Below the pieces are notes generated by a model. The model ran no database searches. It had not been told where the DNA came from and saw only the letters and a program-made list of their open reading frames with translations. From Ginglymostoma cirratum (taxonomy: Eukaryota): a stretch of DNA of 64,000 nt. A program made the position numbers and the translations under genes. How positions within the stretch are numbered: position 1 is the stretch's first letter; the number at the start of each line of letters is the position of its first letter. Below, piece by piece: positions 1 through 64,000 of this stretch. The DNA lies in NCBI GenBank assembly GCA_024137785.1, contig JAHRHZ010000012.1, forward strand, positions 72,068,958 to 72,132,957, in the 5' to 3' direction.

Positions 1-34
1 TTCCATTTATAAAGCCCGGGGTCTCATACACCTT

Positions 35-365
35 ACAGTGTGGTAGAATCTAGAACATGGGAACCCAATGTCCAAGACAGATATACATCATTTTGGATTG
101 AGATGGGGAGAAATTCCTTCACACAAAGAACCGTGAATCTTTGGAATTCTGTACCCCATAATATTGTGGATATTTATTGAATTTTTAAAATATTTAACAC
201 TGAAATTGACAGACTTTTGGTCTCTCAGAACATCAAGAGATATGGGGATTGTGTGGGGAAATGGAGTTGAAGCCAAAGATGGCAACAATTGTATTGAATA
301 GATTAGCAGACAAGACTGGAAGCAGAGTCTACCCCTGCTACTTTTCTCTTCCATTCTTATGTTTA
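35..365 (+). mobile_element. CR1 LINE 3' end fragment
   Basis: Degenerate ESRT..EMxRNxFTQRxVNLWNS ORF2 C-terminus followed by 3' UTR. Confidence 0.7.
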
Positions 366-725
366 TTAATCAATTTCTCAACCTACCCTGTACCTTCAAT
401 GTTTGCTTCTCCATTCCCTTTAGAATTGTATCCTCAATTTTACATTGCCTTTCCTCAATTATCTTGGAAAAAAGATCACATTCTCAGTATAAGATTTCAT
501 CTGCTACTTGTCTGTTCATTCCGCTAGTTTGTGCATGCCCACTTGAAGAATTCATTATCATTCTTATATTCACTAGACTTCCAAGCTTAGTGCTATCCAC
601 AGATTTTGAAATTCTCTGAGTCAAGGTCATTGTTATAGATTATGAAAAGCAGGAAACATAGCTCCAAACCCTGGGGAAACCCACCTGAACATTACTTTAG
701 ACCAAAAACAACAGTTCATCATTAC

Positions 726-823
726 GAGATAACAAAGTGTGGAGCTGGATGAACACAGCAGGCCAAGCAGCATCATAGGAGTAGGAAAGCTTGACATTTC
801 GGGCCTAGACCCTTCATCAGAAA
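726..823 (-). mobile_element. Short Penelope-type non-autonomous element with hammerhead core (single arm)
   Basis: Minus strand reads TTTCTGATGAAGGGTCTAGGCCCGAAATGTCAAGC...TTATCTC. Same family as the copies at 3032, 13253, 21894, 29051 and 54605. Confidence 0.75.
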
Positions 824-842
824 CTCTCTGTTTCCTTTCACA

Positions 843-1155
843 GAGTCATAGAGTCATGCAGCATGGAAATTGACCCTTCAGTGCAACTCATCTACGCCGA
901 CCGGGTATCTAAATTGAACTATTCCCACTTGCCTGTGTTTGGCCCATATCCGTCTAAACCTTTCCTATTCATGTACCTGTCCAAATTTCTCTTAAATGTT
1001 GTAATTCCATACACGCACCACCCTCTGTATGAAAATGTTGCCCCTCATGACCCTTTTAAAGCTTTCCCCCTCACCTAAACCTATGCCATCTAGTTTTGGA
1101 CACCCCTACCCTTGCAAAAAGATCTTGGCTATTCAATTTATCTATGCTCCTCAGC
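843..1155 (-). mobile_element. CR1 LINE 3' end fragment
   Basis: Begins with the (AGAGTCAT)n-type tail in reverse. Reverse strand gives GQHFHTEGGACM..FKRNLDRYMN. Confidence 0.7.
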
Positions 1156-1339
1156 ATATAATAGTAAAGTGCATGGAATTGGGGTTAGTGTACTGAGAAA
1201 CTAGCCCTACTTCCATTTGGCACAGAAAATTAAAACCTGCAGTTTAAAACATGTACATTATATCAATCAAAGTAAATAAAATAGCTGCATTCGTTTTATT
1301 ATGGTAATGAGCTCACAAGACAGGTCTTGTAGCATACTA

Positions 1340-1620
1340 CAAACATACAACAAGGGACAAAAGTAGGCCACTCGGCCCTTTTAGCATAGCTGATTTATTT
1401 TTAACCTCATATCTAGATATCCCTGATAATCTTTCACTCTTTTGGTAATCAAGAATCTATCTACCTCTGCCTCGAAGATATTTAAAGATTTTGCATCCAT
1501 TGCCTTTTGAGAAAGGAAATTCTAAAGACCAACAATGCCTGAGACAAAACAAAAGTTTCCTAATCTCTATTTTAAATGGGCTTCCCATTATTTTTAAACG
1601 ATGAGCCCTGTTTCCAGAGT
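1340..1620 (-). mobile_element. CR1 LINE 3' fragment
   Basis: Similar to the other reverse CR1 3' ends in the window (aatctatctacctctgcc..., ctaatctctattttaaatggg). Confidence 0.55.
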
Positions 1621-1900
1621 ACCAGTTGTGATGCAGCCTCTGGGGAGAAGCTTTAGGTTCAATTCACATTTCAGGACTGAACCAATCATGACATGGCCAA
1701 ATAGGTTGATTATTTGCCTGTAAATCTTTCCAATACACCTGTTGGCAGGCTGTAAGAACAGGAGAATTTCCTGGTCAGCCATCTTGCAGAAGGCAATGGA
1801 TAATCACGTTACCAAGCATATTCATGGACTAATCAGTGAAAGTCTGTGGCTCCCAATTCCCCCTTGGAGCATGACACCTGAGGAGAAAGAAAAAAAATGA
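1620..1900 (+). mobile_element. Old tRNA-headed SINE with RTE-like tail
   Basis: B-box-like GGTTCAATTC, then a core (catgacatggccaaataggttgatta) shared with 3810-3930, 33170-33480 and 41420-41530. Has an agaaggcaatgg tail motif and an A-rich end. Confidence 0.45.
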
Positions 1901-2269
1901 GCTCAAATACTTGTCATTTCTAAGAGTATTTACCTAAAATTAATTCTGCTGATAAAAGTGTAATAAATAGAACCTATCTCATTTATCATTACTTAAACAA
2001 TAATTTCACAGCAAAAATAATGGTCATTCAGACAAATGTTGAAAATTAAGGAAAGACAGCATCGATTTGTTATTACAAAATCATGATTAACTAACTCAAC
2101 TGATTTTTTTAAAAAGGTAGCAGAAAGTTGTTGATGTAGTGTGCATGGACTTCCAGAAGGCAGTTGATGAAGCATCACAGAAAAGACTTGTGAGTAAGTT
2201 ACAGATTATGTAATAAAAGGGTCACTAGCAGTATGAGTACAAAATTGGCTGGTTGAAAGAAAGTACATA

Positions 2270-2885
2270 ACCTCTGCTCCTGTACTCAAATCCTCTTGAT
2301 CTGAAGGCCAACATACCATTGCCCTTCTTCACTGCCAGCTGTACCTGTATGTTTGCTTTCAGTGACTGGAGTAAATGGACACTCAGGTTTTATTGCACCT
2401 CCCCTTTTATAAATCTATCAACATTCAGATAATTATCTGATCTCCTGGGTTTTTTTTACACCAAATAGGATAAGTTCACATTTATCCAAATTAAACTTCA
2501 TTTGACATGAATTTGGTCACTCAATCAATGTGTTCAAATCACATTGAAGCATCTCTGCATCCTCCTTACAGTTCACCCTCCCACCCACTGAGTCATAGAG
2601 ATTGACAGCGTAGAAAAAATGCTCTTTGGCCCATTTAACCTGTACCAAGCTATTCTAATCACATCTAATCCCACCCAGTTTTGTGTTGCCTGCAAACTTG
2701 AAGATACTATACTTCCTTCTTCTAAATCATTATAAATGTATTCTGAATAGCTGAGGTCCAAGTGCTGATCCATATGGTATCCCACCAGCCACTGGCTGCC
2801 ACTCAGAAAATTACCTGTTTATTCTAGTCTGCCAACCAGTTTTCTATACATGTCTTACACAATCCTCAATTCCAGGCACTTTGGG
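2270..2885 (-). mobile_element. CR1 LINE RT fragment
   Basis: Reverse strand encodes the decayed SGIPxGSALGP..YIYNDL..FA(D)D RT region and beyond. Confidence 0.65.
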
Positions 2886-3031
2886 AGAATATGAAGAATT
2901 AGGTTGATAACATTGCATGGCACTTTGAATGAGCTTTGATTTCTCTATCTAGTATTATTGTTCACTTGTTAAGCATAGCATATTACTGGACAACCATTGG
3001 TACATAGGTATAATTGACAGAATTAATGGCT

Positions 3032-3169
3032 TCAGAGATAGTAGGAACTGCAGATGCAGGAGAATCTGAGATATACGAGGTGTAGAGCTGGATGAACTAA
3101 GCAGGCCAAGTAGCATCAGAGGAGCAGGAAGGCTGATGTTTCGGGCCTAGACCCTTCTTCAGAAATCTT
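3032..3169 (-). mobile_element. Short Penelope-type element with hammerhead core, 14 bp TSD
   Basis: TSD cagaattaatggct at 3018-3031 and 3170-3183. Minus strand reads CTGAAGAAGGGTCTAGGCCCGAAACATC. Confidence 0.8.
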
Positions 3170-3261
3170 CAGAATTAATGGCTGTTGCGTTTTGTATTAG
3201 AATGTTATGTCTATCACTCATGGGGCTGATTTCTGCATTTTTTTTCATGAAATGTCAAGTT

Positions 3262-3588
3262 TAGAATCATAGAATCCCGACAGTGTAGAAACAAGTCCTT
3301 GGGCCCAACAAGTCCATACCGACCCTCAGAGCATCCCTCCCAGACTCATTCCCCTATAACCCGCCTAATCTACACATCCCTGAACACTACGGGCAATTTA
3401 ACATGGCCAATCCACCTAGCCTGCACATCTCTGGATCGTGGGAGGAAACTGGAGCACCTGGTGGAAACCCATGCAGACACATGGAGAATGTGCAAACCCC
3501 ACACAGACTGTCGCCTGAGGGTGGAAATGAACCCGGGTCCCTGGCACTGTGAGGCAGCAGTGCTAACCACTGAGCCACCGTGCTGCCC
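3262..3588 (-). mobile_element. HE1/V-SINE-type tRNA-derived SINE
   Basis: Reverse strand head GGGCAGCACGGTGGCTCAGTGGTTAGCAC (A box) and GGGTTCATTTCC (B box), V-domain TGTGGGGTTTGCACATTCTCC, CR1-like (ATTCTATG) tail. Confidence 0.85.
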
Positions 3589-4649
3589 TGTTTATCGAGT
3601 TTCATGGAAGGATTCACTCCCTGAGGACTACTGAGTTTTCTTGTTGCTACTTACCAAACCCGCCTCATTGACTATCGACCCTACCCCTGGGGCATCCCTC
3701 TCATCTGATTCTAGCCTCGTTTTACCATTCTCCGTATCCAGCACAACTTGCTAGTCCTGGTAATGTCCGGTATCCCCGCCACGGGTGCCATATTTAAATG
3801 GTTGTTGTGCCTGTAACTGGTGCACTGAAAAGATTTTCCAGCTAATAACCAACCTATTTAGCCATGTTATGAATGCAGTAGTCCTGAAGTGGGAATTGAA
3901 CTCAAAGTTTCTCCCCAGAGGCTGCATTGTGACTTCTGTTGTTGTGACAAGGTCTGTTAGTCCAGTGCTGTCTTGCAGATTTCGTAATATTTATCCTGTT
4001 CATGGTAGAAAAAGAAAATTGGCACCCTTCTTTGCAGCTAGACACCTTGAGGTCCAGTTAGATGCAGTGATGTAAATGTGGGACAACTCCTTCCCTGAGG
4101 ACCAGGAGGAGAGTCCATGACATAAGAAGGTCAATGCCCTTCTCCACTGCACCAGTGTATATGCCACCATCTACACTCCAATGCCTCACACTCACTCCTC
4201 CTTCCCACCTCCGAAGAAGTCTCATGCTCTACCACTCTCAATATCACATTCAACACCTTCCCTTCCTTGCTATCATCCACTCCTGACATCATTAACCCTG
4301 CATGTCCTCTGAGCTGCCTACTCACTCAGTTGGGACACTTTGGCACCAGCACCAGAAGTAACAGTTTTGCCACCCATTCCCGTTTCCCTTAATACCTGCC
4401 TTTGCTCATTCCAGGAGGAAAACAGCCCAAAATTGGGCTGTTATGAGGGGTCATAGGCTCTGACCACCTTGAACACATGACTGACTATGGCCAAGTCCCT
4501 AGACTGGTACCAGGAGCTGGAAGCCCTCCCCACCAAAGGTTATTTCCCTTGACTTGACCGAGGACTGCTAAAAAGTATGGTAAGCTTCGTGACAGTCTGT
4601 CTGTGCTCAATGGTAAGGCAGTACAACAGATCTGTGAGCTTGGTAGAGA

Positions 4650-5810
4650 AATGTGGAAACATATAAGATAGGAACACAGCCCTTTGAATATGCTCTGCCA
4701 TTCAATATGATCATGGCTGAACATCTAATGCAGTATCCTGTTCCTGCTTCTTCCTTAAATCATTTGATTGCTTAGACCTAAGAACTATCTCTTCCTTGAA
4801 AATATTCAATGTTTTAGCTTCAACCATTTTCTATGGCAGAGTGTTCCACAGTCTCACTAGTCTCGGAGTAAAGACACTATTCCTTATCTCAGTCTTAAAT
4901 GGCTTATCCTGTATTCTTAGACCGTGAACCCTGGTTCTGGACTCCCTGGTCATCGGGAACATCTTTCCTGCATCTACCCTGTCCTATTCTGTTAGAAGAT
5001 TTATAGGTTTCTATGAGATCCTACCTTGTTCTTCGAAAATTCAGCGAATATAATCCTAACTAATCCAATCTCTTTTCATATGTCAGCTCTGCTGTCCCAC
5101 AAATCAGTCTGATAAACCTTCATTGCACCCCCTCCATAGCCAGAACATCCTTCCTCAGATAAAAAGACCAAAACTGCACACAATACTCCAAGTATGGGTC
5201 TTACCAATGCCCTGTATAATTGTGGCAAGACATCCCTGCTCCTGTACTCAAATCCTCTTGCTATGAAGACCAACATACCATTTGCCTTCTTTGTCTCTAA
5301 CGCACTTGCATGTTTACTTGCAGCAACTGGCATACAAAGAAACCCAAGTCATGTTCACCCCCACCTTTCCAGATCTTTTGCCATTCGGATAATAATACGT
5401 TATTCCTGCTGTTAGTACCAAAATGGATATCCCACATTTTATCCACATTATACTTCATCTCCCATGAATTTGTCAATCCACTCAACTTTACCAAATTACA
5501 CAGAATTATTTCTATATCCTCTTCACAGCTCACCCTCTCACCTAGCTTTGGTCATCTGCAAACCTAGAGATATTGTATTTTGATCCACTAACTAGATTAT
5601 TAATATTCATTCTGAATAGCCTTTGTACAAGGGGCCCTTGTACTGATCCCCACGCTACCCAACTACTCACTGCCTGCCAATCAGGAAAAAAAGATATGTT
5701 TATTTCTACTCTGTATCCTGGCCACCAACCAGTTCTCTATCCAAATCAGTACAAGACGCCTAATCCCAAGTGCTTTCATTTTACATGCTAATCTCTTATC
5801 AAATTTCTAA
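4650..5810 (-). mobile_element. CR1 LINE 3' fragment
   Basis: ORF track: KKANGMLVFIARGFEYRSRDVLPQLYRALVRP and WEMKYNVDK. Confidence 0.85.
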
Positions 5811-5829
5811 GGCTGAAGAGAGGGCTTTA

Positions 5830-8800
5830 AGGTAATTAGAAGGGGCAGTGTTTGGGAGATGGTAAATATAGGCTTACAAAGCAAAAGGATGTGACAGTGT
5901 TACGGGGAATTTATTTAGATAATGATACCCAGAGTGGGACAGGAAGGGGCAGAGTATACTAATGTAGAAAAACACCAGTAAATAGGGTAAAAGTGGAAAT
6001 AATAGTAGAGATGCAAAATTAATGGCTCTTTACTTGAATGCAAGTAGTATTTGGAACAAAATAGATGAATGAACTGCACAAATACAGGTAAATGGGCATG
6101 ATCTTATAGCCATTATGGGAACATGGCTACAAGGAGATGAAATATAGGTACTAAATGTTCAAAGATATGTAACTTTTCAAAAGGACATAAAGGAAGGAAA
6201 GGGTGGTGGGGTAGCTTTGTTGATGTGGGATGGAATAAGTACAACTGCAAGAAATGATCTTGAATCAGAAGATATAGAATCCATGCAGCTGGAGGTAAGA
6301 AATACAAAGGGAAGGAAGACACTGGTAGGAGTAGTCCATAAGCCTAGAACAATATATTGTGGATCCACCCAGGGAGCAGGCTGTTTTTGATCTAGTGATG
6401 TGTATTGATGCAGATTTAATAAATGAAGTCAGAGTAGAAGTTGCCCCACAGAAACAGTGACCATAAGATGGTAGAATATAACATTCAGTTTTGAAGGAAG
6501 AGAGAAACTTGAGTTGGAAACAACTGTGCTAACAATAAATAAGAATAGTTACAAAGGACTGAGGGCAGAGCTGGCTGGAGTGGACTGGGGAAAGAGTTTA
6601 GCAGCAATGATCATTGAGGAACAACGGTAAACTTTTAAGAAAATAGTTCATAGCTCACAGTGAAGACTTCCTGTGAGGTAAAAGGATTCCAGGAAGTGGA
6701 TAAACCAGTTATGGTTAACAAGGGAAATTAATGATAGCATCAAACTTGAAGAAGAAGCATACAATTTAGCAAAGATTAGTAGTAAGCCAGAGGATTGGGA
6801 AAGTTTTAAAAACTAAAAAAAGACTGAAAAGAGGGAGAAAATAAACTTTGCAATAAGCTTGCAAGTAATATCAAAATGGACAGAAAGACCTTCTTTAAAT
6901 GTTTAAAAATGAAAAGAGAAGCCAAAGTGAACATAGGCCTGTTCGAGAATATTGCTGGGAAATAACAATAGGTAACCATTAAATGGCAGAGGAATTGAAT
7001 AAATACTTCATATCAGTCTTCACAGCAGATGACCCTAATAATATCTGAAAATTAATAAATATTCAAAGGGCAAAAGGAGGGGAAGAAGTAAATAGAAAAA
7101 CTATGGCTGGTGAAAAAGTGGTAGGGGAACTAATAGGTCTACCGATAAATCTCCTAAACCTGATGGGATACATCTTAGCATAATAAAGGAAATAGCTGCA
7201 AAGATAGTAGCTGCACTGGTAGTAATCTTCTAGGAATTCTAAGACTCTGGAAAAGTCCCAGAGAATTGGAAAACTGCCAATGTAATATCATTATTTAACA
7301 AAGGAGGGAGGCCAATAAGGATAATTGTAGGCCAGTTAACTTAACATCTGTTATTGGCAAAATGTTAGAGTCTATTATACATGATGTAATAGTAGCACAT
7401 TTAGAAATGCATAATATGATCAAGTAGAATCATTGTGGCTTCATGAAGGGGAAATCATGCTTGACAAATTTACTAGAATTCTTTGAGAATGTAAAAAACA
7501 GGATAGATAAACGGGAAGCAATGCTATGCGCTTGGATTTCCAGAAGGCATTTGTTAAGATGCCACACATTAAGCTACTTAATAAATGAAAATAAAATATG
7601 TTGCAAGTAGCACATTAGACTAGATACAGGATTAGCTAACTAATAGAAGACAGAGAGTTGGGATAAAAGGGGTATTTGCAAGATGGCAACCTGTAAATAA
7701 TGGAGTACCACAGGAATCAGTGCTGTTGTCACAATTAATTACAATATATATTAATGGCTTGAATGAGGAAAATGAATGTACTGTGGACAAATTTGCAGAT
7801 GACACAAATATAGTTGGGAAGACAAGTGTGACAATGGCACGAAGAGTCTGTAAAATGATATAAATGAGTTAAGCGAGTTATTGGCAAATACTTGTGAGAT
7901 GGAATATAAAGAGGCGCAATGTGAGATTATGCACATTGGCAAGAAGAATAGAAGAGCTGAATGTTATTTAAGTGGAGAAAGTCTACAGAAATCTGCAGAA
8001 GAGAAGGATTTGAAAGTCCTCCTCTATGAATCACACACAGCTAGCAACCAAGTTCAGCGGGAATAGAGAAGTTGAATGAAGCGTAGGCCTTTATTTCAAA
8101 GAGAAATGGTGTCAAAAAATATGGAGGTTTTGCTCAAAATATACGAGGTACTAGTCAGACCACTGCTAGAATATTGTGAACAGTTTTGGACCCCTCATCT
8201 AACGAAAGACATAATGACATCAGAGACAGTCCAGAAAATATTAACTAGGCTGATACCATGTATGGTATGTCTATTTTATGAGGAAAGATTGACTAACTTG
8301 AGCCTATATCATTGGAATATAGAAGAATGAAAGGCAAAATTATTGCATGTTATTGATACATGCAAGATTCTTTAAGGACTTGACAGGGTAGATATAGAAA
8401 TATTGTTTTACCTTGTGGGAGAGTCTAGGACCAGACGGCATAATCTCAGATTAAGGGATTGCGTATTTAAAACAGAAATGAGGAGGAACACCCGTCAGAT
8501 GATTGTAAATCTAAGCAATTCTGGATCACAGGGGCTAGTTGAGGTTGGGTCATTAAATAAAAAGTATATTCAAGGCTGAGCAAGGCAGATTTTTTAAGAA
8601 TTCAGGAAGTATTTATATCATGGATAGGAAAATTATTGGAGAAGTTTCTGAGGGATAAGATTTACTCACATTTGGAGAAATGTGGACTTATTAGCAATGG
8701 CAGCATGGCTTTCAGTGGAAGAGGTCATGTCTCACAAACTTGATTGAGGTTTTTGAGGAAGTGAGAAAGATGATCGATGAAGGTAGGATGATAGGTGTTG

Positions 8801-10030
8801 TCTATATGGGCTTTTGCAAGATGTTTGACTACGTCCTTCATGGCAGACCAAAACAGAAGATGAAATCACATGGCATCTGCAGTGAGCTGGTAAGATGAAT
8901 ACAGAACTGGCTTGGTCATAGAAGACATAGAGCAGTGGTGAAAGGATGTTTTTCTGACTGGAGATCTATGACCAGTGGTGTTCCACAGGGATCAGTGCTG
9001 GGACCTCATTTGTTAGTAAAGAAATGTTTTGGAGGAGAATGTACGTGACCTGATTAGCAAATTTGCAGATGACACCAAGATTATGGAATTTGCAGATAGT
9101 GATGAAGATTGCCAGAAGATAGAGCAGGACGTAGATAGCTTGGAGACTTGTGTGGAGAAATGACAGATGGAATTCAATCCAGCCAAATGCAAGGTTTGGA
9201 AGATCTAATGCAGGAGGGAAGTAAACAGGAAACAGAACCCTTAGAAGCATTAAAATACAGAGGGATCTAGGGATACAGGTACACAGTTCCTTGAAAGTGG
9301 CAATTCAAGTAGATAAGATGGTGAAGAAGGTATATGGCACATACAGTATAAAAATTGGCAAGGTAGGCCACATTTGGAATATTGTGTACAATTCTAGTTA
9401 CCGCACTACCAGAAGGATTAAGCGATTTGGACAGGATACAGAAATAGTTTACCAGGACGTTGCCTGGTTTGGAGGGCATTAGCTATGAGGACAGATTGGA
9501 CAAGTTTTGTTTTCACTTGAACGTTGGAGGCTCGGGGGGGCAACATGAAAGAAGTTTACAAAATTATGAGATGCATGGATAGAATGGATAGTCAGAGCCT
9601 TTCTTCCATGGCAGAAATGTCAGTTTCTAGGGGCCGCAGATTTAAGGTAAAAGGGGGTAAGTTTACTGGAGAAGTGAGAAGAAAGCTTGTTACAGGGAGG
9701 GAGGTAAGTGCCTGGAATGTGCTACTGGAGGAGGTGGTGGATGCAGATAGAATAGCAATATTTAAGAGGCATCTTGACAAGTGTATGAATAGGCAAGGAA
9801 TGGCGAGATACAGACTGTGTAGACAAAAAAGGCTTTTAGTTCAGAAAGGCATCATGTGTTGGTATAGTCTTGATTGGCTAATGGTCCTGCTCCTATGCTG
9901 CACTGTTCTTTGGAATCAACTGTTATGGGGAAAAGGGAGGAAAGTGGAGTTGAGGATTATCTGATCAGCCATGACCTAATTGAATGGCGGGACAGAATCG
10001 ATGAGCTGAATGGTCTGCTTCTTCTTCTAT
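5830..10030 (+). mobile_element. Long decayed CR1 LINE ORF2 (APE endonuclease + RT), split by a nested CR1
   Basis: LYLNAxSIWNK...ETWLQ endonuclease, HxGFMKGKSCLTNLLEFFE and KFADDT RT motifs, many stops. Its 3' UTR resumes at about 9915 after the nested insertion. Confidence 0.85.
8605..9912 (+). mobile_element. Nested CR1 LINE (second subfamily), RT to 3' tail
   Basis: SCLTNLIEVFEEV, SGVPQGSVLGP, KFADDTK, FKRHLDK, then a CTGTTCTT tail. Confidence 0.85.
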
Positions 10031-10034
10031 GTCA

Positions 10035-10640
10035 TATGGTCTTATATGATACATGGGCCTTATTGAAAGCTTTCTGTATGTCCAAGTAAACCAAACCCAC
10101 TGGTTCCCCTTTATCAATATACCAGTTATATTCCCAAAAAATTCCAGTAGATTTGTCAAGTATGATTTCCCCTCTGTAAAGCCGTGCTGTCTCTGTCTGA
10201 ACCTTTCACTTGTTTTCCAACTTGCTGTTAAATCTTTTATAATGAACTGTAGCATTTTCACTACAGCCCATGTCAGACTAACCAGTCTATAATTCCCTAT
10301 TGCTGACATCAAGATAAGTCTTGCTGGACTTCTTGTGCAATTCTGCCACATTTCTCACTATAGCCTGCATCATTCAGGTCCCTATAAGATTCTACCCATG
10401 GTGTAATTGCCAATTCAAGTAATATCTATTTAGCCTAATGTCATGCTTCCTGTCTACCAACTTATCATCCATTCCTACTTTCTGTTACACTATCTTCTTG
10501 AATTTTTGAAATAAGATTGTTATAAGACATCTTTTTGAATGCATTCTGAAAATTCATACCCTTTATCCACTGCATTCTCAATACACTCAATTGATCAATC
10601 CTTCCAAAAACTCTACTAAGTTTGGTAAAGTCAAATTTTA
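10035..10640 (-). mobile_element. CR1 RT fragments
   Basis: ORF track: GNYRLVSLT...QHGFTEGKSYLTNLLEFF. Confidence 0.7.
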
Positions 10641-10850
10641 AAAATTCGTTCATAGGTTGTGGACTTCACAGGCTGGGCAAACCTTTGTTGCCTATCCCTA
10701 TTTACCATTGAGAAGATAGTGATGAGCTGCCTTGTTGAATTGCTGCAGTCAATTTGACACAGGCTCCCCCAAATGCAGTGGGGAAGTGATTTCAGGAGTT
10801 TGACTCAGTAACAGTGGAAGGAATGGCAAGAAATTTCCAAATCAATAGAG
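10640..10850 (-). mobile_element. 3' end of the second LINE family (as at 34845)
   Basis: Similar to 34855-35060 (ttgcctatccctatttaccattgagaag..gagctgcc). Confidence 0.6.
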
Positions 10851-11889
10851 TTGCAGTCATGGCAAATCAGAATTAATTGTCTTTAACTAAACCGTGTATT
10901 CTTAAATGCAATTAAAATACACGTTATAATGTAATTCTATTGTATCTTTGCTTACCAAATAACTCATACATCCCCAAAGTTGAGACTGTTCGTTTGAAAC
11001 TGGTACAACACATGCAGTACAATTCTACACTGAGAAACTCATAAACTGACATATATTTAACTCCTAGATTTCATGTGTATGTATGAATATTCTGATTGAT
11101 TTGAATGAGGTACCTTTGTAATTAATGGTACTCAATTATTTTGCTTATCCCAGGGGACAAAGTCAAGAAATCCCCTGTTTTTCTAGTAAAGCATTTGATC
11201 TCTGTCTTCAGATGAGTAGTGATAAGGATTTGATGGCACTAAACATTTCCCTAAGGAGATAAGGACTTATTAACAGATGGTCACGATATTCAGGAATATC
11301 AGCCTTAACCAAAGCAGATGGTAAAGATTTAACTCAACAAGAAAGGGACGATTGTAACGTGAGGTTTAGGCTTATTGAATAAACGAACAGCAGAACTTCA
11401 ATCAGTTACAAGCTTAGAAGATAAGAGAGTTTTTTGAGCTGGGAAATATTTACATTATTGCATAGTTCACCTATATACGTGTGCCTGTCTTTTGAGACTG
11501 AGAGAATGTTGAACCAAGCGTAGTAAATCCAATTTGGGTAAAGACAGACATAGAGCAATTCTTCATTCAGTACTATTTATGATGATAATAGGAAGTGCTG
11601 TATCAATAACACTTTCCTTGAATTTTGTATATATTTATCCTGAATCTTGCCAATTGCAATAAAAATGCTACTTAACTTCAAATGCATTGCCATGCCTTTT
11701 CCACAATGCTTGTAGCCAGGGAATGAGTAGAATGGTTTTGTGGAAATCTGCAGAGATAGATTTTTCCAACCATCTTTGGGCAGTTAATTAGAATGCACCT
11801 TCCCATCTCCCAGCAGTCCTGACAGTTAGCATGGGACCAATGGATAGTAGCCAGACATTAGCTACAGAAATGAAATAACTAGCCAGTCT

Positions 11890-11995
11890 CTAAAAGTGCA
11901 TATAACACATATGCATATTCATGATATCAGTATGTCCTAAAGTACTTTGCAGCCAATGAAGTATTTTTGAAGTATAGTCACTGTGAGAACGTAGG
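11890..11995 (-). mobile_element. DeuSINE (AmnSINE1/SacSINE1-like) 3' tail fragment
   Basis: gtcctaaagtactttgcagccaatgaagtatttttgaagtatagtcactg resembles the reverse of the DeuSINE tail as I recall it. Confidence 0.5.
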
Positions 11996-12039
11996 CAGTA
12001 TTACATCCTTAGGTACTTTGCAATCCTTGCAGCCTTAGA

Positions 12040-12382
12040 TATTTATAAAGTCATGGAGAACATAGATAAGGTGAATGGCAAAGATCTTTTCCCCATGGTT
12101 GGGAAATTCAAAACATGTTTCTAAGATGAGAGGAGAAAGATTTAGAAGGGACCAGAGGGGCAACTTTTCACACAGATGTTGGTTTCAATGTGGAATGAAC
12201 TTCCAGAGGAAGTGGTCGATGCAGGTACACTTAGAACATTCAAAAGACATTTGGATAGCTACACGAATAGGAAATGTTTTGAGGGATATAGACCAAATGC
12301 AGGCATGTGAGACTAGTTTAGTTTGGGAAACTTGGCTGGCATGGGCCAAAGAATCTGTTGCTGTGTTGTATGACTCTATGGT
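12040..12382 (+). mobile_element. CR1 LINE 3' end
   Basis: RGERFRRDQRGNF.. followed by a TATGACTCTATG tail. Confidence 0.8.
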
Positions 12383-13252
12383 TGTTTCTGACAGCTCTGT
12401 TTCCGAAAGAGAAAAATCTGAGCAAGTAACTAACGAGTTATACTGAAATCAAAGAGAATTCTGAGCTCTGAATGCTTTGATATAGTGGATTAATAGTTAT
12501 TGATAACGGTCATTTTGCAGACTTTATTGTTAGCATTTATTTATTACTGCTTTTACTATCATGACTGTGTAATTACAATATTCATGTTTTATAACCGAGG
12601 CTAATTTGACAGTTTAAAATAGGCACAGCAAATAAATATGACTGCTAGAAGTCAGATGGCTGATTCTTGTTAATTCACAGTCAGCCAAAAGCAGAGAGAA
12701 TGTTGTGTTATCTCAACATAAACAGAAATAGGAACCAGTTAGAATTCAAAAGTCCTTGAACAACACAATGGGGCCTTGTTAAATGTGTGAGAATTTAAGC
12801 CTTCTGCGATGACAAGCAAAACATTCACGGGGAATTCCAGCATAATTGATTTTGCTGTGTGAGGCAATAATCCATCTAAAGTTAACACATCAGCTATCCT
12901 AAATTTGACACGTTAAGGCTATAGGAATCAATTTTAAAATCTTCCCAGGAAGTTCAGAGGGAATGTCATCAAATAGCATTTTCAGCTCAAATTAAAAGTC
13001 TATATCAGAAATAAACAGTCTGTTAAGAATCTCCAAGCAATTAGCAAGTGATGTAAATACAAAACTAGTGAGGAGGGAAAAAAATCTTCTCAAAACGATA
13101 TTATCTCTATTTCAAAATTTCAAAAATGCGAAATGTATGAAAGGTTAGATGTCATTTCATATAAGACACTTCTTTTGTGGAATCCAACAAGGATGTTTGC
13201 GAGTGCTGGGCCTAGCAGGAATCTGATGGCAAAACCATTGCCACTAATAGGA

Positions 13253-13428
13253 CAACAAGGTGTAGAGCTGGAGGGACACAGCAGGCCAAGCAGCATCAGA
13301 GGACCCTTCGGGTCTAGGCCTGAAATGTCAGCCTTCCTGCTCCTCTGATGCTGCTTGGCCTGCTGTGTTCACCCAGCTCTACACCTTGTTATCTCAGATT
13401 CTCCAGCATCTGCAGTTCCTGCTATCTC
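13253..13428. mobile_element. Fold-back Penelope-type element, 14 bp TSD
   Basis: Inverted arms (caacaaggtgtagagctgg / ccagctctacaccttgtt). TSD tgccactaatagga at 13239-13252 and 13429-13442. Confidence 0.8.
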
Positions 13429-13429
13429 T

Positions 13430-14135
13430 GCCACTAATAGGATGCTGCTGTGAAGTCAAAACTACATTTTCCCTATCACGCAAATGAATGAATCGATTTA
13501 TGAATTTTAGTGCCTTTGTGATGCCAGATTTGCAGGCCATTAATCCCAAAGACTGGCAGAGTGGATCAAACAGCACATCCATTTGGGCATTTGCAACAAG
13601 CAAGGCATTGACCTTATCAACAACCCCTTGCTGGTAACGTTCACAACACAGTATCCCACTTAGGTGTGATTTTCCAATGGACCACATTTGCTGGATAATC
13701 CTAAGTGTGTAAAAAATTGTGTTACAAATGAATTAAAGGTTGTCAGTCAGGCTTTCAGTGTGGCACATGTGCATGTCCTGGAAGCTACAAATGTTAATAA
13801 ACAGTGTGGCTGCTCCAAGTCAACAAAATAGGTGACAACTAATTAATTTCTCAGGTTAATGCCCTGACTGACGAGTGTCAACTTGCCTGGTGTAAAATTT
13901 AAATAAATTTTGGTTGTTAATTATCAATTATCATAGATTGGTGCATGTTCCATGGCTAAGCCCCTACCAATCAGAATCCACTTGTCAACCAATGAGCTGC
14001 CTCCTCTCATTCAGCATAATTGTGACTTTTTCCCTTAAATTAGTATTCTTGTAAATTTCCCTGCTCGTGAAAAGCATTGACAAGATATGACTATTTTCAG
14101 CAATAATCAAGTTCTGCATGACTAAACAACTATTT
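13430..14135 (+). mobile_element. Decayed Penelope-like element (GIY-YIG endonuclease C-terminus + 3' region)
   Basis: + strand translates IYEF*CLCDARFAGH*SQRLAEWIKQHI...CDFPMDHI..KVVSQAFSVAHVHVLEATNVNKQ, a degenerate GIY-YIG domain. Confidence 0.7.
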
Positions 14136-15234
14136 AATTAAAATTGCAAGGGGACTGAGTGTTATAGGGAGTTAGATACTAAACTTTCACTTACAAATCT
14201 TGAATTCAAATATAATTATTGCTCATGAATCAGAGATCTTTTCTATTTATTGATTCTAAGCAAACTATAGCAAAGGAAGTAGGTAACCTGAATATAATTC
14301 TAATCAAATCTGGGCATTCTATCCTAAAATTATCAATCTCATTAGGAGAAAGCTTAAAATTTTGGATATGAAATGTTAGAATCATCACATTTGCGAAGTG
14401 ATCAGGATATTTCAGAAATTAGGCTGAGATTGTATTGGGACAAGGTAGGTACTCTCCATTTCCCTTGTGTTTTTTTAAGAACCTTTAGTTTGGGATGGAA
14501 ATTGCAGTTACATTCAAGTAAAGCATTAATACCATTTCAAATCCGAGGTTGTTTACGGAATAGGGTCCTGAATGGTTGCTTATCATTTAATGAAATCTTA
14601 ATAATTACATCCACCATTCACTGAACAATATAGAGACAGAATGCAGCAGCCTTGTTTCATTGCTATATTTTATGCAAGGCAGATAATTGAGTAAAAATAA
14701 CCTTTATGAATTAACAAGTAATATTTATGAAGCAAATAAACAGTTTGACGTACATATCAATTTCAGCATGGATACAATGAAATTTGTAGTTGTCTCTAGA
14801 AACAGAGAAAAACTTAATGATATATTTATACAGCAATTATCGTACGCAAGTAGAAATTACGCTGCAGGTATGTTGTTGACCATAAACCACTTTAGAATGT
14901 GCAAGAATCAGCCGCAAAATTGATATGTGACTACAGCACATTCACTTTCCTTATCCAAGTCATTAATATCTGTATGTGTGTAAAATGCACAAATTTCTTC
15001 TCCTCAGGGGATGAAGTTGAAATTTATTTCTAAAAGGACCAATAAGGAACATTAACCTTCTGTTAACATTGTAAAATTTTCTTCTTGAGTTATGTTCAGT
15101 CAGCCTGTTAGGTAAAATGGAGCAGGGAGGCACTCTGACCCCAAAAACAATTGACATAGTACCCCTTTTAAGACATGATGATGACCCTGAAACTCCTGGC
15201 TGAAGCATAACCTGTACGCTTTAATGAAAGAGAA

Positions 15235-15480
15235 CAGACATAGGTTCGACCATCTTCAACTGCACCATCATAAGAGGGATTTTTACTGATTATAGCAAAA
15301 TGTTCACCACCATTCCTGACTTCTCAGATACTAAAAGCAGTCCATGTCCAAATGCAACAAGACTTAGACGAATTCCAGGTTTGGGCTGACAAATCTCAAA
15401 TGGCATTCACACCACAAAAGTACCAGGCAATGACCATCTCCAATAAGAGAGAATCTAACCATCCTCCCTTGACACCACAT
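15235..15480 (+). mobile_element. RT fragment of the second LINE family
   Basis: MQQDLDEFQVWADKSQMAFTPQKYQAMTISNKRESNHPPLT, homologous to ORF 35431-35676. Confidence 0.75.
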
Positions 15481-15489
15481 CCACAAACA

Positions 15490-16845
15490 TTCAGTCATAA
15501 GACCACAAGACATAGATTCAGAAATAGGTCCATCAAGTATGCTCTGCCATTCAATGACATCACAGTGGATCTGAAAATCCTCAATTGCACTTTCTTGCCC
15601 TTACCCCATGACCTGAATCTGTTACTAATTAAAAATCTGTCTTATCTCAACTTTGACTATACATAATGAACCAACGTCTACAGCCCTCTGTGGTAAAGAA
15701 TTCACAGATTCAATAGCCTTTCAGACATAAAATTCCTCCTCATATCCGCCCTAACTGGTTGACTCCTTTCTCTGAGATTATACTCCTCGGAGCTAGAATC
15801 TACCACAAAGGGAAGCAACATCTTGGCATCAACACTGTCATGACCCCTAAGTACCTTGTATGTTTCAATAAAGTTCAATTAAGTCTCATTCTTCTGTATT
15901 CCCATGAGTACAGACCCAATCTACTCGACCTTTCCATATACGAAAATCTCTCCATACCCAGGAGCAGTCTGGTTGCCCTTCTCTGTACTGCCTCCAATGC
16001 CAGTATATCATTTCATCAACAAAGGGACCAAAACTGTTCACAGCATTCCAGGTGCTGTTGAGCTAGTGCCTTGTATAGTTTTAGCAAGACTTTCCTATTT
16101 TTATACCCTATTCCCTTTGCAAAAATTGCCAATATTCCATTTGCCATCCCTATTACCTGCTGAACTTGCTTTTTGTGATATATGCACAATAACTCCCAAC
16201 TCCTTTCTGCACTCTCTCTTCATTTAAGTAATGTTCAGCTCCTCTGTTCTTCCAGCCAAGTGCATACCCATATTTTCTCACATTATATTCTATCTGCCAA
16301 GTTTTTGACTACTCACTTAAATTATACACATCTCTCTGCACAATCTTTGTGTTATTTTCACCAATTGTCTTCCCACTAAATTTTGTGCCACCTGAAATGT
16401 TGACTGCAGTACATTCACTTTCCTTATCCAAGTCATCAACATATATTGTAAATAATTGCAGCCCTAGCCCTGATCCCTGTAGCATTCTACTAGTTACAGG
16501 TTTCCATCCTGAAATTGCCCGCCACTACCCCAAAGCCAATTCTCTATCTCTGCAAATGTACCACCTACAACAAGATGGTTTCTTAGCTTATGAAGATTCC
16601 TGCTTTAGTACCTTCTGGAAATGCAACTCTATTTCATTCACTGCTTTCCTTCTATCTGCCCTGCTTGTTACCTCCTCAAAGAATTCTAATAAATTTGTCA
16701 GGTATGATCTTCCCTTCAAGAAGCCATGCTGAATCTGTTTGATCATACTGTATTCTGAAATGTTCTGCTATTACATCTTTTATAAAAGGCTAATATTTCC
16801 TCAATAATAGATGTTATGTAAACTGGCTTATAGTTACCTGATTTT
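15490..16845 (-). mobile_element. CR1 LINE 3' fragment
   Basis: Reverse CR1 from the tail to the RT (QHGFLKGRSYLTNLLEFFEEVT). Confidence 0.8.
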
Positions 16846-16847
16846 TT

Positions 16848-18085
16848 TTATCGCCTTCCATGTATGTACCATCCACTGTATGAAAAAGTTGCCCCTCAGG
16901 TCCCTTTTAAATCTTTTCCCCGTTCATCTCCAACCCATGCCCTCTAGTTTTGGACTCCTTTACCTTGTGGAAAATACAATAGCTATTAACCTTATCGATG
17001 CCCCTCGTGATTTTATAAACCTCTATAAGGTCATCCCTCAGCTTCCTTTGCTTCAGGGAAAATAGTCTCAGCTTATCCAGCCTTTCCTTATAACTCAAAC
17101 CTTCCAATCTCAGTAACATCCTCGTAAATCTTTTGCACTGATTCCAGTTTAATAACATCCTTCCTATAGCAAGATGACCAGAATTGTATACAGAACTGAA
17201 AATGTGGCCTTACCCCCAATTTCTTGTATAGCTGTAACATGACATCACAACTCTTGTACTCAATGCTCTAACTAATGGAGGCAAGTGTGCCGAACACCTT
17301 CTTCATCACCCTGTCTACCCGTGATTTCACTTTCAAGGAACTATGTACCTGCACCCTTAGGTCTCTCTGTTGGACAACACTCCCCAGGGCCCTACCATTA
17401 ACTATATAAGTCCTGTCCGGGTTTGTCTTATCAAAATTCAACAACTCACATTTATCTGCATTAAACTCAATCTGTGATTCCTCGGCCCACTGGCCCAAAT
17501 GATCAAGATCCCATCATACTCTTAGATAACCTTCTTCTCTGTCCACTACACCACCAATTTGATGTCATCCACAAACTTACCAACAATGCCTCCTATATTC
17601 TCATCCAAATCATTTATATAAATGACAAACAACTGTGGACCCAGCACTGATTCTTGCAGCATCCAACTGGTCACAGGCCTCCAGTCTGAACAACAACCCT
17701 CTGCCACCATTCTCTGTCTCCAGCTGTCAAGCCAATTTTGTATCAAATTGTCTAGGTCTCCCTAGATCTGATGTGTTCTAACCGTATTACTAGTCTACCA
17801 TGTGGAACCTTGTCAAAGGCCTTACTAAAATCCATATAGATAATGTCTACTGCTCTGCTTTCATCTACCTTCTTGGTACCCTCTTCAAAAACTCAATCAA
17901 GTTAGAGGTAGAGGTGAGTACAGTGACAACATTTAAAAAAAAAACACTTGGACAGGTACCTGGATGGGAAAGGTTTAGACGGATGTGGGTCAAACACAGG
18001 AAAATGGGACTAGTTCAGTTTAGGAAACTTGGTCAGCAAGGACAAATTGTGCCAAAGGGGTGTGCTGCATGATTCAATGACTCTG
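16848..18085. mobile_element. CR1 insertion with 5' inversion (minus 16848-17903, plus 17904-18085)
   Basis: The minus part encodes the RT through KRDLRGNFFIQW. The plus part continues with EVSTVTTFKK and the tail. Confidence 0.75.
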
Positions 18086-20171
18086 TGTCTTGCAATGACT
18101 ACAGGCTTCTCCATGCTGTAAGGGTCCATCAACTGAACACAGGCCATCTTGTGTGAAGTGCGCATCTATTCTGAGAAACCATAAACTGGCAGGGATTTGA
18201 CTCCCTCAATGTACAGATGGTGAGTGACCATATTCAGCGCATGGTCATACAGAGCAACAGCCATGATGCATTTATTTTGTGGCGATCCAGTGTACCATCA
18301 GCATTTGTAAAACCACCACAAAGTACTTACTGGGACAGCATGGCTCATGACTCTGATGCATGGTTCAACACATGCTGACAGCATGGATATGAGTAAAACT
18401 ATGTTACCACACAAAAGTGCCTTAAACAGACAACCACATACATTGAACCCTGCTCCTGCTGTCTGGGCTAGTTTGGTGGCTTTGCATTTTGTTTCCTGAT
18501 TCAAATTGGGACCTGGTTTGAAAATTACAATGCCACTTTTCACGTTTCTGTGCAGCTGGAATTGCTTTGTTTTCAATGTGACAACAGCATTGTAGTCACA
18601 TTGAGAATGCCATATGTGCAGAAGGAAAATAAAAAAGAAAATACACCTGTGCTCTCAGACAGAGCAGTTTGAAAACAGAGAGGTATGCTAAAAGCAGAAC
18701 TGCCAGAAAGCAGCCAATGACCACAAGTTGAACAGGGTATCAGAGACAAGGAGTGTGTCTGCACAAATCAGGTTCTGTTTATTGGGAATTTTTCATTTAA
18801 AATGTTTCAAATTTCAAATATTCATTTTACAATATGATACAGAAACATAACGTACAATTTGAATAATAATTATTACCAGTGGATCTGGCCTACCTAAAAT
18901 AAATTCAAGGCTTAAAAATGATGAACTTAGAGAAAACCTGAACAGATTAAAATGGTAGTGGAACAAATCCACGAAAAACGTTCTAGACAAATAAATAGAA
19001 TGATGACTGATTGCTAAGGACAATCCTGTTTTCTTACAAAAGACCAAGACAAGGAGAGAGTTAAAAAAAAACAAGGCCAGACAATTTAGTTTTAAAAGCT
19101 ATGAATCCTGCATCAATAAAAAGACCTGGCATGATTTTATCTATTTAAAAGCAGAACAGAGGCTCTGCAAATGAACATGATGAAGTCTGATCATCAGTTT
19201 CTTTTTAAGAGATGATGAATAGTCTTACTTCCTCAATTTGTTAAAATTAAGCAGGGGTGTGAGAGGTATTGATTAGCTTACACATCTAACATATAGCAAC
19301 AGTCCCAGTCATACTGATTTTACTAAAATGAACATTTATTATGAGGGTAAGACAATGGATTATCTGAATAACTTTGTCTAAATGATATTTTATTATTAAA
19401 GAACTTAGACCTTAAAACCATAAGCTACAAAAGCTGAATTAGGCCAATTGGCCCATCAACTCTGCTTCACTATTCAATCATGGCTGGTATGTTTCTCAAC
19501 CCCATTCTCCTTCCTTCTCCCTGTAACCCTTGACTTTAGGCCCTTACTAACCAAGAGCCTATCTATCTCTTTTCTACAGACACACAATGACTTGGCCTCC
19601 ACAACCTTCTGTGGCAATGGGTTCAACGGATTCATTGCCCACTGGCTGAAGGAATTCCTCCTCATCTCAGTTCTAAACGATCGTCCCTTCACTCTAGAAG
19701 TTGTGCCCTTGCGTCCTTGACTCTCCTACTAGTGGAAAATCTTCTCTAGTCCACTTTATTTAGGTATTCTGCAGTATTCTGCAACTTTGAATGATTCCCC
19801 CCCCTCATTCTTCCATAATCCATCAAGTACAGACCTCAACTGCTTCTCATATGACAAGCCCTTAATCCTCATGATCATTCTTGCATACCTCTTCCGGACG
19901 CCCTCCTTAGATATGGGGCCCAAAACTGCTCAAAATATTCCAAATGCAGTCTGACCAGAGTCTTATGCAGCCTAGCATTACATCTCTGCTCTTGTATTCT
20001 AGCCATCTTGAAATTAATGCAAACATTGCACTGGCCTTCCTAACTACCAACTGAACTGGCGTGTTAACCTTAAGAGAATCCTGAACTAGAACTCCTAAGT
20101 TCCTTTGTGTTTTAGATTTCTGAAGCCTTTCCCCATCTAGAAAATAGTCCATGCCTTTATTCTTCCTGCCT

Positions 20172-20840
20172 CAGGGACAACATGTTGGTTCGCTGCTGCC
20201 TCATAGTGCTGGGGGCATGTTGAAGTAGCAGTATTACCTCTGGATTGTTAATCCAGGGAGACCTAGGTAATGTTTTGGGGACCTAGGATCAAATCCTGTT
20301 ATGCAGGTGGTGACATTTTAATTCAATAAAAATCTAGAATTAAGATTCTAATGATGATAACGAATATATAATTAATCGTCAGAAAGGCCCATCTGATTCA
20401 CTAAAGTCCTTTAGGGAGGGAAGCTGCCACTCTTACCTTGTCTGAACTGCATGGGACTCCAGGCCTGCAGCAATGTGGTTGGCTCTCAGCTGCCTTCTGA
20501 GAATTTAGGAAGTGGTTATAAATGCTAGTCTAGTCAGCGAAACCCGTATTTTGTGAGTGAATAAAGAAAAACCTGACTCTAGCTTCTAACTTTAATTCCA
20601 GCCTTGGGTGACTGTTTGTGTGCAGTTTGCATGTTTTCCTCATGTCTGCATGGATTTCAGTCAGCTGCTCCAGTTTTCTCCCACAGCCCAAAAATGTGCA
20701 GGCTAAGTGGATTAGCCATGGTCAATGTAGGGTTATGGTGATCAGGTAAGGGGCTGGGCCTGGGTGGGATGCTTTTCAGAGGGTCACTGCAGATTCAATA
20801 GCCAAATGACCTCATTCCGCACTGTAAGGCATCTATTAAG
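20172..20840 (+). mobile_element. HE1/V-SINE split by a second SINE
   Basis: Head at 20172-20212. Body resumes at about 20575 (ttaattccagccttgggtgactgtttgtgtgcagtttgcatg). Confidence 0.65.
20213..20571 (+). mobile_element. tRNA-headed SINE, family II
   Basis: Near-colinear with 43503-43856 and 48135-48468. Ends gtgaataaagaaaa. Confidence 0.75.
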
Positions 20841-21893
20841 TACATTTTCTATGAAGTTCCTAGGAAAGTGCATAATGTACCACAAAAAATTACCCACAAT
20901 GCCACTTCTTTGCCCATTGTCCTAGCCTGTCCAAGTCTTTTGGAAGGCTCCCTGCATCCTCAACACTACCTGTCCCTCTGCCTATTTCTGTGTCATCGTC
21001 AACCTTAGCAATAATGCCGTCAGTTCCTTTGACCAGGTCGTTAATGAATTATGTGAATAATGGTGGTCCCAACATGACCCCTTGGAACTCCACTACTTGC
21101 CAGCTGTCATGTTGAAAAAGACTCCTGTATACCTACTCTCTGCCTTCTGCCAGTCAGCCAATCCTCTATCCATGTAAACACCGTGCCCTAACACGGCTCT
21201 TATTTAGCAGTTTCCTTTGTGACTGCTTGTCAAAAGCTTTCCGGAAATTCAAATCGATGACATCCACTAATTCTCCTTTGTCTAACTTGCCTGCTACCTC
21301 CTAAAAGAATTCCGACAGATTTGTCCGGCATGACCTCCCCTTGATGAAGCCATGCTGACTCAGCCCTATTTTACCCTGCACTTCCAAGTATTCTGCAATC
21401 TCATCCTTATTAATGGACTAAAATCTTACCAACGATCGAGGTCAGGCTAACTGGCCTATAATTTCCCATCTTCTGCCTCCCTTGATGACACCAACAATGA
21501 ATCCACCAACGCAGGGTACAATTCCCATTCTGACTGGATTAGAATTGAGGCCAGTCACCTCACTCTATCTAAAGTAAAATGTTATGATAGCAACTTAACA
21601 AGGAGAACATTTGAATTGTTCAGTCTAGAAGTAACAAAGGGATAGATGAGGTCTCCATCATAGAGTACCTGAGGCAGGTCAGAGTTGGACAATTTCCTAT
21701 GAATTTATCCATTTCCCTTAAAGTGTTGTGTGTTTGTTCCTGATATTTCAGTCATACATCTACAACCCCAAAAATGTCAGTCTTAGCTATTCCCATGATC
21801 AAAATTGTCACTTAAACAATTAATATTTTTCAGAGCTTTGAATGTTGAATTGTAACATTATATGTTTCGGTTAAGCAATTGGATTATTTATTC

Positions 21894-22118
21894 GGGATAA
21901 CAAGGTGTAGAGCTGGATGAACACAGCAGTCCAAGCAGCATCAGAGGAGCATGAAGGCTGACGTTTCAGGCCTAGACCCTAGACCCTTCTTCAGAAGAAG
22001 GGTCTAGGCGTGAAAGGTCAGCTTTCCTGCTCCTCTGATGCTGCTTGGCCTGCTGTGTCCATCCAGCTCTACACCTTGTTATCTCAGATTCTCCAGCATC
22101 TGCAGTTCCCACTATCTC
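21894..22118. mobile_element. Fold-back Penelope-type element with hammerhead cores, 14 bp TSD
   Basis: About 100 bp inverted arms centred near 21993, plus a 33 nt tail. TSD tggattattta(t/c)tc at 21880-21893 and 22119-22132. Confidence 0.85.
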
Positions 22119-22479
22119 TGGATTATTTACTCACTTGGTGAATTCTTGAAGTATTTGACATTGTAAGATTCCTTGGCCTGATGTTAGCAGGTCAAAACCT
22201 GTGACCTGACCAACCTTCTAGATCTGACGGCTTGTTTCATTTTTGCCTCTTTTCCGATGTAGTCTTGACATCTCAGATGATACCCAGATCCAAACATCTT
22301 AAGATCGTTTCCTATTAGAATTTAAATTGTTGCTTGCACCTTCCAAATACATATTGAAATGTGGATGTCGTCTAGCACTCTTGGAATCATTTTTATGTGT
22401 TAATTTATGTTTAACGATCATTCGTTTGTGATTTAGAAATTCCGCAATTCACTTGCTTCTGTCTTTTTTTTGACAATTT

Positions 22480-22900
22480 TTCGTAGGCACCTGCTTAAAT
22501 GTGGTTTGCAGCTTGGAGTGTCGCTTAAAGAAACTGTCCCGGCGTGAAAGGGAAGAAGGCACAGCAAGCAAGATGCGCCCTACCGCAGACGGTCGGGGCT
22601 GCAGTGGGGGTTATTTTTGGAAGCTGCAGTTGCTCTATTGTCCGGGAGGTGTCAGACCAGCTCGTCTGACGGCGGAGCTCGTAAAGAGCGTGTTTGTTGG
22701 ATTGCTGCAAAGTGCGAAATCACTGCGGGAAAATTCACTGGGAATTGCGCGTGTGTGAGAGACGGAGGTGGGTGGGTAGTGAGATTGACAGAGACAATTA
22801 GAGAGAAAGGGAGAGCAGAGATGGGTAACACTTTTGGCAAAATTATTAACCATTCAGTTATGAACCTTGTTGAGTTTCATGCGCGGACAACTGTGTTTCC
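22480..22900. promoter_or_regulatory. Second CpG-rich island (distal/alternative or divergent promoter)
   Basis: Locally high CpG density, not a repeat, about 2 kb upstream of the Trk ATG. Confidence 0.4.
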
Positions 22901-23239
22901 TGTTTGAGAAGATCAGTGTTAAAGAGCTGTTGTTGACTAATACAAGAACGTGAGCTTGTAATTTTTGTATTATCTCAACAGACTTGGAGGAAAAGAATAA
23001 CTGTTCGCAATAACCCAAACGCCTTTCAGACATGTTCTTTTATTAGGCACCATTTAAAAGTCAATGAGCTAAATGTAGGAATTCGATCACGTCTTTTTGT
23101 GAATTCATGGTATCATTTCTGACCAAGGCTGTAATTCAATATCTGCGGGTAATATTAGCAGTTTTAGCAATTCGACTGGCTGTTATCTACGGCGAACATT
23201 GTGATGTCCATGTCAGACTCAAGTGCTGCGGTACCAAAA

Positions 23240-23665
23240 TTAACACATGCACGGAAATGTACACATGCACATATAAACACTTAGATACACACACCCATAC
23301 ACTGGTGTACACACAAATACAAACACACATCCACATACAGATCTACAGCCATAGATACAACCACGCATACACACACAATATATACACACTCATTCAGATA
23401 TACATATCCCCACACAGATATACTTACGTACAGATATATGTATTCACATCCACACGCTTGGATAAACACAGACCCACACTCAGATATACACAGCTCCGCA
23501 GATACATATACAGATACATACACCCACACCCAGATATAAACACGCACATCAGCTCACAGTGATATCTCCACACAAACAAATATAGATAAACATCCCCATA
23601 CAAGTGTGCACAGCTACAAATCTACACACGCATGTACGTATAAATCCACATACACAGATATGCAT
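23240..23665. repeat. Degenerate (CA/TA)-rich low-complexity tract
   Basis: Recurrent acacagata/catacac units. Confidence 0.8.
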
Positions 23666-23843
23666 CTTTGAAGGGCAGTGTAATTCAAATCGGTGCAAAA
23701 CCTTTGAAATCAAATTTCTTCACTGGACTTGCACTGTCTGGGACGTGATTGCCCTTCAGATAAGATCAGCGATAGTCCAACAAACAGCAGCATTGGGAGA
23801 TTTGACGTGCACTGCTTGGTACAGGCGAATTCTAACGTGGCGC

Positions 23844-23861
23844 GGGGGGGGGGGGGGGGGG
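23844..23861 (+). repeat. Poly-G run (G18)
   Basis: Read directly from the sequence. Confidence 0.9.
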
Positions 23862-24206
23862 CGGGAGAGACTTAGTCAATTTTCCGGATTACACATTCCT
23901 CACACACACTGCAGCTAGATTGTTTATTAGATGGTGCTTGTGAGAAGAGTCGGGAGAACAGATCATTCAGTCTGTTGGTTTTTGTGGCTCACGGTATTGC
24001 GCTGGGAGTAGGGACCTGGTTTGGAGCAGGAGATCCGAGTCGCTGGTTGTAGTTGCCCTGGTGGGCAGTACATTTCCAACCTCGTGGCCAACGACCATCA
24101 CATTTCACTGCTTCTCGGCTTCTTTACTTTCTTCCCTCTTTTATAGTTTTCTCTTTTTTTTGTGGGTGGGAGGGGGTTCAAAAAACCTCTCCTTCATCCC
24201 TTTTCG

Positions 24207-24224
24207 TGCGTCAGCCGCACGTCA
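24207..24224 (+). promoter_or_regulatory. Tandem CRE-like sites (TGCGTCA-GCC-GCACGTCA)
   Basis: Two CGTCA CREB half-sites 11 bp apart, about 620 bp upstream of the ATG. A third site, TGACGTGC, lies at 23803-23810. Confidence 0.6.
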
Positions 24225-24841
24225 TGTACAGCAGCTTCCCGAATTGGATGTTAAAAAATCGAATAGTTTACTGAGGTGGTGGTGGTTTGGGAAGGGGGAG
24301 GGAGGTTGGGGGCGGAGAGGATTAAAGAATCCCGGACAGAGCCCCCGGCAGCATCAGGCAGTTTGGGGGGTGGGGGGTGGGGGGACGTTGGTGGCAGGGA
24401 CTGACTGAGTGAGTGAGAGAGAGAGACAGACAGAGTGAGTGACCACTGCGGCAAGAAGAATGCCCCAGAGCCAAGGGAGCACACACTCACTCCAGCTCTC
24501 CCGGAACCTCACATAGTGGATGCGGTTCCACAGCGCAGCGGCTCCCTCTGTACCGCTAACAACATTTCGGATCGCCCCCTCCAAGAACTGACAGATAGAG
24601 AAAGCTCCTTCACAGGGATTTACAAACGGGAGACATCGTCCTAAAGACCTTGTTTATCTGTATATGCTGCAGGTTGCTGTCAGTGAGACCGCACTGCTCT
24701 GTATTCGCAATCTACGGATTATTCCAGGTTTACACCAAATACAAAACCACACTCTGCTGGCGGGATCTGCGCCTGTTAATTTTTTTGATTCTACTGGGGA
24801 GTCGCTCCCGATCTGGAGTGTGGAGCAGAGACGAGCTGACG

Positions 24842-25062
24842 ATGGCCTCCTCATCTCCGAGGTGTTGCTGCGCTAGCCTCAGGAAGACTGTGGCCAGTCT
24901 GCTGTTAGCGCTGCTCGGCACGGTGCTGGCCTTTAGCAGCTTGGTTCTCGCCTGTCCTGCTTCTTGCAGATGTAGCAGTTCCAGGATCACCTGCACTGAA
25001 CCCGGCATCGTGGCTTTCCCGGTGCTGCCGTCCGCGGCAGAGATGGAGAACATCACAGAAAT
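24842..25062 (+). CDS. NTRK2-like: Trk neurotrophin receptor tyrosine kinase, coding exon 1 (signal peptide + Cys cluster 1)
   Basis: ATG at 24842 in context ACGATGG. Translates [74 protein letters not shown]. CPxSCxC, GIVAFP and ENITEI match the TrkB N-terminus. Donor AT|GTGAGT at 25063, phase 2. Paralog assignment uncertain. Confidence 0.93.
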
Positions 25063-26209
25063 GTGAGTACCGACTGGACAGGCCGGCCAGTAGCAATAAA
25101 CATGCGAAATCTCAGTTACTTGTTGTCGATAGAGCTGTTTTGAAATTAGCCGACTAACATCATCAGTGTTATTCATCTCTCACTGTGTTTATTACCAAGC
25201 TGAAGATGAACCGTTATATCTAAACAGACCCGTCCGAGACAGCTCCTAATCGCACTCTCTCCAAGTCCTGTTTTTAAATCGAAAAACAGATACCGATAGC
25301 GAGAATCCCTTTAGGAATTTAATTCACAAACCGAATCCAACTTCTCCTTAGCAAAAACACGGTTCCGATTTATTTTAAAACCAAGTATTTGTCGCCTCCA
25401 GCAGTAAAGGTTCCCCCCACATACTCAATTGAACCTGCAAATATTCCGGCTCAAAAGAGAGACTGGTTGTGGACAATCTTTCAATCATTTTCACACCGAG
25501 CTCACGTTAGACTCGACTTAAGTTAATTTAGTTAACATAATAGTATATTTCTTCGCTGGTGTCTAAAAGAAGACCATTTCATACTAGAACGTAAAGAATC
25601 ACGATGCGTCTCGATAGCAATGGTGCTTATTTGGAAATGAATGTTTAAAGGTTGGAGATTACCGTCTGCCCATACCAGCCAGCTTTTAAAACGCATTTTA
25701 GGTTTTATGGTTACAGCGTCTACATAGAATAAGTTTTGTTACTCTCCACATACTCTTTATAGCCCCACCATCTCCCTATCCTGAGGATCTTTCTTACTCT
25801 TAGGGGACCAAAGTACTTGTTGCACTGAAACAAAAAAAAACTTCAAATCGTGTTTATTCTGCCTTTCGTTTCTGTTTGCCTCTTTCTGAATTATATCATG
25901 ATTCAAATGGTATCAACTACAGGGAGATCTCCGAAGCAGTCATCATTTCCCTTCCAGCGATAATAGTTTGGTTTATTTTGCTTTCCAAGTATTCAGCAAG
26001 TTTCCGGTGGAAGGAGAAGACGTTGTTGTTTGTTTGCATACTTACTGAAATTGAAAACTTTTCAAACTGACCTCCGAATCTGCGAAAAGGAATGATATCC
26101 TCTTACCCTCCTGAGAGAAAGATGGCTTTAACTGGCGCCACTTTCATCCCGGAATTGAATTCGAGTTCTCTTCTCACGGAGCTGACAGACCTCCGCTCGA
26201 TCAAAGTTT

Positions 26210-26980
26210 CCCCAACACCCTCTCCTTCAATTCCCCTCCCTCCATAACCCAACCTCTCTGCCTCTCCTCCCCACATATCCTTTCCTAACCCTCTCTCCCT
26301 CCAGACCTTCTCCCTTCATTCCCATTTTCTCCCACTCTACACCCTCTCTCCGCCTACCACCGTCTCCCACCCTCCCTCCAAACACCCCTCCCTCCATAAT
26401 CTGTCCCTTCATCACCCTCCCTCTTCCCTCCACAGTCTCCAACATCCAACTCCAATCCCTCGATTTTCTTTCCCTCCGGCCTCTTTCTCTCCAGCCTTTT
26501 TCGACACTTCTCCCCTCTCCACTCTGTTCTCCGCACTTTATTCGGGTCATAGTCTCTATCACCACACTGTGTCCCACTCTATCCTTCTTTACTTGGTCCA
26601 TAGACACTCCATCAATCCACAGTCTTTCCCTTCTCTCTTCCTCCACACATTTTACATCCATTCTCTCTTTTTGCACTCTTCCGCCCTTCACATTCTATCC
26701 ATTTACTCTATCTCCCTCCACTTTCTGCTATTCCATTCTCTGATTCAACGTCCTTTACTTCTACACTTAATTCATCTACATACTGTTTCACTAAGCTCAC
26801 CTAGTCCACACTTCCTCTGCACTCACGCCCTCCTCGCTGTCTCTCCACACTTTGACTTAATATTTTCTCCATCTTCTCTCCCCCCATAGTCTTCCATCAC
26901 CACCCTCATTAGTTTCCAACGCATTCTGTCCCTCCAGACTCCCTCAACTCCGCTCCTCTACACTCTCCCCCTCCATCCTG
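26210..26980. repeat. Long pyrimidine-rich (CT) low-complexity tract in intron 1
   Basis: The + strand is almost devoid of G over about 770 bp. Confidence 0.85.
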
Positions 26981-29050
26981 ACAAGTATCAGTTTGAGCCC
27001 CAGTAACACAGACCTAACTCTGGGTCAGCTGCGGTTTACAGCCAGGACTGTTCATGATTATTCCAGCGTTGCCGCCCCGGATACTGTATGCAAACAGGCT
27101 CCTTTCGATGTCGTCTTGTTGCACAAAATAAATGATTTAAAACATATCTGGTGAACATTTCTATTCAGTGAATAAGCTGGAATGATCGCAGGTGCCTTGG
27201 TGATTTTAATCTGTAATTTTAATATATTATTTAGTGATGAGAAATCCTTTAAAACCCATCTCTCAAGACGGTGTTGGGCCCAACAAGATTCGAGTTCAGT
27301 CGATTGTGGTCACTGGGGTTCAGAACTCCAAAGCAAATCCCTTGGTCCCGACTGTCACTTTTACCGCTGGATCAAAATCGATTCTTCAGAATTAGCTTAG
27401 AGTACAGATAGCCCTCTCATGTCAAATGCTGAAACTGCGCTTTTCACTTCCTCAGGTGCCGAGATCAGATTAATACTTATGAAGACATTTCACTGGTTAA
27501 CAACATTTATATTCGTGTGTTTTCTTTCCGGGCAAACATTTTTTTTTGCCAGTACTTAAATCAGTGAGGGACCCATCCGGAATTTGAGGTGACCACTAGA
27601 ATACCACGCATCACTTGCAAATGATTTAAACGACCGGTTGCACTGAACGAATATTCATGGACTAACGGCAAAAACCCTCATGCCACCACAGTTCACTGTT
27701 GTTTCCGATAAGCAAGCGTCAGCATAGAAAGCAGCTAGGCATTTTGGCACGGGGAACTCATTCAGTGACTAGTTACATTGTGAATTCACTCCTCCCATTT
27801 AATCTGCAGAGGAAACATTATCTCTGGCAGATCCCCAAAGGTAATCAAATAAACTCCAGAATATTCATTCATCGTTAGAGCTTTATCATTCAATCTGGTT
27901 TTGACAGCCCACAGACGGAATTCTCTCTTACCCTGCCCCAAAACAGTTCCATGAAAATTGTTCCGTTTATACCTGCACCTGTCCCATTTAAATGTTTTCT
28001 AGCACCTTCCTGAAAAAAAGCAGGATAAAAGTCTGATCTATCCTTTGAGTACCTGATATTCATCAACATTGCAATTAGGAAATCGTTTATTTTGAGTGTA
28101 AAGAGCTCAAGAGAAGATATTAATTTGGTTGAAATGAATCACTGGCCCACTACCTGACAGTGTAGAAAAAAATTCAAAGCTTTTGAAATTTATTTGACAG
28201 AAGAAATACTTTCATGGAGATAATTTTATAACTTTCCAATATTATTAATCTAACCTGTTGTAATTTAGATTTAAAATAGCATTATAAGTAGCATATAGTA
28301 GGATTCTGAAAAAAAAATGCCAAGGTATTATAAAGTTATATGTAACTGTGACAGAGTTTGGAACATATAAGAGCAGCAGAATATTTATTTGTGTAGAATT
28401 CAGGACTCTTTAAGTGTTTATGTTTACATATGGGGCCAAGAGGGATGTGCAAAAAGCTAAATGGAAATCAATACTACTCTGGGTTAAGATACTGTGCACA
28501 AAACTAGTCCCTGGCTTTGAGAAAAGAAACACTTACTGTACCTATGCATTGTTATAAATAGTATTTAGTAAGTGTAAATGTTGCACTGATTGATTGTGTC
28601 ACCTATCGAATAGGTGTTGAAACACTTCTTGAATGAAGTTCAACTAAAACTGCAGAATAATCAATGCTGCATGTGGTGTCCATGCTGAGTGTCTTGCAGA
28701 AAAGACAACATTTTGAATCAAAGAAGGCTGGGCAGTCAGATACAGCTACTGAGTGGGTGACTCTTAATCACAAGATAACTGGTGAAAAATATAAAACGGT
28801 TGAAATGTTTTAACATATAGTCAGCCAAATGAATTAGTGATTGGATAATAATTTCTAATTACATTAAACCACTGCCCTAAAGCAAAGAATTTTTACATCT
28901 ATCAAAATTTCCCTGTCAACATTTAAAATTTTGATAGATGTAATGTTGCTGCAATTAAGTAATAAGCCAAAGAGCAAATCAATATGCTGAAAGTGCACCA
29001 GGGTTGTCAAATTCCTGATTGTCCTGCAAATACCCAGCTCCAAAATTAGA

Positions 29051-29567
29051 GAGATAAAAGGTACTACAGATGCTGGAGAATCCGAGATAACAAGCATGGG
29101 GCTGGNNNNNNNNNNNNNNNNNNNNNNNNNNNNNNNNNNNNNNNNNNNNNNNNNNNNNNNNNNNNNNNNNNNNNNNNNNNNNNNNNNNNNNNNNNNNNNN
29201 NNNNNNNNNNNNNNNNNNNNNNNNNNNNNNNNNNNNNNNNNNNNNNNNNNNNNNNNNNNNNNNNNNNNNNNNNNNNNNNNNNNNNNNNNNNNNNNNNNNN
29301 NNNNNNNNNNNNNNNNNNNNNNNNNNNNNNNNNNNNNNNNNNNNNNNNNNNNNNNNNNNNNNNNNNNNNNNNNNNNNNNNNNNNNNNNNNNNNNNNNNNN
29401 NNNNNNNNNNNNNNNNNNNNNNNNNNNNNNNNNNNNNNNNNNNNNNNNNNNNNNNNNNNNNNNNNNNNNNNNNNNNNNNNNNNNNNNNNNNNNNNNNNNN
29501 NNNNNTTTCCTGCTCCTATGATGCTGCTTGACCTGCTGTGTTCATCCAGCCCCATGCGTGTTATCTC
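29051..29567. mobile_element. Fold-back Penelope-type element spanning an assembly gap, 15 bp TSD
   Basis: Arms on both sides of the N run are reverse complements. TSD ctccaaaattagaga at 29038-29052 and 29565-29579. Confidence 0.8.
29106..29505. other. Assembly gap (400 N)
   Basis: N run. Confidence 1.
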
Positions 29568-29617
29568 CAAAATTAGAGAACTGCATTAAAACAAACTACT
29601 GCAAGCTGAGAATTTAA

Positions 29618-29644
29618 ACACACACACACACACACACACACGCA
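29618..29644. repeat. (CA)n microsatellite
   Basis: Read directly from the sequence. Confidence 0.9.
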
Positions 29645-32600
29645 TTTTCCAAAGAATACCTGATCGATCTGTACCTTGGGGAAATTCATAATTTTTTGTA
29701 TTGTTGGATTCATCATTTTATCCTTAGTTCATGGTTTAAGTATCCAAATGTTCTATAATGTTTTTTCAATTGATAGCATTCCACGACCTTGAGCATCAAG
29801 GTTTAAATTATTAAAGAGGTATTATGCTACATTTTCTGATTTAGATTTGCTCAAGTTTCAGTCTAGGACATAAGGAGACAGGGAATTTATTCACTTTACA
29901 AATTGACTTGGGGAATGACCAGTGAAAATGAAAAAGTGCGAGTGACTGAACTTCAATACAAGGATGCATTTGTGCATTTGAAAGAGAATCAGAGAGATGC
30001 AGATGAAATGTCAAGGAAAGAAGCATGAAAGAGAATGTATACTCTTGTAAAGATGGGACAGGATGTGAGACATAATGTCATTGAATGAGAAAATGTCATC
30101 ATAAAGGACAGAGAAAAAAACAACAATGCAATTAATGAAGGAATAGAAACAAATATATTGACTGATACAGAAAATAACAGAATTTATGATAGAGGGCAAA
30201 AAATAGGCTGGATATCATATAGGAAAAAGTAAGATACTTGGATTAAGAAAAGAATATGATATAGTAAGAAAATCTGGAAGTGTGAAATAAAAATGTGTTT
30301 AAAACTGGTAGGTGTATTGTATGTTAAAAAATTACAAACAAGCTCTTGAAAGACATGGCTTAAATTGAAAGACGTTATCATATAAACAGCCATGAATTTC
30401 ATTAAGACAGATGCAGCGGTTGCACTGAATGTGCACCGCATACTCATGGAAAACTGCTCTGTGATATTACAGTACGTTGAGAAATGTCTTGTTTTGCTAA
30501 AGGCAAAGTGATGGAAGAGGAAAGGACAGTTGAAAAATGGTGAACTAAGCAGGATTGAAAGACAAGACTTAAATATTCAGACAGACATTCAGATGTTACA
30601 ATGAAGTAAAAACTAAAATAATCGAGGTAGCTTCAGCTCGATACAAGTAGAGTGGGAGAGATTACATAAACAGTTATATGGACAATGGTTCTGTGCAATG
30701 TAAACATTCAGGCAAGATTAAAAAGAATGATGCAGCAGTGCCAATGACAAAGAGGATAGGTGTAATTCTTAAAATATAATTGTTAACAAAATTATGACCA
30801 TTGCTGTCACTTGTTGGATTCAGCCAAGTAATTAACAAAAAAGAGATTTTGTAGAAGATTCTTCTCATTTATTATAACTCAAAGTGGTGACGTGTTGTGG
30901 GAGACTTATCTGTACCTTAACCATGCCACAGAGTAAAAAATGTTTTTGTACATAATATAGTCTTAACTAGTGGCAACAACAAGTCATGCAGGAAAAAGTG
31001 GGGGTGGGGGGGTGATGGTGAAATCAGCTGCAGTTTTATTCATGCGGGTAACACATGTAAATAGAACAATTGACTAAATAACTATTTGTCATGACTTGTG
31101 TCTGATAGTGTTTCCTATTTTACGGTGCTTGAGCTATAAACCAAAAGAGAGATTAATAACATTAGTTATATCCTTTTCTGACACAGAGAAGGAATTCCCC
31201 TTTTAGAGCACCTGATGAACCAGTCAAATTACAGTGTTTCCAATTACAAGATATTTTATAATTCAGTTGGGGCTTTTCAAAGCTTAACTGCTGTAGTCAG
31301 AAATTTTATTAATTTTGGTCAATATATTATTGCTGAAAGTACAATGAGGAGGAGAATTACAGTGGAGTTTAGTAACTCATCAGAAAAACATAAATGAAGG
31401 CAACCTATGTTGAGCTATTGAATGATAAGAAACACCTACTGCTACTTTCATGTCAAGATTTTCATTTAACCAAATTTAGAACAAAAGGAACATAACCAAA
31501 GGCATTGTGGAAAAGATAGAAATTTCCTGAAATACTTCTCTGGGGATGCCTATGGAATGAAATTAGCAGCACTTTGGCTGTAGACTACAGTGGTAATAAA
31601 CCTAAAGCTTGACTCAGAGGAACAGTGCTTACTGCATGAGTGTGAAATTGTAGTTTCCTGTGCTTTCTCAATGCATGAGCTTATCACTGACTATGAGAGT
31701 TCCATGACATTGGCTAAACCATTCCTCAGAACTGTGGAATTCACAGCACAAAGGAGGGTCATTTGACCCATCATACTTGTGCTGGTTCTTATGCAGTCAG
31801 TTAAAATTGAGTCTCCAAAAAACATTTGACGAAAAGAAATTTCAAATTTAATGTGTAGACAAGAATTGTTGTTCTACAGGTGAATTGAAAATAATTGAAT
31901 ATTTTTCCATTTGACATCTTAGGACATTTATTTTACTGGACACCAAATATTTTTGCTATTGTCATTAGAGTAAAAATAATGATTGAACCGCAAAGAAAAG
32001 GAGAATTGTCAAACTATACATAATACAGTTTTATGGAGTATGATATGAAAGTGCAGCTGGATCTCAGAAGATTAACACTCACCTTCTGAACATGGAACAT
32101 AATGTAAATTAATAATTTCTGAAAGCACGTTTATGGTTGTGTTTAAAAAATGAAAAGGAAACTTTATATGCCTTTTTATCTTCAGTTCAAGATAGCATAA
32201 CTACTGGTGTTTGACTTTGATGTTCGGCTCACAGATGAGAATTGTACACTCAGTCCTCTTTATCCACTGACTTGCCACCCATAAATCCACATTTTTGCGA
32301 AGTTGGCCCCAGACCCCATCTTTTTGCTTTCTTATTGACTTGTCTGTTCTGATCGTGTAGTTATTCATGGTACATAGCAGACTTACATAGGAGTAGTATC
32401 TTCAATTCTTGTTATCTGCGGCAAGTCCATGCCTCTATCCTCCAAAGATAATGACGATTTGGTGTACTTTTGTCTGACTCATTTCAAGGAGTTGCAACTG
32501 CAGAGCTTTATGTCTTCTTTGACATTTATACGGAGCTGTACACTCCTAAGAACCAATTATTACTGCTACAGGAGCACAGACGTGATTAAATTCTCTATTA

Positions 32601-33169
32601 ATATTTTTTAAATTCTTATAATATGCATGGAGGCTCTGTAGATCATCTAGGCACCTTTACAATATAGTGTTGTGCCAGACTGGAATGATGCTGGAGATGC
32701 TGTGAATCAGAAACCATGTGGAATGGTGTCTTGGATGGGGACACATTCAGACCTGACACTTGACTCTTGAGCGGTGCTTATTGTGTCCATATGCAGCTTC
32801 AGATCAAACCAAAAGAACAGTTTAGCTGTGACTAATGGCATCCAAATTTATATGTTGTGTTTTCAACTGAAAATATTAATTTTCAAGGAATGAAATATTA
32901 ATTCATCTTCAATGGTATTGATCACAATTAGTCAGGTAATACAATTTCTTATGGTAGTAGAATTGGTTTACTGTCTGATGCAAGGCATAGTGGATTGAAA
33001 AATGTATAAGCCAGTTCTTTCTATTCATGTTGCTAAGGTGCTTGATCATGACTGTGTGTTGAAAGCCACAAACTCCAATTGCAGTAATTGTTCAATTATA
33101 GGTTAATTACTGTTGCTGAGGGAAGTTTGCAGGTTGATAGATGCTTCTATTTCCCAGCTATGGGTTTTT

Positions 33170-33480
33170 CATATTGTCCCTACCTCTGAGGCAGGAGACC
33201 TAAGTTAAAGTCTCACCTGATCCAAAGGTGTGTAATAACAACTCTGAACAGGTTGATTAGAAAATGTCTATATTTTCCAGCTTCAGGTCGGCATAAAATT
33301 GCTGCTGTGCTAGGAGAGTAGCACAGCAAGACTTGCTGAACACGTAACCAAGAGACTGATGGATTGAAACTTTCCGGTAAGGCTTTTTTAGTGCAGTGGT
33401 AGTGCCCAGGTTCACGTCCCAGCTGTCCCAAAGGTATTTCATAACATGTCCAAACAGGTTGACTGAAACATTGTTTAAAA
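33170..33480 (+). mobile_element. Two short tRNA-headed SINE fragments
   Basis: gtgcagtggtagtg / ggttcacgtccc boxes, then ataacatgtccaaacaggttga. Same family as 41420-41530. Confidence 0.55.
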
Positions 33481-34844
33481 ACACTGTCCTCCAGTCTATC
33501 TTTTGAAATGTAATGGATTCAAAAATATATACACAAATAGATAAATGGACAGTCTCCATGAATCACACTAACTATTTTGACGAGAATGACATAGTCTTAA
33601 GTAGATTATGGTGAACATTATGTCTAATGATTGGTGAATGTCTCCAGTATGTTCACTACATTTGTAGCCGAGTAAATGGTTGAAGCTGTTGTCCAATTTT
33701 GTCTTTGTTTTTTGTTGTTACGTTAATGAATATAATGGATGGTCAGAAGCTACGAATTATGAAATATAAGAATGTTTGGTAAAGACTATATTGTTTACTT
33801 CTTACAGAATAGATTCTTCACTTCTTCCCAAAATCATGAGGAACTTGTATAATAGGTGGCGATAGTGACTTAATGTCGATGTGACTGTGACTGTGACTGT
33901 GACTTATTCAGTTTTGGCTGCCTTTATTCAACAGGGTGTGTAAGGAGCTGGCCAACTTGATGTATTTGTTGTAACAACTAGTCAGGTTGCTGTCAGGACG
34001 TTGCCAAAGGGAGAAGCCAAACCATTGAATTTAAATGGAAAAAAAAACTTGTGTGATTTATTCAACTTTATGTTTGATCGTGTCTGTGTTTGAGTTCAAT
34101 AGGCCTCAGACATTGCACTAGAGCTATTTATCAGCTGTCTCCTTCAAAGCAAGTGTTTGTTTGGAAGATTGAGGGTTGATGTTCAATATGGATAGTTTTC
34201 ATACTTAGGATGAAAAGAAAATAAACTATAATACAATGAAATTACTTATGGATATGCACACTAGTTTTCTATTAGTTCCTATTATAATGCCAGCTTAATT
34301 TAACAATTATTGTAAAATATAGACATGTTTTCCTGTTATCATTTGCTCATTCTCATGGTTAACTTGGAACTTAAAACCTAAGACGTGAAGTAAGATAATA
34401 CTATTCTTCCACATACAAGGCAGATCCCACTATTGGAAAGAAAAGCAGCAGAACTTAAATGAAACTGAATGATATTGCTCGCTACCAATGCAAGCTATAA
34501 ATTTTACTGTAATATGCAATAATAGGGAGAGCTGGGCCACACCTATGATGGTAGCCTGAAAGTGTGAAATCAGGTCTACGTAGGACAAAAAAGTAAAACC
34601 CATAAGTGTAACACAGCAATTCCTTAGTGCATCCATTCCCTGTAGAAGTAATACATTTGTCAAAAAAATACACAGCTAAAGGACTGAGGGCTCATTTTTG
34701 CTAAGGACTGTTCTTCTTAAGCTCATTTGATAGGTTTAATGTTTTTGGTTGCCAAGCAAGTGTTTGTGCAGAATTGAAAATATAAAGATCCTACAGGTTC
34801 AGATGAATAAAATGATTGACAGGCATGACAACAAAATTTAACTT

Positions 34845-37790
34845 TTTAAAATTTAATTTTGTGAGATGTGGGCATAGCTGGTTGGCCAGCATTTATTGCC
34901 CGTCCCTAGTTGCCCTTGAGAAGGTGGTGCTGAGCTGCCTTCTTGAACTACTGCAGTCCACCTGCTGTGGGTTGACCCACAATGCCATTAGGGAGGGAAT
35001 TCCAAGATTTTGACCAAGTGACAGTGAAGAAACGGTGATGTATTTCCAAGTCAGGATGATGAGTGGCTTGGACGGAAACTTGAAGGTGGTGGTGTTCCCA
35101 TATATATGCTGCCCTTGTCTATCTAGATGGAAATAGTCGTGGGTTTGGAAGGTGCTATCTGAGGATCTTTGGTGAATTTCTGCAGGGCATCTTGTAAATA
35201 GTACACACTGCTGCTACTGAGTGTCAATGATGGAGGGAGTGAATGCTTGTGGATACAGTGCCAGTCAAGTGGGGTGCTTTTTCCTGGATCATGTCAAGCT
35301 TCTTGACTGTTGTTGGGGCTGCAGTCATCCAGGCAGGTGGGGGGTATTCCATCATGCTCCTGACTTGTGCCTTGTAGATGGTGGACAGGCTTTCTGGAGT
35401 CAGGAGGTGAGTTACTCACCGTAGTATTCCTCACCGCCTCTGACCTGCTCTTGTAGCCACTGTGTTTATGTGGTAAGACCAGTTGAGTTTCTGATCAATG
35501 ATAACCCCCAGGATGTTGATAGTGGGGGATTCAGTGATGGTAACACCATTGAATGTCAAGGGATGGTGGCTAGATTTTCTCTTATTGGTGATGGTCATAG
35601 CCTGGCATTTGTGTGGCGTGAATGTTACTTGCTGCTTGTCAGCCCAAGTCTGGATACTGTCCAGATCTTGCTGCATTTGGACATGGACTGTGAATGGTGC
35701 TGAACATTATGCAATCATCAGCGAACATCCCTACTTCTGACCTGATGATGGAGGGAAGGTCATCGATGAAGCAGCTGAAGATAGTTCGGCCTAAGACATT
35801 ACCCTGAGGAACTCCTGCAGAGATTTCCTGGAGATGAGATGACTGACCTCCAACAACCACGATCATCTTCCTTTGTGTCAGGTATGACTGTAACCACTGG
35901 AGAATTTGCCCCCGAGACCCATTGATTCCAGTTTTGCTAGGGCTCCTTGATGCCACACTTGGTTGAAAACAGCCTTGATGTCAGGGGCTGTCACTCTCAC
36001 CTCACCTCCGGAATTCAGCTCTTTTGTCCATGTTTGAACCAGATCAGAACACAAACTGAGTGTAGGTGAGCAGGTCATTGCTAAGCAAGTGCTGTTTGAT
36101 CGCCCTGTTGATGACACTGTCCATCGTATTACTAATGCTAGAGAGTAAGCTGATGGGGTGGCAATTGGTTGAGTTGGATTTGGGTGGGAAGATTACAATG
36201 TTGTCAGGTAGGTGCCAGTATTGTAGCTTTATTGGAACAGCTTCGTTTAGGGCATGTTAAGTTTTGGAGGAAATACCTTGAGTACTATCTCTGGAATGTC
36301 TTCAGGGCCCATAGCCTTTGTAGCATTCAGTGCCCCAATTGTTTCTTGATATTATGTGAATTGAATTAGCTAAAGACCAGCACCTATGATGCTGCATACC
36401 TCTGGAGGACGCCAAGATAAATCATCCATTCAGCACTTTTGGCTGGAGATTGTCGTAAATACTTCAACTTTATCTTTTATCCTGAGTTGCTAGGCTCCAT
36501 TTTTGAGGATGGGGATATTGTGAAGGCCCCTCCCCCAGTGAGCTGTTTGGTTATCCACCATGTTTCATGACTGAATGTGACAGGGCTGCAGAGCTGAGAT
36601 CTGATCTGTTAGTTATGGGATCACTTAGCCTAGTCCATGACTTGCTGCCTATGCTGTTTGGCATGCTAATAGTCTGTGTTGTAGCTTCACCAAGTTTGAC
36701 ACCTCATTTTTAGATATGCCTGGTGCTTCCCCTGGCATGCCTTCGTGCACTCTTCATTGAGCCAGGGTTGATTCCCGGTCTGATGTTAATGGTTGTGTGG
36801 GTGAAATGTCAGTCTATGAAGTTACAGATTGTGTTGGAATACAATTTGGCTGCTGCTATTGATGGCTCAAAGCATGTCATGGATACCCAGTCTTGAGTGT
36901 GTTTGAAACCTACACCATTTAGCACAGTGGTAGTGTCACACAACATGATGGACGTTATCCTTAATGCAAAGATGGGACTTTAGCTCCACAAGTGCTGTAC
37001 AGTGATCACTCTTACCAATACTATCATAGATGGACAAAACTTTGGCAGGCAGATTGGTGAGGATGAGATCAAGTATGTCTTTCCCTCTAGTTGGTTTTGT
37101 CATCACATGCTGCAGACTCAGTCTAGCAGCTACGTCCTTTAGGATTCAAGCAGCTCGAGCAGTAGCATTGCTGCTGAACCATGCTTGGTGATGGATATTG
37201 AAGCCCTTGTTCAGAATACGTTCTGTGTCCTTGTCACCTTCTGTGCTTCCTCTAAGTGATGTTAACACAGTGGAGTACTTATTCATCAGCTGAGGGAGAA
37301 TGGTGTATGGTAATTAGTAGGAGATCTCCCTGCCCATGTTTGACCTGATGACATGAGATTTCATGGTGTCCAGAGTAAATGACTTCCAGGCTAACTCCCT
37401 CTCAACTATAAACTACTATGTTGCCACCTCTGGTGGGTTCGTCCTGCTGGTGGGACAGGAGGTACCTAGAGATGGTAATGATGGTTTCTGCGACATTGCC
37501 TGTAAGGTATGAATCTGTGAGTATGATTATGTCAGCATAGGGAGTAATCAAGTACATAGCTCTGTGTCTGGAGTAACATATAGGCGAGACAGGTAAGGAT
37601 GGTAAGTTTCCTTATGCCTGAAGGGCATTAATCAACCAGATTTTTTTTTTTTGACATTCCATGGTTCCGTGGTCATCATTAGAATTTTAATTCCAGATTT
37701 TTTAAAAGTTCAATTTCCACTCTGCTTTGGTCTAATCTGAACTCTGGTCCTTAGAGCCTTACCTGGATTTCTGGTAGAAATCATAATCAA
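34845..37790 (-). mobile_element. Near-full-length decayed non-LTR retrotransposon (CR1/L2 group, second family)
   Basis: ORF track: AGVPQGNVLG..FSCFIDDLPSIIRSEVGMFADD and DIKAVFNQVWHQG. Endonuclease-like region at 36500-37540. The 5' end matches the SINE family II head. Confidence 0.85.
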
Positions 37791-39554
37791 GACATAGACA
37801 TCCTCTGAAAATCACACTAAAAAAGCATTGTTTACTTTTTATTGTTTTAGCAAAAGTTTTACTCTTTTCTTTAAATGGCCTAATGCCAATGTGAATATAG
37901 GAGACAGAGAAATGGCATGCAAGTGCAAATGAATTATATACTTGACTGCTAATATCACACGGATTTCCAGGTTGATAGTGATTAAATGAATGCTAAAATA
38001 TCAATTATTGATCTCTTCTACAGCAAAGAAGACTGTTTGAATTCTATCTCACTGGTCTGCAAAGAGGCCAACCCAACAGGTGTTTGAACAGATAATGTCA
38101 CATATCTTTGGAAAGGTGCCTTAGCGATTTTGGGAGCACCTTAAGTAAAATCAGAGAAAATCAGTTTGTGGCAGATCTTCTGGTGGATATATTCATGGCT
38201 AAAGTGTTATTCATTATAATATGTTTGCATTGAATATGTGTCATTGGTTAGAATTGGTCTTCACAATTAATGACACAGTTCAGATTCCTTAGTTCAGTGA
38301 AAAATGGGAAAGAAAACATCCTTTTCGAGATGTCTAAAACAAAGTTAACCTTTAATTTATACCGCACACTAGTAATGATTAAATCCTGAGCAGAATCACC
38401 TACTTTTCCTGTTTATTTCAAGTAAGTTAATGTATTCACTAAAAAGAGAAAAAAAAGTTTCAGATGTCAACACAAAATGCTTATACATGATTATTTCAGA
38501 GTGCACTTTAAAGGCAATATTACTTTATGAACATAGTTCATGTTTCTTGTTTCAATGTGTACTACCTGCTTTTTATTAATCTATCTTAAATCAGCCGTTC
38601 AACTTGTCCAAATCCTTTCAATTTAGCTGATCCTTGTCACGTGATCACACAGTTTAACTTAATCAGTAAATTTTATAGTTCAAGATGGAGCCCGTTCCCC
38701 CTTATGATAAAATCATGAATTGGTTGCAACTCAAAAGGACGTCATTTGACTTTTTGTGAATATTTATGAATAGTGTGAACAGTTAGCGAAGTGAGGAATG
38801 TTAACACTAGAAGGTTACATACCTTGATAGATTATGAATATTAGTAAGCATTTTTAAGTAAGGCACAGGCCCTCTATTCTGACCAACAATGGTCCTTAAT
38901 TAACAATCTCTGAATAACATATCCTGCCCAGCAGTAGGATACATCATTTGTCTACTTTGCTTCAATAAGTAAGGCTTGCTGCTCCTGACAATTTCCTTAG
39001 GGATTCTGTAGTCTAGTTAGGGTGTTTCTGCTGATTTCCACTGAAGTGAAGGCGGCTGATTGGAAGAACCCGAAAAGACCTGTCACGTCTCTTTTAGTTT
39101 GAGAGTACCAATTGTATACATAACACATGGACATTTCAATGCTTCGAGAGGAAGATAACTTTGTGTGTCAGTCTAGGATAGGTTTAAAACCAGTTCCTAT
39201 AGTAATGGGCTACCCTCCTGTGACACCCGACATCCTGTTTGTTTTTTTATATAACAATCAATCAATGATATTTCAGACAGGGAAAGTTTATTCTGTTGGT
39301 CTGTAAAGGGGATTTTCTCTGATTCATGATTTCTGTCCTGGCTACTAAGTGACAGAATGGCTACCAGTGGATATGAAATAGCGTAGCACAAGGTAGACTG
39401 GAGATTCAAATTTCACCCTGACTTTTCTTGAGTTGTCTTTGTTTTCCTGTATTTCTCACTGACAGAGGTTGGGAATGGATGTGGCTGTTCAAGGTGTTCA
39501 AACGTACCCTTAAAACTCCTATTTCCTTTAAATAGACCATCGCTTCTTTCATAA

Positions 39555-40327
39555 TTCATTTTGGAAGGTCAAATTTGAATGCAGAATGCAAGGTTAATGG
39601 CAGGATTCTCAGCTGTGTGAAGGAACAGAGGGAACTTGGGGTCCACATCCATAGATGCCTCAAAGTTGCTACCCAAGTTGATAGGGTTGTAAAGAAGGTG
39701 TATGGTGTGTTGGCTTTCATTGGCAGGGGAATTGAGTTTAAGAGCCGCAAGGTTTTGCTGCAGCTCTATAAAGCTCTGGTTAGAGCACACTTGGAATATT
39801 GTGTTCAGTTCTGGTCACCTCATTATAGGAAAGATGTGGAAGCTTTGGAGAGGGTGCAGAGGACATGTACCAAGATGCTGCCTGGATTGGAGGGCAGGTC
39901 TTATGAGGAAAGGTTGAGGGAGCTAGGGCTTTTTTCATTGGAGCGAAGAAGGATGAGAGGTAACTTGATAGAGGTGTACAAGATGATGAGAGGCATAGAT
40001 AGAGTGGATAGTCAGAGACTTTTTCTCAGGGCAGAAATGACTGTTATGAGGGGGCATAATTTTAAGGTGATTGGAGGAAGATAGGGGAGATGTCAGAGGT
40101 AGGTTCTTCACACAGAGAGTGGTGGGTGTGTAGAATGTGCTGCTGGCAGTGGACAGTGGAGTCAGATACTTTAGAGACTTTTAAGCGACTCTTGGATAGG
40201 CACATGGAGGATAGTAAAATGTAGGGTATGCAGGGTAGATTGATCTTAGTAGGATAGTAGGTCAGCACAACATCGTGGGCCAAAGGGCATGTACTGTGCT
40301 GTACTGTTCTATGTTCTATGTTCTAAA
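39555..40327 (+). mobile_element. Young 5'-truncated CR1 LINE
   Basis: 169-aa open ORF (LYKALVRAHLEYCVQFWSPHYRKD...) and an intact (TTCTATG)n tail. Confidence 0.9.
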
Positions 40328-40349
40328 ATAGAAACAGTGAACATTCTTC

Positions 40350-40600
40350 AGCAATAAAATGTGTAATGTAACTGGCAAAAAACAACCAGCTGAGCTCATA
40401 TTGAAAACTATTTCCTGGCATTTGTTGAACAGTTTCTCATCTGTTCTGCAGATTATTTCCATGTTGGTTGGTAACTTGCTGAAGGTGAGGTACAATATTG
40501 TAATGATGAAAATAGGGAAGAAGGTTCCTGCAATAACACAACTTTGTTTGACCCCTTGTTTGTTTTTGATGAAATACCTGAAGATGGTTGACCCTTGCAC
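40350..40600 (-). mobile_element. RTE-clade LINE RT fragment
   Basis: GVKQSCVIAGTFFPIF..IICRTDEKLFN resembles RTE GVKQGCVIAPTLFSIF..IxYRTDGKLFN. Confidence 0.65.
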
Positions 40601-40839
40601 ACTATCCCCGTGAGGAACTGCAGAGATATCCTGTGGCTGAGTTCATTGATCTCCAGCAGCTACAACCATCTTTGTACTAGTGTCATGATCATGGTATCCT
40701 AGCAGTTGGCCAAAATGGATCTTCCACTCCGCACTTATGGCTGAAGATGATTCTAAATCCTTCACCTTGTCACTTGCATTAATGGTGTGTCCTGCTAGCA
40801 CTGATGATAGGAATGTTAACGAAGCTTCAACACTCTCTT

Positions 40840-42300
40840 ATAGAATCATAGAATCACAGAAGCATTACAGCATAGAAAAAGGCCATGTGGTTCATTATGC
40901 CTGCACTGGTTCTCCAAGCAAGCATTATGGTTTAGTGATATTCTCTGGCTTTTCTCCCACACTCTTGCACATTCTTTCTATTCAAATAAAACTCTAATGC
41001 TGCCTTGAATACCTCAACTCAAAGTCCGTTCACCATATTTCAAGGTAGTGTATCCCAGACCCAGAACACTTTTTGTGTGAAAAGTTTTATTCTCACTTGC
41101 TACTTTGCTACTTACTTTAAATCTGTGCCTTCTTGTTCTTAATCATTTTAACATAATGTAAAGGAATGCTTTATCAACTGTTCTCTCCACCTGTTCTGCC
41201 ACCTTCAGTGATGCACACATACACCCAGGTCCCTCTACCCTTAAGAATTTTGTCCTTTATTTTATATTATCTGTCCGTGTTCTCCTTACCAAAATGCATC
41301 ACTTCACACTTCCCTACATCGAATTCATCTGCTACCTATCTGTCCACTCCATCAACTTGCCTATGCCCTTTCGTTATAGTTAAACAGTGTCTTCCTCACA
41401 GCTTACATTACTGTCAAGGATGGTCTTGTGGTGCAGTGGTAGTATCCCTATCTTTGGGCCAGGAAGTCCAGGGTCAAGTCTCAACTTGTCCAGTTGTATG
41501 CCATAACATGGCTGAACAGATTAATTAAGATTAATTAGAATTATCTGCAATGCTTCTGAGTTTTGTGTCATCTACAAACTTAGAAATTGTCCCCGGCATT
41601 AATATTTATATTCAGAAAAAAAGTGATGGTCCTAATACCGAACTCCTGGAGAACTCCACTACAAATTTTCCTCCAAAGAAAAGGAAGGCCTGAAAATTAC
41701 CTATTGACAAATTCTGTTTGTTTCCTATCACTCACCTAATTTTGTATCCACATTGCTACTGACCTTTTTATTCTATGACCTATAACATTTCTCACAGGTC
41801 TGTTATATGGGGCTGTATCTAATGCTGTTTAAAAGTCCACGTACATCACATCAACAGCATTATCCTCAATGACCCTTTCTATGCCATTTCAAAAAAAAAA
41901 CTCCAGCTGGTTAGTTACAAATGATTTCCCCTTTAGAAATCTATGCTGCTTTTCTGAAACAACCTACCTTTGTCATTGTGACTACTAATTCTATCCCAAA
42001 TAATTAATTTGAGAAGATTCCCCATCGCTGAAGTTAACCTGACTAGTCTGTAATTGCTGGGCTTATCCTTATAACCATTTTTGATCACAGGCATAACGTT
42101 TGTAGTTCTCCAATCTTCTCAGTTCCACTGAATCTGGGGAAGATTAAAAGATTATGGTCAGTGCCTTAACAATATCCACTCTCACTTCCATCAGTATCCT
42201 TCAGTGCCTATCATCCATTCCTGGTATCTTGTCAACTTTAAGTATCGGCAATCAGTCAATCCTAATTGATTTTGAACCCTTCTGGTGAGAGGGTTTTCTC
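40840..42300 (-). mobile_element. Decayed CR1 LINE with a short SINE inserted at about 41420-41530
   Basis: tagaatcatagaatc tail. Reverse RT motifs SGVLQEFGIR, DVDF*TA, NYRLVRLTS. Confidence 0.7.
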
Positions 42301-43985
42301 CTCTGCTACTGTTAGTTGCTGAATTGTCCACCACTACTCATGACTGAATGTAAATAAACTGCGTACCTTTAATATGATACAATCATTGGTTGTGGAGTCA
42401 CTTAGCCTAATCTTATAGCATCTTACTTAAATTGTTTAGAATTTCCTCTAGACCTGTGTTATTTCTCTTCACCCCATCTTTACATTTAGTTGTTGCTGCA
42501 CCTGGCCTGCCCTCTAGCACTGCTAATGAAATCACAGTTGATCTACTGACTTGATAACGGTGCTGAATGAGAGGGAAGTCAAAACATGAGATTATAGATT
42601 GTTGGTGGACTATAACTCTATTGTTGCTGATATCTTGCTGTGTCTCATGGGTACCCAGTTTTATGTTCTGAATCTATTCCATTTAATATGGTGGAAGTGC
42701 CACCTAATACAATGATGATATGCTCAGTGTGAAGACAGGACTTGCTATCTGCAAAAATTGTACAGTAGTCACTAGTAGCAACACTGGCATTGACAGATAT
42801 ATTTGCAACAGGTGAATTAATGAGGAAATAGTCATAGAAGTTTCGTCTCTCATGTAGATTCTTTAGAATCTGTCACAGTTCCAGTCAGGCAGGTTATTCA
42901 TTCAGCACTTAGTCATGCAATCAGTAGTTGTGCTTTTGAGCCACTCTTGGTGATGGGCATCGAATCACCGAACCTTAGACTATTCTCAGGCCTTACTGCC
43001 CTATACTTCAGCCAAGTATTGTCCAAATTGGATAGATACCATTTCTTCAATTCAAGGAGAGGAGTCACAGTAAATCGTTCCCAATAGGAGGTTTCTCTGC
43101 CAATGTTTGATACGATGCCTAGACACCTTGTGGGATTGGGATTCAGTATTGAGGACACCCCCAAGACAACACCTTCCCAGTTGTATTTCATAGTGCTGCC
43201 ACTTCTGGCATGTTTGTCCTGCTGATTGGTATGATGGCATGATGCTGTGATAACTATGTCAGACAATTGTTTGACTAATTTGTTGGACAACTGTCCTAAT
43301 TTTAAACATATCCTCAAATACTAGTGTGAAGAAATGCATTGCTATGACTGGGCTGTGTACGTCTTTATTTATTGTGCCTTTAGATTGATGCCGGCTAGTC
43401 CACAGATTTAATTCTTATTGTTCCTCGTAACAGTTTGATACAACGAACTCAGTCACTAAGCCTCTCCTTAAGAAGTAACCACATTACTGTTGGTCTGGAG
43501 TCAGGGAAGGCAGTGGCCTAGTGGTATTATCACTTGACTGTTAATCCAGAGACCCTAGTATTGATCTGGGGAACTGGGATTGAGTCTTGCCATGGCAGAT
43601 GGTGCAATTTGAATTCAATTAAGTAAAGCTGGAATCAAGAGTCTAACGATGACCAAGAAATTGATGACAGTTGTTGGAAAAACCCATCTGGATCACGAAT
43701 GTCTTTTAGGGAAAGATCCTTATCTAGCCTGACCTACATGAGGTTCCAGATCAATAACAGTGTGGTTGACTCTTAACTGCCCTTTGAGCATTTAGGTCTG
43801 AGCAATAAATGCTGGCCTATCCAGCAACACACTCATCCTGTGAATGAATAAAATAAGCATATTGGCCAGACAGTACAGGACAGCAAGTTTCCTTATTGGC
43901 AGATTATGTATGAAGTGCAATATATTTGAGATACTTATGCAACCTTCCAGTGGCAATCTTTACAGTTTTAATAATTGACTTATGG
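42300..43985 (-). mobile_element. Old 5' half of the second LINE family
   Basis: Colinear with 36530-37700, including the 5' head (aaccacattactgttggtctggagtca...). Confidence 0.6.
43503..43856 (+). mobile_element. tRNA-headed SINE, family II (complete)
   Basis: A box gtggcctagtgg, B-box-like ggattgagtcttgcc, 3' end catcctgtgaatgaataaaa. Confidence 0.8.
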
Positions 43986-45255
43986 ATTTTATATTTTATT
44001 TTACATTGGTTAGAGTCCCCACCAATGTTTCCTCTAAGCTGTGTAGATACAAGGCTATGTGGCAATCTGGATTACTCCATGTTGGCAACAAACAGGTTAC
44101 GTATAAGCAGCAGTCCCTGAAAACTGGACAGTTGACTGACTGTGCAGAAGTGACCATGCATCATAAAAAAACGCATTGCACAGAAAAGGAAAATTAAAGG
44201 GAACACGGCTCAGCATCTCTTGAATTCCTACATGTTTCATTTCAATTCAGTTCAAGCTGTAATTTATCTGAATTTCTGCAGTATTTTTGCAAATATATGA
44301 ATTAATTGTTGTGTTATCCAGAGGTAAAAACACATGACCGTGGAAGACTAATCATTACTTCTTAAATAATAGCAGAGGGATATGTCTAATGCTTGGACTT
44401 TGTTTTGCTACTAATACAGTTGCTAATTTTTTTTTAGGATTGAGGGAAAAATACATTGTAGAGTTTCACAGCAATTTCTGTTTTTGTTTCAGTTCTCCAG
44501 AATCCGCAGTTCTTTGTTTTATATTACCTTACAGAGAAATTTGACTTATCTGTGATTGCCAAAAAGCTGGAACAGCAGTTGAGTTTTGTTACTGGAAGTT
44601 GGAAGAGTGTTATTGGATATTGGTGACTGCTGAGTATCACTGTTATTTGGGAAAATGTCTTGCTGTACTTCAACATCAGAATTTTTGAACACTCATTGAA
44701 ATTTGAGATTTCCAGTTGGTTTCTTTGTACAAGGTTTTTTGTTTGGAAAACAGCTGTGGAAATAGTACCAATTTGAGTCCTGAGACATAACATTAAAGAA
44801 AAACTTACTATATTTTCACTTCATAACATGATATCATTAGCTCTTATTCCCAAGTTATAACTTCTGCCAGCGAAGTTGAAAACAGAGGTGGAAATCAGAA
44901 AATCAAAATTTATTTTGACTGTACTGTTTGGCACAAGGACGAGCTCAGCCAATTAAAGATTCCCAGCTGGAACTATTAACATAGTTTCTGCTACTAGCTT
45001 TCTGTTGTATTATAATAAATTTACAGTGCACATTTGGTTACTGTTAAGTAATTCCTAAAAAACAGTTTATATTTATATTTCACTTCCTTTCGGTTTCAAA
45101 ACCATCTCTTATGAATGTTTTCTCTTTAAATTGTTTAGACTAAAATTGAACCAATGACTAAGCAAAAAAAAAATCAAATTACAATCCAACTGATAAAACT
45201 CTCCATTAAAATAATTGGGGTAAATGCTAACATTCAATTTTGTCTTGATCGACAG

Positions 45256-45330
45256 CTACATTGCAAATCAACCCAACCTGTCAGGCATCAATGAACGAGA
45301 CATAGAACCTTACACTGGACTGAGAAATCT
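45256..45330 (+). CDS. NTRK2-like: Trk receptor coding exon 2 (LRR)
   Basis: Acceptor gatcgacAG|C and donor CT|GTGAGT, 75 nt, phase 2-2. Encodes YIANQPNLSGINERDIEPYTGLRNL (cf. TrkB [25 protein letters not shown]). Confidence 0.95.
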
Positions 45331-45425
45331 GTGAGTATTTCCAACAGATTAAATCCTTGTATTTCCTAGATATTTGAAAGCTATTCATGAATAATTCATT
45401 TATTGAAATCTTCTTCATTTTCTAG

Positions 45426-45497
45426 AACATTGGTTAATTGTGGATTGACATTTATCTCACGACAAGGATTCCATAATAACCCTCGGCTTCAATACAT
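45426..45497 (+). CDS. NTRK2-like: Trk receptor coding exon 3 (LRR)
   Basis: Acceptor ttttctAG|A and donor AT|GTGAGT, 72 nt, after a 95 bp intron. Encodes TLVNCGLTFISRQGFHNNPRLQYI. Confidence 0.95.
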
Positions 45498-46420
45498 GTG
45501 AGTCACGATTGTCTTCTTTTCCTTGACAATTTTTTCTCTGCCAAACGTTGAGTTCTCCCTGTCCTCCATGAAACTAATGACTGTTCAACAGACTAACTAT
45601 GCCAATGTACTACTCCCAAATGATCATTCTTCATGACTGTGGTAAGATATTTGATAGATGATCATTATCTAGTTTTGAAACTGATTTCACATAATAGTAC
45701 TTTCAGCTGGGATCAATGAGATTAAAGGTACGGAGATACAGGGTGGTATATGTGAAACTGGTCTTCAGATTTCACGCCCTTTGCATCACTTCGCTAGGAT
45801 TAACTCTTACAAGCAAGCAGAATGCCCAAAGGAAGTTAATGGCACCAACTTTTTTTTGACAGTGGTTAATACATTTGAAATATATTTCTTTGTATGGTTC
45901 AGTCCTTTTAAATAGGTTTCTTCTGTTTGACCAGGACAGGTTAATAAGAATTCCATTCACCTCCTCCTTCAAAATAAACATGAATCCATCATTGTCCTTC
46001 TGATGCAGGGTCACCTGCTCTGCATTTCCAACCATTTCACACTTTCATTCTCGGAGTAGCATTATTCTTGGCATAGGTCTTTAAACATAACATTCAAAAG
46101 CATTGTACCAATACAATTAGAATATCCAAAAATTGGTTAGCTGGTTTATTGATCTGAAAACCTATTCCAAGGGGACAGAAACTAAGAGGAGCCCTGTACA
46201 AAAGTAAACACACTTTTGGACCTGTATCTTTTTACCAAAGGAGAAAACCATTGGCTGATGATGAATAACCCTACAATCTGTCAGTTCATACACCTTCTTC
46301 TATAAATCAGCTGTAGGATTACTGTCACGGACGTTAGACCAGTCTTCCTAGACTTTTTAAAATTACTTATATGCATGCAGTTGAAACAATTTTACTACAA
46401 TTTTATTAGTCTTCTAGTTA

Positions 46421-46634
46421 CAGGTAGTTCTCCCATAACACGATAGTTGTGTTCTTGTGTGACCTTGTGCGATAGAAAATCGCCATAGAAAATGGTGTTA
46501 TAGGGAAATCGCTGTAGAAAATCGCTATACTTGTACAGCAGGAAGTTTGCATTATCCAGACAACGTACATTATTCATCAATCTCGTTTCAGCTAATTCAT
46601 GTTAACGAGACATGAGTTATAGTAGAATTACATG
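46421..46634. mobile_element. MITE (Tc1/mariner-pogo type)
   Basis: Imperfect TIRs caggtagttctcccataac / gttatagtagaattacatg, preceded by TA. Internal repeated tagaaaatcgc. Confidence 0.6.
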
Positions 46635-46929
46635 TGTGTTACAGTTTTAATGCTTTAAGTGTTAAAAATACCTGAGAAATGAATTCTTTCCTGCATATTG
46701 TTTCAGTAGTTGCTGGAGTGAGTCCAATATGAAACAGGGTAAGCAATGTATGGTGAGATTATAACATTTGTCACAGTGCTCTTCACCGTCAATCTGTAAC
46801 ATTGCTTTTGTAGGCTACATCATAGCACCACGTTACAGGTTGCACTATCCGTGTGAGGATCATTGCTCTCACAAGCATAAATACTGGCCCAGATCTTCCA
46901 TTCAGGATTTCCAGCACTGGTTAGACAAA

Positions 46930-47070
46930 TAAGATAGAATAAAGAACTGTGAATACCTGAGATCAGAAATAAAAACCTAAATTCCTGGTGAAATGCAGCA
47001 GATCTGGAAGCATCCATGGGAAGAAAGCAGAATTAACATTTTGAGTCTGGTGACTCTTTATTAGAACTCA
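46930..47070 (-). mobile_element. Older Penelope-type terminal repeat fragment
   Basis: Similar to the arm at 57995-58105 and to the tail at 44460-44522. Confidence 0.5.
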
Positions 47071-48134
47071 AAATTGATATTAAAAGTCCTCAGTGAAGCC
47101 TGAGCACCCTCAAGTAATTTCTGGATTTTATACCAAAACAATATTGATGCTCATGAAAGGTAGATGTAGGACATCTAGAGCACTAGAAGGCAATATATTA
47201 CTGAAGGTCATTCAGTCATTCTCTAAGCAGTGAGTGTTCATTTTCACTGTACACAGATAACTCTTATGTTTCTCAGAGAGAAATATCTCACAACTCTTTA
47301 TCTTAGCCAGAGACATTGAGATGCTTCTGGACATTCATACCCTGTGAGCTTTTGGGAATAGAATTTCTTATTTTGAAATGAGAATACAATGGTCACTGTC
47401 AGTGCCCCAAATGGCTTTTGTTAAGTGTACATTCTGCCTGCCCCTTTGCCAAGTAATAACATAATTGATTAGATGCCAATGTCTACAGTGGTGATGTATG
47501 CAAGGTGCTTTGTTGTGATTAGAGAAGTGGAAAACTGCTGATGATTACATGCTCATACACACACATCTTCTTCAGAAGGGCATCATTGCTGTTGTCTTAT
47601 TGCTGATCCTATTTTTTCCAGTGACCCCCTTCTCATGGCTGGTGATCTGCACTACCTCTTGTGTTGAAGTTGTAAAGAATGACTAGCTTGCCTAAGTTAA
47701 CCAATCAAGGAGAGAGACCACCATAAAATTATCCTTAGCTTAATCAGGGTTGGTTACATTAGAGGTGTATACACTGATGAGATTTGCCTGCTTGTGCTGT
47801 GCAAGGGGAGTTTAAATTTCATCGCATGATCGATAAGACTCTTCTGCTTATACTTTTTGCCACTTCCTGTCACATTTTGATGATCGTTCACGACCCTGAA
47901 CCTCTTTCAATTTTTTAAATCTTCCCTTTAATAGAACCCTCTCTTCCCAACTAATTAGTTTAAAACATTATCTGCAACTATGGTCTTATGATTCATGGCT
48001 TTGGATAAATTATGAAACATATGAGAACATATGGCTTTACTAGGACTGTAGGCTTCCCAATGGTGCAGGGTGTCATTGCCTTGCAACTACAGCATGTTAA
48101 TTGTACCCTCTTCTCAATATAAAGGATAATTAAA

Positions 48135-48468
48135 ACTAACCAGATTATTATTCCAGAGACCCAGGATAATGTTCTGGAGACCTGGATTCAAATCTCATCA
48201 TGGCAGATGTTGGAATTTGATTTCAATAAAATAAATTGGAATTAAAAATCTATGGATGACTGTGAAATCATTGTCAGTTGTTGGAAAAAAAAATCTGGTT
48301 TACTAATGTCCTTTAGGGAAGGAAACAGCTGCCCTAACCTGTTTGACCTACATGTGACTCCAGATTCACAGCAATGTGGTTGATTCTTAATGGCCCTCTG
48401 TGCAATTAGGGATGGTGCCTATAAGCTGCTGAGTCAGTGACGTCCTCATCCTGTGAATGAATATAAAA
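48135..48468 (+). mobile_element. tRNA-headed SINE, family II
   Basis: Colinear with 43503-43856. Confidence 0.8.
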
Positions 48469-48929
48469 AGGACTCTCATAATGTCCAGCCAATGTGTGAC
48501 CATATGCAACAAATCATGCAAGTCAATACATAGTACCTTGGTGACAGTTATGGTGCCATCATTCTGAGGTTGCTCCCTTTCCTAGGTATATTCGAGCTAC
48601 TAAGGCAAAACAAAGAGTGGCTGTTCAATGATGAGGGCCCCCTAATTATGCCATAGTTGATGACTTAGCTGCACAGCCCATGCACATATGCACTACATGC
48701 AAACCAAGGAGCTGTGATACAGCATACAGTAGTGTCCTGAAACACCATTTCCATTCCCAGGATTGCTTTGGAGGAGTTCTGCAGAAATCATTAGAGTAGG
48801 TGTCAAATTTTATTATGTGTGCTGCTATCTGTATCTTTTAAGTGTGTCGGTGCTTTGGGGGTTTTTGAGGTCCCAGTGTATGCTAGAGTAACTACCTTAT
48901 GGTTTAACAAGAAGAGTCCTTTGCAGTCA

Positions 48930-49830
48930 TTAAGATGCAGTTTATTGTCTATAACTATTTATGGATTATAAGAATAAACTCGATATTAATACAGTATTGT
49001 TGAGAGGACCTAGTCTTAGGCCTGCCTCCCATGAGAGAGATTCCTATTTTGTTCTACTGCAAATTCTACCTGACACCATCACAGTGGGTAGTACTCATAT
49101 TTAATCAAGTGATAACCCTTTCAGACCTATATTTTGCAACTCCCCAAACTTTTTTCTGGCAATTATTGTTGATGTATATTTGTTTATATAGTTTCATTTA
49201 CCATTGTCCCATCTACCACACCAAATCTTTGATTTGAAAAATTCAGATGAACTGGATGCTTAACTATCCTCCCTGAATAGGTTTGCTTTGGACTTAAAAG
49301 ATTGCTAGTTTGTTGGGTTGAAGGTAGTTGTCTTGGGCTGTATTTCTGTGATCTAATTGTGGTCTTCTGTACTGGAGGACCTTTCATCTCCTGTATTTCT
49401 ACAAAGGAGGATGTCATCTCTTCCTGAGAAAGTACATTTTTCTTTGCCGTGTCATAAATATTTATACATTGACATCTTAATGGTGTCTTCTTGAAGTTGT
49501 GTGCACTGCATCCTCATTTTGTACAGAACTTGCCCTTTCAACAATTTTATTAGTTCTGAGCTTGAAATAATTGTCAAAGGCTTTCAGTATGTCCTCAAAT
49601 GTGTATGTTGCTTCTTTTATCCCTATGGTGAGCAATAATATTCTCTGCTATACTCCTAATTGTATCCAAAAGTGTACTTACTTGTTCAGCTTCTGACTTA
49701 GCATCCAGTTTAGAAGCCATTCTATATCTCAATAATTGTTTCCTTCAGAATGTCCAATGTTGTGTTCTATTTGGCCCATTTTTGAAATTAAATATTCCTG
49801 AATATACTACTTCTGGTATTATAGCTTCCT
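48930..49830 (-). mobile_element. Internally deleted Ty3/Gypsy remnant
   Basis: Reverse strand gives gag-like WTF*RKQLLRYRMASKLDAKSEAEQVST (about 49670-49755) and a pol C-terminal QTYSGRIVKHPVHLNF only about 400 bp away. Confidence 0.55.
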
Positions 49831-50220
49831 AATGTGATTAGATATTTTAACTTAATTAAACATTTTTATTTTGCTGTAATGACAGTTGTCCTGCACTTTA
49901 CTGCTATCCTGAAGGCTTTTCCTGCTTTTTGTGACTTTAATGGAGGGTTCTTATGCTTTCAATGCTGAAATAGACGATCTCTTGCCTTTTGCAGCTATAA
50001 TGGGCTCACCTCAAAAATTTCAATATTAGGCCAGAATTGCTCACTTCGTTAAATTGCCTAATACTTATCTGTTTGAAATGACTGGGTTTGTGACTTTCTC
50101 AGCTCCCTGCTCACAGATTTCATCTGTTTTTCTCTTGACGCCATTAATTCCTTATTTTTCTAGCCATTATTGCAGTGATGCCTGATCCAAGCTGCACCTT
50201 TTTTTTTAAGAAAAACTTTT

Positions 50221-50540
50221 CATAGAATCCCTACCATGTGGAAACAGGCCCTTTGGTTCAACAAGTCCACACCAACCCTCAGTGCATCCTACCCACCCCC
50301 ATTCCCTATAGCCCACATAATCTACACATCCATAAACACTAAGGGCAATTTAGTATTGCCAATCTACCTAGCCTACACATCTTTGGACTGTGGGAGGAAA
50401 TTGGATCACCCAGTGGAAACCCACACAGACACAGGGAGAATGTGCAAACTCCACACAGATAGTTGCCTGAGGGTAGAATTGAACCCAGGTCCCTGGTGCT
50501 ATGAGGCAGCAGTGCTAACCACTGAGCCACCATGCCACCC
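50221..50540 (-). mobile_element. HE1/V-SINE
   Basis: Colinear with 3262-3588. Confidence 0.85.
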
Positions 50541-50849
50541 TTTCAGCCTGAATTACTGCTCTATTTAAAGTTTGGTTTTAGTTTGACTCATGCAATCTCC
50601 AATGTATGTTCAATTACTGACTGAAATTGGACGTGAGACCAGCCCTACAGACCACTGCCTCACAGTGCAGCCTGTCCCTCTGCCTTGGAACTTCAGATTT
50701 CTTTTGTTACTGTGCATCTCTAAGCAGAGCTGAAATACTTTCTGTTATTCTTTGAAGTATTCTTCCTTGTTGTGTCACCGCAAGACTTTTCTAGGGTTTG
50801 CTGATCTCAGTAATCAGGACTATCCATTCTCCTTGAAATTCACTTGCAA

Positions 50850-53800
50850 TAGTCGTCTTGGAGTTGGGGGTAAGCGTTGCTAGCATCATGCCATTATTTA
50901 GAAAGTTTGACTCGTTCCATCCTGCGGTCGAAGGCTTGGGCCCAGTATGTGGAAAGAATGTGCCTTTTTTCCAGGCAAATGACATTGGGGCAAATGGAAA
51001 GCAATGAGTATTTCTCTTGACAGCTTGTGGAGCCGCAGCTTTTTTTGGATATTAGGAGCCTAATTTTCCCTGAGGCACCAGATACTAAAATCTTTCAATA
51101 GTTGATGGATTTAGTTAAGAAGTATTATGAATCCAAGCCTCCTCTAATTATGAAACACTATTGGTTTTACTAAGCAATTTGAGAACTGGGGGGATCCGTA
51201 TTGGGATTTTTGTCAAGGTTAAACTGACTGGCAGACGCATGTGACTTTGGTTTAGCCCTTAATGAGACTCCATTAGACTGTTTGTTATGTGAGATTAATG
51301 TTGTAACTGTGCAAAAGTGCCCACTAGCTGAAGCCCAACAGGACTTCAAACAGGCTCTACAACTGGCTTTATCATTGGAAAATGCAGCAAGTGGAGCATA
51401 TGAATTGCAGGGTATTCTGATGAAAGTGGACACCTTCATCAGTCCGACTGAGCTCAGGGAACACCACTCGAGTGAGGGAATTGCATAGCCTCAGTCAGGA
51501 CATATCCCGAGCAGAGGAGCCCTAAGTCCACTCACAGCAAAATCCCAAAACAAAGCCAAGCCTTGGCCAAATGGTTAAAATTTTCTTCAGGATCTAGGCC
51601 AGCAAACCATTGCTGTTGCTGCTGGTATGTAGACTTAAATCAACAAAACAGTCCCGCTGGACCTAAATTGAGTAAGAGAACTCAAAGACCCATATGTTGG
51701 AGAGTGCACACCCTGGAAAGTCTTCCAATACCTTTAGGGACATAAATTTGTAATAATAATGGACCCCAAGCCCCTGCTAAGGCTATTGAAAGTCAAGGAA
51801 GTGCTTCCCAAAGCTTCAGTCTGAATTCAGTGGTAGGCTCTCATTCAAAGTGTGCATAATTACAAGTTGGAACATTATCCGGGAGGCAAAACTGCAAATG
51901 CAAATGCATTGAGTGCCTCCCACCGGCAGATAAACCACCAGCAGTACAGCCACTGGAAAAGTCCGTCGTGATTTTAAATTTTCTGGACACTTCCAGTCAC
52001 AGCTGACAATATCAGACTTTGCATGTAGAAAGATCCAGTCCAGGCAAAACTGCAAAAGCTAGTAGTGATGGGGAAACCAAACGGCTGTCACAACCAGAAC
52101 TGAAACCTAGATCACCATAGAGGATGGCATATTGTGAGGAGCAGGCGTGATTGCCTTGAGTACAGGTCGCTGCCAGATACTAGCTGAACTTCACGCGGTC
52201 ATCCAGGGGTTTCCAAAATGAAGATGTTGGTGAGAAGTTGTGTATGGGGCCAGGATTGGAAGCAGACATAGCCATGTTGGTAGTGCAGTGCCCGGAGTGC
52301 CAACAAGGACAAAAATTACTATCAGCAGCTCCCTCATATTTGTGTGAATGGCTGGGTAAACCCTGGGCTCAGCTATATGTCAACTATGCAGGTCCTTTCA
52401 TTGGCTCAATGTTCTTAGTCATTATATACACCCACTTAAAGTGGCTGGACACGCAAAGGGTTCATTTGTCAAACATGGGACAACCATAACAAAACTGCAT
52501 GCATCTTTCACAGACTCCTGGAAGTGTTTCATAGAATCCCTACAGGGCAGAAGCTGGCCATTCAGCCCATCAAGTTCACACCGACCATCTGAAGAACATC
52601 CCACTCAGACCCACATCCTACACCATCTCTGTAACTCTACATTCCCCACGACTAATCCACCTAACTTACACATCCCTCGATGCTATGGGCAATTTAGCAA
52701 TGCCAATCCACATAACATGCACATCTTCAGACTGTGGGACGAAACTGGAGTATCTAGGCGAAAACTACACAGACTTGGAAGAATGTGCAACCTCCACACA
52801 GACAGTCCCCTGAGGGTGGAATCAAACCCTGGCCCCTGACGCTATGAGGCAGTAGTGCTAACCACTGTGCTACCTGTGCTCCTATCAGTAATTGTCACTA
52901 ATAAGAGGCCATCATTTTCCGGCAGGGAATTTAAGTAAGTCCTAAAGTCAAATAGTATTCAACATAAAAAGACAACTCCACACCACCGAATGGCCGGCAG
53001 AAAGAGCAGTCCAAACTCTGAAGGCAGGCTTAAAGAAACAGTCTAAAACTTCACTATATACAAACTGTCTTTGTTCCTATTTGATTATAGAACCAGCCCT
53101 CATGCAATAACAGGGATGGTTCCAGCAGAGTTGCTAATGGGGAGAAAACTCCGTACCAGATTAAATCTGATCGTCCCGGAAGTGGGGACAGAGGGTGAAA
53201 TGGTGTCAGGAATGCCAATGCCAGCCACAAGATTCCACCAAGCGAGAGAGAGACAGTTTACTTCAGGGGACGAAGTTTAGTGTAGGAACCATGGGAATGG
53301 CCCTGGATGGGTATGAGGCATGGTTGACATGAGGTCAGGTCCCATGATGTATAAAGTTCGGGTAGGTGCGACAGTTCTGAACAAGCATATGAAAGCTGCA
53401 ATCTCACAAATGGTGTGGGAGAAAAACTTGCCCAGCTCCTCTACAGCCTTTCTGACTCTTCCAGAACCCATGGGTTCTCCGTCTCCGTCAAGCATTGAAG
53501 ACACCTTGGAATCTGAGATGGATATGGTAGATGTCGCCACCTTGGTGCCTTTGCTGGTTAAAGATGAGTGAATTTCTTCCGAAACGCTCTGGGCGCAAGA
53601 AGGCCAGAGATACTGTGATATACACGCAGCCCATGTCAGAGACAGTGTTGGAGGAACCTGACCCAGTGCTAAAATACTTTGGGAGGAGCTACAAAAACAA
53701 ACAACTGGCCTCTGTCCACAGAGTCAGAGGGAGGGATATAGTGATTATAATGAGGTCAGCCAGGTGGTCTTCATAGAATATGAGAGCCCTGACTGGGGCT

Positions 53801-53972
53801 GTTAACCTGGTCCAATCAGGAAGCCCTGGCTAACAGATATAAACAGGGGTGTTAGAGATTCTGTTCAATCTGAGCGCCAGCTCTGAGGAAGCTGGACCAG
53901 TGTTAAGTACAATGTACAATTAAATATAGGGTGACTTGGTGATGGGATACTGGCCTCTGTGGAGATATTTCA
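50850..53972 (+). mobile_element. Decayed Ty3/Gypsy LTR retrotransposon (gag, integrase, 3' LTR)
   Basis: gag MPLFRKFDSF..RLRLAD ACDFG..LAEAQQDFKQALQLALSLE. Integrase HPGVSKMK..CPECQ..WAQLYVNYAGPF and FLFDYRTSPHAITG..PAELLMGRKLRTRL. Polypurine tract agagggaggg at about 53727, then an LTR at about 53738-53972 ending TCA. Confidence 0.85.
52529..52881 (-). mobile_element. HE1/V-SINE inserted in the Gypsy integrase
   Basis: Colinear with 3262-3588. Splits the integrase between GLLEV and IVTNK. Confidence 0.85.
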
Positions 53973-54604
53973 CCCCCCCTTTCCACCTACCACTGCTCCT
54001 TCCCCCTCCCGTCCCCTCCCATCCAATTTCCGTCACTACTAAGACCTCCTGTGCATTGTCTGAAAATCTTGCTGCCTTCTGTACATGCTTTGTGTCTTTC
54101 CCAAGTCAGACTCCCAGCGCCTACTCCAATCACAGTTACCCTCCCCTCCATGAGATATCTGCTAACTTTAAGCAATGCTTGCATTAGTCCCATGCTGATG
54201 GGCTGTGCCAGTGAACAGATCAATTATAACTGACTGGATGCAGGGATTATTCAAATGAGCAGGCATGATGGAATTGGTGTGGTGCTTGAATTATAATCAA
54301 TGGTCCAGATTGTCGAATGACCAGAGAACCATTTCTGCAGAGTAGATGGGAGTTCTGTATGGGGACCCTGCAACATTCCCATCAAAGCAGACTCCAAAGG
54401 AATTGCTGAATGGCCTGTAAGCTGAGACAGCGACACTCGCACTCATTCAGACAGAGGAAATATCATCCCTGCATTCAGTCTGTCAAGCCCTGTCAGAATG
54501 TAACATGGTTCAATGAAATCCCCACTTGTGTTTCTGAACTCCAATGAATATAGACATCATGAACCAAATCTCTCCTGATAAAACAGATCTGCCATCCCAG
54601 GAAT

Positions 54605-54799
54605 CACAGCAGGCCAAGCAGCATCATAGGAGCAGGAAAGCTTGACGTTTCGGGCCTAGACACTTGCATTTCTGATGAAGGGTCTAAGCCCGAAACATCA
54701 AGCTTTCCTGCTCCTATGATGCTGCTTGGCCTGCTGTGTTCATCCAGCCCTGCACCTTGTTATCTCAGATTCTCCAGCATCTGCAGTATCTTTTATCTC
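54605..54799. mobile_element. Fold-back Penelope-type element with hammerhead core, 12 bp TSD
   Basis: TSD tcccaggaatca at 54595-54606 and 54800-54811. Inverted arms. Confidence 0.85.
54672..54700 (+). ncRNA. Minimal hammerhead ribozyme motif
   Basis: CTGATGA-A-GGG tctaag CCC-GAAA-C-ATC: conserved CUGANGA and GAAA boxes, helix II and an NUH triplet. Helix I is weak. Confidence 0.55.
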
Positions 54800-55280
54800 T
54801 CCCAGGAATCAGTCTGGCGAACATTCATTGCATTCCCTCCAAAGCCAGAATGTCCTTCATCAGATAACGAGATCAAAACTTTTCACTCCAGGTGTGGTGT
54901 CACCAAAGCCCTGGGCAACTGCCATAAGACAGTCCTGATCTTGTGCTTGAAGCGTCTTGCAATAAAGACAAACATAACATTTGCCTTTCAAATTGCTCGT
55001 GAATGTTCTAAAGTGGGATGAGGCTGGACAGCTCCTTGTTGGCTAATGCGGACGCAATGGGATGAACGGCTTCCTTGTTGGTTGTGAATTTATGTGATTC
55101 TGTCCATTCTATGTTATGTGAACTCTTGAAATAAAGTGCATTGATACTAATTTAAATAGTAGACAGAAATATCATGTGACCATGCTTAAGTATTAGTTTG
55201 ATAACATCAATATCTTTAAGTTCAGCATGCCCAAACATTATAACCAACTCTCACACAATTTAGTTTTATTTCTATTTCAG

Positions 55281-55349
55281 CAACCTTGCCAATAACAGAT
55301 TTTCAAGTTTGTCCTGGAAGCCTTTTCGATATTTGGAACTAACACATTT
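55281..55349 (+). CDS. NTRK2-like: Trk receptor coding exon 4 (LRR)
   Basis: Acceptor tctatttcAG|C and donor TT|GTAAGT, 69 nt. Encodes NLANNRFSSLSWKPFRYLELTHL. Confidence 0.95.
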
Positions 55350-57994
55350 GTAAGTGGCCTTTTATAAACATTCACAATATAATTAATGGAAAAGGTTTCA
55401 AATGTACTTAACTCTTGTCTGAGTTCTTAACATATTGACAACATGGAATTATTTACTAAATTGTAAAAAAATGTATATTTACTGTTTTAATGGCAATAAT
55501 CTAAAAATTATACATTGAGATGTTGCCTTGAGGAAATGTAACACATTCACTTGAAACTACCTTTGTCCAATATTTTAATAAGACCATTGATTTGTTCTGA
55601 AAAGGTTAATGCTTCGATCTGAGCAGCAGACAGATAATTATATGAACTACTAAGTATTAGTTTGATAATGCCTATGTTCAGCATGCAAACTCACTACGTA
55701 CTTGTACAGTAATTTAATTTCTGGATTTAAGTATTAGTTATAGGCTTTATAAACAAACTTTTTATTTGTTCTACTCTGTAATAGCTTTCTGTACTTTAAT
55801 CAGAAATGCCAGCTTTGGAGACCCATAACTCTCTGGTCAGATTATAACAGAAAGCAAAATTACCCTTGAGAGTAAGTGGTAAATAATGTTATGGATATTA
55901 TGAATAGAACCAACACCTCATTAATCCAGGTTTCATTTCTTAATGGAAACATAATTTGACCATTTCCCCAGAGAATATTGAAGCAAACTGGTCAGTGATG
56001 TTAGACTACTGATTTTCGATTCTTTAATACATTCTTAAATTTCTTATAAGTTTTATACCATTATTTTCCAATTGCTTAACTTGTCTTGTATATTACTGTA
56101 GTTGTTAATTTTAAACATGTCACAATACATATTTAAAATGGCCAGTTTTGGAATGAGTCATTGCTTTTGAGAAATTATTTTGTGATGAGAAAACATTTAT
56201 TTAGTGAAATTAGTTATGTCTAGATGAGGATTTTCATTTTATGCAGCTGTACAGTTCCAAAAAGGCTTTTTATTTTGATAGTACAACATTGTGTTATAAA
56301 TGTGAAAATAAAAGGAAATATATTTGATTAAATGCACTTTCAATGCTACTCTTCAATCATTTTGTTACATTGATCACAGTAACATCTCTATTTATGATGT
56401 AACATTAACATAATTCCAATGAACACTTAGCTATACATAACATTTTACAAATTTGTGCATGCATAGAATTGAAAAACATACTAATTTAAGAGAACAAATA
56501 CTTTCAATGTAATTTATAGCACTCATTCAAGTATTACCCCAATTTGCTTATTTTCACCCTGGAGGTTTTATCCCGTCCTCATGTACTTTACCTCTATTTG
56601 ATTACATTGTAGATACTGTTCACTTCATGATGTCTGAGAATGTATATATTCCTCGTGGGCTTTAGCATTTATCTTCTCAGTTTCCGTATCAAGCAGAGAT
56701 TAGCATTTGAACTGCTTCTGATTGGCCAGGCAACCATAGTTGAGTCCATTACTGGCATTAGATTATGGCATTTGCTACATTTTTTCCCTTATTAAATGTA
56801 TTAAGCATTTTGTTTTTGCTGTTACTGATCCTGTCTGATATTCCAATAGCAGCTTTTATTTTGGGCTGTGAAAGGTTCCAGAGCTGAATATAACTTGGCG
56901 TCCTCTGTGGTTTTTAGAATGGCTTTTGGCCAGTTGGAATCCTCTCTAAGACCTGGTCGTAATCTAATGAAACAAATATTTGAATTTCTGTTTATGCAAT
57001 TTCACAACTAATCAATAGTGTTTTTTTTAGTACATTTCTCACATGCAAAAGTAACAAAATAGGTACTGAAATAAATCAACGTGTGTTTTTAGTAAGGGTG
57101 TTTCAAGTGTAATTGTTGCCTGGCTTTTAGGGATTTATGCAAGAATGGAGATGTGAGCTCACAGTGGGATGTAGCTGAGGATAGGAATCTTGTCTAAAGG
57201 ATGACCCAGCAGGTTGAGTACCAGTACTTAGAATTTTCAAGACCTACACCTGAAATTTTCACTCTGCTTGCTTTATGAAAATCAAGTACAGGCAGAAGTG
57301 ATGTACCTGTATCAATCACATTGACTTCCTACATGTTAAAATCTCAAACTGGTACTTTAAGCAGTAAAGTAAGATACTCAGGGTAAAATAGCAATGTGTT
57401 TCTTTTGTTATGCAGATAATGACATCAATCGAGTCCTTGAATTTAATCCCACGTCTATGCAGGATTATCCCTTGAGGATCCATCAAGAAACCTTAGGAAT
57501 CCTGTGCCCTGGGGTCCCCCAGACCCACTGCCTCCTGGTACCCTCTCCTTAGTTGAGTTTTGGTACCCATTCCTTTGGTGACCTGGTGGAGAAGCCTCTT
57601 GCCAACCCAAAATTCTACTTCCTCTTGTCTGCCAAAAAATTAACATCAACCACACAGTTTAGACTGGAGATGAATGGGGCCTGTGTGCTGCCCCTGCCTG
57701 CATAACTAATAGCTGGGATTTAAACTTGGCCTTCCCAGCTTGATTGTTGCATTTCAGTGTTATATTTCTTTTTAGAAGTACATCTAGTTTTGCTCACATT
57801 TTGTTTCACATCTGTGGAAATCAACTCAGTGAGAAGAAACTGGTCACTTAATTAGAGTTTCCCCTCGTTCTGCTTTTAAACTTTGTTCCAAACATAATCA
57901 TTTAGGAGGACGTAAATGGAGTAATATGTTTACTGTTTATTACCTTAGACCTGAGTTAGATTCACAGGACATCTTGCAACCTGGTTTATAATAA

Positions 57995-58180
57995 CACAAA
58001 CAACTGCAGATGCTGAGAATATGAACCAGATACAGAAATTGCTGGAGAAACTCAGCGGGTCTGGCAGCTTTTGTGGAGACAAAGCAGTGTTAACATTTCA
58101 AAGTGTCAGTGGATTCAAAACATTAACACTGCTTTCTCTCCAGACCTGCCGAGTTTCTGCAAAAATTTCTATTTTAGTAA
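57995..58180. mobile_element. Older fold-back Penelope-type element
   Basis: Inverted arms (aaagcagtgttaa / ttaacactgcttt and gaaactcagcgggtctgg / ccagacctgccgagtttc). Shares the ctgcagatgctg tail motif. Confidence 0.65.
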
Positions 58181-58318
58181 TATGATCTATATTATTTAAC
58201 TGATCTAATATAAAACTGAGAAGACCCTGTAAACTATCGAAAGAAAATCTAAGCATATACATAATTCTTTAATACTAGGTGATCTCAATGTGTGTGTAAA
58301 ATATTTTCTTTCCTGTAG

Positions 58319-58476
58319 GATCTTAACAGAAAACCCATTCCTCTGCTCTTGTGGCATTGCATGGATCCAGTTGTGGCAAGAAAACAACCTGGCCACTCTA
58401 GAAGTTCAAAACCTGACATGTCGAGGGGAGAATGACTGGAGGATAACTCTATCACACATGAAGATCCCAGACTGTG
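58319..58476 (+). CDS. NTRK2-like: Trk receptor coding exon 5 (LRR C-terminal Cys cluster 2)
   Basis: Acceptor ttttctttcctgtAG|G and donor G|GTACTG, 158 nt. Encodes ILTENPFLCSCGIAWIQLWQENNLATLEVQNLTCRGENDWRITLSHMKIPDC, with the NPFxCSC LRRCT motif. The gene continues beyond the window. Confidence 0.93.
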
Positions 58477-58585
58477 GTACTGTCATTTTTCCCAAAAGCA
58501 TTGTGTATGAATTTTTCCCTTCAGGTGAAGCTTAAAGGTCTGTTAAATAAAACATAAGAATAGAGGAAGGAAGAATAAATTAAGG

Positions 58586-59633
58586 TTGTAGACTTGCTCA
58601 CCGAGCTGGTGTGTTTGATTGCAGATGTTTTGTCACCTTGCTAGGTAACATCGTCAGTGCGCCTCCGGTGAAACGTTGGTGTTCGGTACCATTTGTTATT
58701 TATATACCTTGGTTTGCTGGGGTGGTTGGCATAACTTCCAGTCCTGTTTTTCAGTGGTTTGCATATTGGGTCCAGTTCAATAGGTTTGCTGATGGAGTTC
58801 CGGTTGGAATGCCAGGCCTCCCTGGCACATCTCTGTTTGACTTGTGCTTGTATGGATGTGTTGTCCCAGTAGAATTTGTGTCCTACTTTGTCCGTGTGTA
58901 TTGAGACCAATGAGAATTGGTCATGTCTCTTGGTAGTTAGTTGGTGTTCGTGTATCCTTATTGTCAGTTTTCTTCCAGTTTGGCCTACGTAATGTTTCTC
59001 ACAGTCCTTGCATGGTATTTTGTATATTACGTTAGTTTTATTGTTTGTGGGCATGAGATCCTTTACGTTCATCAGTAGCCATGGCAAAGTCTTTGTTGGT
59101 TTGTGGGTTACTCCAATACCTAGGGGTCTGAGTAGTACTAATGTAATATACAAAATACCATGCAAGGACTGTGAGAAACATTACATAGGCCAACCTGGAA
59201 GAAACCTGACAATACGGATTCATGAACACCAACCATCCACCAAGAGGCACAACCAGTTCTCACCGGTCTCAATACACACGGACAAAGTAGGACACTAATT
59301 CGACTGGGACAACACATCCATAATAGCACAAGCCAAACAGAGACATGCCAAGGAATTCCTGGAGGCCTGGCATTCCAACCGAAACTCAATCAGCAGACAT
59401 ATTCAACTGGACCCAATATACAAACCATTGAAAAACAAAACCGGAAGCCAACGCCCCCAGTAAATCGAGGCATATAAATAACAAGTGGGACAGAACACCA
59501 ACGTTTCACCAGAGGCGCAATGATGATGTTACCTAGCAGGGTGACGAAACATCTGCAATTAAACACAATGGCTCGGCGAGCAAGTCTAAAACCTCACCCA
59601 CAAGCCGAACTACAAATCTTCTCAAAAACTTTA
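58586..59633. mobile_element. Penelope-like retroelement as a 1 kb inverted repeat (GIY-YIG endonuclease, 12 bp TSD)
   Basis: Both arms encode NVIYKIPCKDCEKHY(V/I)GQxGRxLTIRIHEH. Minus copy 58586-59137, plus copy 59138-59633. TSD aataaattaagg at 58574-58585 and 59634-59645. Confidence 0.9.
59517..59556 (+). ncRNA. Degenerate type I hammerhead ribozyme in the Penelope pLTR (second copy at 58621-58660, minus)
   Basis: GCA-(A)TGATGA-T-GTTACC-tagcag-GGTGAC-GAAA-C-ATC-TGC. The other arm has an intact CTGACGA but AAAA in place of GAAA. Confidence 0.65.
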
Positions 59634-59949
59634 AATAAATTAAGGATTATCAATGGTTTAACAGGGAAAACATATGCCTGAAATATCTGGAGATCTTTTA
59701 GCATCTTGTACAGATTCCCTGCCCTGCCTGTAATTTGTGAATGCCACGAGTACTTTATCCTTATTGATTGCAGAATATTTAATAACTTTATGCTGCAATT
59801 GCCTTTTATTTTTAGTGCCATATTAATGATTTAATAATCAATGTTAGTACTCAAAAATGATGGCAATGAAGAATAAATGGAACATTAACTCTGCTCTGAT
59901 CTTAAAATATAACAGGGGATCATTATGAAAACTTAGTAAAGCCACTGCT

Positions 59950-60163
59950 GTAGGACACGAGTCCTACATTATCAGCTTAAGAGCCCAATGTTTAGAATAT
60001 AGGGCTTTATGATATTGGATACAGAGCTCTATGTTTTTGGATTCAGTGCCCTATGTTAGAAGGTTTAGAGCCCTGTGGCTTGGGTACAGATCACTATGTT
60101 ATGAGGTATAGAGCTCACTGTTGTTGGATACAGAGCCCTGTGTTGTTAGATACAGAGTCCTAA
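59950..60163. repeat. Degenerate 22-bp minisatellite, about 10 units
   Basis: Consensus about GGATACAGAGCCCTATGTTGTT, with the core recurring every 21-22 bp. Confidence 0.8.
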
Positions 60164-62689
60164 GAAAACATTAGGTTGCTCAGAATTACTTCTGCTGAAG
60201 CAAATAAATTACTTTGATCTGTAGCAATTAGTTGAGACCAGTTGGAATAGTTGTAAACAAACGCAGCAATAAAAACAGGTTGAAAGGGAAATAAGTTAAA
60301 CTATGAATGCACCCCTGTTTTGAATTTAATGTCCGTAACAGTGACCCTGTCCACTGGTTGGAAAGTGGGAGACAACCCTACTGCAGTCATTTTCAAAAGC
60401 CCTGACAGAATTCAATATTTATAGGCGATTAATTGCTTGCTGCCAATGCCCCTGCCCTTTTAAATGGACAATCCCAATTCATCGCAATTCAAGAGCTACT
60501 GGACAATCAGAGGATTGGCAGCTCTTCAATCACCAGTATCACCAAGAGAGATGGTCATTGCTGATACTGCAGCAGGTCACAACAGGCAAAATGGAAAGGC
60601 CCCGGCATTAATGAAAGTTTACTGGGCTTGTCAGGAGATTAAAACAGGCATCAGAAAATGGGAGGTGACTGTAGTTGTGGTGACGAGGGAGTCTGACAAT
60701 GAGGACAGACCTTCCTGCCGGGTCCTCAGTGAGCCATAGAGGCTGGCAGATCAAGAGGGTTCTCTTTCTCCCACTCAACCCTTTGGGAATCTGACGAACT
60801 TTGCTGGGCCATTAATGAGCCACTTAGGGGTCTCCGTTGCCCTCTGGCAGTGATGTTATTCTTGACCTACTTGACTTCATTGAGGAGATGTGAGTAAGTG
60901 ACAGCCACCTCCCAATCTTACAGCAGCAGTTTTCCATTCTCCTCGCCCACTTCCAAGGGCAGAATTTAATTCTGTCACTTGTTATGCTTTATTGACACTT
61001 AATGAAAGCACAGTAGGATATAGACAAAAATTTAAGTACCAATGGTTACAAATGAAGAAAGCTTAGAGCATGTGGGAATCACAGGAAAATCCATTGATCT
61101 TGATGGAAGAGGTTCATTTTAAATAAAATACTGCAGTCTTCTACCTGACTTGGTACGCTATCCTTCCTAAACACCACTACAATATCTTCCCTTCACTCAC
61201 CTGCCACCCTGCCCTCCTTACCAATCTGCTACCCGAACCCACACCCTGCCTGGCACCCAATTTTTAGCTTGATGTCATGAACAAGCAGCTAGAGACCACA
61301 GTGTGGGACCTGTGAGACATTCCCCAGCAGTTGTCTGAGAGAATGCAGCAGAAGGCTGCACGAGGAGTTAGTTCTAAGAAGTTGGAGTTCAAAGGCATCT
61401 GAGATGTCAGCACTGGGGAGGTTCACTGTGTTTGTCAAGTGAAGTGGGTAGCTCTGATCCAGGAATGCCCCAGGCTTACTTATGTAGGCACTTGTCCCTC
61501 CTGGCCTTCAAGAAAATCTGAGAATTAAATCTTAAGGTCACCTTTAGGGCCTTCTCTGCCAGGATTCGGCTTCTCACAGGCTCTACCTCCCCACTGGGCC
61601 TCTGGTTGCAGCTTCTGATTATAGCCTGACCACATCTTTGCAGTGAATCTGCATATTTTAAACAGAATTCCCATCCTTTATTCTGGCATCTCACTTGCCT
61701 GCTAAAAAGGGTTGGTTAATATGGGAACACGGCAGGAAGGAAATGGAATTGGTAGGTAATAAACACCAGTTATTTTAACTGCCTCCCCATCTGGATTCTG
61801 TCAAGTGGGGTAATTAAAATAAGATCATAAACAAAGTTATGACTCAATTTAAATTTAAAGTCATCCACCAGAACCAACTGTTAAGAACATTTGCTACCTT
61901 TCTTCACTTGAACATCATCAAAATATTTGCAGTAAACTAATATTGAGACATCTAATGAAGAAACCTCAGATAACATAGCCGTGAACTGTTTACTGATAGA
62001 AGCCAGATGCTTTGGAATGACTTATTTACTGCATCAAATCAATTGCAAACTTTAGAATGGACCACTGAACTGGTACAGCACATCAGAATGCCAACACGTA
62101 TTGCAGCAGAGAGCTAAGTCCTGGCTTCTTGCCTAATGTACTTCCAATAGATGGGTCCTGACATTTGCCATGGGTCGAGGACAGCTGTCACTGGGAGACC
62201 CCATGTTTCACTACAGGGAATAATAATAAACTGTACAGGCTATTTAACTTCTAGAGCTTGGTCCATCAATGAATTGGATAATGGCTGATCTGAACCACAA
62301 CTTTATTCATCTGCCTTTTTTCCTGTATTTGATGATCTTACCTAAAAAGCAAATGCCAAAGTAAATACATGCCACTTGTGATGGATCCTATATAGGCACG
62401 GGTCAATTTTGTGCTCCCTGCAAGAAATGTTCTTCATACAAAGTTCTGTTCTCATCAAAATACTAGCACAAACACTGTGTTAGGTCCCTGGGACATTAGA
62501 TTCAATTTTCTGATCTGCACTGGTAGTTGCCCATTTATCGTTACAGTGGATTTCTGGCCAAATTTCTGAGGCACAAGTTGAAGCAATCCAGCAATTCATG
62601 CAGCAACTGACCATGGCCTTTTTTATGGTAGTCGCTGTCACGTTCTAGGGTTTCAAGGCGCCAAAGCCACTCTGACAACTGCTGAAAGA

Positions 62690-63330
62690 GGATAAATGTG
62701 TATGGTAAGTGAGGGTAGGGTGGCAGGTGGGTGCCGGAGTGCAGGACTGCCAGGTGTGTGAGGGGTGGGGTGTCACATGGGTGGAGTGGGGGATGGTGAT
62801 AAGTTGTTGGGGGTTTAGTTGTATATGCATGATGGAGTAGAGTGAGGGGTGCAGGTGCCAAGTTGTTGAAGAATCAAGGATATGTGCTAGAAGTTATTGT
62901 GACGGGTAGATAAGGGGCCGAGGTGCCAAATGTATTGGAGTAGGTGCCAGGTGGGTGACGGTTGGTGACATGTTGATAGGGAGAATAAAGTACTAAGTGG
63001 GTGAGGGGAAGGTAGGGTGATGGCAAATGGTGATGTTTAGGGCGGTAGGTGGGTGAGAGGATTGTGCAGCAAGTTGGAAAGGGGTATAGGTGCCAGGTGG
63101 ACAGGATGGCAAGTGAATGTGGAGGTAGGATGGCAGATGGCACAGGGTAGGGTGGCAGGAGAGTGGGTGAGGGCTCAAGGTAAGTTATTTCCAGTTGGAG
63201 AATTGCATGAGATTGGGTGGAGGGAGGTTGGAGGTTGGGTTGGTGTGGAAGAGTTGGTATTGAGGTTTTTGGGTTCTTGTTGGAGGTTGGTAGAAGTAAT
63301 CAGGGATGTCAGTGGTGAATTGTAGGGGTC
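62690..63330. repeat. G/T-rich strand-asymmetric low-complexity tract
   Basis: Recurrent gggtgg / ggtgccagg units, very few C on the + strand. Confidence 0.7.
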
Positions 63331-64000
63331 AGTTTCATAGTTAGCCAAATGTTAAAGCAAATATAATTCCTCTAATTTTACTTGGTTAACTATTAAGATA
63401 AGTAAGTCAGAATTACTCAAAGTTTCCAGGTCTAATTCAGAGTTCCCAGACAATCTCTGTGGAGTGAGCTGTGTTGGGACTTTCTCATGGTCTTAACGTG
63501 CGACTCTAGTATATACTTCAGCACCAACAATCTTCTGATTTGAAGAAATAGGCCACTAAGGACTCTGGACATTTGATGACTTGGCAAGTGTCATTTGCCC
63601 GTGGTCCTTCTGACACTGTTGCTCGGATGAACATGAGCCATAGGAACATTTCAGTAGCAGCAAACAAGACATCTTTCCTTACAAAAGCTTCAGATTATGA
63701 GGACACTCAGAGAGACAGATAGAGAAAAAAGTTTTCGCTCTCAATTTGGACACGTGACCTTATTGGTGAAGCAGGCCTGAAGGGCCAAATGGCCTACTTC
63801 TGCTACTTCTTATGTTCCTATGTTAGTAAAAGATCAACTTTGGTCTTAAAATAAATTAGTAGCACTGGTGCAAAAGCTGACATTACAATCAACAAATGTA
63901 GGAAAACTATGTGAACATGTCCTACAGTTTTCTGAGGTGTTGCTGATGAAGAAGTTTGCTTGTTAGTGTATAGTTGCAAAATTGCCATAATAACTCATTT

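Follow-up and report, generated by a model that had tools for sequence, protein, structure and literature searches.

Six copies of a short repeat

The window, by which we mean the whole 64-kb stretch of shark DNA analysed here, holds six copies of a short repeat, all found where the first-pass annotation had placed them (726, 3032, 13253, 21894, 29051 and 54605). These copies, their TSDs and the predicted hammerhead motifs are listed below, with module coordinates counted from 0 at the first C of CUGANGA.

726..823 (-): single arm, module -3 to +93, ending at the inner 3' site with the tail absent; a TSD was looked for around this copy and none was found
793..820 (-): minimal hammerhead motif with all core nucleotides; helix III 4-mer ATGT, triplet GUC
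3032..3170 (-): single arm, module -4 to ~+129, tail present
3018-3031 and 3170-3183: 14-bp TSD of the copy at 3032
3135..3162 (-): minimal hammerhead motif, core nucleotides intact; helix III ACAT (CpG decay), triplet AUC
13253..13428 (+): head-to-head insertion; short inverted arm ~13253-13303, main arm 13310-13428 (module +8 to +126, without the CUGA box)
13239-13252 and 13429-13442: 14-bp TSD of the copy at 13253
21894..22118 (+): head-to-head insertion; inverted arm 21896-21980 (module +7 to +91), main arm 21990-22118 (module -2 to +126, core broken)
21880-21893 and 22119-22132: 14-bp TSD, one mismatch, of the copy at 21894
29051..29567 (.): putative head-to-head insertion; two outer arms around 400 N, 29051-29105 (-), tail-bearing, and 29506-29567 (+), module +32 to +93
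29038-29052 and 29565-29579: 15-bp TSD of the copy at 29051
54605..54799 (+): head-to-head insertion; inverted arm 54605-54665 (+6 to +66), main arm 54667-54799 (-5 to +126)
54595-54606 and 54800-54811: 12-bp TSD of the copy at 54605
54672..54699 (+): minimal hammerhead motif, core nucleotides intact; helix III ACAT, triplet AUC

The TSDs of 12-15 bp reported earlier for five copies were recovered at 14, 14, 14 (one mismatch), 15 and 12 bp, whereas none of 148 randomly chosen control sites reached a score >9. A hammerhead start had been ascribed to every copy; the CUGANGA box is indeed visible on an arm of those at 726, 3032 and 54605, but not in the other three, of which 21894 is broken, 13253 begins beyond the box and 29051 has N in this region. 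An intact box together with the palindromic ACGT is visible in none of the six. Likewise, the four copies described as inverted dimers are head-to-head fold-backs, that at 29051 being deduced from its two outer arms because the hammerhead region (29106-29505) is N, but they combine a sense arm with its reverse complement and not two same-strand ribozymes; ribozyme dimers formed from the inverted arms were ruled out on sequence for this reason.

The hammerhead motif and the parent element

Searching with a 25-nt core pattern at up to 3 mismatches gave 3 matches in the window against 0 in 100 shuffles. The predicted motif has the minimal type I core (CUGANGA...GAAA..UH, with helix II and a short helix I), which upholds its earlier identification as a putative Penelope-type minimal hammerhead. 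We collected 117 motifs with a descriptor that required the core letters and not the pairing, and counted base pairs with an anchored script; a MAFFT alignment of several motif families came out of register. Helix II pairs are intact in 113-117 of the 117, and helix I pairs 1 and 2 in 110 and 106, respectively. Helix I, previously put at only 1-2 bp in the six copies, instead measures 4 bp in young-subfamily motifs and 2-3 bp in those of older subfamilies. The proposal that the ATC and TGTC variants reflect CpG decay is consistent with the helix III counts (ACGT 85, ACAT 22 and ATGT 6 of 117). The helices of these motifs show one-sided changes only (pair 4: U-G 98, U-A 18, C-G 1), alongside a variable loop; double changes, on both sides of a helix, emerge only in comparison across two further motif families in the genome. 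A check against Rfam, with E up to 1, returned no hammerhead family among 8 matches, which comprised below-threshold miRNA-like hairpins, attributable to the fold-backs, and one weak snoRNA match. Single arms, when folded, did not adopt a hammerhead (z -1.1 to +1.5), a result uninformative for dimer-type motifs. If the hammerhead is active at all, the prediction is that two same-strand copies within the parent transcript work together as a dimer; short and fold-back copies probably just carry it along.

Of the 30 top-ranking genomic matches for the copy at 3032, seven run upstream into a common C/T-rich stretch, and several of these seven contain RT and GIY-YIG reading frames. An 813-aa frame matches RVT_1 (PF00078) at residues 325-468 (E 5.7e-7) and GIY-YIG (PF01541) at 699-776 (E 5.5e-5), both passing the Pfam cut-offs, and thereby presents the single ORF with RT followed by a C-terminal GIY-YIG domain of a canonical EN+ Penelope-like element (PLE). 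A CX4CX2C linker (CNRRKCYTC, at residue 662) lies ahead of the GIY-YIG domain; by this CX2-5CxxC signature (PMC8557442) the parent classifies as a Neptune/Nematis-type PLE, and is provisionally called Neptune-type here. A PDB sequence search with the ORF gave two weak unrelated matches only, and Pfam found no family in the 409-aa frame of one other locus (L024). In 20 of 20 fetched long-ORF loci the motif lies behind the UTR. A module of ~130 nt, made up of the minimal hammerhead motif and a ~33-nt tail, occurs on both sides of the ORF, 166 nt upstream of the ATG and ~255 nt downstream of the ORF end, and UTR-module-ORF tandems are found at L152 and L164; a hammerhead-holding terminal repeat thus precedes and follows the ORF, as in a pLTR. 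This anatomy was pieced together from overlapping natural copies (L122, L135 and L261), and no one copy was recovered that has both modules with a whole intact ORF between them. The exact core occurs 73,554 times genome-wide, marking a very abundant element.

The parent is autonomous and resides in the same genome as the short units. The first-pass annotation had seen in these units a non-autonomous retrozyme-like family, a reading that is not supported; they are instead the terminal module of that element, and the short repeats belong to a known kind of element and not to a new mobile family.

Insertion structure and the origin of the short copies

The earlier density estimate of about one copy per 10 kb was close: we sampled 102 insertions in 872,490 readable bases, or one per 8.6 kb. 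The 3' ends fall at two fixed points ~33 nt apart, at ~+92 and ~+126, with 51 of 133 arms ending at +89..+96 and 65 at +114..+126. The starts lie either near the motif 5' edge or scattered up to 2 kb upstream: 57 of 127 arms begin within 10 nt of this edge and not at the cut site, as do 4 of the 13 ORF-start copies examined. The clustered 5' ends are ragged over ~20 nt (-8 to +10), and in one TSD-bounded insertion (L261) the common start is reached twice. A common 5' end at the cleavage site was ruled out (8/127 arms at +25..+33), and no clear excess of a copied cap G was seen (4/19 before ATTT). The first-pass annotation had set against its own proposal the case of random truncations with no common 5' end; the copies are indeed truncations of an autonomous element, but not random ones, because many start together at the motif edge.

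Thirty-six of the 102 insertions are inverted, 34 of them head-to-head, and in 26 of the 36 one arm carries the tail while the other stops at the inner end. These have the inverted 5'-truncated copy with a 30-40 bp tail on one end that is typical of EN+ PLEs (PMC8557442, PMC3846280). Arm lengths vary independently and the fold-back junctions form 35 distinct pairs among 36, and these near-unique junctions rule out a fold-back master element. TSDs of 13-16 bp flank 36 of 86 insertions versus 4 of 294 controls; at the threshold used, the other 50 of the 86 had none. No head-to-tail array was found among the 133 arms, and six same-strand pairs within 1 kb are all at least 120 bp apart.

We consider it probable, at roughly 0.88, that the six repeats are terminal-module copies of the autonomous Neptune-type PLE and likely dead-end by-products of its insertion. 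The element's RT/GIY-YIG protein, which is upheld as the likely mobiliser as first claimed, would copy its own RNA into new sites and leave the short copies as by-products. In Anolis Poseidon there are two internal RT start sites, both target strands are cut and extended, and insertion in vitro does not need cleavage (PMC11167929). By analogy, the endonuclease would cut both target strands with a stagger, RT would begin internally at two fixed sites, and both cut strands would prime, so that two cDNAs join head to head, giving a fold-back in which a single arm bears the tail. Less surely, priming in the 5' module may run off the RNA 5' end after ~95 or 130 nt. Such a run-off would give the short class its common start, and the clustered start at the motif 5' edge likely marks the RNA 5' end. 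Single and opposite-strand minimal hammerheads have previously been attributed to truncated PLEs (PMC4209133). Poseidon, from which this model is taken, belongs to a different clade. The module alone makes up 71 of the 102 sampled insertions, a share exceeding what smooth truncation would give, so that a second RNA source may exist.

The most serious competitor, to which we assign an appreciable but lesser likelihood, accepts the by-product origin and differs solely in that last step: the templates would continue upstream, and RT would stall or fall off at the boundary between hammerhead and C-rich UTR. The raggedness of the 5' ends, which favour no single base, the C-tract upstream and the lack of surplus G all fit this, as does Drosophila virilis Penelope, in which an intron separates the hammerhead from a start site placed well upstream of it (PMC2377424, PMC4209133). 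However, the adjoining 20 nt on the upstream side hold the ends of just 3 of 127 arms, and of none among the 94 with >=88% identity, other C-rich UTR stretches have no such pile-up, and stalling would have had to strike the same start twice in L261. More speculative, and in our view rather unlikely, is that the RNA starts at the foot of helix I and that internal priming in the 5' module gives a retrovirus-like "strong-stop" cDNA. Failing transfer, this would be inserted as a short copy; alternatively, it would jump to the template 3' end, perhaps one made by hammerhead cleavage, which would share ~32 nt with the RNA start, to rebuild the pseudo-LTR. If so, tens of thousands of copies would record pLTR regeneration and the purpose of the hammerhead.

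For the fold-backs, self-priming on an antisense template in place of priming by both cut target strands has been proposed for head-to-head PLE inversions (PMC3846280), and it would suit the 34 of 36 head-to-head cases. We regard it as improbable here, as the arms mostly end at two different fixed 3' sites (26/36), which are analogues of RT start sites on sense RNA (PMC11167929), and vary independently in length.

A final alternative treats the short units as a non-autonomous family in its own right, akin to retrozymes or SINEs: its members would be transcribed, would cleave themselves or form circles, and would be moved in trans by the Penelope protein. Long and short forms coexist in both subfamilies counted genome-wide, the share extending at least 9 nt into the UTR being 57% of young-subfamily motifs (15,925 of 27,833) and no more than 44% of those in an older one (1,601/3,665). 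When 45 short and 26 long arms are placed on one tree, the two intermingle (22 label changes versus a shuffled mean of 21.5), though this tree is of low resolution, with 95 columns and few supported forks, and one weakly supported group of nine rows is all short. Neither a lineage of their own at this resolution nor a repeated master structure (35/36 distinct junctions) was found. Two raw-read RNA runs were used, one of which gave only 47 reads. In one poly(A) run the module is abundant and its reads are equal on both strands; no pile-up of molecule starts or ends was seen at any position, in what is a weak test of ends, and no cut-site joint appeared among the best 15 of 167 joints in a library that selects against circles. 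The dominance of short units, their common 5' end, the abundance in poly(A) RNA, the existence of PLE-derived retrozymes in vertebrates (10.64898/2026.07.22.740005) and the consideration that, since internal initiation needs the module alone (compare PMC11167929), any module-holding transcript could be a template speak for such a family; nevertheless, the missing arrays, a common start upstream of the core and rarely at the cut site, the intermingling of long and short copies, the near absence of repeated junctions and, as a weak test, the RNA reads largely refute it, and we hold it to be very improbable.

Relationship to known elements

With Neptune-type EN+ PLEs (PMC8557442, PMC3846280) the shark element shares one ORF with RT then GIY-YIG, the CX2-5CxxC linker, a hammerhead-bearing pLTR, heavy 5' truncation, an adjacent inverted copy, a ~33-nt tail at one end and TSDs. 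It differs in being present in very many copies, with exact cores numbering at least 73,554, in its TSDs (13-16 bp versus 8-10 bp in the rotifer examples) and in a large class with 5' ends at the upstream edge of the hammerhead, which was not found in the parts of published PLE accounts available. Metazoan PLE minimal type I hammerheads similarly have CUGANGA, one unpaired base before helix II, G10.1-C11.1, a short helix I and a small palindromic helix III, and occur mostly singly or as opposite-strand pairs; helix II is 7-8 bp in Schistosoma examples as opposed to 4 bp in the shark predicted motif (PMC4209133). The Poseidon element PAc of Anolis carolinensis likewise ends at two fixed 3' points, which are separated by the length of a tail and lie on the downstream side of the hammerhead; the latter sits at the pLTR/ORF junction. 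PAc belongs to a different clade, and its ORF begins within the hammerhead and contains the RT start sites (PMC11167929), whereas in the shark the ATG follows at a distance of 166 nt, with both fixed ends ahead of it. Animal non-LTR retrozymes are also short, non-coding, equipped with a type I hammerhead and kin to PLE termini (PMC7229834; 10.64898/2026.07.22.740005); however, they are head-to-tail tandem arrays, each unit with a hammerhead, expressed as circles, whereas the shark copies are dispersed, single or head-to-head, with no adjacent same-strand pair among 133 arms.

Our search of the literature on this element in sharks found nothing relevant, and the family may already be catalogued in Dfam or Repbase. 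As a family it is ordinary: yet another Penelope-like element accompanied by the debris that such elements usually leave, albeit in very many copies. What deserves attention is how sharply the 5' ends cluster just upstream of the hammerhead. Its insertions being nearly identical and numbering tens of thousands, this young element offers a cheap test bed for the run-off/template-jump model by mapping of 5' ends.

Copies in the window and in the genome

All six copies that the first-pass annotation had placed in the window are present at their positions, and they are real, abundant and mostly explained. Their extents, measured against natural long copies, are given in coordinates of the module, the ~130-nt terminal unit of a Neptune-type Penelope-like element, in which 0 is the first C of CUGANGA, the inner 3′ end lies at ~+92 and the tail end at ~+126.

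Extents of the six copies, named by window start
726: covers -3..+93
3032: covers -4..+129
13253: covers +8..+126, with an inverted arm
21894: covers -2..+126, with an inverted arm
29051: two outer arms flanking 400 N (window 29106-29505)
54605: covers -5..+126, with an inverted arm

The target-site duplications (TSDs) claimed for five copies were recovered at 12-15 bp in five of the six, copy 726 being without one, and 0 of 148 control sites score >9. The hammerhead core pattern has three matches in the window versus none in 100 shuffles. The earlier description of a CUGANGA box with a palindromic ACGT stood in part: the box is visible on an arm in three of the six copies, in none of them together with ACGT, and the Rfam scan then proposed yields no hammerhead match in the window at E up to 1.

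Two other repeats were observed in the window. A second, larger fold-back (58583-59594), from an older family unrelated to the hammerhead copies and with relatives at loci L079 and L243, bears a GIY-YIG-like remnant in both arms (tblastn E 2e-4 and 5e-4) and is likely another Penelope-like insertion. Another dispersed repeat, which may resemble a tRNA-derived SINE of sharks, has three copies (3267-3589, 50220-50541 and 52529-52874).

Across the 4.36-Gb assembly, whose repeats have a shark-like appearance, the exact 25-nt core occurs 73,554 times, and 33,900 times preceded by 9 nt of UTR; these may be lower bounds because some stretches read N. Using patterns of equal length, 15,925 versus 27,833 motifs (57%) run on into the UTR in the young subfamily and 1,601 versus 3,665 in an older one (44% at most, since a sister subfamily fits the UTR pattern too). 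A sample taken at round coordinates (120 stretches, each 10 kb long; 60 from two contigs; 20 avoiding already-examined places, hence a slight undercount of young copies) comprised 1,200,000 bases, of which 327,510 read N. Within the 872,490 readable bases we counted 102 insertions, comprising 133 arms: 71 insertions have the module only, 11 reach the UTR and 20 the ORF. Literature searches on Penelope elements in sharks yielded no description of the family, which may still be catalogued; the retrozyme families of one chondrichthyan, listed in supplements to 10.64898/2026.07.22.740005, may bear on novelty.

The parent element

Among the 30 best genomic matches to copy 3032, seven extend upstream into a common C/T-rich stretch, and several of these contain RT and GIY-YIG reading frames. 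A genome search with this protein returned 146,908 candidates at first look, and scoring covered 113 of them; in all 20 loci chosen for long open frames the motif lies behind the UTR. An 813-aa frame exceeds the curated cut-off for RVT_1 (E 5.7e-7) as well as for GIY-YIG (E 5.5e-5) and contains a CX4CX2C linker, a type that PMC8557442 assigns to Neptune and Nematis. One module lies ~255 nt past the ORF end and another 166 nt ahead of the ATG. Upstream sequence was read in the 13 furthest-reaching of 30 loci with the ORF 5′ part: four start at (A)TTT-CTGA, two extend into the UTR as tandems, three are interrupted by N, three start within the module and are rearranged, and one lacks the ATG region. 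No single complete parent copy was recovered among the loci examined. One TSD-bounded insertion (L261, G000:C51:14040001-14044800) consists of two modules with 1.5 kb of the ORF 5′ part between them, with an ATTT-CTGA start in both modules and the parts joined at a 3-nt C microhomology; it reads like a template jump following a first run-off.

In the UTR just before the hammerhead, ~24 nt ahead of the motif, loci L164 and L152 have a pyrimidine tract whose last bases are CAG, which resembles a 3′ splice site. D. virilis Penelope has an intron whose end lies at helix I (PMC4209133).

The tree, which compares 45 short with 26 long arms over 95 columns (the other 62 of the 133 were dropped because of their length, their identity, N or an intermediate start), requires 22 changes between short and long; shuffling gives 21.5 on average. 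One long arm has an identical short counterpart. Five branches are well supported, one weakly supported group of nine arms is all short, and the 95-column tree leaves room for small short-only lineages.

The predicted hammerhead and its RNA

The motif is a predicted minimal hammerhead. In a non-random set of 117 motifs of this family from all fetched loci, the four helix II pairs are retained in 113-117, the loop varies, and pair 4 is U-G in 98, U-A in 18 and C-G in one, with no real covariation. In the young subfamily helix I consists of the pairs U-A, U-A, U-G, A-U; older subfamilies have a shorter one. Of the sampled arms covering the box, 48 of 71 keep the full core letters and 34 of 71 both these and ACGT. 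The same architecture, spelled in different letters, recurs in two further motif families of the genome. The first has G-C as third helix I pair in 27 of 34; the second (7 of 7) has C-G, A-U, C-G in helix I, A-U as third helix II pair and the palindrome AGCT.

Further minimal-hammerhead families (locus:positions)
L195:2737-2776
L058:895-934
L227:2554-2592
L244:672-710

This shared architecture supports a hammerhead fold across the families. The cleavage position is mostly U in both other families (31 of 34 and 7 of 7), and U there usually makes a poor site. Published minimal Penelope-like hammerheads cleave poorly or require protein (PMC4209133, PMC11167929).

In one poly(A) RNA run, 56,512 reads map to the 3′ end of the element, divided evenly between the strands and several-fold deeper on the module than on the UTR, a pattern consistent with passenger transcription of many copies. 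This run, which tests ends weakly, has no pile-up of read starts or ends there, and none of the 15 best-supported joints falls at the cut site.

Insertion ends, fold-backs and their formation

What the sequences show directly is the element's anatomy, two fixed 3′ ends, clustered 5′ ends, TSDs and head-to-head arms. Among 133 arms, 51 end at +89..+96 and 65 at +114..+126, which corresponds to the 30-40 bp tail described in PMC8557442 and PMC3846280. Of the 86 insertions testable for TSDs, 36 score above threshold, versus 4 of 294 controls, and 28 of these 36 TSDs are 13-16 bp long.

The 5′ ends of 127 arms in which they are clear, placed with four subfamily references, fall at -10..+10 (57, a ragged cluster), at -30..-11 (3), at least 31 nt upstream (33), around the cut site at +25..+33 (8) or elsewhere within the module (26). 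If the short copies are dead-end products of the autonomous element's insertion, the odds are slightly better than even that the cluster marks the 5′ end of the element's RNA. The sequence there may resemble an initiator motif, and an extra G is in no clear excess at the cluster; the rival explanation is RT arrest at the C-tract. By analogy with PMC11167929, insertion would involve staggered cutting of both target strands, each cut strand priming one cDNA, and RT starting internally at the two fixed 3′ sites.

An inverted arm is present in 36 of the 102 sampled insertions, head-to-head in 34. The 36 have 35 distinct junction pairs and 26 combine one inner end with one tail end; therefore each fold-back was likely created anew upon insertion. 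Runs of 100 or 400 N are often central in inverted insertions (window 29106-29505; L002, L003, L123-L129, L133-L140), so fold-back structure is under-read in the assembly. The hammerhead dimer of PMC4209133 needs two copies on the same strand, whereas fold-back arms here lie on opposite strands; among the 133 arms there are no adjacent same-strand pairs and six spaced at 120-991 bp. Since the second arm is the reverse complement of the first, RNA through a fold-back would bury the hammerhead motif inside a hairpin.
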